Source: Bigelowiella natans CCMP2755 (Eukaryota; Protista; Cercozoa). Taken from it: a stretch of DNA of 64,000 nt. The notes under the pieces are model-generated. The model did not search any database and was not told the origin of the DNA. It saw nothing but the letters and a program-made list of their open reading frames with translations. The first letter of the stretch is position 1. Every line of letters begins with the position of its first letter. The stretch lies in NCBI GenBank assembly GCA_000320545.1, contig ADNK01000004.1, positions 37,844 through 101,843 of the forward strand. Reading direction: 5' to 3'. A program made the translations under genes and the position numbers. Below, piece by piece: positions 1 through 64,000 of this stretch.

Positions 1-3000
1 GTGCCTGGATGGTGGTTGCATCGCTAATAATGCCGGCTGGGGTAGTCAAGGGAGCGAAGATGATCGAGGTTAACGCTGGACTTGGATTTACAACTGTAAA
101 GGACCAATCTGAAATGGTGATATCGACGCCATCAGTGGTCGTCGTTGCCGCTGTAAGCCCTACAAAGGCACCATCCGTAAAGATATCGAATTCTTCAGCT
201 TCCACGGAGACCTGCAATTGGGGAGAGCGGCTATTGACAAAGCCGAGAATGCTGCCACGAGCGCGTGTATCCCCAAATCCAGCACCGGGGAAGTATGAAA
301 TTGTGATGTTGTAGCTTTGCCCATGAGTGAGGCCTATGGATTCACTGGGGTCATCTGTGAATCGATCCGTAGCTTCATCCGCCAGCACTATGCCATCCTG
401 CAACGAGATGTGAAAACCGGCGTGCGAAAAGGTGGGATCTCCCTTCTGTGGGTCCTGGAGCGCGTCGAATTCAATAGCGGCAGCATTGAGGATACCCTCG
501 TAGCCTAATCCAGCAGCTGCTCCCCCTCGTGCGCTGCCTGAATTGGATTGAATCACCAACGCAAATCCAGGGACTCGGGTGCCTCTGCTATCACCCAGGC
601 TACCGATCGTGACCGTGAAAGACGTTGAAAATCCGTCACGTACAGTCAGACGCTCCGGGACACCATTCACTGCATACCAAACAGCAGAGGACGACAGCTC
701 AAATGAGGGATCGGCGCTTGCAATGCGGAGATCTCCGTTTGGTAAGACAGCCGTCATTCCTTGGCCGTTTTGTGTGTCAAACAGAGATGATCCCAGCGCA
801 CCGGTGAAGCCACCAGGGGGGAAGCTGAACGTTTCGTTGGACCCGGACACCGCGTCACAGATTGAGCCTCCTGGAAACTGCCAAGAGATCTGTGGCTCCC
901 AAGCACTAGACCGATGCACAAAGAACAGAGACATTGTGTATGCGATGTCCTCCACAAGATCGACGTTGTTCGACGCTGCTCCTGGTGGCGGGTTTATCCA
1001 TGTCAGCGAGCCGAGGTTAAGCGTCGTGGTGGAAGGCATCTCCTCAATCGTGGTGTCAGCCAGAACCAATCTCCCGTCGATAAATACCCACAGGTAGTCT
1101 GAGGACGAGAATTGAACGCTGGTGCCCGGACGATACACAAACTGTGTGATTATGTCATAAGTGAAGAAGCTATTGGTGGTTGTATTCGGGTCGAGCCCCG
1201 TGTCGAAACCTGCTGCATTGATGGGGAAGAAGGGCTGGAAGACCCCCTCATAGACGGATCCCGGCTCACCAGCATCCCCCGATATCAGTCCAAGCACAAT
1301 CGTCGTGGTTAATCGTGTGTTCACAGCCGGAACATCGTTGAACCAAGTGCCAAACTGAGCCTGCGATACGCTTCCTGACGGTGCATTGACGTCGAAAACG
1401 GGTCGCAAATTGTCGTCAAGCTGGCCCTCGAGGAAGTTCGGATCCGTCAGTGCTGCTTGGTTTGTGGGAATGCCCGTGTCCATCTGATCATCGACGCGGA
1501 AATCCCTTACGATGCCAGTGACAAATATGAAGTCCCGCTCTTGGACGATGATGGGTACGCAGAAGGTCACCTCTGGAGTCGGGTCACTCGGTGCTCCGAC
1601 ATATGATCCCACGGTAGAGATGGCAATTGCACACAGGTTCAGATTCGGCTGTCCTAGCTCTGGAGTAAAGGAGAACTGGAGCTCGCAGAATTGTGTCATT
1701 CCGTTACATGTGTGCGCGATTGATGCTGACCGCGTTTGCGCGAAGCTAAACGTGATGGCGGTCATGAATCCAGCGGGTGCATACGCCCAGATACCGAAGC
1801 TAATCGATTGCCCAATGAAAACTTCGCGAGGAGGTGGGTCGAAGATGTCTATAGTCGACACGGGGGGGGGGCCACCGATCGTGTCACGGACTTCTACGAA
1901 GTAGGGCGTGTTGCCTTGCTCGTTAACATCGAAGAAGATGTCGAGTGTGTTCGAGTTGCCCCATGAATCCTCGACGATAAAGGACATTGCATAAAGACCG
2001 TCACGATCTGGCGCCCACGTCATCACTCCCGTCTGCGTGAGCTGCGGTACCACAAGGCCACGCTGGTCAAATATGTTCCCGTTTACGTTGAGGCCTGATT
2101 CCTGGAAAGTACTGAATCGGAAAGATAGGTTCGGATCGAACGGACTGAGGCATAGGTTACGGAGTGTGATTTGCGACTGGATTTGCTGCCCACTGCGATA
2201 AGGCCAAGGAAAGATGGCGAAGCTAGAGCAGTGTGGGTTTTGCTTGATCCCATTATCGACGATATTGTTAATGTTCACTAGGGCTGTGATGGTCATCCTT
2301 TCCCCGCTTTCTGTATTCCGTACACCCGTGGTCTGTCGTGCGTCAGGGGAACTTCCGGCACGATATGTCGTAATCTCTGGATACGTGTGAAAGTGAACCC
2401 GTTCGAATTGCAACCAGTTTTGACGACCTGCGTTGATTCGTACGCCATCTTCATAAACTCGATCTTCCGTCGCAGCTTCAGAGGAGGGCGTAGATCCACG
2501 ATAATGCCAAGTAAAAGCGCTTGGGGCGCAGTTGTTGTTGTTACAGTTGCGTCGAAATTGGTTTCCGCCGTCGAAGTCATATTCAAAAAAGAACTCTGCA
2601 TTTCCGAACAGATTCCTCCAGCCTATGTGTATTTATGCTAAGTTCCATCGTTCATTTTGACTCTCGTCCATTTTTTCTTTTGATATCTCCTATCGCTACC
2701 AGGATGGTGGAATCTCTTTCATTAGTTACTCTAAGGACGGGTGTGCACGCATGCGTGTGTTTGCATATATAATTTTTTTTTATATGTGTTTGTGTTGTAA
2801 GCGTAGATTGATTGCTCATAGTTACAGTTTGTGGTTGTCCTGCAGATTTGGTTTTCTGCGTCTCTGTCCTGATCCTCCGTCCAATAATCAACGGAAGGGT
2901 TGCTGTTCGTGAAACCACGGTTCTCTGCTGTTTGTCTATCATCAAATAAGCACCATGTGCATCAATGTAAATGTAACGGACACTTAGACGATTCAAAGGC

Positions 3001-3370
3001 GTTAAAAGTATAAGATTAGCTCACGTAACTGCCAGCTGCGTCTCACAGCGGTGTAAAAAGTGAACTCGATCTCACGTGGGTTATTCACGTCTCTGCACCT
3101 CCAATCTGTCAAAGAAGGAACCAGGTGAAGGGGATATATGCACATATTCAAGTGTGCTGAGCTCAAGAGAATACATTCTTGTTTGTAATCCCCTCAAATC
3201 TTACATATCTCTTATGTTTACTCAAGAAGCAAGAAGAAAGCACCAAGCAAGAAGGAAGCAACGAGGAATCATTAATCTTACGCCATACTCAGAGTTCCAT
3301 ATCGATGGTGAGTGCATGAGGCAAAGCCGGCAAGCAGTATCAACGCACAAGTGTACGCTGATGACACCAT
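1..3370 (-). CDS. Secreted multi-domain protein: signal peptide, fibro-slime/PA14-like domain, legume (L-type) lectin domain; 3' end runs off the window
   Basis: ATG at 3370 gives MVSSAYTCALILLAGFASC|THHRYGTLNWRC. Three GT-AG introns in compatible phases lead to one ~2.6 kb open exon (2622 to <1), absent from the ORF track because it has no stop in the window. Fibro-slime motifs GIVRDF...FGTWFNDVPAVN...FFPI...NSFFTYDIITQFVY...LWVFIDGRLV; lectin motifs GFSTSF, GFALVIQ, GLGYEG, AIEFD, VGLTAAT, ISDWSF. Confidence 0.85.
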
Positions 3371-3439
3371 CGGATTTCCCAGGTTTGAAGGTTGAGAAGC
3401 AAAGCCTTCTTTATTTAAAAAAGGTCGATGAAGATGTAC

Positions 3440-3488
3440 AATTTCTATGATTTCAACTTCTATGGTTTCAATTTCTATGATTTCTAAC
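3440..3488 (+). repeat. Short tandem repeat (~15 bp unit, about 3 copies, TTTCAATTTCTATGA-like)
   Basis: aatttctatga tttcaacttctatgg tttcaatttctatga tttctaac, just upstream of the fibro-slime gene start. Confidence 0.6.
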
Positions 3489-4301
3489 TGGAAACCACCA
3501 CCTTATTATCTTCGATTGTCTCAATGAATGGAGTCAGCTTCTCAGAGCTGAGTAAGACCCCTCTGGAGGCCTGGAGGGAATTCTGGGTCGAGGCTAGAAT
3601 GGCTGCAGTCAGCGTTAAAAACGGAGACCTTGATTGTTTTTTCCCCGTTTGGCGCGTGCACGGCATGATCCACAAAGTTATGCATCCTGTTTTGCGCAGC
3701 AACTGTCTCGCTGATCGAAGTCAGATCGTCATAAAATCCACAAACGTCCTTGGATTCTGTCCAATGAAAGCATCTATGGGGCACAATGTCCTGCAACGGC
3801 ACTTGGTCGCAGCAGAATCTAATGTGAATTAAGTGACGGCAAAGTGTCTTGTATTGCCTGAGCATGCACGCCATCCGGAAAGGTAGCTCTGTGGCATCAA
3901 GTATCAATAGTAATGTACGCGGACATACGACGACATGATTTCCTCGCATCAAGATGTAATAATTTGCCTGCGTTCTTCCTATTTTCTAGGAATACGGGGA
4001 ATTTTCCTCGGTTCCGAAAGACTCGGCCCACACTTGGAACGAGGCGAGGCCATTTTTCAGGCGTCGTACTTCGCCGGTACACATTTGTAAGAAACTTCCA
4101 GCAATTGTCGGGCGTCAAACGTGGCCAAGATCGGTGGAGAATGGGGTATTTTTCAAGTCGTAACGGGAATTCGTATCCCGTTTCATTCACTGTTTTCTGA
4201 CGCCGAAGCTTTGACATTCATCGAAAAGAAAAGAGTCCGTGACTAGATCTACACAACTCAAGAGTCTTCAAGCCACGAACGAAAGACCTGTCCAATCAAA
4301 G

Positions 4302-6032
4302 ATGCTTCTTACGTATGCGGAGAAAATTGGAACTGTATTCAGAGGGTGGTTTCGGTGCCCTTTGGCAGAGGAAGCGGTGAATCTCCCAGCAACACCATTT
4401 TACATGTACTTGCAAGGATCAGGATACTTGAAGAAGAACGAAGAGGTTCTGGACGACAATGGATGCCTTCTAGATCAGTATTTGAATACGAAGAACATTC
4501 CACAAGTTGCCCTTGGGCTGCTTCTGTTCTTCACCTCGGCATTAGCTTTCATATTTTTGGCAATCTTTCGGATGTACAGAACGAAACATGTATCGAAGGA
4601 GCAAGATTCATTCAAAGGGGAGGTAGAGGTTGCGGTAGCTTTTGCAGAGGTGAAAGCACGAGAAGCTAGTAATGATGCAAAATCTAAAGCCACCATTGCG
4701 GAAGCAGAAACAAGAGCTAAAGAAGCAGAGGAAGCAAGAATAAGAGCAGAGAAGGAATTGGCCAAACTTAAGGCTAAGATGGAACAGCAAAAAATTGAGA
4801 GAGACCGCAAGGAGAAAGACAATGAAGTTGTCGTACAGATAGGAGATCAGGAAGGGAATGCTAAGCCCGGTACGACTTCAACTGAAGAAATTGATTTAAA
4901 AGGAGATGCAAAGAGTCAAAACCAAAAGCCTGGAGATACCGATCCTCACGAGAAACAAGATACAGGAAGTTTAGAGAAAACAATGGAGGGATCGTTCGGA
5001 GAGGAGGATGAGAAACTGGAACCTAATCATGATGAAAAAGAGACCCCTAAAGAGGCTCAGATTAAAGACAAGGGCTACCACCTGGAAGAACCTCAATGCT
5101 GGGAACAGGAACAAAGTACCACATCATTTGAAGTGGTAAGCCGTGGAGAGTACGAGGTCATCGTGACAACTAACAAATCAAAAGATGGAGCATCTAATGA
5201 GGAAGACAAGAATGGAAACTTGATCGACAACGAGGAGAAAGGTGCTAAATGTTGCATACCACAAGATGATAAGCCCAGCAAGGAAGACCCTCGATTTCAA
5301 GAAGAGAGTGAAGGCGCTGGGTTGGAAAAGACTGGAAGCCTCATGAAGGCATGCACAAGTGTAAAATCGATGGACGATAAGAAAGACTCTCCAAGCAAAG
5401 ACGACGAACAGAAACACATTCTTCATGAAGAAGGAGAATCTCCAAACCACGATGAGGAACCAGGACAAGAACAGCAGACTGACACTAAGAAACAATTTCC
5501 GACTGACACTAAGAAGCAATCTCCAACCCATGCTGGGGAACAAGGACTGAAAAATACTAAAGCAGAGAAGCCTGGCACACAGGTGGGGGAGAAGCTTCAC
5601 ATGAAGGAGCTTCGTATTTGCAAAGGACTGAAACTGATCAGTCGTAGAATGGGAAAGGAATCCGATAGTTGCGGAGAGCTTAACCGTACCAATTGCGGCG
5701 GCGAAAAATTCGAAATCAAGGAAGGAAATCTCAAGATCAAATCTGACGAGCTGAAGCAGGGAACGCATAAAAAGACAGAAATAATGATAATGGATGAAAA
5801 GCGAGGGCGAATTCAAAATGAAAAAGAAGCTCTGGAAAATCTTGAAGCCAAACATAGGGATGGCTCGGCACGGCAAGGCATACCCAGCTCTCCACAGCAC
5901 AAGAACCCATTTGCAGTTTCTATGATACTCATCAAAGATATGGGAATTCAGAAGCCAGATGAAGAGATTTCGCGTGTTTTGTCCTCTGTTGATGGTGACG
6001 TCAGCAAGGCTGTTGCAGTTCTTCTTCCTTAA
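4302..6032 (+). CDS. Intronless single-TM protein with coiled coil, charged low-complexity region and C-terminal UBA-like domain
   Basis: 597-codon ORF (first ATG 4302). TM segment VALGLLLFFTSALAFIFLAIF; heptad-like EAETRAKEAEEARIRAEKELAKLK; C-terminus IKDMGIQKPDEEISRVLSSVDGDVSKAVAVLL fits the UBA pattern (MG...L...GDV..AV..LL). Confidence 0.75.
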   Translation: MLLTYAEKIGTVFRGWFRCPLAEEAVNLPATPFYMYLQGSGYLKKNEEVLDDNGCLLDQYLNTKNIPQVALGLLLFFTSALAFIFLAIFRMYRTKHVSKEQDSFKGEVEVAVAFAEVKAREASNDAKSKATIAEAETRAKEAEEARIRAEKELAKLKAKMEQQKIERDRKEKDNEVVVQIGDQEGNAKPGTTSTEEIDLKGDAKSQNQKPGDTDPHEKQDTGSLEKTMEGSFGEEDEKLEPNHDEKETPKEAQIKDKGYHLEEPQCWEQEQSTTSFEVVSRGEYEVIVTTNKSKDGASNEEDKNGNLIDNEEKGAKCCIPQDDKPSKEDPRFQEESEGAGLEKTGSLMKACTSVKSMDDKKDSPSKDDEQKHILHEEGESPNHDEEPGQEQQTDTKKQFPTDTKKQSPTHAGEQGLKNTKAEKPGTQVGEKLHMKELRICKGLKLISRRMGKESDSCGELNRTNCGGEKFEIKEGNLKIKSDELKQGTHKKTEIMIMDEKRGRIQNEKEALENLEAKHRDGSARQGIPSSPQHKNPFAVSMILIKDMGIQKPDEEISRVLSSVDGDVSKAVAVLLP

Positions 6033-7015
6033 TGCACATTAACACTACTCTTCACAGGAGTCTCGTTCGAAACCACAATGTGATGCATGAATTTGTTGAA
6101 GATGTCATGCATTAGGACACTACCTGTATGTCAAGCCATGTTGATCTTCAAAATCAGCACTCTACGAAGCTATACTACGCCTACAAAACCTAGCTAGATG
6201 ATCCATGCTTCCTTCTTGGCAGACATGACTTCGCGCAATGAAGATGAAGATAATGGACGAGGTCAACATGTGCTGTGCATTGTGTACGTGTGTCTACAGT
6301 GTCAACACTCACACGCACACGCAGCAGCATGGCAGATGTATGCCAGCAGTCAGCATCCGCTAGAGCTCGACTTGTTGGGGTTAGTTATATGTGCGGTCGA
6401 CACGATCCTATGTACATATCTGGGCAGATCGCTGCATCACACATCCTACCGCAAGTGGTACATCTTTATTCTACATACATCTACGACATTTATAGGTCAT
6501 TGCAACGCAGCTCAAAGTGACGCATGGCTCGTCAATGCGCTTGCTAGCTTGATGAGTTGCCCGTACAACAAACGATCCTGGTTACATCGTCTAGACGCAT
6601 ATGCAGCAAATATTCTTTAATTCATACACTATACATGTTAGTAATCGCACGCTGGGTCATGGCTATACAGCACCAGCAGCTACTTTCTATCATCATTATT
6701 CGTAGGCCGTTTCCTTCATGGATTCTTCGAGTTCTACAGTTAATTTGACTGATCGCTAAATCATCAGCGCTCCACCTTGCCTATGTGAGATAGATGCTTA
6801 AGTAAATGGTCCCTCGAAATCGTATTCCTCTGATCTAGAAACTGCCTCTCGGTCGATATTTTTTTACCTTGTACTGAATTTTTTCCCTGTAGTTTATTAT
6901 GGCGTGCACGCCAGGCTATCATGTTTAACGTCTCATAGCATTTTGGGCATTTTATCCTGATTACAACATCAAACTCACATCACAGAATGAGCTTCGTGAA
7001 CTAAATTACCTTCTC

Positions 7016-7500
7016 TCAGTAGCCCCGCATCGTAGCGTTGCTGTACATTTTGGGCACTTGAAGTATGTTGTGTATTTGATACGTATCTGCGATTTGCAGG
7101 TACATTTCGGGCACATAATGACGGAAGCATTCTTGGGCAGTTGCATTAGTTGGCGGCAACTTGGACACATGGTTGTAAGCTACACGAAACCAATCCACAA
7201 CAGTCTCACAAAAGATAACAACGTAAATTAAGGAAATTACCATTTCACCAACAGGTTGCGTAATCGCAACGGGTCTAAGGCGATCTACATCAGCTATGCC
7301 TTCCGACGTCTTCAAATCGTCACCTGCTTCATTGGGTGAACTGAGGTTTTCATGACTCTGGTTGAAAAGGTGTATACCTCTGGCATCCGGATTCATCAGA
7401 TTAATTAACACAAGCGTGCGTGCCTGTAAGGGACTGACCACACCCTACGTGGTCCTTTTCTTCGGCCGTTGGGGAGGTGTCAAGGATCTCGAACATGTAC
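7016..7500 (-). CDS. Possible small hypothetical gene (weak)
   Basis: 141-codon ORF and plausible minus-strand donors (GAAATG|GTAATT, GAGAAG|GTAATT); no recognisable domain. Confidence 0.3.
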
Positions 7501-8375
7501 GAGTACAATTCATAATCAATCGAACGAAAAAATAACGAAAAATCCCCGATCTATTGTCAACCAAATTCAGCCGACAAATAGCCGACAGAAGAAGGAAATA
7601 CTCGTACGGAATTATTAATAATAAAATTAATTTTGACACCCTTGTTATTTCTCCGAAGAACAACTTCATAAATGAATTGCATTGAATACATGTAGAGAAT
7701 TTCTCTTTTGATACATGTTTTCCCAAAAAATTCCCTACGTGTGCTGATACATGTACGACGTAGAGCGGCCCGCCTCTTGCCCCGCTGTTTTTGGAGCAAG
7801 TGCACAACAGAGTTTGTCTGAACTGCTGACAAGCGCGCTTACTCTCCGGTTTTTATGTCGAAGTCATTTTTCGCTAACAATTTCATTACGTTTTAGCATA
7901 TTCCTATCAAATTCTTCGAGTTGCACTTTACAAGCACTTCCCCCGAAAAGCAAGAGTATTGGAAACTTTATCCATAAAGTAATAAATTAAAGAAAACAAA
8001 TATGTCGTATGTTTTAAATGATATGCACTTCAACAATATTTGCGTCTTTTAATGGTGCATAGTAGTCTGGGAACCGTATTTGGGCTAACTTCTCAACGGC
8101 CCTGCAAAGCCTCCTCCCTGCTCACCACCATTCTCTCCTCCGAAGTTCCCTTCCACCTTCTGTTTATGATTAGCGCCTTTACCGCTATCTACGATTCTCC
8201 TCGAACCCCAAAGGACGACGGATAGGAGGGCATTAGCTCATCTCTTCATTGCATTAATTGTTCAATAACATTGGATCCGTATTGGCAGTGAATTCTGAGA
8301 CTGCAGAGATCCATATCTACTGAGAGTAATTATAGTCTTCAAAAATTACGCAACTTTACTAAAGCATTTATACCA

Positions 8376-8753
8376 ATGGGAGGCCAAGCTTTGAGGAAGA
8401 GCGATAAGTTCCCCGCGCCACCTGGCAAAGTGTACATTCTGCGTTCCAACTATAAGGTTCATGTTATGTTCACCAAAATCTACAGGAATTCTTCTTCTAA
8501 CGTGTTGTCCTTGTAGGGTCCTGATGGAACTGCCTTAAAGAGAGGGACATTAGTCACTGAATTTCCGGGACATTCCTTTGGGATGGTACCGTTTAACCAC
8601 ATTGCAATCAGTAAGCTCAAGTACGACATCGAGAAGGACAAATGGGTGACCAGCAAATCTTTTGAAGCAATTCATCATGGCAAGCTTCAACCCATATCAA
8701 AGGAGAATATCCCTCCAAAGAGTGTGAGAATTTTCAAGCGCAATGGTACCTGA
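8376..8753 (+). CDS. Small (105 aa) hypothetical protein, 2 exons, possible N-myristoylation
   Basis: Exons 8376-8456 and 8517-8753 joined by a 60-nt phase-0 GT-AG intron give MGGQALRKSDKFPAPPGKVYILRSNYKGPDGTALKRGTLVTEFPGHSFGMV...RNGT*. Confidence 0.65.
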
Positions 8754-9714
8754 AGTTCCCCCTGCGGTAGTTAATTGGAATTTGGCATTGAAGTTAAATA
8801 GTTGCAAACCTTCGTGTTAGCTGAAGTGTCAAGATATGTGGAGTCCTTAGTACCGCATGTATTTCAACGTTTCGAGAAATGATTGTATACAAGCATGTTG
8901 TCTCACGCGAAAAATTTACTTATATCCTTTCATTTGACACAGCGATCGTGCCTGCTATGATCCATGCACGACTTGCATGTATCCTTTACATGTACACAAA
9001 CATCATCATTCCTGGACTATTTGATGCTACTTATGAATGCAAATGCAGGCCTTATATTGTACGTATGAGCATGCAGCATGATTCTAATTGAATGCATGGC
9101 TACTTATAAACGCTGTGACTACAATGCTGACATCATCAAGCGCTAGCTAGCTAGCCGCCAAGCTACGCTAGTAGTACGTGAGATACGGGGGCGATGTCGA
9201 TTTACGCATGTGCATGCTGTGCGACACATCAAGCGACGCTGCATGCTACTAGCTATGTCTCGATATCAACAAATGTAAACACGTGGCGCGCTCATATATA
9301 GCAAGCTAGCAAGCTATATCTAGATATAGCTGCTAGTTTAGCTAGGCCTAGCCTAGGCCTGTCTAGATGCATGCGTATGTGCGTAGCTGCTACTCGCATT
9401 CAGCTCATCTAGTACTAGCTAGCTAGCTAGTTGTATGCACTAGCTAGTGTACGATACACCCACAAATCAAAATAGCCTATGTAGCATGCTTTAGATAAGC
9501 CGAATGTATGATGCGTACGCTACACATTGGCTGCACCGTCTAGTAGAGCCGTACGTATATGCGTTGCATCCATTTCTAGATTTCTCGGCCCGTTTCTTTT
9601 TTATTACGCAACATGGTTCGAAACCTTAAGTTTCAAGGAAAATTGGTGGACAACCCTTCCCTAGTTCCCAGCAGAAATCAATGATTGACTCAAACCTACG
9701 GTCTTGGTCACTTT

Positions 9715-10800
9715 TTAACGACGTGACTTGCTGCGTGCCGAAGACTGAAGGAAAACGATGTTTTAGACATAAACCTAGGGTTCATGAGAGAAACAGACCT
9801 TCGCCGCGGACTTTGCTCGAGGTGCTACTGGTTTGGATTGTTGGGAGCGAGCTTTGGACGAGGCTCTCTTTGGTGGAGGTTTTACTTCCTCCTCTTCCTC
9901 CTCATCATCTTCTTCCTGGCAATCACAACAAAAGTGAACATGCGAATTGGGGACGTCAAAGGTAGCATGTTCTAAGTAGTTTATTTTGACAGCTTTCTTT
10001 TTTCCTGCCTAAACCTCTTCGTCATCGTCCTCGCCCTCAGCCTCCTGTGACAATATGTATCTTTGAGTTGATTCATGGTTAACTGATAGTTACGCAAACA
10101 TGATCACCATTGAATATCCTGTGTCAACGGTGTTCATGCTCGTACCTCATCATCGCCCTCGTCGTCGTCATCATCGTCGTCATCGTCTTCATCTTCCTCT
10201 CCTCCACCTGCCTTTCCCTAAATGATATATGTTTTAAATGAAATTGAGGCTCAGATTATGTAGTTTTTAATCAAAACTAATTGTCAGACTTTCGATTTTC
10301 CTTCTTCAGCTTCTTCATCGTCATCTTCGTCGTCGTCATCGTCTTCCTCATCTCCCTCATCAGCATCCTCGTCCTGAAAGAAGGAATTGCTTTGCTTTAA
10401 AGAACAGTGACAAAATCAGAAGCAGGTGAACAACCTCTTCATCATCTTCTTCGTCATCATCCTCCTCTGATGCCTTCTTCTTCTTCTTGCTTGAACCAAT
10501 ATCCTTGGGTGCCTCCCGCTTGCTCCCCGCCTTTTTGCTGGTTGTTACCTGTAGAAATTGGAAGAAACTGAGGCCTAGGCCACTCAATTGTTTTTTATTC
10601 TATTTTATCACCTCTTCCATATCTCCGTCTTCATCTTTAACATTTTTTATTTCTTCGACGATGAGCTTGTGCAGCCTGACATGGATATCTGTGATGCGCT
10701 TCAGCCCTGAGTGTCCAAACAATAGTTTTCAGTTTCGACATGTACTCTCTCGTATAACAAAATTAATACCTTTAAAAATATCCTGACGGGCAACTGCCAT
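9715..10800 (-). CDS. Highly acidic (D/E-tract) low-complexity protein with basic NLS-like patches, 8 exons
   Basis: MAVARQDIFKGLKRITDIHVRLHKLIVEEIKNVKDEDGDMEE, then SSKKKKKA, poly-D/E exons and a basic tail ending SSARSKSRR*; all 7 introns GT-AG in compatible phases. Confidence 0.8.
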
Positions 10801-10892
10801 CTCTTTGGACAGCCTCACAAGGTTCTGGCATCACAAGAAACCACGCACTCACTTAACTGCAACGAACGTACACTTTTTCCAACAGATGATTT

Positions 10893-12000
10893 ATGACGGA
10901 TACGACAATAGGAGCTTCTCCCCTTCTCCTTCACAGTAAAATTACGATGATAAAGGATAATGTATTCAATACGGTCATAACCTTGAACGCTTGTGGAGTA
11001 TTCTTCGGGATCTTGATTACTTTGGCGTTTTGCTCTTTCCGCAGAATCCCTGGATTCTGTGGCCCAGAGACACTCGCCGCCAAGAAGGTAAGAAGAGCAG
11101 CAGTAGTAATTGCGACAAGCAGTGAGGATTGCAACCTTGATCTGGTTTGGAACTGATCACACTCTGCAACAGTGGCGTGCCGCAGCGGCTGGGTCGCGCA
11201 AACCCTGCCCGTCATTTTCAGAAATTGCTTAAGCCTCGTTGCAATTCCATATTCTTCAGAACAGAGGGGAATTACACAAGGCGTCAGGGCATCAGCACAG
11301 CATCATCAATATTTTCAAAGAGCGACTTTTTCTCTCGGAAATATCGGATCATCGCGGAATAGAAATTCGATAACTCACGCTCTGGGACGAACGGCAACGT
11401 GCCCCACCCACAGCGATGGACGTCCTTCCAGTAGAAACCGTTGTCCGAGTGCTTGTTGAATTTCAAAGTGCATCTTCTGGTCAAACTCACTGAGGCTCTG
11501 TCCTAGTGGAGCAAGTGCTCCTTTGGAGGCTGTCTTCGTCGTCGGTGGCAGCAGGAGGATTCCTTTATGTGGAGGACAGGGCTTCTAGTTCACAATTTGG
11601 CCAGATGTCTGAGCTCATATCTGGTTAATCTGCAGTCGATAGTCTGTAGGCTTTTCTAAAGATAACACGATCTGTTGGCAGCGGCAACAAGTTGTGTGTC
11701 CGACAACCATTGTGAGCGGCCTTCTGATTGTTCTGGTCAGCCTCACGGTAATCATTATTTGGTGTCCAATGGAAACTCTATGTGATAGCTAACAGAAGAA
11801 GATTTGGCAACAAAATCTTCAAATATAGCAGAGGAAAGTGTTCAATTACTGTGATGGCTAGCAGGAGAAGGTATTGGCAACAAACTTCTTCAAATATAAC
11901 GGAGGGAAGTACTCAATCGTTGATGGTTGAGTACAAAAGCGCAGCCTGAAGGCTACCACAAGAAACAACAAGGCATTTCTTGTATCTGCAGTACCATTCA
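10893..12000 (+). other. Probable spliced plus-strand transcript of unclear coding potential
   Basis: Exon-like segment 11045-11087 with a strong acceptor (CTCTTTCCGCAG) and donor (AAG|GTAAGA); only short ORFs. Confidence 0.3.
11782..11920 (+). repeat. Diverged ~70 bp tandem duplication (2 copies)
   Basis: gtgatagctaacagaagaagatttggcaacaaaatcttcaaatatagcagaggaaagtgttcaat versus gtgatggctagcaggagaaggtattggcaacaaacttcttcaaatataacggagggaagtactcaat. Confidence 0.75.
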
Positions 12001-12547
12001 CCTAGAAATTTCAATTCAAAGAAATATGTATGTCTGTTGGCTCTGACTTAGTTTTGACTATTTTGAATGTAGTCACAATTAGTCAGTGATCGTACAGCAC
12101 TAGCTTGCTAAAGCAAATAAGCATGCATAAATGAAGTGCACACTTGACAAGGCTTTGATCATGTGGAGTTAAATTGTGCCCATCATGACTGCTTGCATAT
12201 TTTACGCTCTAGACAGAGCTGACAGAGCTCTACCGCTGCACATACGTAGCGCCTATGCTACACACGTACATATGTATCGTACGCGGCGTGAAGCAGGCCG
12301 GAGCACGAACATACTAGCGTAGCTGCATCGCAAAGTCATGGCAATGACTCGCAATGGACACTAGCATCAGCTACTCATGTATAATACAGCTATAGCAGAC
12401 ACCTTGCACCTATCTAGCTATGTGCACTAGATAATAAAGAATGTGCCTTAAGCGATTATGTGTTCTGCGGACACGATGTCGACATGTTTGCGACACGATG
12501 CAATGCGTAATTGCGCGCTTGTACTCTAGTACATGCAAAATCGATGT

Positions 12548-12552
<5 letters not shown>

Positions 12553-12593
<41 letters not shown>
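12553..12593 (+). repeat. (GA)n microsatellite
   Basis: About 20 perfect GA units. Confidence 0.95.
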
Positions 12594-12596
<3 letters not shown>

Positions 12597-12754
12597 GCAT
12601 GTGATTCATAAAAGGACTGACTTCGGTGTCATTGCAAGGCTATGACGAGATCTTGTAAGTTTGCACTAGAAGGATTGAAGAATGATTAAATTGCTAAGTT
12701 GCCCTTAGAGAACATGGAAATTAGTCAATCAACGATGGTGCCATCGTTAACCTA

Positions 12755-14371
12755 TCATAAAGCATATCTTATAACGAGGGACAAAATCACAACGAACGCT
12801 GCTAGCTCGAAGTATCTGAAAGTGATTCCTGATTTTGTAACGGATGCAGTAGCTTGTAAACCATATCCACCATCTGTTGAGTTCGCAGATTGACTTCTAT
12901 TTTGATATTTTTCCTACATAGAAATAAGGCCAGTAGGATAATTTTGGATTAGCCACTGATTGTTACATTAGACAAAACTCGTCCATTACCACTTGCATCT
13001 GAAGCTCATTTATCCTCTTATCTTTTTCGGCTATAATCTTGGAATTGCTACCACCGCCAATTTTTAACTCCGCCATAGTCTTTTTTAGTTCTTCATTCTC
13101 ATTCGCGAGCTTCACCGTGTAAGTCATTAGCTGAAGGAAGAAGAAGAATTAAGTTTGGATACAGTTGTCAATTGAAAACAGTGAGTTTGAGGATAAGCTC
13201 CAAAAACAGCCACCTCCTCATATTCATCACGCTTGCGTTGCAATTCCCGTTGCATTTCCTTCAGTGTGTTCTGGTCGCTGCGAGAGTCATCCTACCATGA
13301 CACAGAACCGTGACCAAAGTATATGAGCGAGGATCGTTCAGAATTGGAGAACAACTTTCTTCTAGAATAGTTGAATTTTTATCGATGCACACAAACATTA
13401 ACAACCGCCAATCAATATTATAATACCCTGTCTATTTTTTGAGGCTCTTTGTACACCGGCCCCGTGGAACGTTCATAGTCGGTGGCGCGGTTTGTGCTAT
13501 TGGTAAAGCTATCATCAACCGCCTTAACGTTAGGCTTTTCTGGGCTTGCATTAACGGCTAATCCTGGAACCTGCAGGCGACATTTGATTTTCTGCTGGTA
13601 ATAGCTGTGTAGGACACGGAATAAGAGATGAAGATAAGGACACAATATGGCGGTTGGTAGAACAATTAGAATTAATTAAGGAAAGGAACATTCTTCTTCG
13701 TTAATGCTCATTTTCACTACGGACTAGGTTCCTGGAGGCTGCCTCTTCTGCTTCGTTTCCAAATCTTTCCACTAAAAAGAAAAGTAATTTGAGATACCAC
13801 ATGAAAGGAGTTGTATTGTTCTGGGATGTTTAATCCAATTGGTGAAGAGAACAACCATGGTGGATATGTCCTTCGGCTCACTGGTCAGGACGGTGTGCAT
13901 AACGAGAAATTTATCTGTGACATTCTTGTCAGGTAACTGTTCCATGGGTTCGATGACAATTTTGACATCTCCATGGCTCCGGGGCTGCAGTATTCCGTGG
14001 TTGTTCCTGGATAATACCAAAGAACAATCATGCTCCGGTCGAATGTTCAATGAATACTTCCAGCTGAGAATCACAGGTCATCATATAACGCACCCGACGG
14101 AGTAGCGCTCTGGATGCCTAGTTTTCACTTTGTATGTCACAGTTTTGTCGCTGACATTAAAGATCTGGAAGATTCCCAAGCTCTTCTTATTCGGGGTAAC
14201 TGGAAGAAAGACACATAATTATACAAAACGATTTTTTTTTTAAATATTGAAGAGAAACATTTGGCTGCATTGCATGAAGTTCATGAGATCAAAAAAGTGA
14301 TGGCAAACTTAGAAGCTTCAACTTGACGCACGTGTGAATCTCAGTGAGGACTCGACTCTAATGAGGTCCAT
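12755..14371 (-). CDS. VAP: VAMP-associated protein (MSP domain, coiled coil, C-terminal TM anchor)
   Basis: Spliced: MDLIRVESSLRFTLTPNKKSLGIFQIFNVSDKTVTYKVKTRHPERYSV..HGILQP..DKFLV..WKDLE..QQKIKC; coiled coil LKEMQRELQRKRDEYEEL; tail anchor YFELAAFVVILSLVIRYAL*. One intron requires a GC donor. Confidence 0.88.
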
Positions 14372-15340
14372 GATAGAAGCTCTGCAAACCACCTGGAAAG
14401 GATTACATTGAATGCTTAGTCATTAATACACCACACAACATTTCAGGAATACTGATTTCCGTTTTTTTATCAATGATAAAGGAAATTTTTGGATAAAGGC
14501 TTAAAGTAATGATCGGAAAGGTTCAGCGAGCGAAGGAATCTCGAACGAAACCTCCTCGAAACCAATGTGATGTTCGCTATCCCATCTTACCCTCCGCACA
14601 TATTCCCACGCATAGCAATATCCATTCAAAACTAGAATTGATAGTCAAGCGATCATCGATACTTTTCAAGGGGTCTCCATCAAGCAGCTCATAACCCCCC
14701 CTACCCCTTCCATCTTGCGATCATAGTACCAATCAGGATGCCGAAAGCAGTGTGGAGGTCAATATGCAAAATGGCCTGGATTTACGACAGTTTGCGCCAA
14801 CAAGGAGCAGCTATCCAAGTTAAAGGCGACACGTATGTCGTAGCTTACGAATGACGTAAACTTTAGACAAATCATTGTTGTCGTCGCCTGCAATGCGATT
14901 GCCAATATTTCTAGCGACAGCTTAGTTAAACAAGCACTCGCATGGAATACTAGGCAAAAGAATTAGGATATTTATCCGATACCTGCTTGATGCAGAAGAT
15001 CGTACCAACATTTCCCTCTCCGTACCTCCACTGCAGCTGACTGACAGCTCTCAGTGCCAACGAGCTCTCTGTATAGCGAAGGTACTCTTGAGCAAGTCCA
15101 ATTGGCTTGAAAGAACGTTACCCCAGACCCATATACATGCTGGCATGGACACCTGTTTTCTGAAGAACACGTGCACATCTTCTTCAAGCTCGTAGAATTC
15201 TTGTTCGCTACTGCTTTGACTGAATTGAGTGATTAGCGTCAGATCTGAGTACCTGACGCACAACATATTCATTCGTAAATATCCTTTTTGATGCATTATA
15301 TTCATCTTTACCATCTAGTGCGTGGAGCTGACCGGGAATT

Positions 15341-17053
15341 ATGCTGGGAGACGCCAAGTTCGAAAAACTGGACGATGATCTCGAGCTGGTGACGGGGAGT
15401 CACGTCGAGTTAAAGGAAGGGATTGATCAGAAAAGTCGTGATAGTCGCGAGATACTGATTGGTATGAGGGAAAACGAGGCAAAAGAGTCTGCCATACAGT
15501 CTGGCCTTATGATTGAAGAACCGACCTTCACAGAAGTATGGTGTGAGAAAGGTTTCATCTCAAACGTCATTACTTTTGCCATTCTCATTATTGGCTTGCT
15601 AATGAGAATTGGCAGCTCTGGTACTTAAAAACATACGATTATAATGTATGGTCATGCTAGGATGATGTATATTGACGTTCAGAAAACAACACTTTTGCAC
15701 GATATGTGCTGACGTTCGGGCTATTTGGCTTCTCGGTATACAAATAACTGGATTTGTCAACTTTATGAGCCAATTTCAGTTTACTGATCGGATTAGGGAG
15801 GAGTAACAAACTGGCTCGCTGTCAAGATGCTTTTCGATAAAATACCGTTTCTCTACGGATCCGGAGTCATTCCCAGAAGGTACGGACAAAAATGTTTCTT
15901 CTCTGGTGCGACTGCTGATTACCCTGTCATTCAGGTTCAAAGAGATTCGTGAGGCGGTCAAAAAGACTATTATGGTTATATTTGATGTTTACAAATGTAG
16001 CAGAATTGCAAGGTTGCTCACAATCTTTGCTGATATGTATTTCCCTCCTTTGGCAAATAAACAGACTGCTTTCTTCAATCCTGAGTTCTTGAAGAAGTAC
16101 TTAGCGAATCAAATTGAGGAATTCGAGCTCGAAGGTTAAATAAGAGTATTCATGATGAATTAATACACTACTGTTGATAATGAAAGTTGCTGTCTGCTAA
16201 ACTCTTCAAGGATTGATCAAGAAAACGATGGAGTCCGAATCGGTGAGCGGCATTAATTCGGAGAAAGTTCTTACTTGTTTCTAAATAATTCTTTCCGTGG
16301 ATATTGGTAGATGGGTAAGCTTATTGACGAGCAATTGAACAATGCGTTCAACTCTGACGAAGGTACTGTCTGAAATCGAGGAGGTCAACAAGAGATCCAT
16401 AGAATGATAATTGTGCGCATACTTCTGTTAGTAAAAATGCTGCTGAGTATGGCCGGAATCAATCCAATGATGATTCAGGCAGTGGTAAGTAATATGTTTT
16501 TCAAAAGGTAAATAATAGTAAAATTAAGGGGAAATATCTTGATCCTTAGGTGCCTTTGTTGAAACCTTTCATCACCAACATGGCTGGTTCCGTAGCTCCA
16601 AAGGTACTTAGTTTTGCCGGCCGAGCGAGATAGTGATAAACTGCGACTAATACCCTCAGCTTAAGGAAATGGCTGTAGAGAAGACTTCAGACAAAAATAT
16701 AGAGATAATCCGGGGCGAAATCGACAAGGTTGAATCTTTGCTGAATGAAGAATGCATTCACAATCGAATGATGTCTTTGAAAGATCAACGGATGCTTGTT
16801 AAGAGAAATTCTTTCGTAAATATCAACACATAGATGATGACAGCAAAGTTAAAGCTTTTAACTCCTGAGATGGTAAAAAAGCTTCTTGAGGAGGTAGGCG
16901 TGCTTGTTGTTGTGTTACTTGTGTGTTTAAATTCTTGATGAATAACCTTTTTCATACCAGGTCATGAGAAAGCATCTTTCATGGTTAGTTATATGGGGAA
17001 ATGTCTTTGGAGCTTTAATCGGCGTATTCTGTGCTGTACTTAATATACCTTAG
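15341..17053 (+). CDS. DUF445-family membrane protein, ~12 exons
   Basis: Spliced motifs GLFGFSGGVTNWLAVKMLFDKIPFLYGSGVIPRRFKEIR and LTPEMVKKLLEEVMRKHLSWLVIWGNVFGALIG; all introns GT-AG. Confidence 0.88.
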
Positions 17054-17628
17054 TAATGCTCTGACAGTACCATGGCCATTCGTTTGAATTGATAAACACA
17101 TAGCGATTATTCCACTCTAGATGATCTCGTGTCTAGCTGCTGTACGCGTAGGCTACACACACTAATGTAGCTGAGGTATGTAGGGCCGTAATGCGTACAC
17201 AGCGCAGCACGGCTCCTCACCTAGTCATGATGGGGTGCAAGTTCACGATGTTAAGATGCGGTGCTGCGTGCTAGGTGCATGAACGCCATCGTTGTGCTGG
17301 ACACAGCCGTAGTCGATGTTTATTGTGCTTGTTTCTTTCAAGCACATTTGTGCAGCTGTGGTGCATTGCATGCAAATCAGTAGTCGTGCTGAAAGGCGTG
17401 CCTGTCATGTCTAGTATCGTATGTCTGATCATTGGAACATGTGTTGACGCCTTTAAGAGGTTCCATATGCACAACATATATGCATCTATGCATCTGATTG
17501 CGCAATCAAATGAGCGCGATCATGAATCGCAACGACGACACGAACCGGCTGACAAAGGCTGAAAAGGACTCCAGAACTGCTGCGCGCAGTGCGCGGCAAC
17601 ATCGGTCGCATGAGGACGCTTTCAAATG

Positions 17629-17750
17629 CATGAAGCACGTGGTGGCAGAAACGAATAGATGCAACATTAGCGCTGTAGCCGCTGCATTGCACAGCTACAT
17701 CAGGATGACCATTGAAAAAAATTAATTCTTCATTACATCCGTCTCATATA
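17629..17750 (+). repeat. Dispersed ~120 bp repeat, copy A
   Basis: CATGAAGCAC...GCTGTAGCCGCTGCATTGCACAGCTACATCAGGATGACCATTGAAAAAA...TTCATTACATCCGTCTCATAT; matches copies B-E. Confidence 0.85.
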
Positions 17751-18001
17751 TGCATCTGACTGACATGTGTTGTTAATTTTCACTACATGTGTGGAATTTA
17801 GCAACACATATGCCTAGATGCACTCATGGTGGCATTAGGCTTGTGCGGTAATAATGGACGCTGGAATCAACTACACACAACTCATATCTAGATATAGCAG
17901 ATTCCTCGTGTCTGTTGCAAAGTGGTTGCGAAAGGTGTGTGCTCAGTGCAAGCATGAGATTTGAGCAATATCATGCGCTGGTTTTCATTATTGTCGCTGG
18001 G

Positions 18002-19300
18002 CTATATCGGATGATAATCTGGAGAGTTTTGTGCGGTTTTCTTTTCCAATAGACCCTCCTTCTTCTTAGCGAGTGAAGTCATTTGTACTCTCTCTTGTGA
18101 TCTCCGATTGACCTCTAAAGACGCCCCACGCCTTCTACATGTTTTTGGCCATTGCGGAGCGTAGGAAGGATGAACCAAGAGAATAGCGTAGCAAAACGAC
18201 GACGCTATGAGTACTACATGGCAGACGATGTACCTAGGTGTAAGATGTTGTAAGATGGGTCAATGCAACTTCTTTCGAAACATGAAACTTGTTTTTGTAG
18301 ACAGTAATAGTTCATTAGGAATCTTTGTTGATAAACCATTGCGTCTCGTGTAGCAGCGTCGTGTCGCAAGATTCGGAGGGTCCACTTCCTCTCCGATTTC
18401 GACCGAAGACCAGTGCTGCGCCCGCCAATATCGCAACAAATCTGCATGTAAGATAAAAGGGAAACAGTTAGCGAACAACACGTGGCCGATCAGTGAACTA
18501 TGTGTGTGTATGTGTGTGTGTGTGTGCGCGCGCGCGCGCTTTTATCAAATGTTTGTTCATTCAAAGAATTCTAAGCTCGATGTAGTCATCACTGCATCAT
18601 CATCAAATTTAAGCGTGGGCATTCTTACAGACTTTGCGAACGCGGCAACAATCAACGCTGGCGCAAACCATGCCCGTAGAAATTTCCAACGCTGAAATGA
18701 GTAAATCATGGCTATTTATCTCGGATTATATAATTTTAACCGTATGAATTAGTCGGTCGAAGAAAACTCTCACCTTTGGCTTGAATATCAATCCTACGGC
18801 ACCAACTGTCTGTACAATCTGCAGCACCCCGAAGGAAATCATTAAGACCTGCAGATTCCTTTCGCAATGAACCTCGACTGTGGGAGAAGGAAAGAGTAAC
18901 GATAGATGGCGTGAGAACAATGTTTAATAATCCAGAGTTTCGAATTTGTATTCCAGACCACCCAATAGCAACAATAATGCGCGACACGGTTCAAAGGCGA
19001 TATGGTAACATTCGGCGCAAGCACAATAACTAAATTGTTGGAAATATCTATCGATTCAGGTGTGTTCCTTCGATCGTGGAATGGACTGAGTCTCCTACTT
19101 TTAGTGAGGCCAGCAAGTATCCCATAGACACCGACTAGCAGTTCAACAACGGCCAGTGTGATTACGGTACATATCGGGCAGGCTCGAAGGCATCTGGATA
19201 CAAGAACACGGCAACACACAATGTACTTCATCCAACAAGTTGTCGTTGTACAAATTATCCTCTACTGTAACAGTAGTAGTGGTAATGAAAGAATACATCT
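18002..19300 (-). CDS. Four-TM membrane protein with Cys-containing loops (TMEM272-like layout); 5' end uncertain, possibly extending to ~20060
   Basis: Spliced: TVITLAVVELLVGVYGILAGLTK IEVHCERNLQVLMISFGVLQIVQTVGAVGLIF..AWFAPALIVAAFAKFVAILAGAALVFG..SESCDTTLLHETQWYIVCHVVLIASSFCYAILLV..DYHPI*. Confidence 0.6.
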
Positions 19301-20814
19301 CTGCGGCGAAAATACGATATATTTCTCTCACCGGGTCGGCGAGGGACAGCTCTCTCCTAGGGAGCTGAGACACGAGCTACAAAGTAGCAGGGCAAAATTA
19401 ACAGTCATCCGTTCAGTACAGTAGTAACAATGACATCACTCATGCATAATAGACACCATGTGGTTGGGGAACCTGAGCTCGTATTCCAATGCATCTTTTC
19501 TTTGTAGAGGCATGACGCCTTCAAGGGACCTCGCACCGTAACTTCGATGGAGTGCTCCACTATTCACCAGACACGCAAACAAATGTATAAGCGCGAAACC
19601 ATCACCCTTGAAAATTTTTAGAAAGATTCTGCAGGCGAGAATAGTGTAAATAGGGAGTTATGGGATACAGAATAGAGGGAAAATTCACCGCCCAACACAC
19701 TGTTACTCGCATTCATTCTAGTAATGTGGAGACCATGCACCATACTTCGCCAGCAAGTATGACGATTTCCACGTCCGAGTCAACAAAATTTATTTAGAAA
19801 ATCAGTGCATAGAAAAATGGCTATTGTTGGAATCTGACTCAGAATGAGCGAGGAATGGCACTTCGGGCCCTGGCTCAAAATCTCCCGTCTCCACCATCTA
19901 GACACACTCGAACCTGCGGTATCATACACGAAATTCTTCTGTTAGAATATCAAAGAGTTTATGCCACAAAATTAGAGAGGGTTCGTTGGATGGGTTGTGG
20001 TGAGGAGTCAACGCATACGTCGGCAGGCAGGGCAATGCGGCCATCGTTGGTGGAGCCGGTCTCATTGGTTCTGATCTCGGTTCCCGTTTCGAAAAGGAAT
20101 GAAGAAGAAATTTCACAGAAGTTCTTCCTCGAATTCGCCCATCGTTCTTTCTTTTATTCACCAGAATAATAACAACAATAAAAAAACAAGGCAAGCCATT
20201 TATGATTGATGGCTGAAAACACCGGTTAAAAATGATCACAAAATACACATGGTAACTTCGAATGTAAAAAGGGTCGAGGGGAGAGTCGTACGATAAAAAT
20301 TCCCTGATTTTATCCCCAATACATAAGGACTTAATTTGACCAAAGGACCGCTGTGCAATAGATCTAGATCTAGATCTAATAAATACAATAATAGGAACTA
20401 GTGTCCAACTTTTTGACACTGTGCAGTAATATCGTTTCATCAGTCACTAGATCTAATAATAGAATGCTTCCGACAGGTGTGACATCATAGACTAGATCTA
20501 CTTCTAGGCTAAAATGCAGCCACTTTTTTCTTCTTTTTTTGGTGCACAAGCAGTCCACGGGAAAGAGAAAGAGATTTTCTTGCAGGCGACGACGACGCAG
20601 TGAGATACTTCTCTCAGCCGAAGGTTTCCACTTCCAAAATTACCGGCACGGATCCTTTTGAAACAATTCAAATGTCGAAGAAATTTCTGACGTAGTTAAC
20701 ATTTGAATTAATTGTACTCTTTACGGAGAAACCAGTAGATCTTAACCTGCTCTTCAAGCGTGAGTTGTGCCACTGGTTTGAGTTCCATTGCTTCATCATC
20801 TCGCTGTGGAATTC

Positions 20815-21753
20815 ATGGGTGCGTCGAAAAACGAACATGTAGCAAAGGCCGTGCTTCGTGCAGCGGAGAGCGTATGCTCCGAGGGTCAGCAGGGAAAAGT
20901 TTCCAAAAAGGGCGACCTCCAAACTCCCGGACTCATTTTGCCTTTGGGGCTTGTGGCTCTTGAAATTGCTCTCGTGAAGAGAGTATGGGGCAAGGAATAT
21001 GAGACCATGGACAACGCTTTCGCTACCTGTTCATACGTGTACCCGCTGGTCACTTCTGTCTTGTATCTGTCGCTCATAACTGTAGGCCAGGCATTGATGA
21101 AGAACCGCGAGCCTATGCACGATTTCTGCAAGCCTTGTATGGTTGTCTACAATCTATATCAGACTGTTTTCAACACGTGGTGGGTGGTGATGGTTATTGT
21201 TGAGGTAGCCCGGCTTGGATATCCGCCTTTTACCCTCCCTCTTACCCTGAAGTCTGATCAGTACAACCTTGGTTTCCTCATCTGGCTGCACTATCAAAAT
21301 AAATACCTGGAAATGTTTGACACCGTGTTTATGGTGATGAGGAAGAAGACGAACCAAGTGAGCTTCTTGCATTGTTACCATCATCTTCTCCTCTTATGGG
21401 CTTGGTTTGTGGTATGCCGCTTCGGTTGCGGTGGGGAGGCATACTTTGGAGCTCTGATGAATTCCATCATCCACGTTTTGATGTATGGGTACTACTTCCT
21501 CTCAACCCTTGCAATTCCCGTCCCTTGGAAAAAATACCTCACCAAGCTCCAAATGCTGCAATTTGCTGTATGTCTCGTACACACGCTTGTTTGCTCCTAC
21601 ATCAACCTTTATCCGCGTGTGCTTGCAGCGGTCGAAGTGTGGGTGATGGTAAACATGCTGTACCTTTTTAACGAATTCTACAAGAGAGCTTACGCTGCTA
21701 AAAAGGCCAAACAGAAGGCTGCTGCAGTTGCCTCTTCGAAGAAGGAGCAGTGA
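20815..21753 (+). CDS. ELO: ELO/GNS1-SUR4 fatty acid elongase, PUFA (delta-5-like) subfamily, intronless
   Basis: KYLEMFDTVFMV, QVSFLHCYHH histidine box, NSIIHVLMYGYY, KKYLTKLQMLQF, LFNEFY and a C-terminal dilysine-type ER signal KKEQ; first ATG 20815. Confidence 0.95.
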   Translation: MGASKNEHVAKAVLRAAESVCSEGQQGKVSKKGDLQTPGLILPLGLVALEIALVKRVWGKEYETMDNAFATCSYVYPLVTSVLYLSLITVGQALMKNREPMHDFCKPCMVVYNLYQTVFNTWWVVMVIVEVARLGYPPFTLPLTLKSDQYNLGFLIWLHYQNKYLEMFDTVFMVMRKKTNQVSFLHCYHHLLLLWAWFVVCRFGCGGEAYFGALMNSIIHVLMYGYYFLSTLAIPVPWKKYLTKLQMLQFAVCLVHTLVCSYINLYPRVLAAVEVWVMVNMLYLFNEFYKRAYAAKKAKQKAAAVASSKKEQ

Positions 21754-22744
21754 AGATGCTCTGCTATTTGGGGATATTATTTTATTTGAATATACAATTA
21801 GATTTATGCATATTTGCAACACAGTGGTATTAGTAAACAGAATAAAGCGCAGGAGTGGAATATTAATGTGTGAGGTTCTAGATTTTTACGTGATTCCTCT
21901 CACAGACCTGGCTCTTTGGCCGATTCATTTGTAGCGAAGCCTCTAAGAGGCTGATTTTCTGCATGAAGATGTGGGATAGTGTTTCACGACGTTGCCCGTT
22001 AGTTGGCTGTACATAAAATCCTTTGGCATTCTAGGAAATCACTCAATATTGGGATTGTGTATATAATGTAGTGTTATAGATTATCAGTAAGTAGCAATGG
22101 TAGTGTTCAATGTAGTTTCAAAGACGCTACTTTGCAGTAAGGAAGTAAGCTTGCATGATCATTACCGTAGCTGCTTTTGTACCCAAGTACCTAAGAGATG
22201 TCCACGTAGTAATTTTTAAATGCAAGTTATTTTGTCATGAAAATGATGTCGGTGGCATTTACAGCATGATCGATGCGCACTGCGAGAGATAGCGTGCCAT
22301 GAATCAGTGTTGACGGAATGCGATGCAATGTCAGAAGCGATCTCATGCATCAGACACATCACACATGCATGCATTGTATGCTAGCATGCAGCTGTGAAAC
22401 ACAACAATGCGCAGCTAGGCAGTGCTGGACTTAACACTACATGCACATTATGTTTGGCCATGCACGGCACAGTCACTCGCATCGCGCTGTGCATGAAAGC
22501 TGGGCAGACATCGCGACTGCGCGCATGCTAGCATGTGTGCTGCCGTGCAATGAATGCCTTGCAAAGCCACACACATGCAGCCGAGAAAAATACTAACCAA
22601 AAAAATCACTGCAATTTTCGACAGATGAAATGACGACACCAATAAAGATTTGACCAAGAAAAGCACACAACACAAACACGCTCGCTCACGCGCTGGGCAC
22701 ATCGCAGGTTGTCACGGGCGCAACTGCAATGCCACATTCGCAAA

Positions 22745-22866
22745 CATGAAGCACATACTCGCCAAAATAACAAACACAATCTTAGGACTGTAGCCGCTGC
22801 ATTACATGGCTACAGTAGGATGACTATTGAAAAAATGTAATCATTTTAGCTACATCCGTCTCATAT
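22745..22866 (+). repeat. Dispersed ~120 bp repeat, copy B
   Basis: CATGAAGCAC...CTGTAGCCGCTGCATTACATGGCTACAGTAGGATGACTATTGAAAAAA...TACATCCGTCTCATAT. Confidence 0.85.
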
Positions 22867-23082
22867 CTGCAGTGCACGTAGATATATCACTAGCGCAGCT
22901 TAGCTGCCTTGTCGAAATGCTACGATACTCTAGAACTGACAAATATGGAAGATAGAATGCTTTGTACCTACGACATAAGTAGCTGTGGTTTGTTATTGTG
23001 ATGCGAAACATTACTCAACGCAACGATGTTTATCAGGGAGCTTTATTTGGCCAAGATAAACATAATACTCGCGATAATCAAA

Positions 23083-24018
23083 TCAAGAATTATAGTATGC
23101 AAGCAAGTCCTCTGCTGCTCCTGCGCCACTCAAATAAGAAGTTTCGATCCTCCCCCCCGGAATTGCAAGAAAGTCCCCTGCGAATATAAGTCTTGCTTGT
23201 GCATGGATCCTAAATGGCTTTGAAGATGTCGGTGATGGTATATTTGCAGGAAATGCGGCTCCCCATCGGTGCAGTGCAGGTCCATAGCAAGCCCGCCCCT
23301 TCGGTGCCTCGACTCCGATGCTTGAACAGACCTTTTCAAAGGACGAGAGAAGTGTGCCGATGACGCTGCCGTATTATACACCAAAGCCTCAGAAAAAAGT
23401 AAATCGAGTTGACTAACTCAAGGATGTTTGACAGGAAAACGAATCTATTCATAATGCTGATGATGCATAGCTAGTTTACCTTTTCTCGTCCTTTGAATCA
23501 CTTCGTGCACCCATGGCCTCCGCAGTGCCCCCACGCCCGTGTGTCTTAGCGGCAGAATGTGCAAACTCATGCGTCGAATGAACAATTACAGTGTGATAGC
23601 CCCCATCTGTGGTCACTATTATCTTCGCAACCGCGGTATCATTCCGCACATGTAATAGATTAGCCGGGAATTTGTCGAGTGCAGCACTACCCTTCTCAAA
23701 AGCCTGAAGTTTAAGATGCTCTCAGCAAAGGCGTATATTAAAACATCCTTATTGTGAAATATTAAAGCGTATGGGAATACAAATAACTCCAAATTGTGGT
23801 GTCCATGAAACACATCACATAAAGTCACTCTTCCAGATGCCCGAATACGATAAAAATTTACTCAATGTAGCTTGTATACCTGCATGACGACGAAAACGGG
23901 ATCTCCCCGCAGCTGTCCAATCTCATCTAACGTTGCTGATAAGCCCTTGTCGCCTGTGGAACCAGGAGGGCAACAAAGCCAGAACTAATGTGCGTGCATG
24001 TGCGTGCGTGCATGTGTG

Positions 24019-24105
<87 letters not shown>

Positions 24106-24855
24106 CTAGAGCTCGTGCTGCTGTTTCTAAGGGGGGAGGTCCTCCATATATGTCCGTCCATCGCTTATGTACGACTGACGAACTGGTAACCTTTCATGAC
24201 AAATCATACGGCTTTACCTGTGTAAAAGTAAATATAGGCGGAAAATGTACTCAACTGCCAACCAATCGTACTCGCCGAGATCTTCGCCGTTCCTGCCTAT
24301 AAGAGACCACGACTGCGGTAGGTAGGGTACCGTAAGAACTTTGATGCTTAAAAACAACCTGATCACTCAATCAACCTTAGTTTTGTCCGAGAACTTGAAG
24401 TCTTTAACCATAGTTCGGAATCGGCATTTGAATTGTTCATCCTCTAAGCCATTAATCAATCCTTCGCAGAGCGAGGACATGGCAGGGGCCCCCCTGTAGA
24501 ACATGGTTGGCGATGATGTTGGCATGGTAAGCTTCCCGCTGTTCGCATCGAAGCTCCCAGTTATCATGTCCTTCCAGGGTGCAACATGTCCTGTTGCTTC
24601 CATTTCGGATATCATGTTTTTAAATTCCTTCGAAAGTGCATCGAACGCTGGTGCTCCATGGTTAATCGCTAGCCCTTCGAGCTTGGAATCTGAGGATCTT
24701 CTCGTGGCTGTGCGACCCCCAAGACCTCTTCCCATTTCAAATAGCGTTGTCTTGATCGCTGGCGTTCCCGACCCTTTCGAAAGGAGGGAAAGTGTTCGGG
24801 CCAGCGAGCAGCCTGCAACGCCGCCACCGACTATCCCCACACGTGTGGCCGCCAT
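23083..24855 (-). CDS. Renalase-like FAD/NAD(P)-dependent oxidoreductase, 6 exons
   Basis: Rossmann motif VGIVGGGVAG, FEMGRGLGGRTATRR, NHGAPAF, YRGAPAMSSLC, HRWGAAFP, AGDF..GRIETSYLSG; canonical introns. Confidence 0.9.
23990..24101 (+). repeat. Compound (TG)n(AG)n microsatellite in an intron
   Basis: Direct reading of the sequence. Confidence 0.95.
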
Positions 24856-25064
24856 TTGGTGTCTGGTCGTAAACAGACCGGTGATTTTTAGTCTAAAAAG
24901 ATCTGAAATAATCGATGAAAAGCGCATGTCGCAATAATGAAATAGCCTCGATTTAGGGCCATGATAGCGGCCTCAGCGCCTCCTATGGTGCTCACAGAAT
25001 CCGCGAAAATCCATTCCCCAAAACCCAGTTCGCTACAATTTCGAGTGTGACATAGTCGGGAGCG

Positions 25065-26595
25065 ATGCAGGCACCCACTCTTTCTCCACAGGAAGTCAAG
25101 CAGCCTCGCCTGGCAACTTCAATGGAAATCCCAGACAAGTATTCTTGGGCTGACATCTATGTTTTTGGAATCGCCTTCATCCTGTTTCCGGGAGTGGTCG
25201 TAGTCTTTGTTCTAAACCTGGTCGTGAGCTTGATTCCCAAGTTGCTGATGGCTGTGAGAAGATCGTATCTCCAGAGACCTCAGAAGATTGTCCCTCGCTC
25301 TTATGTTTTTGACAGGTATTGACTTTCGAATCTCATATCCAGTGTGAAAATCACATGCATGACTGTATTTATACACAGTGTCCTGCTCATCTTCGCCTTG
25401 CCAATGATGATTCTAGCCTTGCTGTGGGTTCTAATAGTCCACGTTGTCAACTTCACCTTGTCGTTTCCCATTGGTGTACTGTACTGGTCAAGAACTACCC
25501 AATCATTCGAAGCATTGAGACCATTTAACGGAAGGCTAGGGGATGCAGGAGAGGTGTATACACCAACAGATAGACTTGTCGCACAGTACAGCAATGTTTG
25601 GGATTACAGGGATGTCGTTGCAAATTTTATTGGAGCCATCGATCGTCAAGGTTTTGGGGAGTTCTTTCTCGCGACCTCTTTGTTGGTATCCCTGGTCCCT
25701 GTAGTCAAGATTGTGATGATGGCCAACCCGAGACTATACAAGCTCGCTCCTATGTTCGTCAACCAATGGACGAGGCCTATTGATGCCGACAATGATAGAA
25801 AGCTTACACGGAAAGATCAAGAGAAGGTGGCTGATTCATTAAAAGAGCAGATTGTGCATCATTTGCTAGAGGAACCGAAGGTTGCATATCGTCTTCCATG
25901 TTATATACAACTTTGTTGCCCATTCAGTTCGTCCAATGGTGTTCACCGTTTCTTTGTTTCGCATTTAAACGTCCTTGAATTTAAGAAGCATGTTTAGAGA
26001 AGAGCAATTGCGTACACAGACAATGCTTTCCGATAATATATTTTGTTTGCGATATATCTACGCCTCCCGTCTGTTGATATGGCGACAAAACATAATTCTA
26101 GAGAAAAAAGGAATGATACTATTTGTAGATTATGCTTGTAAAATTTATGCTACACTCATCATATTGTACATGCACAAACCGATATCTTTTCTAATATTTC
26201 AGCGTGCGATGGTGGACGAATTTCCATTCATTGGCCACTACGCACACCCACCAGAAGGTCGTGAGTCAAAAACCATGATTGGGACTCAGTTCGATGTCGG
26301 AATGGTGTTTGTCCACACAGTGCACACTCATCTGAAGGAGGATTTTGTGCCCAGGTCAAAGGATGCCAGCATCGGTATTGTCTCTGTTTATCTCCAGGCG
26401 TGGAACCCATGGCATCATCTTACAGGATATGTCGAGATAAACGTCCGCAAAGATGGGGGGGCAGAGCATCCCATGTGGCTGATCGCAGACAAGTCATCAA
26501 AATGGCAAATGATACGCCTGGAGAGCGTGAACAAACTGTTCGTGGAGTTGGGCGATTGCTTGACCAAGTACGTCCAAAAATTCAAGTCGAAGTGA
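25065..26595 (+). CDS. Hypothetical multi-TM protein, 3 exons
   Basis: Three long ORFs joined in frame by GT-AG introns (GACAG|GTATTG..ACACAG|T; CCGAAG|GTTGCA..TTTCAG|CGT). Three hydrophobic segments, then a soluble C-terminal domain (WNPWHHLTGYVEINVRKDGGAEHPMWL). Confidence 0.75.
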
Positions 26596-27588
26596 AGGAT
26601 CTATAGATTCTTGTCCATGTCCGGAGACGGAGCAGAAGGCTAGGAGGGGGGGGGAGGAGGGAGCGATGCCATCTAAACCTCTGCTTGGATCCAAAGTTCC
26701 TGATTGGCAGCAGTAGATTTTTGGTTTGTTGAACTTTCTTCCACTCAAAGTGAACTGTTGATGTGCAGTAGCATTCCTTCTTCGGCTGCCATGATTTGAC
26801 GAAGAGTCAATGCCTTGATGCTAAATTCATCATCACCTGTCGTCATCAATTCCAAGGAACCACGCAACGGTCATGTTTTTGTAGTGGAATCTTAATTGCT
26901 CCGCACCATTTCCCTAAACTACTAGACTAGTAAAAGGTGTAGCGGCATTTGGCCAGAAGTCACAGCATTCTTTTCTCCTGAGCACTAGACGAGCGGGGTC
27001 AACTGCTGAATTGAATGACCATACGTCTAGCTAGACACAGACATCGTCAGCGCCAATAACAGCTCTATAGTCTAGAGCTATATGCACTTGACGAAATAAC
27101 GCGATCGTGCATGGCATCGCACACCATCTATGTTGCAAGCGAGGCAAGCTAGCAAGTCTAGAAGTGACACGTGTGTAGGTGGTGCACGAGCAGGTAGCAG
27201 GACCACGAACATTTTCGCACGATGTTGTGATTCTGTGATTGTCTAGCTAGCATGGCTCTAGCTAGCTAGATTTATGCGGCTGTGAGTAAGTCGAAATGAT
27301 CATGAACTTGCGCATGGGCACAGCTAGCATGAAACGCATCTACATGTGTGCATCTAGATCTAGAGATGACAGGTGCACAGGCTCACTACAACATGTCTAG
27401 CTGGGCATGCACTTGCTGTAGGCCACATGTTCTCATCACGACGACAACAAACAGACGTTCACGAAATCCAAAGTGTATTATATGTGATACTGCTGCATTG
27501 TTATACATGTAGTGATATCTACTGTGAAAACCGAAGAAAAATGCTGCCTACCACTAGACCAATTCGATTCCAAATCAATAAATCTTCA

Positions 27589-28760
27589 TCAACGGCGACG
27601 GAAAGCCAACAAATTCCTCAGAATTCTCGCCGTCGTAGCCGTGAGTCGCGTCCTGTTATATAAGTCACCGCACTGGAGGATGACGAGAAGGAAAACAGAT
27701 GAGTATAAGTTAAGAGGTGAACCGAATATGTTGCGGCATGAGCATAATGAGACCGAAGACATTATGACTGCTACGATGACGACCACGACAACGACAGTGA
27801 AGTGATAAAACGAGGGTCACTTAAAAGATGGAAATGAATACATATTATTTACTTTAGTAGAGTAATGTTCACTGGGATAAGGAAGCATTTAAGCAGACAC
27901 TGCTTCAAGTACGCATAAAGTTGGTCCGTTTGCTTTTATTTTCCCTGGCGGATGGCCTCTGCTGCCGTAGGATATGGGTGGATCACCCCCGCAAGTTTGC
28001 CTAACCCGGTGTTACTCTGGGAAGGGGGAGGGGGGGGGGGGAGGCAGCAGACAACTCAGCCAAAAGTTGGTGGATAAACACCCGTGAACACTTCTATGTA
28101 GGCCAGCACACATTTCAATATGGCTTACTCACAAAGTAGCATATTCTTAGCAGCAGCAGGAACAACCTGCATGGGGAGGGTTAGCTCACTGATCATATCG
28201 CCGGCATGGCTGCCAACGATGGTGGCTCCAAGGATCTTGTCCTTGCCCTTTGCCGTGAGAATTTTCACGTAACCCAACGTGTCGGAATCTACGATCGATC
28301 GATCATTGTCTTTGAAGTCTTTCTTGTACGTATCGAATTCAATGCCTACAGGCAAATACGGAGGGAAGAGGAGGAGGAGGAGGAGGAGGAGGAGGAGGAG
28401 GAGGAAATATCATGGCAAATGGTGTCAATTAACGATGCCTCATTGAATCTCCATCAATACCAAACACATGCTTCGGTAATGTTATTCCATGACGACAGCT
28501 AAGATAACAAAGCAAACGCCCGCCCCCCCCCTTTCAAAGAGATTCTCCTCCCACGCAAACCTCTTTTTTTCAGATCCCGCTCATACTCACCAACGTGTGC
28601 GACCTGCAGCAACAATAAAGAGGGGGGAGGATAAGATATACGGGTAGGATGCACATCAACTCGAATTGGGACTACTACTATACCACGCACAAAACCACCA
28701 GTACCACCTTACATGTATCCATACACAAAATTCTTTTGTACACTACCATTTCCCCTCCTC

Positions 28761-28791
<31 letters not shown>

Positions 28792-30129
28792 ACACGCAGA
28801 GAGAGAGTGAGAGAGATAGGAGAGACGAAAAGTACTACCTCAGGATCGGTGTAGGTCGCCCATGGAACAAGCAGGGAGCTAGCCTTTCCGGAGCCGAAGA
28901 ACAGAGCATTTCGGATGACGAGACGCGCCATGAAGTCTGCGAAGTGCGTGAATTGATACTTGCTTGCGCAGTCACCGCACGCAAATACGTTCGGATTTGT
29001 GGTTTGCAGCATGTCGTTAACCTGTTACAGCAGTAACAACAAATACAGCAAGATTTAAGGCCAGCGACGAGGTGACGTTCATATTTTTTCCAAACTACGG
29101 GGCTTTACTCAAAATAATAATATCACGTATGCGGTTCTGGATGATCGAGTCGTAGGCAACAGTCATATTAGCATCTTCGCTGACGCATATTTCCGGTACT
29201 CATTATTGCAAACTCTTTGTGATCGTCGTCTTTCACATTGTTGTTCTCGTCGTTGTGTTGCTGTTGTTGAATTGTTCTTACACCACCTTTACTCCGTCCT
29301 TAGGATCATACTTTATACCTGCCTTCTCGAGAGCGGCTGTATGAACGTTCGGTTTGCGCCCAGCCGCAACAACGATAGCGTTTACAATAAGCTCCTGAAG
29401 AAGATTGGATAGAATGATAAGGAGGAAAGATATAATGAAGAGGAGAAATACACTGTGCATGCTGAACCGATTATATAGTGCTATATCTCGGCTCATTCAT
29501 CACCATTCTGTAGCATCAGCCGTGAATGCAATCATGCCCGCTACTGATAACATTGTTGGTACTCCTCACCACCAGCGAGATTGCTACCACCGCAAACAGC
29601 ATCTTCACTATCTACCTACTTACAAGTGCTGCCTTAACTACTGCTACTACTTCTACTATTACTACTACTACTACTACCACTACTACTACCATTTCTGATG
29701 ATGCCTTTTCCAGCACAATCTTGATCGAAGGGAAAGATTTTCCTTTCTGCAAGTGAGGGGGGAAAGAGGAGGGGGGGGGGGAGCGAGGTTGTAAATGTAC
29801 TGTAAGTCTCTTCCTCACTCAATAGCAGCCTATTTTTCTTCTCCTATCTACTGCTGAGCATGTGGCACTCACTCGCTCGTCGTCTGTATTGGGACATTAT
29901 CATCATCACCATCATTATCATCATCATCATCATCATCATTTGGTGTAGATTAGTTGGTGGTGATGTCGCTGGATGTTTTGGATCATATATACGGTGGTGC
30001 TCTTCCTAGTTACTACAGATTATAATGAAACAACTGTACGGCAGCACCTTTTCGTCAACATCCTCCACGACCTCGACCTTCTTATACTTGATGCTGATGG
30101 TGGTGATGACGATAACGATAATGATTATC

Positions 30130-30161
<32 letters not shown>

Positions 30162-30304
30162 AATGATGATGCAAACTTCGTTTCAAAACAAGGAAATATC
30201 GTGAGGAAAAGAAGAAAAAGGAGCAAGTAACGAACAGTGATTCTCGGATTTGAACAAAGAACAATTCGTCACGATCTTGGCTTTCTATGAGCTACGATTA
30301 GCAA

Positions 30305-30343
<39 letters not shown>

Positions 30344-31152
30344 GATGACGACGACAACTACTTTTTGTGAAAAATGATTCCATCTTTCTCCATTGCCTTC
30401 ATTACAATCTCACGAGCCTGTAATCATCGTTTAAAGGTAAAGAAGATCGCACATACTTAATATATTAATTACATGTATGGACATACGTGAGTGGGTATGG
30501 TTTGTGTATGTAATTGCGTTTGCGTGCCTAACATGGAAATAAATGTCGGATCATTATTACATCATCTTCTTCCTTGCGTAATATGCTGTCGCCACGCAGA
30601 AACATGTGCACTTTGGCGCCGAATCGAGCGAACGCCTGCGCCAGCTCGCAACCAATGGGCCTTTGCAACCGAATTATTGTTTTTAGGGAAGAAGAAGAAG
30701 ATGATGATGATGATGATGATGACGAAGGGGAGAGAGCGGAGAGGATGGTGATTGATTGTTGCAGTTATTACACGTAAACTGGCATAGAACCCCTTAACTT
30801 TCGTTGTTTGTAGTCTCATCACCATCATCACCATCATCGCCACCATCATTATCAACAGAATTGTCGTTTTTGCGAAATGCCCTGCCATCTCCTGTCCTGT
30901 CGTGTTGTTGTTGTTGTTGTTATTGTTGCGTGTGCACCCACCCTGTACCGATGACACCAATAACCGCAGGCAGCTTTGTCAGATTAAACACCTAGTATAT
31001 CACCATCCTCATCATCACCATCATCATCATCATCACCATCATCATCACCAGTCGTCTCATCAGCGGATCAGTAAGTAATAGGAGGAGGGGAAAGCAGCTG
31101 CTGTTGCTGGATGGAACATGCATACCTTTTACCTATGCAGCTACTACCTCCC

Positions 31153-31184
<32 letters not shown>

Positions 31185-31341
31185 GATCTACCTGCAGATT
31201 TGTGTAAGTCGGTACTTTGTCAAGGCCGGGAATTGCTGGGATGTTTGGAGAGCCACCAGTGGCTACAACGGCACGAGCGAAGGTTAGGACTTTGCCATTC
31301 ACTTCAATCTGGAAGGTGATAGTAGTGGTAGTAGTAAGTAA

Positions 31342-31373
<32 letters not shown>

Positions 31374-32473
31374 CGAAGAATGAACAAATCACGCGTATTG
31401 ATGCTGATACTGAACATTAAATTTATATGTTTTGTTTTTGATAATTTGTAACAAGATGTTAGCGGCAGAATATTAAAAGAAGGGGAGGGAGATGAGGGGG
31501 GAAAGGACCTCGTTACGGCTTTTGAACCTTCCGTGTCCGAGGTACACGTCAACACCGAGAGAGGCGAAGCGCTCAGCAGAATCATGGTGCGCGATCGATG
31601 CTCGCAGCTTGCGGAGTCTGAACGGTAGAATGATAATTGGTGACGATCATAATGACGGTCTCTCTTCTTCCATTCTCTGTGTTGTTGTAGTATTGCAAGA
31701 CTTACCGCTCCATAACCGCAGGGAAATCGACCTTCACCTCGCTAGTTACTACAGCATCGAGTAGTAGTAGTAGTAGTAGTAGTAGGAGGAGGAGGAGGAG
31801 GAGGAGGGGAAGCAGGATAGGAGGGGGGGACAAATTAGATTAGATTAGATATGGCAGTTGCAAAATAATGCGAGAACAAAAGAACCACCAGGAGAGAGGG
31901 GGAGGGGAGAGGAGGGTTGAGGAAAAAATAGCTAAGGGTAGAAACACGTATGCACACACACACACGCACACAAACTTGCTATACCGATGCCATATTCCTT
32001 TGCCGTTGCTAGTTGGTGCGCTACTTTAGCCGACTTCAACAGGGCCTTTGAAGGAACGCATCTGGTATGTGTAAACATGTTAGTGATGATGATGATGATT
32101 ATGAGGGGGATAAGAGAAATAGCAAGAAGCATGTGTTATGCTGTGTTGTCGCCGTTACTTATAAAGTAGCTGCATGAAAAATATACTACCCAACGTTCAG
32201 GCAGTCGCCTCCGAGCAAGTTGGCCTCTATCAGTGCCACCTTTGCCCCCACCCCAGCAGAACCTGCAGCGCTTACTAATCCTCCGACGCCACCCCCAATA
32301 ACCACGAGGTTGTACCTTAAATATAAGCAGTATGAATACTACTACCACAACCACAACAACACTCCTCCTCCTCCTCCTCCTCCTCCTCCTCCTCCTCTTT
32401 TATCAGAGAAGTGCAGGTTAGTAGGTGAGCTGCAGGGATCAACTAGACTGGCTAATGTTATATAGTTACTCTT

Positions 32474-32511
<38 letters not shown>

Positions 32512-32603
32512 ATAATGTTTTGATTGATTGGAGTGGGAAAGGGAATAGATGATAAAATTGGATTTTTAAAATCTGCATACGTTCTACCGTGATCCATAGA
32601 TAG

Positions 32604-32641
<38 letters not shown>

Positions 32642-34790
32642 AGGGAGAGAGGGAGGGGGGGGGGGGGGAGGGGGAGAGGGAGGGTAGAGATAACCAAGAC
32701 AATATAAACACGGTTGATTTGTCGTGTAAAACATTTTTGTGATCGGCCAACACAAAACCCCAAAATAGTAGCAAAAGTAGTATCAAACAATGAATTTAAG
32801 AAGGAGGAGGAGGAAGATGCGAAGAGATATTGAAACACTGAATATTAAAATAAGGCAACCAATGGTGATTGATGATAAAGAGATGATAACCATAATTACC
32901 TTCCATCGGGCTCGGGATCTTTCCATTTGAGCGGGTGTACATTCTCGAGAAGAGTAGTGTTGTACCTGAGAAGGTAAATTCCAAAAGCAGCACAGATTGT
33001 TTAGACCAAAAGCATTGCGTTATAAAACAATACCATACTTGTCCAGAGGTGAGACTTCCAGTTGTTTCAGCTTCTCCTTGGCGGAGTTGTCGATATCTCC
33101 GTCCGCAAGAGTGCTAACTACACCTGCATAGATAGGTAAATCATCAGATGATGAGCAAGCAGCCGTTGTAGACGCAATATAACACAATTCCATGTCGAAG
33201 GCATACACAGCAGCAGCATATAGTAATGTGTGGGTGCTTTCATGTACTTGGTTGATGGTACTGGCCAGTGTGATGGCCCCAGTCCTTGCCGAGCCCCTGG
33301 AATACTTTCGTCCAAGAAGAGCTGTTTACGGAAGTAGAAGAGGAGGCGAAGAAAGGAAGGGGGGAGGGGTTGTTAGAGGGTCAGAATGAAAAAGGGGAAC
33401 AATCTTCCTTTTCTTACCCTTTTGCAGTCTTTTCGTCCAATTTAGGCTTTCCGCCGTGAAATGGAGCGTCCTAAGGCATAGAAACTCGTTGAAATGATGA
33501 TGATCTTAATGGTGATAACGATAGATGATCATGATATGATACTGATGGTTAACGATGACAACGATGATGATGATGATGACGATGATGATCACGGTGTGCA
33601 TAATCATCTTATCGCTGCAGAATGCCCTCAAGATGAGCAGAGGAAGGGAACTTCGTTCAATTGGCAACTGTTCGAATTGGCCATCCCTCCTCCTTCCCGT
33701 CGCAATGCATCGACACTTACTTCCTTGAAGTAGTAATACAGGTCCTTGTCTTCCAAACCATGCTCGCGCGTCACATGAGATATCTCATCATACTTAACTG
33801 TTGAAGGCGAAGCAGGAAAAACAAAATATTCAAATACTATCACTCGTAGTAAAACACTTCCAAAAGCTAATACGTAATAATACCGATACCAAAATGTTTC
33901 TCTAAAGCCAATGGGTAGCTATGAAGACATTGATGACGTTTTTATCTCTCAGGGGGCGAGGAAGGGTTTTAGTCGTACCTAGCTGATTTCCAAGATCGAT
34001 TGCATCCTAATAGTCCATCAAATAACATGATATGCGGTAGAAATCGAAAAAATGAAACATAGAGTTGCGTCAAGTCACTGTGATGCCAATGCTCTTATTA
34101 TCATCCCTATCATCATCATTACTACCCAAGATTACCTGAACATTCTCGGCGAAACCTTCGGCAATCAGATACTTCACGGCATCCTTCCCCAAGAAGCACT
34201 GGAGACACACACATAAGTCATACATAGAGCAAAGAGAGGTCATACTTCAGCGGAGTGATGTCAGTAAATTATATGTTCGACAATCGGAGTGGGATCCACG
34301 CCCTTCCGTAGCAGCAGGGGTACCAACCTTTTTGTACGAGTGGAGACGGTATTTTCTGTCCTTGACCTAATAATCATGGGTAGATCAACCGTTTTTGTCC
34401 GTTTTGGATGATAAAAGCTATTGTTCGTCAAAGCTGAATATTGCTGTGTGCACGCAGGAATTTTTGAAAGCGATTCGAATGTATGTGCTGAATTGGTCGT
34501 CACCTCAATCTTAGAACGCATATCAGCTGCGATGTCCGAATAGAGTTTTGGGCTTAGCTTCTCTACTGCTTCCTTATCATGATGGTTATCGCTCTGGACA
34601 TTATATCGAGAGGAACAACTAAAAGCATGTTCAATCCACTCCCAACGATCACGTGTAGGGAGGCACTCACCCATTCCTCACCCGCTAGATTTTAAAAGCA
34701 TGTACGGAGGTACTGAAAAGTACGCAGTAATGAGGCACTTCTCGCGCTCTCTTAGTACCATTGTATCTGTGACCCCAGCCTCTTGTACTT
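27589..34790 (-). CDS. Class-I pyridine nucleotide-disulfide oxidoreductase (mercuric reductase-like) with N-terminal DEP domain; more than 20 exons, start uncertain (34760-35200)
   Basis: DEP: VKDRKYRLHSYKKCFLGKDAVKYLI..DAIDLGNQLV..ISHVTREHGLEDKDLYYYF. Enzyme: NVHPLKWKDP..YNLVVIGGGVGG, GGDCLNVGCVPSKAL, ATGG, GTGPIGCELAQAF, GRKPN, FACGDC, PWATYTDPEVAHVG, IHPYPTAAE, YNRTRL. Confidence 0.92.
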
Positions 34791-35485
34791 GATTTGTGAT
34801 ATGAAGCTTCCGCGATCGGGCCACTTCAAGCAAATCATTCTGGTCAAAATATCAAAAAATACGAGAATATGCAAGCAACGACTGAATAGTCTTGTTGTCG
34901 TAGGGACAAATAGATCCAAACCTCTTTTCCGTTGCTTCTTCCGCGGCTCCCCGCCCAAGGAAGCACTGGAGATCAAATCGGCAAAGGCAGATATTTGCGC
35001 GGAAAGGCAGAAAAATGTTGGGCATTTTTACAAAGAGACAATTGTTTCCGTCCCTGCTTAAACTTCCTTGAAATCTCCTGTGTGCTTCCTTAATGATGGG
35101 TTTGACCATTCCTGCATCAGCCGTTCACGGCGGAGTTGCAGAAGTAGTTGTTGTTCATGTTGCAAGGACTCTTGCGAGAGTTCTAGAGATGTTCTTGTCC
35201 TGTCATGACAAGTACTTGTTCCGACCGGAAAATATCGTAATATTTACTCCAACTTACTTCTCAAGTGTACTCCGACAAGGGTGAATGAGTAGGAGGATGT
35301 GTTTCTGGACAAATTAGGATATAATTTTACAATGTTTTAGGGATATGGGACGTATATCTTTCCAGTCGTAATTTGAAGTGTTTCTGTCCCTATGTCTTAA
35401 TTAAGACGAAAGGCCTCCCCCCCTTCGGTTGTAGTGATCGCACCTTGCGAATGTGGTGCTTTATGGATGGGCTGTAGGTAATGGC

Positions 35486-35970
35486 ATGGCATTCATGAAT
35501 TCAGAAATTCGTGATCGCAATCACTATTGCGATGATGAGACCATAGGACGTGCAGTACTTCGCCAGCGTCTTGAATACAATTATCAACGACTGCGTCTAC
35601 TGCTACTCCTCCTGCTTTGCACGGCCCATCTCGCGTTCACTCTCTGCTTTGGCAGGTATCAGCTCGCTCTAATCAATCCTAGAAATATGGTTACTTTCCG
35701 TTTTTGCGCACACCACCAACATCTCTTTGTGGACTGTCTGATCCTGGGAGGAGGCAACTTGAAGTAGTCTTTGTTGCACGCAAACAGCCAAATCGTTAGA
35801 GCCCGGGAGAAGATGGTCGCATCTTCACCAGGCCCAGGATGGGGTTCCTGGCTAAATTTACAGGATAAGGTTGGCCAACCGCTTTCGGATGCGATCTCCC
35901 CTCCCTACATGTACGGGACAACTGTGATGGTGAGTTCGAATCACAACACACGCGCGCACACACAAATAAT

Positions 35971-36053
<83 letters not shown>

Positions 36054-36188
36054 GGGGGGGGGGGGGGGAGGGGGGGAAAAAAGCTATCCCTTTGATTCTT
36101 ATCTCGCATGGCAACAGGGCCTTAAATATTCCTTCTTTGTTTCAGGATGGTATGCAGCACCAGCACTTCACTCGTAACGGTATCATCC

Positions 36189-36226
<38 letters not shown>

Positions 36227-36989
36227 GTATGTCCTTTCTGTTTCACTCATCATGATCGACTGGTGCAAAAATAGGGGCAGGGCCTGCAATGAGCAAAGTT
36301 ATTGCTGAAATAAAAGAAGGGGAGCTACAAGGGGAGATCGGGACAGGTTTTAGCTGCTTCTGCCACATTTTTCATTTCATGCGTCTCAATAGACCAGGAA
36401 GTGCCTTAATTTTGTCAACACCTGACCTTAACGATCAGTCGAAGAAATTGACACCAGTGGTCAGCGACTCATTATCAGGATCCTCTCGAATAGGTGATGA
36501 TTGATAAACTTTTTGGGAGTAGTAGTAAGATGCAGGATTCCTTCTCTAAGGCTGCTCTCAACAACACATGAATATGATTAAGTATATCGCGATGATGACG
36601 CACGCCTCGTTATCAGGCTAGTGACTAAAAGACTATCGGAAGTGAACCTTATGCATCCTCGCGGGGTGTGCGTAATGATGCGGCTGGGCAAACACACGGG
36701 GAGATTTGGTTTGATCGAAGGCTACAATCAGGTATCACCATTCCTCATTAGCGCACCATCTCATCTATTGCATATTATTCAGCCTATCTTACACCCGTCG
36801 TGTGTATATGTGCAAGGAGGACGGATTGTACTCCATTCGCTTTGCTTCGGGGGACATTGTTCGTGAGAGGGGGGTGGCTTTTCAACTTATTCCCCGAAAT
36901 CTCGTTGCACAGCTGCACTACCCCAAAACGCGCACGTTGCTCATTTGGAAGCGATTGACCGGTACCTGTGCATCAGTAAAGGTTAGTGG

Positions 36990-37026
<37 letters not shown>

Positions 37027-37527
37027 TATCTTGATGCTGGTCATCAGCAGTGAACATACTCGTGCTCCTCTTTCGTCGTCTTCAGGCAGCATGTTGGCGG
37101 AGAGCAGGGGAAGGACTTCGATTCTTAGACACTGAAATAGTAAAGCCTGCTCTCCGAGCGAAAGCTCTTTGCTTCGATACTATGACGGTTGGTGAACCAT
37201 ACTGCTTTTTCAATTCAAACAATTGAGGAGGGGGCTTTAACTGTGTCAGGATGTTTCCTCTAAATTTGGGATTTGGTGGAAGTATACGAGCGAGCGTCTA
37301 CGCATATCCGCCGACGCTTTTCGTAATAGGTACGGTCAGGAAATTATAATGGAAATCTACATGAGAAGTCGTCTAAATTCATTGTTGCATATTAATTTTC
37401 AAGAGTGGATTTACTTGCTGACAACATGGAGAGAGGGGCAGATAGAGCAGCTCCGGTGAGTAGTATCCGTTGTAAGCAGATCTAGTACTTTTGGTGTTGT
37501 TATACTGTGCTGAATGAGACGAATTAG

Positions 37528-37567
<40 letters not shown>

Positions 37568-37742
37568 CGTATATACATATACATATATATAACATACTTA
37601 CATATATCTCCAGGTGGTGAAAGAATTTTTCTTTTGGACTGCGATGCAATGGATTATGCAAGGTGGTGGCGCTCCAGCTCGCGATTTCCTGACATTAGAA
37701 ATGCAACATCAAAATTCAGCCTCCTCGCCTCTCTTATGCTGA
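35486..37742 (+). CDS. Hypothetical multi-exon protein with N-terminal hydrophobic segment and a KOW-like motif
   Basis: LRLLLLLLLCTAHLAFTLCFG; later exons VMMRLGKHTGRFGLIEGYNQ|EDGLYSIRFASGDIV join in phase; some internal junctions and the 3' end are unresolved. Confidence 0.5.
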
Positions 37743-38810
37743 CAGGCAGACCTCCCATCGGTAAAAGATGGGTCGCGAATGCGCTCAGAAACTGGATCCT
37801 CTTCAGTATTATCCGAATGTAGGTGCAAGTTGCTTCTATCGTCATTTTATTTATAGCGATGGTAGATGGTAATGATATATGATACCAGGGCGCATTCTTC
37901 CATACCGGGGGTCCGTGAAGCAATGGGGGGCCTCGCAGCGGAAGTCCTTCGACCCCCGTGGGCTCTGGAGCGGCAAGCGTTGCCAAATATCCAGGGCCGA
38001 AATAATAGTAATGGCCAGAGAGATGCTGATCCTCGACGTGGTGGAGGGAGAAGATAGTACGTGTGTATATGTTCGTCATTAGTTAGAATTATACTCAAAA
38101 GTCACTGTATGTATCAATCTAGTAGAGCCGCATGCATATGCCAGCAACTCATATCATCTAGAAATATCATTGTGCAAGTGTGCCGTGTACATACATGAGC
38201 TGCTACATACTAGCGTGCTATGCTAACGCTACATATACGCAAGTAGCTTATAGTCGTAGCGTTGATGACGATCTAACTTGACAATGCATGCTTATGCTTA
38301 GCATGCAAGGCAGATCACAAGATTGAGCGCACCGTCGAATGGCTACACCCTCTGCATGCACATTCTAGCATTAGTAGTGTCAGCATGACCATTTCTAGAT
38401 CTATAGGCACACATCGGCTGGCAGCGACGCAGCACGCGCACGCACTGCTGTACGGACATTAGGGTTAGGACTGCGATGCACCTACTGCTAATTAATAGCA
38501 CGCTGCCTTTGTGATTACAGCACAGCGCATGCAGCTAAATGCATATGTTGGTGTAGCTTTGGTCGTAATGCAAGAGTGGCCAGTAAGGACTAGTATCACA
38601 AGTCCCCGCTAGCTCGCCCTTTTGTAAAATCTCCTTTTCAGGTACTAATAACATCTTTTACAATTTCTATTTTACCATTTTGTTTTTTCAGCTACCAACC
38701 CATACATAGCACTGAGATGATATATGTCGAGTGGTATCCCTCTAAGAGCTCATTTGTACACCGAAGCTGCAGCGGTACTTTAGGTTTCATGATAATGCCG
38801 CCAGTACCCA

Positions 38811-40995
38811 TCACGTGCGCCACATCGGCTCCGGCGGCTTGCTATCGTCCAAAATGCCGTTTGCATCCCCACGGGTTAACTCGTAGCGCTCCATGGGATG
38901 CTGGTGACGCTGCTGCTGCTGCTGCTGCTGCGGATGGTGGTGATATGGTTGATGACGCCCACCCGCTTTCTGTTGTTGTTGTTTCTTTCTTATCCGTGAT
39001 GAAGCCGATGAAACTTTGCTGCCTACTCTGCCCGCAGCGAATGGCCTGCCCCCAGTTGTTATCATCGCTGAAGATTGCGGCCTGCCGGAAAAGCTCCTCC
39101 CACCAATCGAGCTGATACCAGTGCCAAACTTGCGCTGCTGCTTTTGCCTCCGCAATGCTTTCCTTCTCTTCTTCTCCCCCCCTCCTCCTACTCGTCCCGC
39201 TCCCCCCCCCCACTGTGGCGGTTGATAATCGAGATCCAGTCCCTTCAGCTCCGGCACGTGCGTGCGGCAAAAGAAAAAGCACGTTGCAGATAAAGCGGAG
39301 ATAGCGAGTAGGATGAACCATGGCTCGAAGATGAACCAGCCTGCGAACCTCGACTCGACATAGAAGTGAAGAAAGGGGAATGGCCCGTGGGGAGGCAGCG
39401 CCCCCGCAGCGCTCAGAGGCATGCGCGAGAAGTAGTCGGGGAGGGCAAGGACGTGGTCAGGACCGATGTCCTCCGCCATAACATATTTGTAGAAGAGAGG
39501 GTCGATGAGAGACACAAGGGCTGCGGCCAGGAGAAATCCGAACGCGCATGTGGAGCACGTGAGGCTCCTAAATCGCTGTGAGCTTATCTCCGATGCCAGC
39601 ACCCACGGTATTGTAGAGAGGCCTAGCCCATGCGAGAAGATGTAAAGATGCATCAGTATAGAGGCAATCCATTTCGTCGTGATGGTCAGGTTAACTCGCT
39701 CTATTAAGCGAGCACCCCCCCCACCAGCGGTATGTTGCTGCTGCTGCGGCTGCTGTTGGAGAAACCACAACATCGCACTGGCTAGATCCGAGGAGAAGAA
39801 TGCGGTCAGAAGAGCGGACACAGACATCCCAGCAAAGGAGGCCATGAGCAGCGGTCGCCTCCCCGTTGAGTCAAGGAGAAGCGAGGACACATAGATGCCA
39901 CATGCAAGCACAGCCAGCGCCAGACCAGCCTCCAACGACGGATCATCAGGAAACAGCGTTTCCGGGCCTACGAGAGGAGGCGCGGGGCGCAGGAGCAAGG
40001 AGTACGGCAGCATAATCTGTGAGAGAATCACTAGCGCCATCATTCCGATCCCAGCCTTCCTTTCGGAGAGGGTCAGCCAACAGCATTTGCCTCCCCCTGA
40101 CTCTGGATCGCTGCTGCTAGCCCCGACGTTCCTCTGCACAAAGGTGCCGCCCCCCCCCACACTATTGCCGGCCATGACGGAGCTGGCAGGGTGGGGAGGG
40201 GTGTTTTGGCCAAGCTGATGCAGAGCTACCGAGTCAATAACATTACCAAGTCGCTGAAGCTCGTGCACCGCTGTCCACACATTTCCCGTCGCTTTCAGCC
40301 ATCGAGGGGACTCAGGTACGCATCCGAGAACGACGAGCAGGCTCCCCGCTGTGAGCATGACGGAGATCATGATCTGCACCCAATGGCACACCCATTGCTC
40401 GATGTGGATGAAGTGGCCGTCCGACAGCGGATTTGTTTTGTTGTGGCTCTTCATGATCTAAGAAGTAGTAGTAATTGTACAAGTGAATAGTAGGAAAGGG
40501 AATGTGCTTATATCCATGCATTTGATTGTTTGAGTGTGGGAGTGTATGCGCGCAACGTATATACGTGTGCGAGCGCCGCGTTGCTGATTGGATTGGTAAT
40601 ACCGTGGCAAAGTCCTGCAAGTTTTCGTTGGCAGCGAGCCCTCCCATCAGCCCCAAGACGATGAAGAAGGGGAAAAGAGACACAAAATGACCTCGAAGAG
40701 CACCGGGGGAGATTTCCGACAGATAGCACGGTGTTGCAACGCACAAGATGCCAATGCTCAATCCTATCACTGCCCTTGCCGCCACGAAGATGTAGACCTC
40801 CCTGTCATGAGGATTTTGTTCAGAAGAAGCTGTTAGCTGCGAATGTTTGGGAGTAGGTAGGTAGGAGCGTAGTAGAGTGGTAGTTCAAGTAGTAGCAATT
40901 TTCTCTCCCCAAAAATATGACGATATGATTTAGTTTTGTCTAATTTTATACACTACACACACAACACACACTCACACATACACACACACACACAC

Positions 40996-41036
<41 letters not shown>

Positions 41037-41946
41037 ATCAATAGGCAACAAACATGTATGCGAATATAAATGACTATATTGTACTAATATGTATACACTC
41101 TCTATACTAAATATGCCGTGCGTGAAGTCACGAGGTGAGGTAAAAAACTTCTCCGCCTCCTCTTCCTCTTTTGTGTTTGTTTGGATGTTTTTCGGCGTTG
41201 ATAACGCAGAAGATCGGAATGAAAACAGCTTACGTTGGGTTGGCGTTTGTGAGCTGGCCTATGAGGGACTGATAGTAACCCTCGTCACCCGATTGCCGAT
41301 GATGATGATTACGATGATGATGATGATGATTAAGATGGCCCTGCTGCTCGAGGTGGTTTTGGGAGCCGTAGAACCCCAACCCGACCATTAGCAGCCAGGA
41401 AAGGCATTGCAATGCTGTGCAAAGATAGATCACGCGCCTTCTTCCAAACCTATCGTTTATGCAACGGTGGTGGTTGTATTAGAATACGTAAAGAGTTGCT
41501 TCGTTTCCTCCCCATACCCACCCCCTTTTCTTCGTCTTCCTCTCCTTCTTCGTTCTCCACCACTTTCCTTCTCTGGCTCTACTTCCCGTGTGCCTGTAGC
41601 TTACCAGTCACAGGTTTTTGTGGCCAAAGCAGCCCCAAAGAGAGAGGCAGCAAGGAAACCTCCCTCGAAGAATAAGCCCTCTTGAGAGAATAAACAGCTG
41701 TAACTGTCCACTTCTTCGTTCGATCGCTGCGCTCTGTTGCCACCGCTACTGTCACTGTATTCATAGTCCGCAATCCATACTGTGATAGGGGGGGGGGGGG
41801 GGTGAGATGGGTGAGTGTTGATTTATGACTTGGTTTGTCACACTGCCAGCTGAAGGCAGCAACGACGCAGAGATAGACCAGCAGAAGCACGATGATGATC
41901 CAATTTTTACTACCATTAAATACTCATTCAAGCAACAACATATACA

Positions 41947-41981
<35 letters not shown>

Positions 41982-42583
41982 TCACAAGAGAAGACTGCTC
42001 TTGACTGAGGCCCCCACGCCATGGCAGATACAGCATCCTGTAAGGAGTAGCCACGTCCGTTAATTGATTTGGTTGAACGAACAAACATTCTTGATTACTA
42101 CTACTATTCCTTCTTCCTAGGACTGACCCTCGCGAAGGCAAAGCTCATGCCGATTAACACACTCGTGGCGGAGGCTAGCATGGCAGAGCTCAAACTTGGC
42201 CAAATGGCCTTCCTTCCACTCCTACTTGTCCGTGAGGCTCCTCCTCCTCCTCCTCCTCTTCCTGTGGCTCTACGCCGTGTCGTCAACCTGGAGTAGTCAC
42301 CACTAGTTGTTTCGTCGAGAATGTACCGCCTAGCAGCTAGTAGCGGATCCTCTTCGCTTGGTGCGTTGCGTCGGCGCTGCCTCTCTCCATTTGTCCTTAT
42401 CGTAGCCCTGAAACAATCAACAAGCAACGATTTCATCCTTTGTTGATTGATACGTATATCAACGAGGCAAGGCTCGATGAATGACTGGTCGCCCTGCTGT
42501 GTGGCATTATTCACCGTTTCGCACCAGGTAGGTCGAGAATGACCGGTCTCAATCGTCGTCATCATCATTATCGCCATCACCAT
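38811..42583 (-). CDS. MFS sugar porter family transporter (GLUT8/ERD6-like); 5' end uncertain, possibly fused to the upstream NEK kinase
   Basis: Motifs DWFGRR, ARAVIGLSIG, YLSEISPGALRG, PESPRWL, LDSTGRRPLL, GLSTIPWVLASEI, VPELKG; dileucine motif SEEDPLL before TM1. Confidence 0.9.
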
Positions 42584-42806
42584 ATAAGAATAACAATCAT
42601 TATGATATCATTTGTGGTGCTGCTGCTGCTCTTTGTCGAGGATGTTGGTCTGCCTCGAAGCTGCTGTCTCCGATTGGCTTCGGACCCATCACCACGCGCA
42701 CAAGCATTAAAACAAACGCTCGTCTGGAGGAAACAACAACGCGCGAAGCAGCGTACGACTATAATAATTACATGCTGCTAGTGCTGCGGCGCTAGCTGCT
42801 TAATTA

Positions 42807-43315
42807 TTACCCTTTGCTTTTGCCCCACTTCTTGGCGTCAAGGATGCTGCCGGTGCCACTCCCGCCACAGCTCAACACACCACCACTTGCGCTGCTACTC
42901 AGCATTCCTCTGTCCAGCGCCAGGTAACTGTCCCCGCCCTGAAGATAGAGCCAATGATGAGAATAATTGTGAAAACGGTGGTGAGAGAGAGAGGGACAGA
43001 GTGTCAGCCAGTAGTGATGAAGACTGACTGCACGGAGTGATAGATCATAATCATCATTATCATTATCAACAGCATATATTGCAGCTGCTAATTGTTAATT
43101 CTAGTATCAACGAATGACGCTAAAGGGGAGAGGGATGATGGTACATACGTCCATGCCTAGCTCTACTCCTAATCTGCGTGCGTTCTCCACCTAATCGATT
43201 GGTATAGAAGCAGGAAATAACATCGTCTCATGAAGTGATGAAGGAAGAGTACCAACTATAAGCCAAAACATAAATATAACGGGCAATAGCGCATCCATCA
43301 TTGTCGTCCACCATT

Positions 43316-43346
<31 letters not shown>

Positions 43347-44331
43347 GTAGCAGCAGCAGCGGCACCCAACCTGTAGGTAGGTCATGTTGCAAGAGAGGCT
43401 GCCCAAGTATCGCGCTAATGCCTTCCGCACCACGGACTTTTGCAGAATCTGACCAACACTTGGACGTTTCTTCGCGCTCACCTGCTCATCATTCAACCGA
43501 CGTATTATTCTATGAACATGATGATGATTATGATGATGATGATTATGATGATGATGATTATGATGATGATGATGATGACGATGAGCATGTCGTCGTTGTT
43601 ATCTATATTAACACCTGCAGCAGCTCATCCACCAATTCGCAAATTTCTTTGCTGTAACCCTGGGGAAGCGGGGTGTATTTTCGGGTCAAAATCTGCCGCT
43701 GGAGGACCTATCGTGGCAACAAGGATAACAATATACACAAATGCACTCAGACACACCATCTCTCATCAATGGTCGTTGCTGCCAAAGCAGAGCGAGGTGA
43801 GAAGAACTTGTTTTTTTTCTTCTTCTACTACTACTACTACTGGAGGTAATACTTGAATGCTTGTCTGTTCTCCGAAGGCTTGCCTTAGCGCTACCATTTC
43901 ATAGAGTATGCAGCCCAAAGACCAAACGTCCACTTTCTTTGTATACTTTTGCCTGCGTTGAAGCATACAGCAATATAATATTATTCACGCACCTCCCCTC
44001 TAAATCCTTTCAATCTTCGTGGTCATAGCCAGTATTAGCATCATCCCCATTAGCACTACCTGAGAAAGAGCTCGGGTGCGATGTAGTTCGGAGTGCCGCA
44101 GAAGGTTTTGGCGAAGTCATTTACATTTTCGAGTGCCTTTGAAATCCCAAGGTCACCTGATAATGAATGTGAGGTACATCTTCTTGTTGTTGAGATGCAA
44201 AGCATGTGCGAGCGTACATCCAACTAGATTTATTACCGACAACGACGACGGTGTCATTTATAAAAATGTTCTTCGGTTTAAGATCCCGGTGGATGATGTC
44301 CTGAAAGAAAGAAAATTGTGATGATTAAATA

Positions 44332-44367
<36 letters not shown>

Positions 44368-44386
44368 ACACATAATATATGTGTAT

Positions 44387-44435
<49 letters not shown>

Positions 44436-44452
44436 CATAGTTTAGTATAGAT

Positions 44453-44500
<48 letters not shown>

Positions 44501-45185
44501 GTTACCCCCCCCCCCCCCCCTCGCATGTTGAAGTTTTTCGATTACTGCGGTGCTCACCTTTCTATGCAAGAAGTAAACGCCAAAAAGGATCTGTGTGAAA
44601 ATCGTCAGCACAACCTCCTCGCTGATAATTAATAACCACAGAAAGTTAGTGTTGTACAAATTTAAAAAAAACATATTCCTATATAAGATAAAATCAAAGT
44701 TGGTTTTGTAATTCAAAAGTCTGTTATCGATGCCTTATAGGTTCCTTCCTCTCTCGCTGCTGCTCGATGTAGCTCCCAAGGTTACCGTCCTGAGAAGAAA
44801 GATCGTGATTTAGGAAGCATCTCAAGACATGTTCAACTTGGTGAAGAGAGAATAGCAGTTTATCACCTTGTAGAACTCCATAACAATGCAAAGATGGTCG
44901 TCAGCGTGAAATGAGTCGACGTAGGTAACGATATTCGGGTGGTGCAACTGGATAAAAGTAAAGTAATCCATATTAATTTCTTCAAAATAGAGCGCATTTT
45001 TGCAACAGTTTGACCTTGGAAAGCAGTTGGACTTCGTTATAGTAATATCGGGCCCTCTTTTGGCTCGCTCTTGACAAGTTCATCCGTTTCATTACAAAAA
45101 CTCGTCCATCGCGTTTCCTCCTCACGAGGTGTACGACACCGAAAGTTCCTCGATCGAGCTCCCCCGCGACACTGTACGATTCCAT
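42807..45185 (-). CDS. NEK: NEK (NIMA-related) Ser/Thr protein kinase, ~11 exons
   Basis: LDRGTFGVV, FVMK, NEVQLLSKLHHPNIVTYVDSF, LCIVMEF, HRDLKPKNIF, GDLGISKAL, CGTPNYIAPE, DVWSLGCILYEM, KRPSVGQIL. Stops at 42807 unless spliced onward; one GC-AG intron. Confidence 0.92.
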
Positions 45186-46192
45186 CCTCGTTCAAAATGA
45201 AAGCCAAAATCTCCAACTAATCACTTCTATCCTCTTTGACTTCCAGCTCTGGAGCGTGTTATCGATGACTACGGTTCAGACCCGTCCATTGATTCGTACT
45301 AGAAGAAATACACATTCCATGAGATTAAAAGTAGAGGATTGAAACCTACATCACTCCATTTGAGCTAAATTGACCCTTTATTTTCTCATCTAGTATGGCA
45401 TTGTGGCCACGGACTCCAAGAATCGAGAGCTTCATCATGGAGTTTTCTTACTCTCCAAAATGAATGTCGTCTTGATGAATAGTGTGTTGAGGATAAATAA
45501 AGTTTCCATCATTCGGTGGGGCAAAATTTGGTCATCATAGGTCCTACACATTTCGAAATTCGTGTTGTTGTCAGTGTTTACGTGAGCGGCTCGTTGTAGG
45601 GGGTGGGTCCCATACGCCGAAATAATAATTCATCAGCATCGGCCTTTTTCAGTCCAGCTTCCAAAAAAGTGTTGCAAATGACATTGCATAAATTCAATAA
45701 TGCAAGATATTTTCATTCCTTCATGAAGAAAGCAAGTTGATTCTGACCTATTTCCCCTTCCAAGGGGGCACAATAAGCCGAATCGCTGTTGTCGATGCTC
45801 ATAGTTGATGTCGTAGGTTATAAGAATCAGGGTATTCACTGCTTTTTCTCTCTGATGACCACCTTCGAATATGACTGAGAAAGGATGGAAACCTTCTCCC
45901 GCCTTTTTATTAAGTCGGTGCGAATGCTCAGGTTTCCAATTCTAAATAATTGCCTAAAAGTGTCCGTGGTTCTTCGGAAAATCTCATTACATTATCCTGG
46001 CAGAAATCCATGGAAATTTCTTCAAGACATCTCAGCAAATATGGGAATGAATGCCGAAGTGTTGCGGGTTTTCCAGATCGGATTTATCTCACCCAGGCCT
46101 ATTTTGGTAAATATTCTAACGGCATTTTATCTAACAAATAATGGACTGAAATAGAAAGAATAGAATCGAGAATCAGGGCTGCACCAGAGTCA

Positions 46193-48843
46193 ATGAGCGA
46201 AGCAGCCATGAGCGAGCAGAAGAACGAGGAGAGTAAGAAGGACCTCACAGTTCGAGTTCTGTGCTACAATATCCTTGCGGGACCTTATTGCAGGGTGATA
46301 CAGAAAATGATATGCTTGTAGAAGCAGGAGGGCGTAAGGCTTGATGGTGCATTGATATATCAGGCGACCGAGTTCTTTAAATGCAAACCGGACCACTGCA
46401 ACAAGGATAAAAGATTTGCAAGGATTCTTAAGGTTGACATATGTATTTGTATTTTTCCATAGCGAATTCTGTAGGATAGTGTCGTAAAATGTAACCTACC
46501 GTTCTGTCGCAGATAGTGCAAGCTCATATGAAGCAAAAGGCTATCATTTGCCTTCAAGAGGTGACTTTCGGAGGAGAAACGTAAGCAGTCGAAATGTTGT
46601 TAAACATAAGCTTATTATATTATAGGTAACTGAGGAGTGGGCCGGTAAACTGCATAGCTTCTTCGCCAAGAACGACTACCACATGATAACTTCAAATTAC
46701 AATATAAGATCAAATTCAGGTAGGTTTCGTGGAAGAATAGTATCTCAGATGAAATATTCCAATAAAATATTGATGACAACACAATTAGGACATATGGGAG
46801 TGGCATTAGCCTTTCCTCAATCTTACAGTTTGGAACAAACAAAGTAGTGACATCACCTAACCTTTGCCAGTGTCGGCTTATTATGAACATTGATTGTGAT
46901 TATCAAGATTGCTTCGGCCGAGTCGTGTTCAAGTGAACTACAAGAAGCTCATTGATGCAAAATCATCCGCATCGTCGTCGCAGAAAACTCAAGCTGCTCT
47001 TTATTTTGCCGGGGCTCTTGGAGCTGTCGGTGCGACGTCCCTCATCACAAGTCATTTTGTTTCTCAAGCTGCCGTTGCAGGTGATAAGAAGCGCAGCACA
47101 TATATAAGTACCCTAGGGAGTATTGCGGGAGTTATGCTCGCTGGATTCACGTGGGTGTTAGCATCAAGGACGATTTCAAATAAAACTGCCTGGCCGGAAC
47201 CTACATTTGTAATAACCAGCTACTAATGCAACAGCTAATCCCTGCCTCTTTTTCTTTCCAGAAAAAGAATTTAAACATGTTTTGTCAGAAGATAAATACA
47301 CAACTTACTTGTACATGTGAACCAGGAGGAAAGACTGAGAAAGGTTAACAACGTAATGCTTCTCGTCAAACTCAAAGATCCCGTCGCGAGGAAATCATTC
47401 TGGTGGGGACTAGATGAAGAAGCAAAATGTTCCTATAACACCAAATATTTTCGGTTTCCGATAAGGAGACTAAATGGTGATGATAGTTTTTGAACTGCGG
47501 AAGATTGGAACTCCCATCTTCTCATTAAGAATATTTAATCCACAATTTCGAATCGTCGTCGTTGCAATGCTTACTGTTCTATGTAATATCATAGTCCTCT
47601 TCCTCATCGTTCTATTCCTGCTACCCCCCCCCCCCTCATATCTCTTGTCTCCTTTGGTCCATGTAACAAAGGGTATCCACTTATCACATGCCGTGCCAGT
47701 TTTGGGACGAACAAGCGATGGTGGCCTATGCGTCTCTCTGCAAGAAACAAATCTTCCGGCTGGCCAAGAATGACCCGTAGGATGATCACGATCTCAACGA
47801 ATGATGATGCAAACAAATGAATGATCCGTTGCACTATAGCTTAATGACCCCTGTGTTAAAAGTACAATAGAGAACTAATACGTTTGGTGGATGGTCCCTG
47901 TTCTTTCCTCCTCTTCCCCCTCCCCTCTATTTTCTATTTTCGGTCAAAGCTGATTAACGACCCCCCCCCCCTCCCTTTCGCTTTCGCCCACTCTTGCTTA
48001 TATTAGGGTGATATTTGCTGGAGATTTCAACTCCAGGCCGGAGTCACCCTCCTACCATGCGCTCACACAAAGAGATCCTCCAGAAGGGTATTAAATTGGT
48101 AGGGGGAGGATGATGCTGATAGCGGTTTTGACAACATTTTATGATAGATAAATGGTGGAAAACGTTGTGAATATGATGTTGTAGTCGAACATGCTCTCTG
48201 TAGCTGTGTTTTGAGTTGTTTTTGAGGGGTGGAGAGCGGAGCGATAATCATTTTCTGTGAGTTATGATATATGAAGAACGGGAGCGAAGAGGGTTAGGGG
48301 CATTTCTCGATGATGCCTTACTTTCTTGACAGAGCGTATAAAAACGATTACTTCATTGCCTGTAGGTATGGTGATTTGATGATAAGTGGCAAAGCACTGC
48401 TTCCGCTAAGATCGAAACCGTTTTATAGGTGAAGTTGGAGATCAAAGAAAGAGAGAGGGGGGCAACATATTAGCGATAATGATACTGTGGCCGATGATAA
48501 GCATATCCTCGCATCATCCTTTTCGCACGCAGCATTGATGAGATCGACTAATCTGAACTATCTTCTCTCTCTTCCCTCTCTTCTCCTCTTGCTTGTTCCT
48601 TGTTGTTCAGTGCCTACCAAAGCAAGAATGGGCAAGAGCCTGATTTCACCAACTACGCTGTCCGCACGTTTAAAGACAAGCTCATACAGTTCATGGGATG
48701 TATCGACTATATCTTCATTTCCGACCATTGGAAGGTGGCTTCTGTGCTCGAGACCCCGGATATGTAAGTAGCAGCAGCGGCTATTGTTGAAAAAAATGGA
48801 ACAAGATGTAGTGTAGGAAGATGTAATGATGGCTCATCGCTTT

Positions 48844-48901
<58 letters not shown>

Positions 48902-49045
48902 TGTGCGTGCGTGCGCGCGCGTGTGTCCGACCTCCTCATCTATTATTTTAGGGAAGAGACAAAAAAAGCATGTGAATCGTACCCGACGGAAGACCAGCCG
49001 AGCGACCATTTACCGATAGCTGCGGAGTTGGTTCTCACTTCGTAA
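46193..49045 (+). CDS. EEP-superfamily nuclease/phosphatase (CCR4/nocturnin/PDE12-like)
   Basis: Spliced catalytic motifs VLCYNILA, IICLQEV, TYHMPC, AGDFNS, EPDFTN, GCIDYIF, PSDHLP; canonical introns. Confidence 0.92.
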
Positions 49046-49249
49046 AAAAGAGGTGTGAGAGGAGGAAACATCGTGGCAGCCATGCCAAAGTAGTTTTATG
49101 AAGCTAAAGATACAGGAAGCGGCACTACTATATTATTAATCAAGTGCACGCTAAGAGCAATCAAACTGGAAGCATGTAACAACAAAATTTTATCCGGCTA
49201 GAAAATAGCCTGCACGCCTTTGACTTATTTGCATTCTCTCATTTCCTTA

Positions 49250-50350
49250 CGAGGCAAGTACGTGATGACACTTCCATGCAGTGACGTAGTCTTTCTGGCG
49301 CTGCGCGCTATAGATCGACTGATCATAATCTAGACAATAAAGTCATGCTAGGTGTACAGAGTACGTATCTATATATGATGTCTAGAGCTATATCTGAATC
49401 TAGAAATAGATACCTGTCAGCTAGCTAGCTAGACTAGATGCTTTGAGGCGTGCGACGCCCGGTGTCACTACTGCAAGGCGTTGGTACACACTAGCACACT
49501 AGCACAGCTAGACAGATCTAGAGATAACAATTAGTCAGAACTAGACAGGCCTAGAGGTATGGAACCCGAGTGCTAAACACGACTATCTAGCTATTCTAGA
49601 CGACACGTTGAAACCTAGTACACTGGCACTACATCTAGATATCTAGACCACACTTGCCCGTTGGCAAAGCGATATGAGTAGTCGATATAGCTAGATAGCT
49701 AACTGAGCATTTTGGGTCATGTATGATTGTCTCAACAACATGTATGAGCTCAAATGCTGCAAGAGAGAGAGCATTTTAACACTTCATGCTAGCATGCTTG
49801 AGCCATGAACATCATCATGCATTCTGATTGAGAAGCGTAGCGTTGCATTGTTCACTGCTAGCTTGTACATAGGCTACCTAGACTCACTGCAATGTTGGAT
49901 CTGAGCGAGGCTTCGCTTGACTGTGCTAGCTGTGCGATGCGTCGATCGCGTCGAGCTAGCTAGCGAGCTATGTGCTAGCACGTGCGCACACATTTGCATG
50001 CAGCATGCTAGCTACGCTGCGTAGCTAGCATGAGATGCGATCATTCTAGCATTCTTAGATAGTATAGCGACTACACCATTCGCACCATTCGATCTAGCAT
50101 TGCTACGCACAAGCGCATTGTTTCAAAGCTAGAAAGCGTCTAGCTAGCTACACTAACTATTTTGGCCATATACTGCCCGCATGTATAGTGGATACATCAA
50201 GCTAGCAAGCTACCAAGATATCTAGATATAGCCGCTGGTACTATCGTTTAGACGATATTCTCACAGCTAGACAGGTCAAGGTACACAGACATTCACGAGG
50301 ACAGTGCAGATATGCTGTATAGATGTTGTAAAGAGATGCATCTAGGCGGC
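49250..50350. other. Largest palindrome-dense (CTAG/AGCT/CATG/TGCA) 3' intergenic island; one of about 10 in the window
   Basis: Dense runs such as agctagctagctagactag, gagctagctagcgagcta and ctagatatctag; no ORF in the track; lies between convergent stop codons. Confidence 0.8.
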
Positions 50351-51088
50351 TTATGAGAATGAACAAAGGTGATTGATAACGCAAAATTAAATTTATGGAT
50401 GCACTAGTTAAATATCAACCCTTCAGCTGCGAAGAATAGCTGGGAAACATCATCATAACATCAACTCTGGAAATCATCATCATAACATCAACTACTAATA
50501 ACTACGATATGCTTCTAAAAGGCATCATCGCTTACAGACGTGGAATTTGTGCAGTGCTGCTACCACTACGTTCATGCTGCTAAAGCGGCACCTGCTATAT
50601 TTCCCATCAATATCGCCACCATCACATCCTCACTGCTACGGTCCTTTTTTCACATTGGTAACTACGACCACACATGTTCGCCACTACTACTACTACTACG
50701 ACTACTATGACGACTATAAATTCTTTATGTGGGTTGGAATATCATGCAGAGATATGACGAGAATCTGGCATAGGAGGACACACGATACTGGTGCTGCCTC
50801 ATCTAACGCTACTGCGACTACTCGCAGTCCATCACGTGAGAGGGAGCTGCCTTACTGTCCCCGTCGCCACTAGACTTTTGAAACCTGCAAGATTAGAAAA
50901 CCTTTGAACAAAATGGAAACGCACACACACACGCACACACACAAATACACTTCTGCTCGTCTGATAGCTGACGATAATGATAAGAGTGATGATGGTCGTA
51001 CTAGTTCGAATAGCACTTCCATCGCCATGCAAGATAACTCTGGTGTGTATATATCTTGTTGCTAATATTCTGAGTAGCTAGTTAATCG

Positions 51089-53102
51089 TTAATACCACGT
51101 GTTCGCGCGGTCCTTGTTACTTTCAGTCTTGGTTGGTTTGTAAATGATCTTATACACAAGGTCATCCTTGCCCTCTTCGTAGTCGATGACGACGTCGTGG
51201 TCGTCGGTCAGCTCGTTACCCACGAGCTTACGCGACAGTGTTGTCACAACATGCTTCTCAAGATATCGCTGCAGAGGACGTGCACCATACGCTGGCTCAT
51301 AGGCTTGCTCGATTGCCCAATCAGCAGCTCTTTTTGTGAGCTCGATGTTAATATTGCGGTCTTTAAGGCGACCGCCCATATCGGAGACGTGCTTCTGGCA
51401 TATTCGGACAAGATCCTTGGGGACCAGCGGGTTGAACATGATAATATCCGAGAGACGATTGAGGAACTCAGGGCGCATCTTCTCGCGCACCTTCGACATG
51501 ACCATTTCCTTGGTTGCTGCAGGCATCTCACCGTCTTTCATCATGTCTGCGGCGCGCAGAAGGTGGTCCGCACCGATGTTGGAGGTCATGACGAGGACAG
51601 TATTGGCGAAATCAACGGTGCGGCCCTGAGAGTCGGTGAGGCGTCCATCGTCGAGAACCTGCAGCAGCACATCCAGCACCTTTCCATGTGCCTTCTCGAT
51701 CTCATCGAGCAGGACGAGGTTGTATGGTCGTTGTCGTACGGCTTCGGTGAGCTGCCCTCCCTCCTCATGTCCGACGTATCCAGGAGGGGCACCGATCATC
51801 CTAGAGACGGAATGAGCCTCCATATACTCGGACATGTCGATTCGAACCATGTGCTTCTCATCATCGAAGAGCTCATACGCAAGTGCCTTTGCGAGCTCCG
51901 TTTTACCGACACCAGTGGGCCCGAGGAAGAGGAAGGCACCTGTCGGCTGGCTTGCTCGACCCATGCCGGCACGGGATCGGATCACAGCATCCGAAACTGC
52001 TTGCACAGCCTCCTTCTGGGCCACAACACGTTTCTCGAGGTGTGTGGGCAGGGCGAGGAGGCGCGCGCGCTGCGACTGTGAGAGCTTGGTAATGGGAATA
52101 CCTGTCCAGTGCGAGACGATTTCCATGACTTGTTCAGGGCCTACTTCCTCCTTAAGAAGAGGAGCCACGCCTACACCTTCGTCTCCTTCATCGCTCTTCT
52201 CTGCCTTCTCTTTATCTACATCAGCCTGGAGAGCCTTTACTTGTGCCTCGAGAGTGGGGATGGCACCGTAGCGAAGGTCAGCTGCGGTATCGTATTTGCC
52301 CTCTCGTTGTGCGCGATCAGCCTTGGATTTGAGGTCTTCAATCTTCTTTCGGATAGAACGAAGTTGAGTTACACGTCCATGTTCGGCCTCCCACTGAATC
52401 TTTAGTGGCGTCAATTGCTCGCGCACATTAGAAAGTTCTGCCTCGACTGCTTTCAGTCTCTGCTTCGAACTGGATAGTATTATTATTAGGGGAGAGGACG
52501 AAGCAAAGAAAAAGTTAGGGAAATAAGCAATTTGTTTATGCTGTTGTTGTTGTTGTTGTTGTTGTTGTTGCATCTGTAGTTGATGTTGTTCCAACTCCAC
52601 ATGATTCCCACTTCTTCTTCTTCTTATGCCTTTTTATCGTTTGCTGATTTGGTTGTGTGTATCATTACGCTTTGTCTTCCTCTCGTGTGAGCGCGACACG
52701 TTCGATCTCGAGCTGCTGCTGGCGACGTTGCAGATTATCAATGGTCTCTGGGGCGGAGTCCAGCTGGACGCGGGTCTTAGCACAAGCCTGGTCGATAAGA
52801 TCGATAGCTTTGTCTGGCAGGAATCTTTGCGAGATGTACCGTTTTGACAGCGAGGCGGCAGCTACCAACGCCTAGATTGTTGAGTAATGGGGGAGGGGGA
52901 GGAAGTTAGGAGAAGGAGAAGGCAGGATCGACTAATTCCCCCCCCCCCCCCCCCTCTCTCTCTCTCGCTCGCTCATACTCGCTCACTCACTCACTCACAA
53001 AAAATCTCCCTTCTTTCTCCTCCTCTCATAGTGTGTGTGTGTGTGTTTGTGTATGTGATAATCATCTCATCACCATACAATAATGGAGTACTTGGCAAAC
53101 GA

Positions 53103-53141
<39 letters not shown>

Positions 53142-56100
53142 AAATCAAATAATTCTACCGAGTCCATGATTCTGACTCCATGATGCGCCTCGTAGCGATC
53201 TTTAAGGCCTCTAAGGATAGAAATGGTGTCCGGCACGGTTGGCTCTTCAACATAAACCTTCTGGAATCGTCGTTCAAAAGCGGCATCCTTCTCAACGTGA
53301 GCTCTGTATTCGCCCAGCGTCGTAGCACCGATGCACCGCAGCTCCCCTCGGGCGAGCATAGGCTTCAGCATGTTTGCTGCATCCATCGAGCCTTCGGTTT
53401 TACCGGCACCCATTACCTAAAGAGTAAGAAATGAAGAGAAGAAGTTTAAGGAACAAAGATGGTGGGACTGTCTGCGAGTATGTGGATGATGATAAGCATC
53501 TTTGATGATGGTGATGATAATAACGATGTTGGTGATATGCTACCAGATGGATCTCGTCAATGAAGAGGATGATTCTTCCCTCTGCCTGCTTTACCTCGTT
53601 CAATACCTAACAAGTAGCAGAATTAAATAGTGCCAATACGACTAGAATCAATCATACCGACGACGACTTTAGCGACGACGTACATATATCTTTGCACCGA
53701 TGACATTCTTCTTATGTTCCAAATGTATACATTATGTAAGTGATAAGAAGTACCCCTTTTATCCTGGATTCAAATTCTCCACGAAACTTAGTGCCTGCTA
53801 CTAGTAATCCAATATCTAGCGACCAGACCTACATGAATTTATACAATATATATGCATATATATTATGTATATGCGTGTGTGTGTGTGTGTGTGTGTGTGT
53901 CAGTCATATACACATACATGATGAGCTTATCGCAGATTCTATTCTTCACTCGATTAATTCCACCACAACCACCACCACCACCACATTCCATAACCACAAC
54001 TATCATATAATGCTCAGGGCAGTACTTGTTGTTACCTCTGCGTTAAGCGATTCCGGAACATCTCCGTTCACGATTCTCTGCGCAAGGCCCTCAACAATCG
54101 CAGTCTTCCCGACACCAGGCTCTCCAACGAGCATGGGGTTATTCTTTGTCCTACGTGCCAAGATCTGGATGACTTGCCGAATCTCCTCGTCCCGACCAAT
54201 CACAGGATCTACTTTGCCTTTCGTATGTTTTTGTTCAAGATGAAGCAAAGCAACAACAACACACATGTGAGTAAGATAGTTATGTTAAGCCTGCTACAGA
54301 AACTGTGAAAAGAGACGAGTGGGGTAGATATGTAGGACTAGTTAGGTTACTCACCATCTCGCGCTTGTTTGCACACGTTGATTGCATACCTAATGACGCC
54401 GATGGTAGTTTTAAGAAGAGAAGAAGGCGAAGGAGGGAGAGGAGGAGGGTAAGGGGATTATTCGTGATGATGATGATGATGAGAATGGAGAAGAAGGCCT
54501 TTGATACATAGTTATTATTAAGACAAACTTTTCAAGTGCATCCCACTGATCCTCCGCATGTTCATCTGTAACTCTTTGCCCGGCTCGCATGTCCTAATAA
54601 GACGTAATGAAGAAGCAGCAGCAAAGTACGGTCAGATCAGAAAGGACGCCGTGAGAGCTGGAGATAATGAAAAAAAATGCTGCAATTATTGGAGTTAACG
54701 CTCTGGTTGCTGCCTCCCTCCCTCTCTCTCCCTCCCTCCTCCTCGACGCCATCTTCATTTTACGCAAACACTGCGTGCTTCTGGTGATATCTCACTGCTG
54801 CTAAGAAATACTACCCCCAGCGTGGATTTGAAGATGTCCTTATCAATGCCAATATCGTCGCGTACGAAGTTCTCCATCTCTGAGAGGGCGATAAGCACGT
54901 GGTCCACGGCGATGTGGCTATCTCCATTCTGATGAGAATTCAGTCAATGAACAATGATAATAAGCAGCTCAACGTCTCGATCATGGTGGTCGTTTGGTGG
55001 TGGTGATCCAAATGATTGATGATGATAGCAGCCATTGCTGGATTCAGTGTGCCGCATCCCTTCCCACAGTAGTATTATTACCTCCTCTCTGAGCTTGTTT
55101 GCACGATCAAGAACACGGAAGGATCGTGTACTCAATGCGACGGGGTCATCGTTTTGCCTACTTGCCATCTGACAAGAATTGATACATCAATCGTGCGAGG
55201 AGAAGGGTGTGTCATAGTGGTATTTACTTGAAATTCGTAAGGATTTAGAAAAAAAGGAGGAAGGGAAGAAAAGAAAAATTAAATGTTCTTTTGCGAGAAG
55301 AAAAAATCGATAGTCTTGAGCTATAGCAAGCAGGTCTTATCATTACCTTCGGTAATTTATCGATGACATCCTTAAGTTGCGCGACCACCGCGTCTCGATT
55401 CTTTCCAATCTGAATGATTTCAAACGACGAGAAAAACATATAAGCATAGCACAAGAGGTTGGGGGTGCAATACGAAGCGTATTAAACGATTTTCGGTGAA
55501 AGCGACAACGATTAGACGACTACAAACCTTCGTTAGAACTCGAGGGCCAAGATCGGTTTTGTTAAAGATCATGAAAGCAATATGCTGTGTTTCCACAAGT
55601 GCGTTCATATTTTCGGTGGCGTATGTCTGAGCCTCGACCAACATCTATATAGAAGGAAAAACCATACCATGGAAATTACCTCACTTTGAAAACAGACTAT
55701 TAAGGGGTGGCGGTGGTAAATAAAGAGCATATTACATCGTTGGTGGCATCGGTAAACTTGTAGTTCTCTCGTCCACCGCGAAGTACCATTAACTTCGAGT
55801 CCTGAGCAACAGAAAATTCGTTTCAAACATTTCACAAAATAAGTATAGGCCGAGATGGGAAATCTGCATAATAAAGGGAGAAATACTGCCCTGACCACTC
55901 TTCTGCTGCAAGTGCGAAACAAAATACGTAGCTGCATTGATAAACTGTATCTACCATGACTGATCTACTATTGTCATTGCCACTTCTTCCCCTAGCATCG
56001 CTGCTTCTACTACCTGCAGACTGGATCGTGAGTACGATGATTTTGGCGATTTTTGAACCCGACTTTGGGAAAGACTGCTGTAGGCACTCCCCTCTCGAGA

Positions 56101-56680
56101 CACGCTTGGTGATGACCGTGCTGTCATCTGTCTGAGAGTTGACTTTGCTGATCCAGCCAAAGATGGGAGAAATGGCACAGCGCCATCTCGACGTTCTGAG
56201 TGACACGCCACCACGCAAACAGATTAATTACAAACACACAAATTCTTTAAACAAGTTTCAGCAACCCCTCAATATGAGAGACAACACCAAGGGAAAATAA
56301 AAATAGACTAACACACACACATGTAAGGGAAGAAATGCGATCATATTGGCACGTAGTGGAGATTTGTACAATCCGCATTAAAGACCCCTACTTCTGTAAT
56401 TATTATGTTCATCCGTCAGCTGATGGTCATTACCTGCATTGAATCTGCTGGAAGGATGCAGATTATAGTTTTGATGCGAATAAGCACTTTCAGAAGGTTC
56501 GTTGTATGTGTATAGACCATCCTTTAAAGCTGGGCCCGGAGGAATCACCCTCGAGTACACACTGGTAGCTACTACCACAAGTGCACCGAAAACCAGCAAC
56601 AAGCTGATATCCGACGACGACACAACCCTCCTTGCTCGTCGTCGCGGCAGGGCCCCTATACCAAGCGAAGGGACATGCAT
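51089..56680 (-). CDS. HSP101: Hsp101/ClpB AAA+ disaggregase (eukaryotic cytosolic type) with ~150 aa N-terminal bipartite-like leader
   Basis: [82 protein letters not shown]. Upstream exons 56680-56434, 56195-56014 and 55801 onward splice in frame. Confidence 0.95.
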
Positions 56681-57744
56681 TATCCTTGATAATATGATAT
56701 GTTGGCGAGAGAAGTGGGGGGGGGTAGACTCCGGGCTTCTCTCTGGTTTTTCAGACACTAATGATGCTTGAAATATTTACAGATATCGGAGATAAGTACA
56801 ATATTTATGAAATACGACAACAAAAATAGAACTCGATAATAATAATTCTACGACATTTGGTACACGGTGTTTTGGCTACCGCGCACAGGTGCGTGTGCAA
56901 AGGCCCGTGGAAGCCGAGAAGAACAAAGGAGAAACTGTTTGTTGCGACAATATTCAGGAGTTGACGCATGGGAAAAATATCATGAAATTGCACTTGTTTA
57001 ACCGTCGAAATTCGAAAACATGATGTCAGATTCCACAACTAAGACATGCAAGTATGATCGTCGCATCCTCAAATTTCACAGGATCTATCGATTTCGCAGG
57101 TGTTGTCTGCTCTCCTCGAAAAATTAAGCTCTGGAGAGGCACGAGTGGATGATTTGAAAAACCAACCTCTTTTTCTTCATTGTCGCTAACATGAAATATT
57201 ATTAATTTTATTGAATTTATTGGTATGAAGTATGTTTTTGCATGTAAAAAAGGCGGAGAATTCCCAAACGAAATTTCCGAACTATAAATGTGTGTTGCTT
57301 AAATTTTGTGCACATTTAATAGATGAAGCAACAAATACATCCACATCCAATAAAAAATGCCCTGCATTTATAGTTGCTAGGCATTTGGCGCTGCTTTCGG
57401 CTGGGCTCAGGCGGGAAATCGATGAATGCATTAATTTTGAAAGATGATGAGAGAACACGCCTACGACTACCATGTCAATTTTGCTCTTTTTAGGTTGACG
57501 CAGAAGGATTATAACCACAACTTTTTTCGTTCAAAAATATTCATTCATTCTTCTCCCCTTCTCTGATTCGACACGGTGCACTTTCCAAGCCTTCCAAAGA
57601 GAGGGTACGCGACAGCCCTCACATTCTGTTGGGGAACGGTGATTTACCTGAAGGGAGAAGGCAATTGTTGTTTCGGAAGCAGTTCGATAGAATTTCAGAA
57701 GATTTCTAGTCGAACTGTTCGAAATTCATAAAGAGCAAAGACGA

Positions 57745-59307
57745 ATGGAGAAGCGAATGAAGAGTCGCTATGGAGAAAAAGCAGAAGAAAATTATCTTCG
57801 TCGAAAAAGTGACGCCGCCACTTGCAGCCGGGTTGAAAGCACGGTCGATGTAGAAATTTATCCTGTCGTTGCCACGAAAGAAAAATGCAAACTTCAGTCA
57901 ACTAAGGCATGTGCAAGTAGCATTACAGATAGATTCAAGGGAGAGGTCAATAGTATCACAAACGATTCTCCGAAGGACCGCCTAAAACTTCCGAAGAAGA
58001 AGAGAAAACTTAGATTCATCTCTTCGGGAATTGGCCTTGAAGCAAACATTTCCTGTAAACCATCCCTGAAACAGCGAAAATTCACCGTGAGAGGTATCAT
58101 GGCCATAACTGGTGTGAGGATCCTAGATTACCTTGACATTGAGGAAGCCGCCATTTGTCTCGATGTAATGAAGTTGGAAGAGCATGACAATTTGTGGTCC
58201 CATCTCTTGCAGAATATTGTGTCCGTGCGTGTGAAAGGAAACCGTCATGCTTTCATTCGAAGGTTCAATGAATGGAACTTTGTCGCAGAACACGGTTGGC
58301 TGAAAAAGCATCGAACCCTACGAAAATCATTTTTCCCTATTTTGTGCAACTGGCTCGTAGAACTCCATTTTGAATTGTTTGGGGATCATGCTCGTAAATT
58401 GATGTGCCGCAGTCCTTTAAACCCTATCCACCTCGCTATGAAGTACTTGTTTCGTTTCCTGTCTCTTGAGGCTAGTATAACAAGTAGCCGTTTGCAGCTA
58501 GTCGGAGTGTCATGCTATCAAATTTCGGTGGAATATGCTCTCGGTACTACCGAAACAGCTAAACTTGATTTGGACGCGAAACGATATGCTTACTATACAG
58601 ATAACGCATACACACCAGAAGAAGTCACAAACATGACTGCCAATATTAAGCTAACACTTCAGGATCAAAGAAAGTTTACACCCAGTGATATACTGGAGGT
58701 GTTCACACCAACTATGGCTCTGAACTCGTTGATAAGATCATTATCTTTGGAATCAAATATTCTTCTTGTTCTCTTTGCAAACTACCTCGTCGACCTCTGC
58801 ATGCATGACACATTTTTCTCACATATGCTTCCATCTGAGATAGCTGCCTCTGCAGTTTTCCTTGCATGTGAAATGGCCGAGCACGATTGTTCTGGCACCC
58901 TTCGGACAACAATTCTTTCGTTCTGTTACAGAAAATCTACTCATGAACTTCAGCACATGATAGCAACGATGAGAAAACTTTATGATGGGGCATGCATGCA
59001 AGAAACTGGGACGACAATATCAAATCAAATTCTTCCAAAGTATTCAATGGTAATCAAGCACTATTCGACGAAGTTTATGGAGTGGATTCAGGGGAAGTTA
59101 TCTCCAAAATATAGACAATGCCTTTTCAAAGACGAAAAGACAAATTTCAAAAGAGGAGAGTTTCGAGAGGCACTGTCGAACGCAGGGCAGCAGCAACAGC
59201 AGCAGCAACATGCTTCTTCTCAAGGTAATACAACTAGGACATTAAGTAAAGCAGCTATCAGCGAAAAGAAGATCGGCTGTAAAAAGAGAAAAATTGATGC
59301 TATCTAG
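57745..59307 (+). CDS. Divergent cyclin (cyclin N and C folds) with a possible F-box-like segment, intronless
   Basis: FPILCNWLVELH, IHLAMKYLFRFLS, RLQLVGVSCYQI, YYTDNAYTPEEV, ANYLVDL, LPSEIAASAVFLA; upstream ILDYLDIEEAAIC...LWSHLL; NLS-like KKKRK and KKRK. Confidence 0.8.
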   Translation: MEKRMKSRYGEKAEENYLRRKSDAATCSRVESTVDVEIYPVVATKEKCKLQSTKACASSITDRFKGEVNSITNDSPKDRLKLPKKKRKLRFISSGIGLEANISCKPSLKQRKFTVRGIMAITGVRILDYLDIEEAAICLDVMKLEEHDNLWSHLLQNIVSVRVKGNRHAFIRRFNEWNFVAEHGWLKKHRTLRKSFFPILCNWLVELHFELFGDHARKLMCRSPLNPIHLAMKYLFRFLSLEASITSSRLQLVGVSCYQISVEYALGTTETAKLDLDAKRYAYYTDNAYTPEEVTNMTANIKLTLQDQRKFTPSDILEVFTPTMALNSLIRSLSLESNILLVLFANYLVDLCMHDTFFSHMLPSEIAASAVFLACEMAEHDCSGTLRTTILSFCYRKSTHELQHMIATMRKLYDGACMQETGTTISNQILPKYSMVIKHYSTKFMEWIQGKLSPKYRQCLFKDEKTNFKRGEFREALSNAGQQQQQQQHASSQGNTTRTLSKAAISEKKIGCKKRKIDAI

Positions 59308-59563
59308 CAGCAGCAACAGATTAAGATTTCTATCCCAGCAATAGCAATGTGGATCTAGTGGATAGCGATCAGAGTCTGCTTCACGACAAATTTTGACAGA
59401 AAATTTCATGTGCATTATGATAAATGATATTTAATACATCACATTGCGAAAGTGATGAACCATCAACGGCACTTACAGCAGCTAAGCAGCCCACTCCGCA
59501 ACGTGCTGCGCGTCACGTACGTTCGCATGCATGCTGATGCTCAGCATGTATGTTTTGACCTGC

Positions 59564-59694
59564 ATGAGACGAATGCAATACTGTGCTTAAATATTTTCAA
59601 TGGTCATCCTAATGTAGTTACACAAAGTACTAGAGCAGCGACTACCTTTGTTGTTGCATTTGTTTGTTTCTGCTGTTACAACATGTGCTTCATG
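59564..59694 (-). repeat. Dispersed repeat, copy C (reverse orientation, diverged)
   Basis: ATGAGACGAATGCAAT...TTTTCAATGGTCATCCTAATGTAG...GCAGCGACTAC...GTGCTTCATG is the reverse complement of copy A. Confidence 0.75.
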
Positions 59695-60080
59695 CATGCA
59701 TGCCATTTGCACGTGGCCCAGTGTATGTACAGACACAAATGACGACAAGGATGACAAATGAGATTAACAAAACAAGTTGGCAGCACGTGAATTGCAGTAG
59801 CTCTCATTTAGACATACAGTATTTCGTTTGTCATCGGCCATCATTAATAAAGTCTTCTTGAACACCGTGTGGACAGCCGTAGTGATCACACAGATTTCAT
59901 TTCGCTAGCTAGTTTCGTTCGATCACATTATTGACCACACGACCACAAAAAGGACATGCTAGCATGTTGTCCCTCTACATATGCATGTATGCACACACGC
60001 AGCATGTATCGTATATCGTGTACATATACGTGCATGTGTGTGTGTGTATGGCTGGTCGTGGCTCTGCATAGTTGCGTATC

Positions 60081-60130
60081 AGGATGACTATTGAAAAAAT
60101 ATAATTATTTCATTACATCCGTCTCACATA
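60081..60130 (+). repeat. Dispersed repeat, copy D (3' half only)
   Basis: AGGATGACTATTGAAAAAATATAATTATTTCATTACATCCGTCTCACAT. Confidence 0.85.
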
Positions 60131-61264
60131 TAGGATGCTGTATATATAGCCGTGTGTGCGTGCGTGTGTGCGTGCTTGTGTGTGTGTGTGTGGTGTGTGA
60201 ATATACGCTTTGTATCATAGGGCTACCTTCGCATATCTACCTGTTAACTAATTATCGGTGCTCTACATATGATTAGCGTAGGTCTATGATGTGAAAAGAT
60301 ACGTGTACTAGAAAGTGTAATATACTGCTGTTCGGAGCCATATGACATCTAATGGCTCGACCTTATCACGCGCTATTTTTATCATCATTTGGCACACGAC
60401 ATCTTACACTAAAACTCGTACATCTTGGGTATTAGTTTAACGATTATACATAATTGTTTCAGATATTGGATTGCAAGTAATGTTTTAAACGTTACTCAAC
60501 CTGCGATATTCATTCTTCTCTTCTTTTGCTGAGAAAATTATACTCAAAAGATACTTGTGATATTTGCATTATGGACATAACGTCACCAACCAAGCTTCCG
60601 AAGTTCTCAGATGTATATTTTGCGCAGCAGCGATGCTTAGCATGACAGTGTGCACGCGACAGCGTGCATAATGTCATCGGTACGGCACGACAGAAGGCTG
60701 AGAGCGCAAAACAATTATGACTATGTTTATCTAAGTTTAGACATTTGTCTGAGCGTGTTTCATCATCATTCGCACCAGAGTTTGAATGCTTATCGTAAGT
60801 GAATGCTTATCGTAAATCTAGAACTGAAAGGATATATTCAAGCTCCATGAATTAAAGATATTGTAGAATAAATCGAATGGAGATAGCATTCACGCTTCGA
60901 TCAATGCAATGATTTTTTGTCCTCCTCCTCCTCCTCCTCCTCCTCCTCCTCCTCCTCCTCCGCTTCCTGCTTCTCTCACCTTGGTGAACTTTCGGTCGTT
61001 CAACCCTCTCCGAGCGAATCGTTGCGTTCTCTCGGATGAAGATGCTGGAGCGACGCCTTCGAAATGCCCTCAATTTCTGTGTTGCGTCACACATACTAAA
61101 CATGCTGGGAAAGTTGGCCGAAATAAGGCAGGAAACATGCTCTCATTCCAAAAATGGCCTGGGAATGAATCCTGCGTCAAGGTCGCACTCGCTCTGCTGA
61201 CGACAGTCGTACAGAACGATGGATCGCACCTGGCTTTACGTGGCCTGAACGCAAGAGGGCATCG

Positions 61265-63334
61265 ATGAGGGATGGGATCTCCTCCGGGGGGGATTCAGTT
61301 AGCCCGGGGAAAAAGAGATCTTCAAATGTACGGCATCGATCGGGCCGTGTGCAGAGGGCTCAAAAATCGAGCACAGGGGGAGCATGGAATGACTTCTCGC
61401 CAAAGTCAAAAACACGGAGTCTGCACATCTACCTGCTCATCATCTTTTCAGGGGCTTACATCGGGTGGGCACTGTTCACAATGACACAATATGACAGAAA
61501 TGGGCAAGAACCAGTTGCTCCCCCGCATCCCGCCCCCAAAATTCTGAAACCTGTTCCCAGAGGGGAAAAAATAAATTCAGAAAACACAGTCGGGAATATG
61601 CAAAGAGCCGGCGTGACCAAAGTTGCATCTTCTCAAGAGAAGAGGGAATGTGTAATGTGGGCGATCAATCTGAAAGGGGAACGATACACACACGATTGGT
61701 CTGCGTTGACGTACAAAGGTCTCACCTCGGATACCTTCAAGACTTTAACGGTAATGGCGGGCAGCGAAAAGGACCCAAAGTCAGGACTTTGTACCAGCTA
61801 TGGTCAGGACCAAAAAGTCCTGATTACAGAAACAGGTTATCTCGTTGGAGCCCTTTCCTGCTCGAATCAAGAGATTACAATTATCTCAAAAAGTAGCTCA
61901 CCCAGGCCATGTGAGCCTGAGGACGAAGCTCGAAAGGAGACCAAGGGGAAATATTCTGCCTACTATAAAGGACCTACTCGTTGTAAATATATTTATGAAT
62001 GCAACAGATGCGTTCGACACGGCTCGTCGGACACATCACCAGACAAAATTATAACAGGAGAAGATCCCAAGACGAAGTGCGTATGGTGTCCAAGCGCGAA
62101 CTCATGCATGGCGTATAGAGATGGCTCGGGACAGTTTCCATGCCCTGATGCTGTGGGCAAAGGTGGAGGATACCCGGTAGATAAGTGCCCAGGAAGCTCC
62201 GGGAAGAAATATTTGTCCTTTCAGTGGAACAACGGCCGAGTCAACAATAATATGGTTTCGTGGGCTGCTGCACTAGCGGTGGGCCAGCACTTAAACCGCG
62301 TCGTGATACTAGCACAACCGATACAAAAAGGGTCAGGCTTGAAAGGATACCAAAATGGAGACCCAAACCATGGCAAGTCAGCTTATCTTGGAATCCTCGA
62401 GGGTATGTGGGATTTGGAGTTCATACGTGAAAATGGGTTCGAAATCATCCTTGAAACCGAGTTAGAGGACAGCGTGCTTGATGTTGCATTATTCAAAACT
62501 CCCGCAGAGTGCGTTGTAAGAATAACAGAATTCCCTGACCCGGAAAAATATAAAGACTGCAAGGTGGTCCACCTGGCAGATCCTTTTAGATTCAAATCCT
62601 TTCGTGCCCAGAAGCCAAAGGAATTCATCCGGCCAGCGAAGTGGATTCGAGACGCCAGCGAACGTTTAATTAAGGAAAAAATGGGCACCCAATCGATTTC
62701 CGTTACCGTGCACCAAAGGCATCATAATTGGGGCCATGCTGATAAACATGGCTCCAAGTTTCTATGCCGAGGAATCCTGAAGAATATTCACAAGACGCCT
62801 GCAGGTCAAGATTACAGAAACGGCGTCAGGAAATGGGGACAACCGGAATCTGTGCAAAAGCGCATGCTAGACAACACACAGCTATCATGTGCCATGAATT
62901 ACGAAGAGCTACAGACGGTTGCAGCTTACTGGAAAAAGAAAATACCGGAGCACTTTTTCCTCGCTTCTGATAGGGAAGAGCTTGACCGTTACCAGGATAT
63001 GCTGAAAAACGGGGCAGTAACCATCGAGGAAGCTGATTATGCTCATATGCCAGAGATAAAGGAAGTTCTCCAGAAGCATCTTTCGTTTGCTTTTGATTGC
63101 ACCGAGAAATATTGTGCGAATTTGAAGAAAATCAAGCAACTAACAGGTGTATATCTGGATATGTGGGGCATGGTATCCGGTGATTTCTTCTTCGGCGGAT
63201 ACTACAGCACAATGTCTGACACTGTATGCTATTGGCGTGGGTGGAATAAAATGAACGCCTCAAACATCTGCTTCCTTCCGATGCGATTGCAGAAGAAATG
63301 GGTACGCCTTGGAAAGGACATTGACGATCAATGA
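61265..63334 (+). CDS. Type II membrane glycosyltransferase: PSI-like Cys domain plus O-fucosyltransferase-like (GT-B) catalytic domain, intronless
   Basis: 689-aa ORF; TM segment LHIYLLIIFSGAYIGWALF; PSI pattern C..CNRC..CVWCP..C..CP; fucosyltransferase-like motifs GRVNNNM, TVHQR, FFLASD, D..DFFFGGYYSTMS. Confidence 0.8.
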   Translation: MRDGISSGGDSVSPGKKRSSNVRHRSGRVQRAQKSSTGGAWNDFSPKSKTRSLHIYLLIIFSGAYIGWALFTMTQYDRNGQEPVAPPHPAPKILKPVPRGEKINSENTVGNMQRAGVTKVASSQEKRECVMWAINLKGERYTHDWSALTYKGLTSDTFKTLTVMAGSEKDPKSGLCTSYGQDQKVLITETGYLVGALSCSNQEITIISKSSSPRPCEPEDEARKETKGKYSAYYKGPTRCKYIYECNRCVRHGSSDTSPDKIITGEDPKTKCVWCPSANSCMAYRDGSGQFPCPDAVGKGGGYPVDKCPGSSGKKYLSFQWNNGRVNNNMVSWAAALAVGQHLNRVVILAQPIQKGSGLKGYQNGDPNHGKSAYLGILEGMWDLEFIRENGFEIILETELEDSVLDVALFKTPAECVVRITEFPDPEKYKDCKVVHLADPFRFKSFRAQKPKEFIRPAKWIRDASERLIKEKMGTQSISVTVHQRHHNWGHADKHGSKFLCRGILKNIHKTPAGQDYRNGVRKWGQPESVQKRMLDNTQLSCAMNYEELQTVAAYWKKKIPEHFFLASDREELDRYQDMLKNGAVTIEEADYAHMPEIKEVLQKHLSFAFDCTEKYCANLKKIKQLTGVYLDMWGMVSGDFFFGGYYSTMSDTVCYWRGWNKMNASNICFLPMRLQKKWVRLGKDIDDQ

Positions 63335-63612
63335 TGATATTGGATAGATATTGACATGAAAGATGGCACGTCGTTTCATATGCAGAGCTACATGAACGCT
63401 ATTAAGCCTCTAGGCTAGCTAGGCCTCATCATTGCAGCTGCCTGCACAAGCTGCGTTGACTGCTGTGGTTGAGCGCACAGACATGATGGCTACGGTGTAA
63501 TAAAACGTACTTGTGGCTAGCTAGCCATATAGCTGTTGTGCGCGTGTCCATCCAGACACGTTATGTACAGCCGTACGTAGCGTACACTACTATTTAGTAC
63601 ATACACACCTAG

Positions 63613-63656
<44 letters not shown>

Positions 63657-63837
63657 ACGTGTGTGGGGCTGTCAGTGAAAGGGGCTAAAATTTGTTGGTT
63701 GAGGTATCCTACATGCATCTAGACTATAATATAAGACATATAGACATGCGTGTAAAACAAAAAATGTGCATGCATGTATCATAGGAATCCATCAAATAGC
63801 ACTAGAGCAGTCGACAGCATGGCGTGGCGCACATACA

Positions 63838-63942
63838 TATATGAGACGGATGTAATGAAATGTTTAAATTGTTTCAATGGTCATCCTAATGTAGCTGTGC
63901 AATGCAGCGGCTACAGCGCTTGAATTGCATCTGTTTGTTTCC
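63838..63942 (-). repeat. Dispersed repeat, copy E (reverse orientation)
   Basis: ATGAGACGGATGTAATGAAA...TTTCAATGGTCATCCTAATGTAGCTGTGCAATGCAGCGGCTACAGCGC; nearly identical to the reverse complement of copy A. Confidence 0.9.
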
Positions 63943-63952
63943 TTGGTCACAT

Positions 63953-64000
<48 letters not shown>

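What the first reader, a model, noticed from the sequence alone, without database searches (positions are those of the whole stretch)
1..63334. Near-perfect strand alternation of genes (head-to-head pairs separated by tail-to-tail islands)
Orientation series: fibro-slime(-), UBA(+), weak(-), small(+), acidic(-), weak(+), VAP(-), DUF445(+), 4TM(-), ELO(+), renalase(-), hypothetical(+), DEP-reductase(-), hypothetical(+), MFS(-), NEK(-), EEP(+), Hsp101(-), cyclin(+), weak(-), O-FucT(+). The nine consecutive genes from VAP to MFS alternate strictly (1/256 under random orientation, not corrected for post-hoc choice). The genome appears built from bidirectional-promoter modules; the renalase-like/hypothetical start codons are only ~210 bp apart.
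Basis: seen in the sequence. Interest (0 to 1): 0.7.

Follow-up and report, generated by a model that had tools for sequence, protein, structure and literature searches.

The report
Alternating algal genes with terminator-side islands
In this stretch of a marine alga's genome 17 of 18 neighbouring gene pairs point in opposite directions, with short spacers between gene starts and odd palindrome-rich DNA between gene ends, likely because genes share both their promoters and their stop zones; whether this holds genome-wide is untested.

Summary
Its only tandem pair (NEK, MFS) is one kinase–sugar-transporter fusion gene, conserved in three related algal proteins. Its 'weak(-)' gene at 60.3–61.1 kb has no RNA in 4 runs. 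Corrected: 19 expressed units, 17 of 18 junctions alternate (P=7e-5 at random, 0.006 at 66%, the highest published rate I found; 15 of 17 for coding genes only). Stranded 3'-end reads or introns give the strand for 13 units, homology for 6. The DNA is chlorarachniophyte, probably Bigelowiella natans. New: ten 0.55–1.2 kb islands poor in CC/AA and rich in CTAG and palindromes lie behind 3' ends (8 of 8 convergent junctions, 0 of 9 divergent) and hold all five LINE 3' stubs. Best reading: two-slot modules sharing promoter and stop zone, an extreme of the Ectocarpus-type bias. No genome-wide tally was possible. The scan noted similar alternation in two other genomes (unchecked notes).

The parts
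1..4000 (-).
   Evidence: Pfam Lectin_legB E 7.6e-9; low minus-strand reads and no 3' peak at 2.6-3.9 kb
4204..6167 (+). Unit 2: single-exon membrane/coiled-coil protein with C-terminal CUE/UBA-like end
   Evidence: 605-aa frame; contigs 4204-6167 and plus-strand 3' reads; CUE E 0.031
6081..6700 (.). Island 1 (convergent junction 2/3)
6690..7480 (-). Unit 3: small multi-exon gene (ends estimated)
   Evidence: four CT..AC joints, minus-strand 3' reads
7719..9016 (+). Unit 4: small gene with two introns
   Evidence: GT..AG joints at 7978/8066 and 8454/8515, plus-strand 3' reads
8921..9600 (.). Island 2 (convergent junction 4/5), 37 CTAG per kb
9585..11200 (-). Unit 5: acidic (D/E-rich) multi-exon gene (5' end estimated)
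   Evidence: eight CT..AC joints shown, minus-strand 3' reads
11384..12041 (+). Unit 6: unspliced transcript, likely non-coding (longest ATG ORF 31 aa), divergent from unit 5
   Evidence: contigs in 3 of 3 contig runs, plus-strand 3' reads; ORF scan
12061..12620 (.). Island 3 (convergent junction 6/7)
12650..14650 (-). Unit 7: VAP/MSP-domain gene (ends estimated)
   Evidence: Pfam Motile_Sperm E 1.4e-5; minus-strand 3' reads
15270..17100 (+).
   Evidence: plus-strand 3' reads, low depth 1.03, and contig cover
17081..17980 (.). Island 4 (convergent junction 8/9); its right part lies in the 3' UTR of unit 9
17503..17750 (+). LINE 3' stub (end of ORF2 plus tail), 74% to L002
17691..20080 (-). Unit 9: four-transmembrane multi-exon gene (5' end estimated)
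   Evidence: minus-strand 3' reads, contigs from 17691
20772..22257 (+). Unit 10: single-exon fatty-acid elongase (ELO)
   Evidence: Pfam ELO E 8.8e-55; contigs and plus-strand 3' reads
22181..23040 (.). Island 5 (convergent junction 10/11) with LINE stub at 22769-22866
23050..24855 (-). Unit 11: renalase-like FAD oxidoreductase (3' end estimated)
   Evidence: Pfam NAD_binding_8 E 4e-9, Amino_oxidase E 0.0018
25065..26595 (+). Unit 12: conserved hypothetical membrane protein; ATG 209 bp from the ATG of unit 11
   Evidence: 51 relatives at E<=0.001; P0004 maps here
26921..27560 (.). Island 6 (convergent junction 12/13)
27700..35150 (-). Unit 13: pyridine nucleotide-disulphide reductase with a DEP-like N-terminal part (DEP read by eye; ends estimated)
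   Evidence: Pfam Pyr_redox_dim E 8.8e-13, Pyr_redox, Pyr_redox_2; ab initio models 81 and 83 flank it, leaving one number between
35486..38020 (+). Unit 14: multi-exon hypothetical gene (3' end estimated)
   Evidence: P0063, 425 aa from a 1465-nt contig, maps exon by exon on +
38061..38620 (.). Island 7 (convergent junction 14/15)
38814..45185 (-). Unit 15: NEK-like kinase fused to an MFS sugar transporter (one gene)
46180..49174 (+). Unit 16: EEP-family (CCR4-like) gene (5' end estimated)
   Evidence: eleven GT..AG joints, plus-strand 3' reads; Exo_endo_phos E 0.017
49201..50380 (.). Island 8 (convergent junction 16/17), the longest
50354..56724 (-). Unit 17: ClpB/Hsp101 with extra 5' exons at 55.8-56.7 kb
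   Evidence: Pfam AAA_2, ClpB_D2-small; one contig 56724-50401 and poly(A) ends at 50354
57560..59459 (+). Unit 18: single-exon cyclin
   Evidence: Pfam Cyclin_N/C; contigs and plus-strand 3' reads
59441..60140 (.). Island 9, behind the cyclin 3' end, with LINE stubs at 59544-59617 (-) and 60078-60130 (+)
60141..61200 (.).
61201..63334 (+). Unit 19: single-exon O-fucosyltransferase-like gene
   Evidence: 721-aa frame; O-FucT E 0.022; contigs from 61201
63281..63920 (.). Island 10, behind unit 19, with LINE stub at 63838-63953 (-)

Best explanation
The genes here alternate in direction, and the locus is likely built of two-slot modules, island <-gene | short AT-rich promoter zone | gene-> island, in which neighbours would share both a promoter zone that fires both ways and an untranscribed stop zone. 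Shown: the alternation; spacers under 1 kb between starts; islands that begin at or just inside transcript 3' ends and lie nowhere else; LINE 3' stubs only in islands. Inferred: promoters fire in both directions (one free side yields a non-coding transcript at 11.4-12.0 kb); each 3' end needs an island-type buffer before the next promoter, so a tandem pair still costs an island plus an empty slot (as at cyclin/O-FucT); new or relocated genes are expressed most cheaply in a free slot, which keeps the alternation going; islands are the one place where LINE insertions are tolerated or targeted. I expect non-duplicated gene-dense parts of this genome to alternate at about 75% or more.
For: 17 of 18 junctions alternate, 95% interval 0.73-1.00; stranded 3' peaks alternate for nine units in a row at 5.3-22.6 kb and for EEP/ClpB/cyclin. 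A window-wide composition filter finds islands at 8 of 8 convergent and 0 of 9 divergent junctions (Fisher P 4e-5); the other two islands also follow a 3' end. Island edges match contig ends (6167/6690, 9016/9585, 12041, 49174/50354, 59459). Islands: CC rho 0.47, AA 0.71, GpC 1.75, CTAG 119 vs 37 in shuffles, palindromes of 12 bp or more 20 vs 3.5; divergent spacers: AA 1.11, A4/T4 25 per kb vs 7. 5 of 5 LINE stubs lie in islands, which are 11% of the window. In 2 of the 3 outside loci an island lies behind what reads by eye as a gene's 3' end, and in the third a LINE points into one.
Against: One window, chosen because it alternates. Coding genes alone give 15 of 17 (P 0.038 at 66%, interval 0.64-0.99). 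Four of seven measured or estimated divergent spacers are 0.6-0.9 kb, long for one shared promoter; in Ectocarpus even pairs under 600 bp are regulated independently. Partners have unrelated functions. Island thresholds were set after seeing the profile, and 13 segments were merged by hand into 10. Nothing shows that islands do anything; they may be the mutational resting state of untranscribed DNA. About 23 kb, mainly 22.6-41.9 kb, had no RNA laid on it.
Confidence: 0.55

Rival explanations
1. A favourable run picked from a genome with only the known moderate bias (60-66% opposite-strand pairs). The islands are simply what untranscribed DNA looks like in this species and have no role in the order.
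For: At 62-66%, 3-8 windows with 17 of 18 are expected per genome; published rates reach 65.8% (C. merolae), 64.7%, 63.2% and over 60% in Ectocarpales. The finding was selected after the fact.
Against: Per window the chance is 0.002-0.006; the index held no other noted window of this genome, so there is no sign that many were screened; even the one tandem junction keeps island plus empty slot.
Confidence: 0.33
2. The islands are active boundary or terminator elements (protein-bound CTAG/palindrome arrays, cohesin or topoisomerase sites at positively supercoiled convergent junctions), and the need for them forces the alternation.
For: Strict association with 3' ends; CTAG z=14.7 and long palindromes beyond dinucleotide shuffles; TpA hypermutation alone does not give the profile in a simple simulation; convergent pairs anchor loops in Dictyostelium (abstract).
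Against: Apart from the LINE stubs, the repeat search showed no sequence shared between islands among the families it displayed; no 10-bp periodicity; CTAG runs in tandem (autocorrelation 6 at lag 4), as slippage would give; no functional data.
Confidence: 0.2
3. An annotation artefact: missed or merged genes create the pattern.
Against: Searches cover 40 kb and show no extra 3' peak; the merge of kinase and MFS rests on three full-length proteins; ClpB's leader is on one contig; ab initio numbering leaves one model between units 12 and 14.
Confidence: 0.05

Closest known systems
Opposite-strand excess of adjacent genes in Ectocarpus and other brown algae (bioRxiv 2024.02.19.579948; 2020.03.09.980763; passages read)
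   Same: Intron-rich algal genome of moderate size; neighbours tend to lie on opposite strands; divergent spacers short (median 409 bp there).
   Different: There just over 60%; here 17 of 18 locally. The passages read describe no compositionally distinct island at convergent junctions.
Non-random orientation in Cyanidioschyzon, Monosiga, Cryptococcus, Thalassiosira (PMC2871058, section 6 and Table S1 read)
   Same: Excess of divergent plus convergent pairs, 61-66%.
   Different: Lower rate; no rhizarian among the 64 species.
Vertebrate bidirectional promoters (definition from PMC2871058 passages; CpG-island link recalled)
   Same: Starts under 1 kb apart.
   Different: Spacers here are AT-rich (GC 0.41) with A/T runs, not GC islands; nearly all genes are paired, not a minority.
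TpA hypermutation of foreign DNA in B. natans (bioRxiv 2026.01.13.699255, parts 1-3 of 5 read)
   Same: Islands are CpA/TpG-rich (rho 1.45) and hold LINE stubs; mobile elements in L002/L003 are TpA-poor.
   Different: Islands are not TpA-poor (rho 1.10) and are CC/AA-poor and CTAG-rich, which that process alone did not give in simulation.
APE-type non-LTR retrotransposons (LINEs) leaving 5'-truncated copies
   Same: L002 has ORF1 and a 1160-aa endonuclease-RT ORF2; the window holds five 53-250 bp 3' stubs.
   Different: All five sit in 3'-end islands; clade and target-site duplications were not determined.

Membership tests
Ectocarpus-type opposite-strand excess | Genome-wide share of opposite-strand neighbours significantly above 50% | not testable with these tools
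   No genome held; the one gene table found has no coordinates or strand. Locally 17 of 18.
Ectocarpus-type opposite-strand excess | Divergent intervals shorter than tandem intervals | tested here: inconclusive
   Divergent about 0.18-0.88 kb against one tandem interval of 1.74 kb (59459-61201); n=1.
Bidirectional promoter pairs | Divergent starts under 1 kb apart | tested here: met
   7 of 9 measured or estimated: 209 bp ATG-ATG, 835 bp contig end to contig end, about 180, 240, 600, 690 and 880 bp estimated by hand from bin depths and contig ends. Pairs 1/2 and 13/14 not measured.
Bidirectional promoter pairs | One shared nucleosome-depleted region with two TSSs | not testable with these tools
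   No CAGE or MNase data; spacers are rich in A/T runs, which fits but does not show it.
Bidirectional promoter pairs | Co-expression of partners | not tested
   Contig depths are a poor measure by the tool's own note; only two of the window's genes, not partners, were located in the diurnal table.
Vertebrate CpG-island bidirectional promoters | GC/CpG-rich spacer | tested here: not met
   Divergent spacers GC 0.41, CpG rho 1.05, against CDS GC 0.50.
TpA-hypermutated foreign DNA of B. natans | TpA depletion with CpA/TpG enrichment | tested here: not met
   Islands TpA rho 1.10, above introns (0.82) and CDS (0.59); CpA/TpG 1.45.
APE-type LINE | ORF2 with endonuclease and reverse transcriptase; copies truncated at the 5' end | tested here: met
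   Exo_endo_phos_2 E 1e-17 and RVT_1 E 2e-16 in L002; five window stubs match only its 3' end.
APE-type LINE | Target-site duplications and clade | not tested
   No search or tree was run.
Kinetoplastid strand-switch regions | Long co-directional polycistronic gene arrays between switches | tested here: not met
   One unit per direction, each with its own 3' peak.

The most novel reading that the evidence does not exclude
This chlorarachniophyte genome is laid out almost wholly as two-slot modules: every promoter fires both ways, every 3' end faces a CTAG/palindrome-rich, homopolymer-poor island that acts as a shared terminator or boundary and as the landing ground for LINEs, and lost genes leave empty or non-coding slots. 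It would be the mirror image of dinoflagellate and trypanosome co-directional arrays and far beyond the 60-66% published for other eukaryotes.
Probability: 0.3. Interest if true: 0.8.

Novelty: new variant of a known kind. Interest (0 to 1): 0.55.

Why it matters
If it holds genome-wide, this alga would be an extreme case of alternating gene order and a clean system for asking whether promoter sharing, terminator sharing or transcriptional interference sets gene orientation. The islands give a sequence-only marker of gene 3' ends that could correct the annotation of this genome. The two-slot layout makes a testable prediction about where genes gained by endosymbiotic or lateral transfer get switched on. 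The test is cheap: a strand tally on the public annotation plus existing RNA-seq.

Tried and rejected
No whole genome was held, so no genome-wide tally. The diurnal-expression supplement of PMC5635652 (held cut, 6,289 rows) has no coordinates or strand. A separate minus-strand gene at 55.8-56.7 kb: rejected, it is ClpB's 5' part. NEK/MFS as a tandem pair: rejected. Islands as Helitron stacks or as a structured-RNA locus: the shared repeat is a LINE tail; Rfam 0 hits, tRNA 0. Islands as 10-bp phased nucleosome-positioning DNA: no periodicity of TA, CTAG, YR or WW. Islands as the product of TpA hypermutation: in a toy simulation TpA falls to 0.45-0.64, AA rises and CTAG stays near 2 per kb; adding extra transversions at dipyrimidine steps matches AA, CC, AT and GA but not CTAG or GpC. 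One search covered the wrong frame of a 35-38 kb exon and found nothing; one search used the right one. The 16-of-17 line printed is not a valid scenario; one search gives the correct 15 of 17. Pfam was run on 450 of the 477 stop-to-stop frames of 55 aa or more; the 27 left out lie almost all antisense or out of frame inside the cyclin and O-FucT ORFs, plus three in island 10. No listed holder was on record as RNA; one raw RNA run and five RNA-guessed contig sets were laid. Ten literature searches showed no report on gene orientation or such islands in chlorarachniophytes; PMC12730881 and PMC13746701 have no occurrence of 'orientation' or 'bidirectional'. The 2012 genome paper was not held, and bioRxiv supplements were not seen (for example Table S1 of the brown-algal paper); either may bear on novelty.
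Full report
Source and approach. No whole genome was held. The window is eukaryotic, about 45% GC, with short GT-AG introns. Near-identical proteins are named Bigelowiella natans gene models by their sources, and more distant ones Norrisiella and Amorphochlora. So this is chlorarachniophyte nuclear DNA, probably B. natans (inference). I fixed each gene's strand by Pfam on 450 of 477 open frames, by homologue searches and by laying RNA on 40 of the 64 kb.

RNA check, 2.6-22.6 kb. Run X21 is 3'-biased with first mates on the sense strand, as calibrated on ELO (+) and VAP (-), whose strands Pfam gives. Its peaks run + (5.3-6.6 kb), - (6.6-7.3), + (8.6-9.3), - (9.3-9.9), + (11.3-12.6), - (12.6-13.3), + (16.6-17.3, low), - (17.9-18.6), + (21.3-22.6). 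The bin 17.3-17.9 kb has both strands because of a repeat. Joints agree: CT..AC at 6779-7376 and 9744-10982, GT..AG at 7978-8515; 15 of 56 joints were displayed. The three genes marked weak or small in this part are all transcribed in the direction claimed. The unit at 11384-12041 is unspliced and has no ATG ORF above 31 aa, so it is likely non-coding.

Two corrections. First, NEK and MFS are one gene. The long MFS exon finds three longer proteins, 984-1046 aa, each with kinase and sugar-transporter domains. They align in order along the minus strand from 45185 to 38814. Contigs of two of the three contig runs cover every bin of 41.9-45.2 kb, and X21 has no 3' peak there. The joints across the fusion were not among the rows shown. 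Second, the weak(-) gene at 60.3-61.1 kb has no support: depth in its main bin is explained by the start of the O-FucT contigs, and nearby minus reads come from two repeat stubs. It may be silent in these 4 runs or absent. The exons at 55.8-56.7 kb, which looked like a missed gene, lie on the ClpB contig 56724-50401. The two hypotheticals are real plus-strand genes, and ab initio models 81 and 83 leave one number for the reductase between them.

Tally. There are 19 expressed units with 9 divergent, 8 convergent and 1 tandem junction; units 1-18 alternate unbroken. P is 7e-5 at 50%, 0.002 at 61.7% and 0.006 at 65.8%; the 95% interval is 0.73-1.00. Counting coding genes only gives 15 of 17 (P 0.001 at 50%, 0.038 at 65.8%). 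A 94.7-Mb genome would hold 0.1 such windows at random but 3-8 at 62-66%. Random orientation is therefore excluded; a moderate bias plus after-the-fact selection is not.

The islands. A window-wide filter for few homodinucleotides and many palindromic tetramers gave 13 segments, which I merged into 10; thresholds were set. Eight lie at the 8 convergent junctions, one follows cyclin, one follows the last gene, and none lies in the 9 divergent spacers. Their edges match transcript ends: 6167/about 6690, 9016/9585, 12041, 49174/poly(A) at 50354, 59459. Island 4 partly overlaps a 3' UTR. Pooled, they have CC rho 0.47, AA 0.71, GpC 1.75, CpA 1.45, TpA 1.10, CTAG 119 against 37 in dinucleotide shuffles, and 20 perfect palindromes of 12 bp or more against 3.5. 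Divergent spacers, 27 RNA-defined introns and CDS have CC 0.93-0.97, AA 1.03-1.12 and 2-3 CTAG per kb; the spacers are rich in A/T runs. There is no 10-bp phasing.

The repeat in the islands. Five copies of a 53-250 bp repeat all lie in islands, which make up 11% of the window. A pattern scan gave three short outside loci. In L002 the repeat is the 3' end of a 1160-aa endonuclease-RT ORF, so the copies are 5'-truncated LINE stubs. Read by eye, L003 has a plus-strand gene, then an island with a stub, then an LTR element pointing back; L001 has an island with two stubs facing a minus-strand gene end. These readings were not checked by RNA. B. natans has a published TpA-to-TpG/CpA hypermutation of foreign DNA (bioRxiv 2026.01.13.699255), and the elements in L002 and L003 show that signature. 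The islands are not TpA-poor, and a toy simulation did not reproduce them. Their origin stays open; tandem CTAG spacing suggests slippage.

How it likely works. Shown: alternation, starts under 1 kb apart, islands behind 3' ends, LINE stubs in islands. Inferred: a two-slot module in which a short AT-rich promoter zone fires both ways and each 3' end runs out into an untranscribed island. Two exceptions fit this. One free slot yields a non-coding RNA (11.4 kb), and the only tandem junction still has an island plus about 1 kb of empty slot (59.4-61.2 kb). Against it: four of seven spacers are 0.6-0.9 kb, partners are unrelated, co-expression is untested, and in Ectocarpus shared regions do not mean co-regulation. 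I give this 0.55, a favourable run on a 60-66% background 0.33, islands as the active cause 0.2 (overlapping with the first) and artefact 0.05.

Comparison and novelty. An excess of opposite-strand neighbours is known: over 60% in Ectocarpales, 61.7% of genes in divergent pairs in Ectocarpus, and 61-66% in four of 64 species. This window is a more extreme local case with an added feature, the 3'-end islands, that ten searches did not find in print. The 2012 genome paper and bioRxiv supplements were not seen. What I saw of each paper: PMC2871058 passages, section 6 and Table S1; the two brown-algal preprints, passages; the hypermutation preprint, parts 1-3 of 5; PMC12730881 and PMC13746701, term searches; PMC11754127, abstract and outline; PMC5635652, parts of its supplement. 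Two earlier unchecked notes of this scan report near-strict alternation in other protist genomes, there with GC-rich head-to-head spacers, so such extremes may recur. Verdict: real, a new variant of a known kind, interest 0.55, decidable by one genome-wide tally.

Noticed in passing
window 38814-45185 (-): A NEK-like protein kinase fused to an MFS sugar transporter, conserved in Norrisiella, Amorphochlora and a third transcriptome protein: a possible sugar sensor or kinase-gated transporter. I did not search the literature for this fusion; it deserves its own follow-up.
   Followed up: partly
window 55800-56724 (-): ClpB carries extra 5' exons with a hydrophobic stretch and an R/S-rich stretch that by eye resemble a bipartite plastid-targeting leader (recalled pattern, no predictor run); the contig link is.
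   Followed up: partly
window 11384-12041 (+): A well-covered unspliced transcript without an ORF above 31 aa, containing a roughly 70-bp direct duplication seen by eye; candidate divergent lncRNA or decayed gene.
   Followed up: partly
L003 2401-6162: LTR-retrotransposon DNA with only 13 TpA per kb; 47 of the 50 remaining TpA are in CTA or TAG context, suggesting that the published TpA hypermutation spares that context. The TpA-poor 3' part of the LINE in L002 does not show this (4 of 16).
   Followed up: partly
L002 219-5130 (-): A near-complete LINE (ORF1 489 aa, ORF2 1160 aa, both open) whose 3' kilobase is TpA-depleted (rho 0.04-0.45) while the rest is less so: hypermutation seems to act on one end.
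   Followed up: partly
window 27500-55000 versus 1-27000: Introns in the middle of the window are full of microsatellites ((AC)n, (AT)n, (ATC)n), whereas those in the first 27 kb are short and nearly free of them.
   Followed up: no
window 28100-35150 (-): A mercuric-reductase/dihydrolipoamide-dehydrogenase-like gene appears to carry an N-terminal DEP-like domain (motifs read by eye; no Pfam hit on single exons).
   Followed up: no
window 4204-6167, 20772-22257, 57560-59459, 61201-63334: Four coding genes are intronless in an intron-rich genome; all lie on the plus side of a divergent pair or empty slot. Possible retrocopies or transfers that took a free slot; too few to test.
   Followed up: no
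window 2653-2724 and 4596-4831: Short stretches matched by high-depth contigs that continue unlike the window: paralogues or repeated segments elsewhere in the genome.
   Followed up: no

Follow-up and report, generated by a model that had tools for sequence, protein, structure and literature searches.

A NEK-like Ser/Thr protein kinase and a membrane domain of sugar-porter fold are encoded by one gene in Bigelowiella natans, a fusion that is confirmed here, at the level of sequence, for positions 38811..45185 of the window, i.e., of the whole 64,000-nucleotide stretch of DNA that was analysed. As judged by sequence comparison, this fusion is conserved in chlorarachniophytes. The membrane half is likeliest, with a probability of about one half, to be a sensor that derives from a transporter and that would govern the attached kinase through its own state. 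The gene, as modelled, consists of the following features:

38811..45185, minus strand: whole gene, a predicted 1,154-aa NEK-like kinase/sugar-porter-fold fusion; 17 coding exons, open model
43371..45185, minus strand: exons 1-9, kinase domain plus the next helix; Pfam Pkinase on single exons
45185-45015, 44947-44867, 44789-44734, 44621-44558, 44300-44237, minus strand: exons 1-5
44156-44060, 43952-43853, 43707-43615, 43481-43371, minus strand: exons 6-9
43190-43149, 42938-42811 (within 42811..43190), minus strand: exons 10-11, post-kinase helix and linker
42408..42810, minus strand: intron 11, 403 nt, GT-AG, phase 2, joining kinase and membrane half
42128..42407, minus strand: exon 12, linker, acidic dileucine box and TM1
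42037-41980, 41779-41605, 41449-41386, 40836-40603 (within 40603..42037), minus strand: exons 13-16
38811..40457, minus strand: exon 17, in the public record a separate 547-aa protein, P0001

Read across intron 11, the 17-exon model (3,465 nt) has its sole stop at its end and is colinear, from first to last motif, with fused relatives P0002-P0005. The original prediction that the kinase and transporter frames are one gene thus is borne out. Exons 10-11 encode a conserved post-kinase helix and then a variable linker with a conserved WGK at its end, while exons 13-16 encode outer loop 1 (with its two invariant cysteines), TM2-TM5 and the N-domain A motif. The first part of exon 17 supplies outer loop 5-6, TM6, PESPRW and highly conserved intracellular helices, and the rest supplies TM7-TM12, a low-complexity tail and a conserved C-terminal box with a PMWR end. 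The donor of intron 3, at 44733, is GC; for introns 13 and 15 the boundaries are uncertain, with 41374/40802 the better fit to the relatives in the case of intron 15.

Intron 11 holds both an apparent TAA (42809-42807) and an apparent ATG (42583). The kinase frame ends AAA GG/GTAATA, that is, the TAA overlaps the GT donor at 42810, and the putative acceptor, at 42408, is a CAG behind a T-rich tract that gives an in-frame join. These sequence facts hold as first described, as does the gap of ~220 bp between stop and ATG, the first in-frame ATG being 224 nt beyond the stop. When scored with a matrix built from the model's other 15 introns, the donor reaches 7.3 bits, as do just 1 of 334 decoy GT sites, and the acceptor is middling at 2.1 bits, a level that 62 decoy AG sites out of 364 also reach. 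The earlier caution that an in-frame join arises by chance one time in three is in consequence answered by the donor but not by the acceptor. Five open in-frame acceptors exist (42438, 42408, 42396, 42381 and 42357). Among the four top-scoring joins from the 42810 donor, 42408 is the sole CAG; CAG or TAG ends all 16 introns of the model; and the resulting spacer is 20 aa, as compared with 10-20 aa in relatives. CTAG occurs twice in intron 11, as against seven times in the 3' flank of 811 nt, and the intron is free of microsatellite runs. The first transporter introns had been described as of microsatellite type, which holds for intron 13 but not for intron 12, where there are none. As to the remainder of the window, Pfam named few of 106 ORFs, and at 17-22 kb there are three successive plus-strand Pfam matches, two of them weak.

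The Pkinase plus Sugar_tr architecture, which it had been suggested to look for in other protists, is present in four clusters of relatives: P0002 (934 aa), P0003 (984 aa), P0004 (1013 aa) and P0005 (1046 aa). All are single complete ORFs with the kinase followed by the sugar porter, colinear throughout, and three carry a complete-transcript-ORF label. The P0003 cluster includes a genome model, GAB5357934.1 of Amorphochlora amoebiformis (983 of 984 residues identical), that of P0005 includes a full-length 1,077-aa form, and Norrisiella sphaerica is another of the four fused clusters. Chimeric transcript assembly was considered as the source of these sequences and rejected, because domain order and linker motifs are common to all four clusters (51-57% identity) and a genome model belongs to one of them. 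The public B. natans annotation has the same intron, 42810-42408, but breaks the locus into two pieces (P0001 and P0038), and apart from these no stand-alone orthologue of either half was found. JGI metagenome contigs, when scanned with the four-protein alignment, gave 592 pattern matches and 0 relatives, and no paper was found describing this chlorarachniophyte family.

The kinase half possesses a catalytic set consisting of K33, E51, HRD-K-N (128-135), DLG (147-149), an activation-loop Thr and APE, with the catalytic Lys, helix-C Glu, HRD-K-N, DFG/DLG and APE invariant across the five proteins. Its Gly-loop is DxGxxG, i.e., there is an Asp at the first glycine position. The kinase was originally called a NEK, and NEK-like it is by best matches of both sequence and fold: NEK1 (E 8e-53) and NEK2 (5e-51) lead, the next families stand at 3e-37, a PknB-type model gives 1e-33, and the top fold matches are NEK2/NEK1. 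Relatives are 78-90% identical to the window kinase, the closest (90%) being fused as well, and 160 of 230 kinase-domain positions are invariant. In a quick tree whose reference rows were 45 unnamed best matches and, as the root, five PLK-like rows, the five fused kinases group together (SH-aLRT 99) on a separate long stem, outside those 45 matches; the activation segment is partly PLK-like. NEK1 and NEK2 resemble the window protein in their N-terminal kinase domain, but are only ~31-42% identical. NEKs have a C-terminal coiled-coil regulatory region, whereas here a 12-helix membrane domain, beginning ~110 residues after the kinase, takes the place of the usual soluble tail. Close kin among other multi-domain kinases were looked for and rejected: 0 of 213 kinase matches fit a membrane-half profile (best E 1.5), and the four with hydrophobic stretches have other domains.

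The membrane half is predicted, by modelling, to have the 12-helix GLUT/XylE fold. The AlphaFold model of P0002 (mean pLDDT 78.9) shows twelve long helices and, at 598-630, three short ones, and its best transporter fold match is GLUT3 (4zw9, TM-score 0.83). In the alignment used, however, TM1 is misplaced in the 31 porter rows. The A motif, as defined in PMC7898563 (the source of the motif roles as well), retains its G and R in all five proteins in both loops 2-3 and 8-9, with the acidic residue in four and five, respectively. PESPRW is exact in all five; the second SP motif (PETKG, after TM12) is PELKG or PELTG in four and degenerate in P0002, with its Thr lost throughout; and the cytosolic TM4 R and E, TM10 E and TM11 R are kept 5/5. 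The dileucine noted earlier in the porter half proves to be both acidic and conserved, that is, EEDPLL at 42355-42338 (aa 354-359), ahead of TM1, with [DE]xxxL[LI] present as EEDPLL or EDEPLL in all five. Because MFS N-termini are cytosolic, the kinase is predicted to be on the cytosolic side, in agreement with the original prediction, and it is tied to the membrane by a variable, low-pLDDT linker of 50-60 aa.

Identity among the five proteins is 84% for intracellular helices, 81% for the kinase and 34-47% for membrane helices, with TM7-TM12 the least conserved (34-46%). Conservation of the membrane half thus is highest on its cytosolic face. Its invariant residues are family-specific at 70 of 132 positions, and outer loops have invariant parts, i.e., two cysteines and FIH..Q.

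Mapped by sequence alignment via P0024, at ~17-18% identity to solved structures, the equivalents of XylE Q168, Q288, N294, N325 (which we take to be a sugar-pocket position) and Q415 are replaced in all five proteins, that is, at five of seven polar pocket positions. Among 32 ordinary sugar porters, Q168 is kept in 31, Q288 in 24, N294 in 27 and N325 in 27, with N at the Q415 position in 26 of 31 matched rows. The equivalents of D27, the proton site, are S/N/N/N/D in the five, versus D in 31 of 32 ordinary porters. The window protein keeps two (Q289 and W392) of the nine pocket positions Q168, Q288, Q289, N294, W392, Q415, F24, Y298 and W416 (PMC4137407, our source for all pocket roles but that of N325). 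Across the five, W392 is retained 5/5, Q289 3/5, F24 1/5 and the remaining pocket positions 0/5, with F24, Y298 and W416 non-discriminating, as these vary in control porters as well. R133 is kept 5/5. Replacements are shared (P for Q168 5/5, H for F383 4/5), and among the pocket residues are family-specific Pro, Ser, Pro and His, all invariant or nearly so, together with the retained Trp. Since the pocket is replaced, and the intracellular helices are conserved like the kinase, 'sugar transporter' appears to be a doubtful label: its fold component stands, but its sugar-binding residues are mostly replaced in all five.

If a sensor, then the membrane half presumably still alternates between outward and inward states, as the cytosolic salt-bridge network is kept. 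It may bind a non-hexose ligand, given the family-specific Pro, Ser, Pro and His plus retained Trp of the pocket, or instead may read its cue via outer loops, with the intracellular helices relaying its state to the kinase. The dileucine box would direct the protein to the membrane of endosomes, lysosomes or vacuoles. Sugar sensing too is disfavoured because that pocket is lost, while the Snf3/Rgt2 hexose sensors keep a transporter-like one. More tentatively, the protein could be specifically an MFS-fold receptor Ser/Thr kinase, one whose membrane domain is non-transporting but conformationally active, resides on an internal membrane and conveys a luminal cue to its NEK-like kinase. That cue would be read via the conserved outer loops or remodelled pocket and the switch made via the intracellular helices. 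It would amount to a Snf3/Rgt2-Yck partnership within a single chain that arose in chlorarachniophytes. Against a sensor, the changed pocket fits an altered substrate as well as it fits transport loss, and W392, Q289 (in three of five) and R133 are retained; against coupling, the variable, low-pLDDT linker permits a loose tether. Invariance, moreover, is easily reached among five sequences of a single class.

The main rival reverses the direction of control. A working non-hexose transporter may be subject to cis regulation, of activity or trafficking, by the kinase to which it is fused, a reading that we consider unlikely. The complete 12-helix fold, both A motifs, the SP motif, R133 and W392 are kept, the pocket changes are shared and non-random, and the conserved cytosolic S682, T692 and T1134 could be cis targets. 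The SP motif, in addition, is common to MFS families with different substrates (PMC7898563). The conservation peak is nevertheless on the cytosolic face, TM7-TM12 are least conserved, and orthologues disagree at the Q289 and N294 positions, which is unexpected given one conserved substrate. Rather improbable is a membrane half serving as a passive anchor and sorting device, placing the kinase on an internal membrane with no conformational coupling. A degenerate pocket would suit such a role, as would a dileucine box that is 76% identical beside an adjoining linker at 25%, but an anchor has no need of the A/SP network, of invariant outer loops or of 84%-identical intracellular helices. A conventional hexose/pentose carrier with attached kinase, the original reading, is highly improbable. 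Each of the four relatives scores above the Pfam Sugar_tr cut-off (95-131 bits), and the nearest ESM Atlas clusters are eukaryotic GLUT-, ERD6- and hexose-transporter-like (0.97), with GLUT3 the top transporter fold match. TIGR00879 sugar-porter scores, however, are 83-108 in those four, under a cut-off of 237.8, and all five proteins lack the usual residue at five of the seven polar pocket positions that discriminate. Secondary fission into two B. natans genes (kinase stop 42807, transporter start 42583) is least probable of all. In its favour are the presence of a stop and of an in-frame ATG, the middling score of the acceptor and the two public models. Against it, the donor outscores 333 of 334 decoys, public kinase model P0038 itself splices 42810-42408, the spacer length fits fused relatives, the closest relative is fused, and the 59 residues gained ahead of exon 12 by starting at 42583, rejected here as a genuine start, add just 1.8 bits against the relatives' profile. 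A minor kinase-only isoform may still be made alongside the fusion.

A transporter-derived sensor would have precedents. Ks-Amt5 of Kuenenia, as described in PMC5764959, is a transporter turned sensor of its fused kinase, with transport lost and binding triggering the kinase. It is a functional model in that a nutrient-transporter fold with remodelled binding site and a kinase share one chain, but it is bacterial, of Amt fold, and its histidine kinase is C-terminal. The window protein instead combines an MFS sugar-porter fold with an N-terminal eukaryotic Ser/Thr kinase, and coupling is a proposal. The yeast glucose sensors Snf3/Rgt2, per PMC10876965, are of sugar-porter fold, non-transporting, and signal with casein kinases Yck1/2. 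Alike are the porter fold, Ser/Thr kinase partner and conserved cytosolic tail elements; unlike are their separate kinase, glucose ligand and plasma-membrane location, as compared with a covalent NEK-like kinase and a replaced hexose pocket. Class III GLUT6/GLUT8, sent to internal membranes by an N-terminal dileucine according to PMC6929180, share that signal and, along with ERD6-like porters, the fold and the ERD6-/SLC2-like Atlas neighbourhood, but lack a kinase and transport sugar through an intact hexose pocket.

The architecture had been called unfamiliar, which in terms of general kinase plus MFS order does not stand, as uncharacterised bacterial Ser/Thr kinase-MFS clusters (ESM Atlas; Actinomycetota, Acidobacteriota) likewise have Pkinase and MFS in one chain, though made of other parts: MFS_1-type, 626-955 aa, feature score 0.84-0.85. 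None is among the 150 best full-length matches, no functional paper on them was found, and the algal and bacterial fusions are likely of independent origin. TRPM6/7, eukaryotic channel-kinases consisting of an ion channel plus a C-terminal atypical alpha-kinase, also join membrane transport protein and protein kinase, but with unrelated folds.

Eukaryotic receptor kinases normally are single-pass, and transporter-like sensors normally use separate kinases. Through the fusion a NEK-like kinase becomes membrane-bound, a location that is unusual among NEKs. With the public annotation split and frame-shifted, this architecture would be hidden from domain surveys. As a natural, conserved MFS-Ser/Thr kinase fusion, it would provide a single-chain test system for the transceptor question, that is, of how alternating access may become a phosphorylation signal.

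The locus can be read as a single minus-strand gene of 17 exons, here called the window model:

45185-42811, minus strand: eleven kinase exons (window model)
42810-42408, minus strand: joining intron, GT-AG, 403 nt (window model)
42407-38811, minus strand: six exons, membrane protein resembling sugar porters (window model)

Splicing of kinase and membrane exons over 42810-42408 results in 3,465 nt encoding 1,154 aa, with the sole stop terminal and with the apparent kinase stop overlapping the intron's donor. As scored with a matrix based on the other 15 introns of the model, that donor, at 42810, reaches 7.3 bits, a value that just one decoy GT site out of 334 equals. The acceptor at 42408 reaches 2.1 bits, equalled by 62 of 364 decoys. 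The original observation of an in-frame kinase-transporter join over a 403-nt intron is confirmed, the 1,154-aa model being open throughout. Five open, in-frame acceptors are available to this donor, and the profile of the gene's fused relatives scores acceptor 42396 at 1277.1 and acceptor 42408 at 1274.9. Position 42408 nevertheless is preferred provisionally, as 42396 is an AAG whereas each of the model's 16 introns finishes with CAG or TAG. For introns 13 and 15 the true ends may lie a few codons away, and kinase intron 3 has a GC donor (44733), both of its flanking exons being found in all relatives. In Bigelowiella natans the 42810-42408 junction is almost certainly spliced.

The reference annotation divides this one gene into two public protein models, P0038 and P0001. 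P0038 (Bigelowiella natans jgi/Bigna1/125404) is the sole shorter protein spanning the post-kinase region (66 matches, 1,543 candidates). It is letter-identical to the window kinase exons and also uses the 42810-42408 intron. It omits exons 3-4, however, i.e., those around the GC-donor intron, and thereby 40 kinase-core residues kept in all relatives, and it loses frame within exon 12. As P0038 is labelled ab initio, it represents a separate prediction of the junction rather than transcription evidence. P0001 is just exon 17. No functional tie to the fusion is apparent among the seven neighbouring genes named by Pfam, from the MSP domain to the cyclin, listed here along with three other ORFs:

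2-2632, minus strand: long single ORF, at least 877 aa, running off the window, with legume-lectin domain (Pfam)
4215-6029, plus strand: ORF of 605 aa, no convincing Pfam match
13775-14077, minus strand: MSP domain (Pfam)
17275-17559, plus strand: reduced folate carrier, weak (Pfam)
19128-19421, plus strand: acyl-CoA thioesterase, weak (Pfam)
20782-21750, plus strand: fatty-acid elongase (Pfam)
23086-24972, minus strand: flavin amine oxidase (Pfam)
51092-53416, minus strand: ClpB-type AAA protein (Pfam)
57691-59304, plus strand: cyclin (Pfam)
61169-63331, plus strand: ORF of 721 aa, no convincing Pfam match

When only the last exon served as query, two proteins matched among 7,998 candidates scored: P0001, which is that exon itself, and P0002, which is 934 aa long, a complete transcript ORF, and carries both a Pkinase and a Sugar_tr domain. 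P0002 without its kinase in turn gave 37 matches among 7,996 candidates scored, consisting of four fused proteins (P0002-P0005, query counted), P0001, and, at no more than 59 bits, 32 ordinary sugar porters. The window model aligns with P0002-P0005 from the first kinase strand through a common C-terminal PMWR, with identities of 50-56% overall, 78-90% over the kinase, and 40-48% over the membrane half. The spacer from exon 11's closing WGK to a dileucine box is 20 residues, versus 18, 20, 16, and 10 in these relatives. The P0003 cluster includes a genome-derived model from Amorphochlora amoebiformis (GAB5357934.1; 1 of 984 positions differs), and the P0005 cluster includes a 1,077-aa form in which the N-terminus is full; P0005 itself is labelled Norrisiella sphaerica (taxid 91329, Chlorarachniophyceae). 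A single-gene fusion, also as originally proposed, is supported by these conserved fused relatives.

Of 1.84 billion representatives, the best 150 include just three orthologues, P0003, P0005, and P0038, the other entries being tandem kinases or single kinases at about 40%. As this list extends to 190 bits, a NEK-like kinase fused elsewhere to a related porter should have ranked, and a profile of the membrane half hit none of 213 kinase matches. The family so far is confined to chlorarachniophytes, to the extent that thin rhizarian sampling allows. A separate protein, P0145 (1,198 aa), has two kinase domains plus apolipoprotein L matches. Bare domain order is not unique, since the ESM Atlas holds bacterial Pkinase plus MFS clusters (Actinomycetota, Acidobacteriota), although scores of 0.84-0.85 make these no more than a lead. 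Several such Ser/Thr kinase-MFS clusters are apparently uncharacterised, and one of them has an FHA domain as well as being labelled for sugar transport. In those portions of the literature consulted, nothing was found on this kinase-porter family, which chlorarachniophyte genome papers or supplements could list, and a term search of PMC2877116 gave no mention of MFS. Transporter-kinase fusions are a known kind, of which no earlier eukaryotic MFS example turned up in the material consulted.

The kinase, judged by sequence, is divergent and NEK-like, and probably is catalytically active: it retains, without variation, Lys33, Glu51, HRD-K-N, DLG, the threonines of the activation loop, and APE, with Asp at the glycine loop's first position. 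Among solved structures it is closest to NEK1 (E 8e-53) and NEK2 (5e-51), then NEK7, MARK, and PLK3 near 1e-37, and a fold search agrees. A quick tree was built from 55 kinase domains, namely the 5 fused ones, the 45 full domains scoring best in the best-150 list, and, as outgroup, 5 PLK-like rows; in it the fused kinases form one long-stemmed clade (SH-aLRT 99) outside of the 45 others.

The membrane half was modelled with AlphaFold on P0002, from a 50-row alignment of the 4 fused proteins, all but one of the 32 porters (31), and 15 short kinases, in which TM1 of porter rows is misplaced. The model (mean pLDDT 78.9, pTM 0.63; linker, outer loops, and tail of low confidence) has twelve long helices plus three intracellular helices, and matches GLUT3 (TM 0.83), GLUT5, XylE, and PfHT1 in fold. 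The closest Atlas clusters are eukaryotic and SLC2-, ERD6-, or hexose-transporter-like. Of the predicted 'sugar transporter', therefore, the GLUT/XylE-like fold stands but the function is doubtful, as most XylE pocket residues are replaced. That pocket consists of nine residues, mutation of which severely reduces function (PMC4137407). With positions transferred via P0024, a mapping sequence, the window protein retains two of nine. Across the five (window protein plus P0002-P0005), W392 is kept in 5/5, Q289 in 3/5, F24 in 1/5, and the remaining six in none, versus Q168 31/32, Q288 24/32, Q289 31/32, N294 27/32, and W392 29/32 among ordinary porters, in which F24, Y298, and W416 vary and so do not discriminate. 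At N325, presumably also a pocket residue, Asn is found in 27/32 ordinary porters but 0/5 fused proteins, and the D27 position reads S/N/N/N/D. Since replacements are partly common to the five (P at Q168 5/5, P at I293 5/5, H at F383 4/5), the pocket is remodelled, not simply decayed.

The A and SP motifs, a cytosolic network controlling the outward/inward switch (PMC7898563), are largely retained. Conservation across the five, with figures coarse given five sequences, is 84% over intracellular helices (32/44 invariant), 81% over a post-kinase helix, and 76% over the dileucine box, versus 34-47% identity over membrane helices; of the 132 residues invariant in the membrane half, 70 are specific to the family. 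Two outer loops and a C-terminal box are peaks as well. In the window model, exon 14 (41605-41779) inserts 18 acidic/Ser-rich residues between outer loop 1's two invariant cysteines, an insertion absent from the four relatives and one that other intron 13 ends would shorten. The Gly/Gln/Arg-rich, low-complexity tail (38811-39230; 17% identity among orthologues) closes with the conserved box (invariant Tyr, Thr, PMWR), a candidate docking or sorting element.

With MFS proteins the stretch ahead of TM1 is cytosolic, and the kinase, lying ahead of TM1, therefore is as well. A sensor controlling its attached kinase may fit best (probability of roughly one-half), as the switching network is kept, invariant cytosolic helices and outer loops are gained, and the hexose pocket is lost. 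Rather less likely is a non-sugar carrier under cis control by its own kinase, which a remodelled pocket would fit as well. A passive anchor is improbable given the retained switching network, and a plain sugar carrier, notwithstanding its fold, is quite improbable given the pocket. Two genes, as annotated, is the least likely reading given the fused relatives.

A dileucine signal holds GLUT6/8 on internal membranes (PMC6929180), a signal which the window protein's acidic dileucine box may resemble. For the sensor reading, Snf3/Rgt2 similarly are transporters turned sensors by which a kinase is regulated, though there the kinase is a separate protein rather than tethered (PMC10876965). With Ks-Amt5, a transporter-derived sensor has been shown to regulate its own tethered kinase, the likeness being that of a transporter turned sensor with kinase in the same chain (PMC5764959). 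The chlorarachniophyte membrane half would be a transporter turned sensor, regulating the kinase to which it is tethered.
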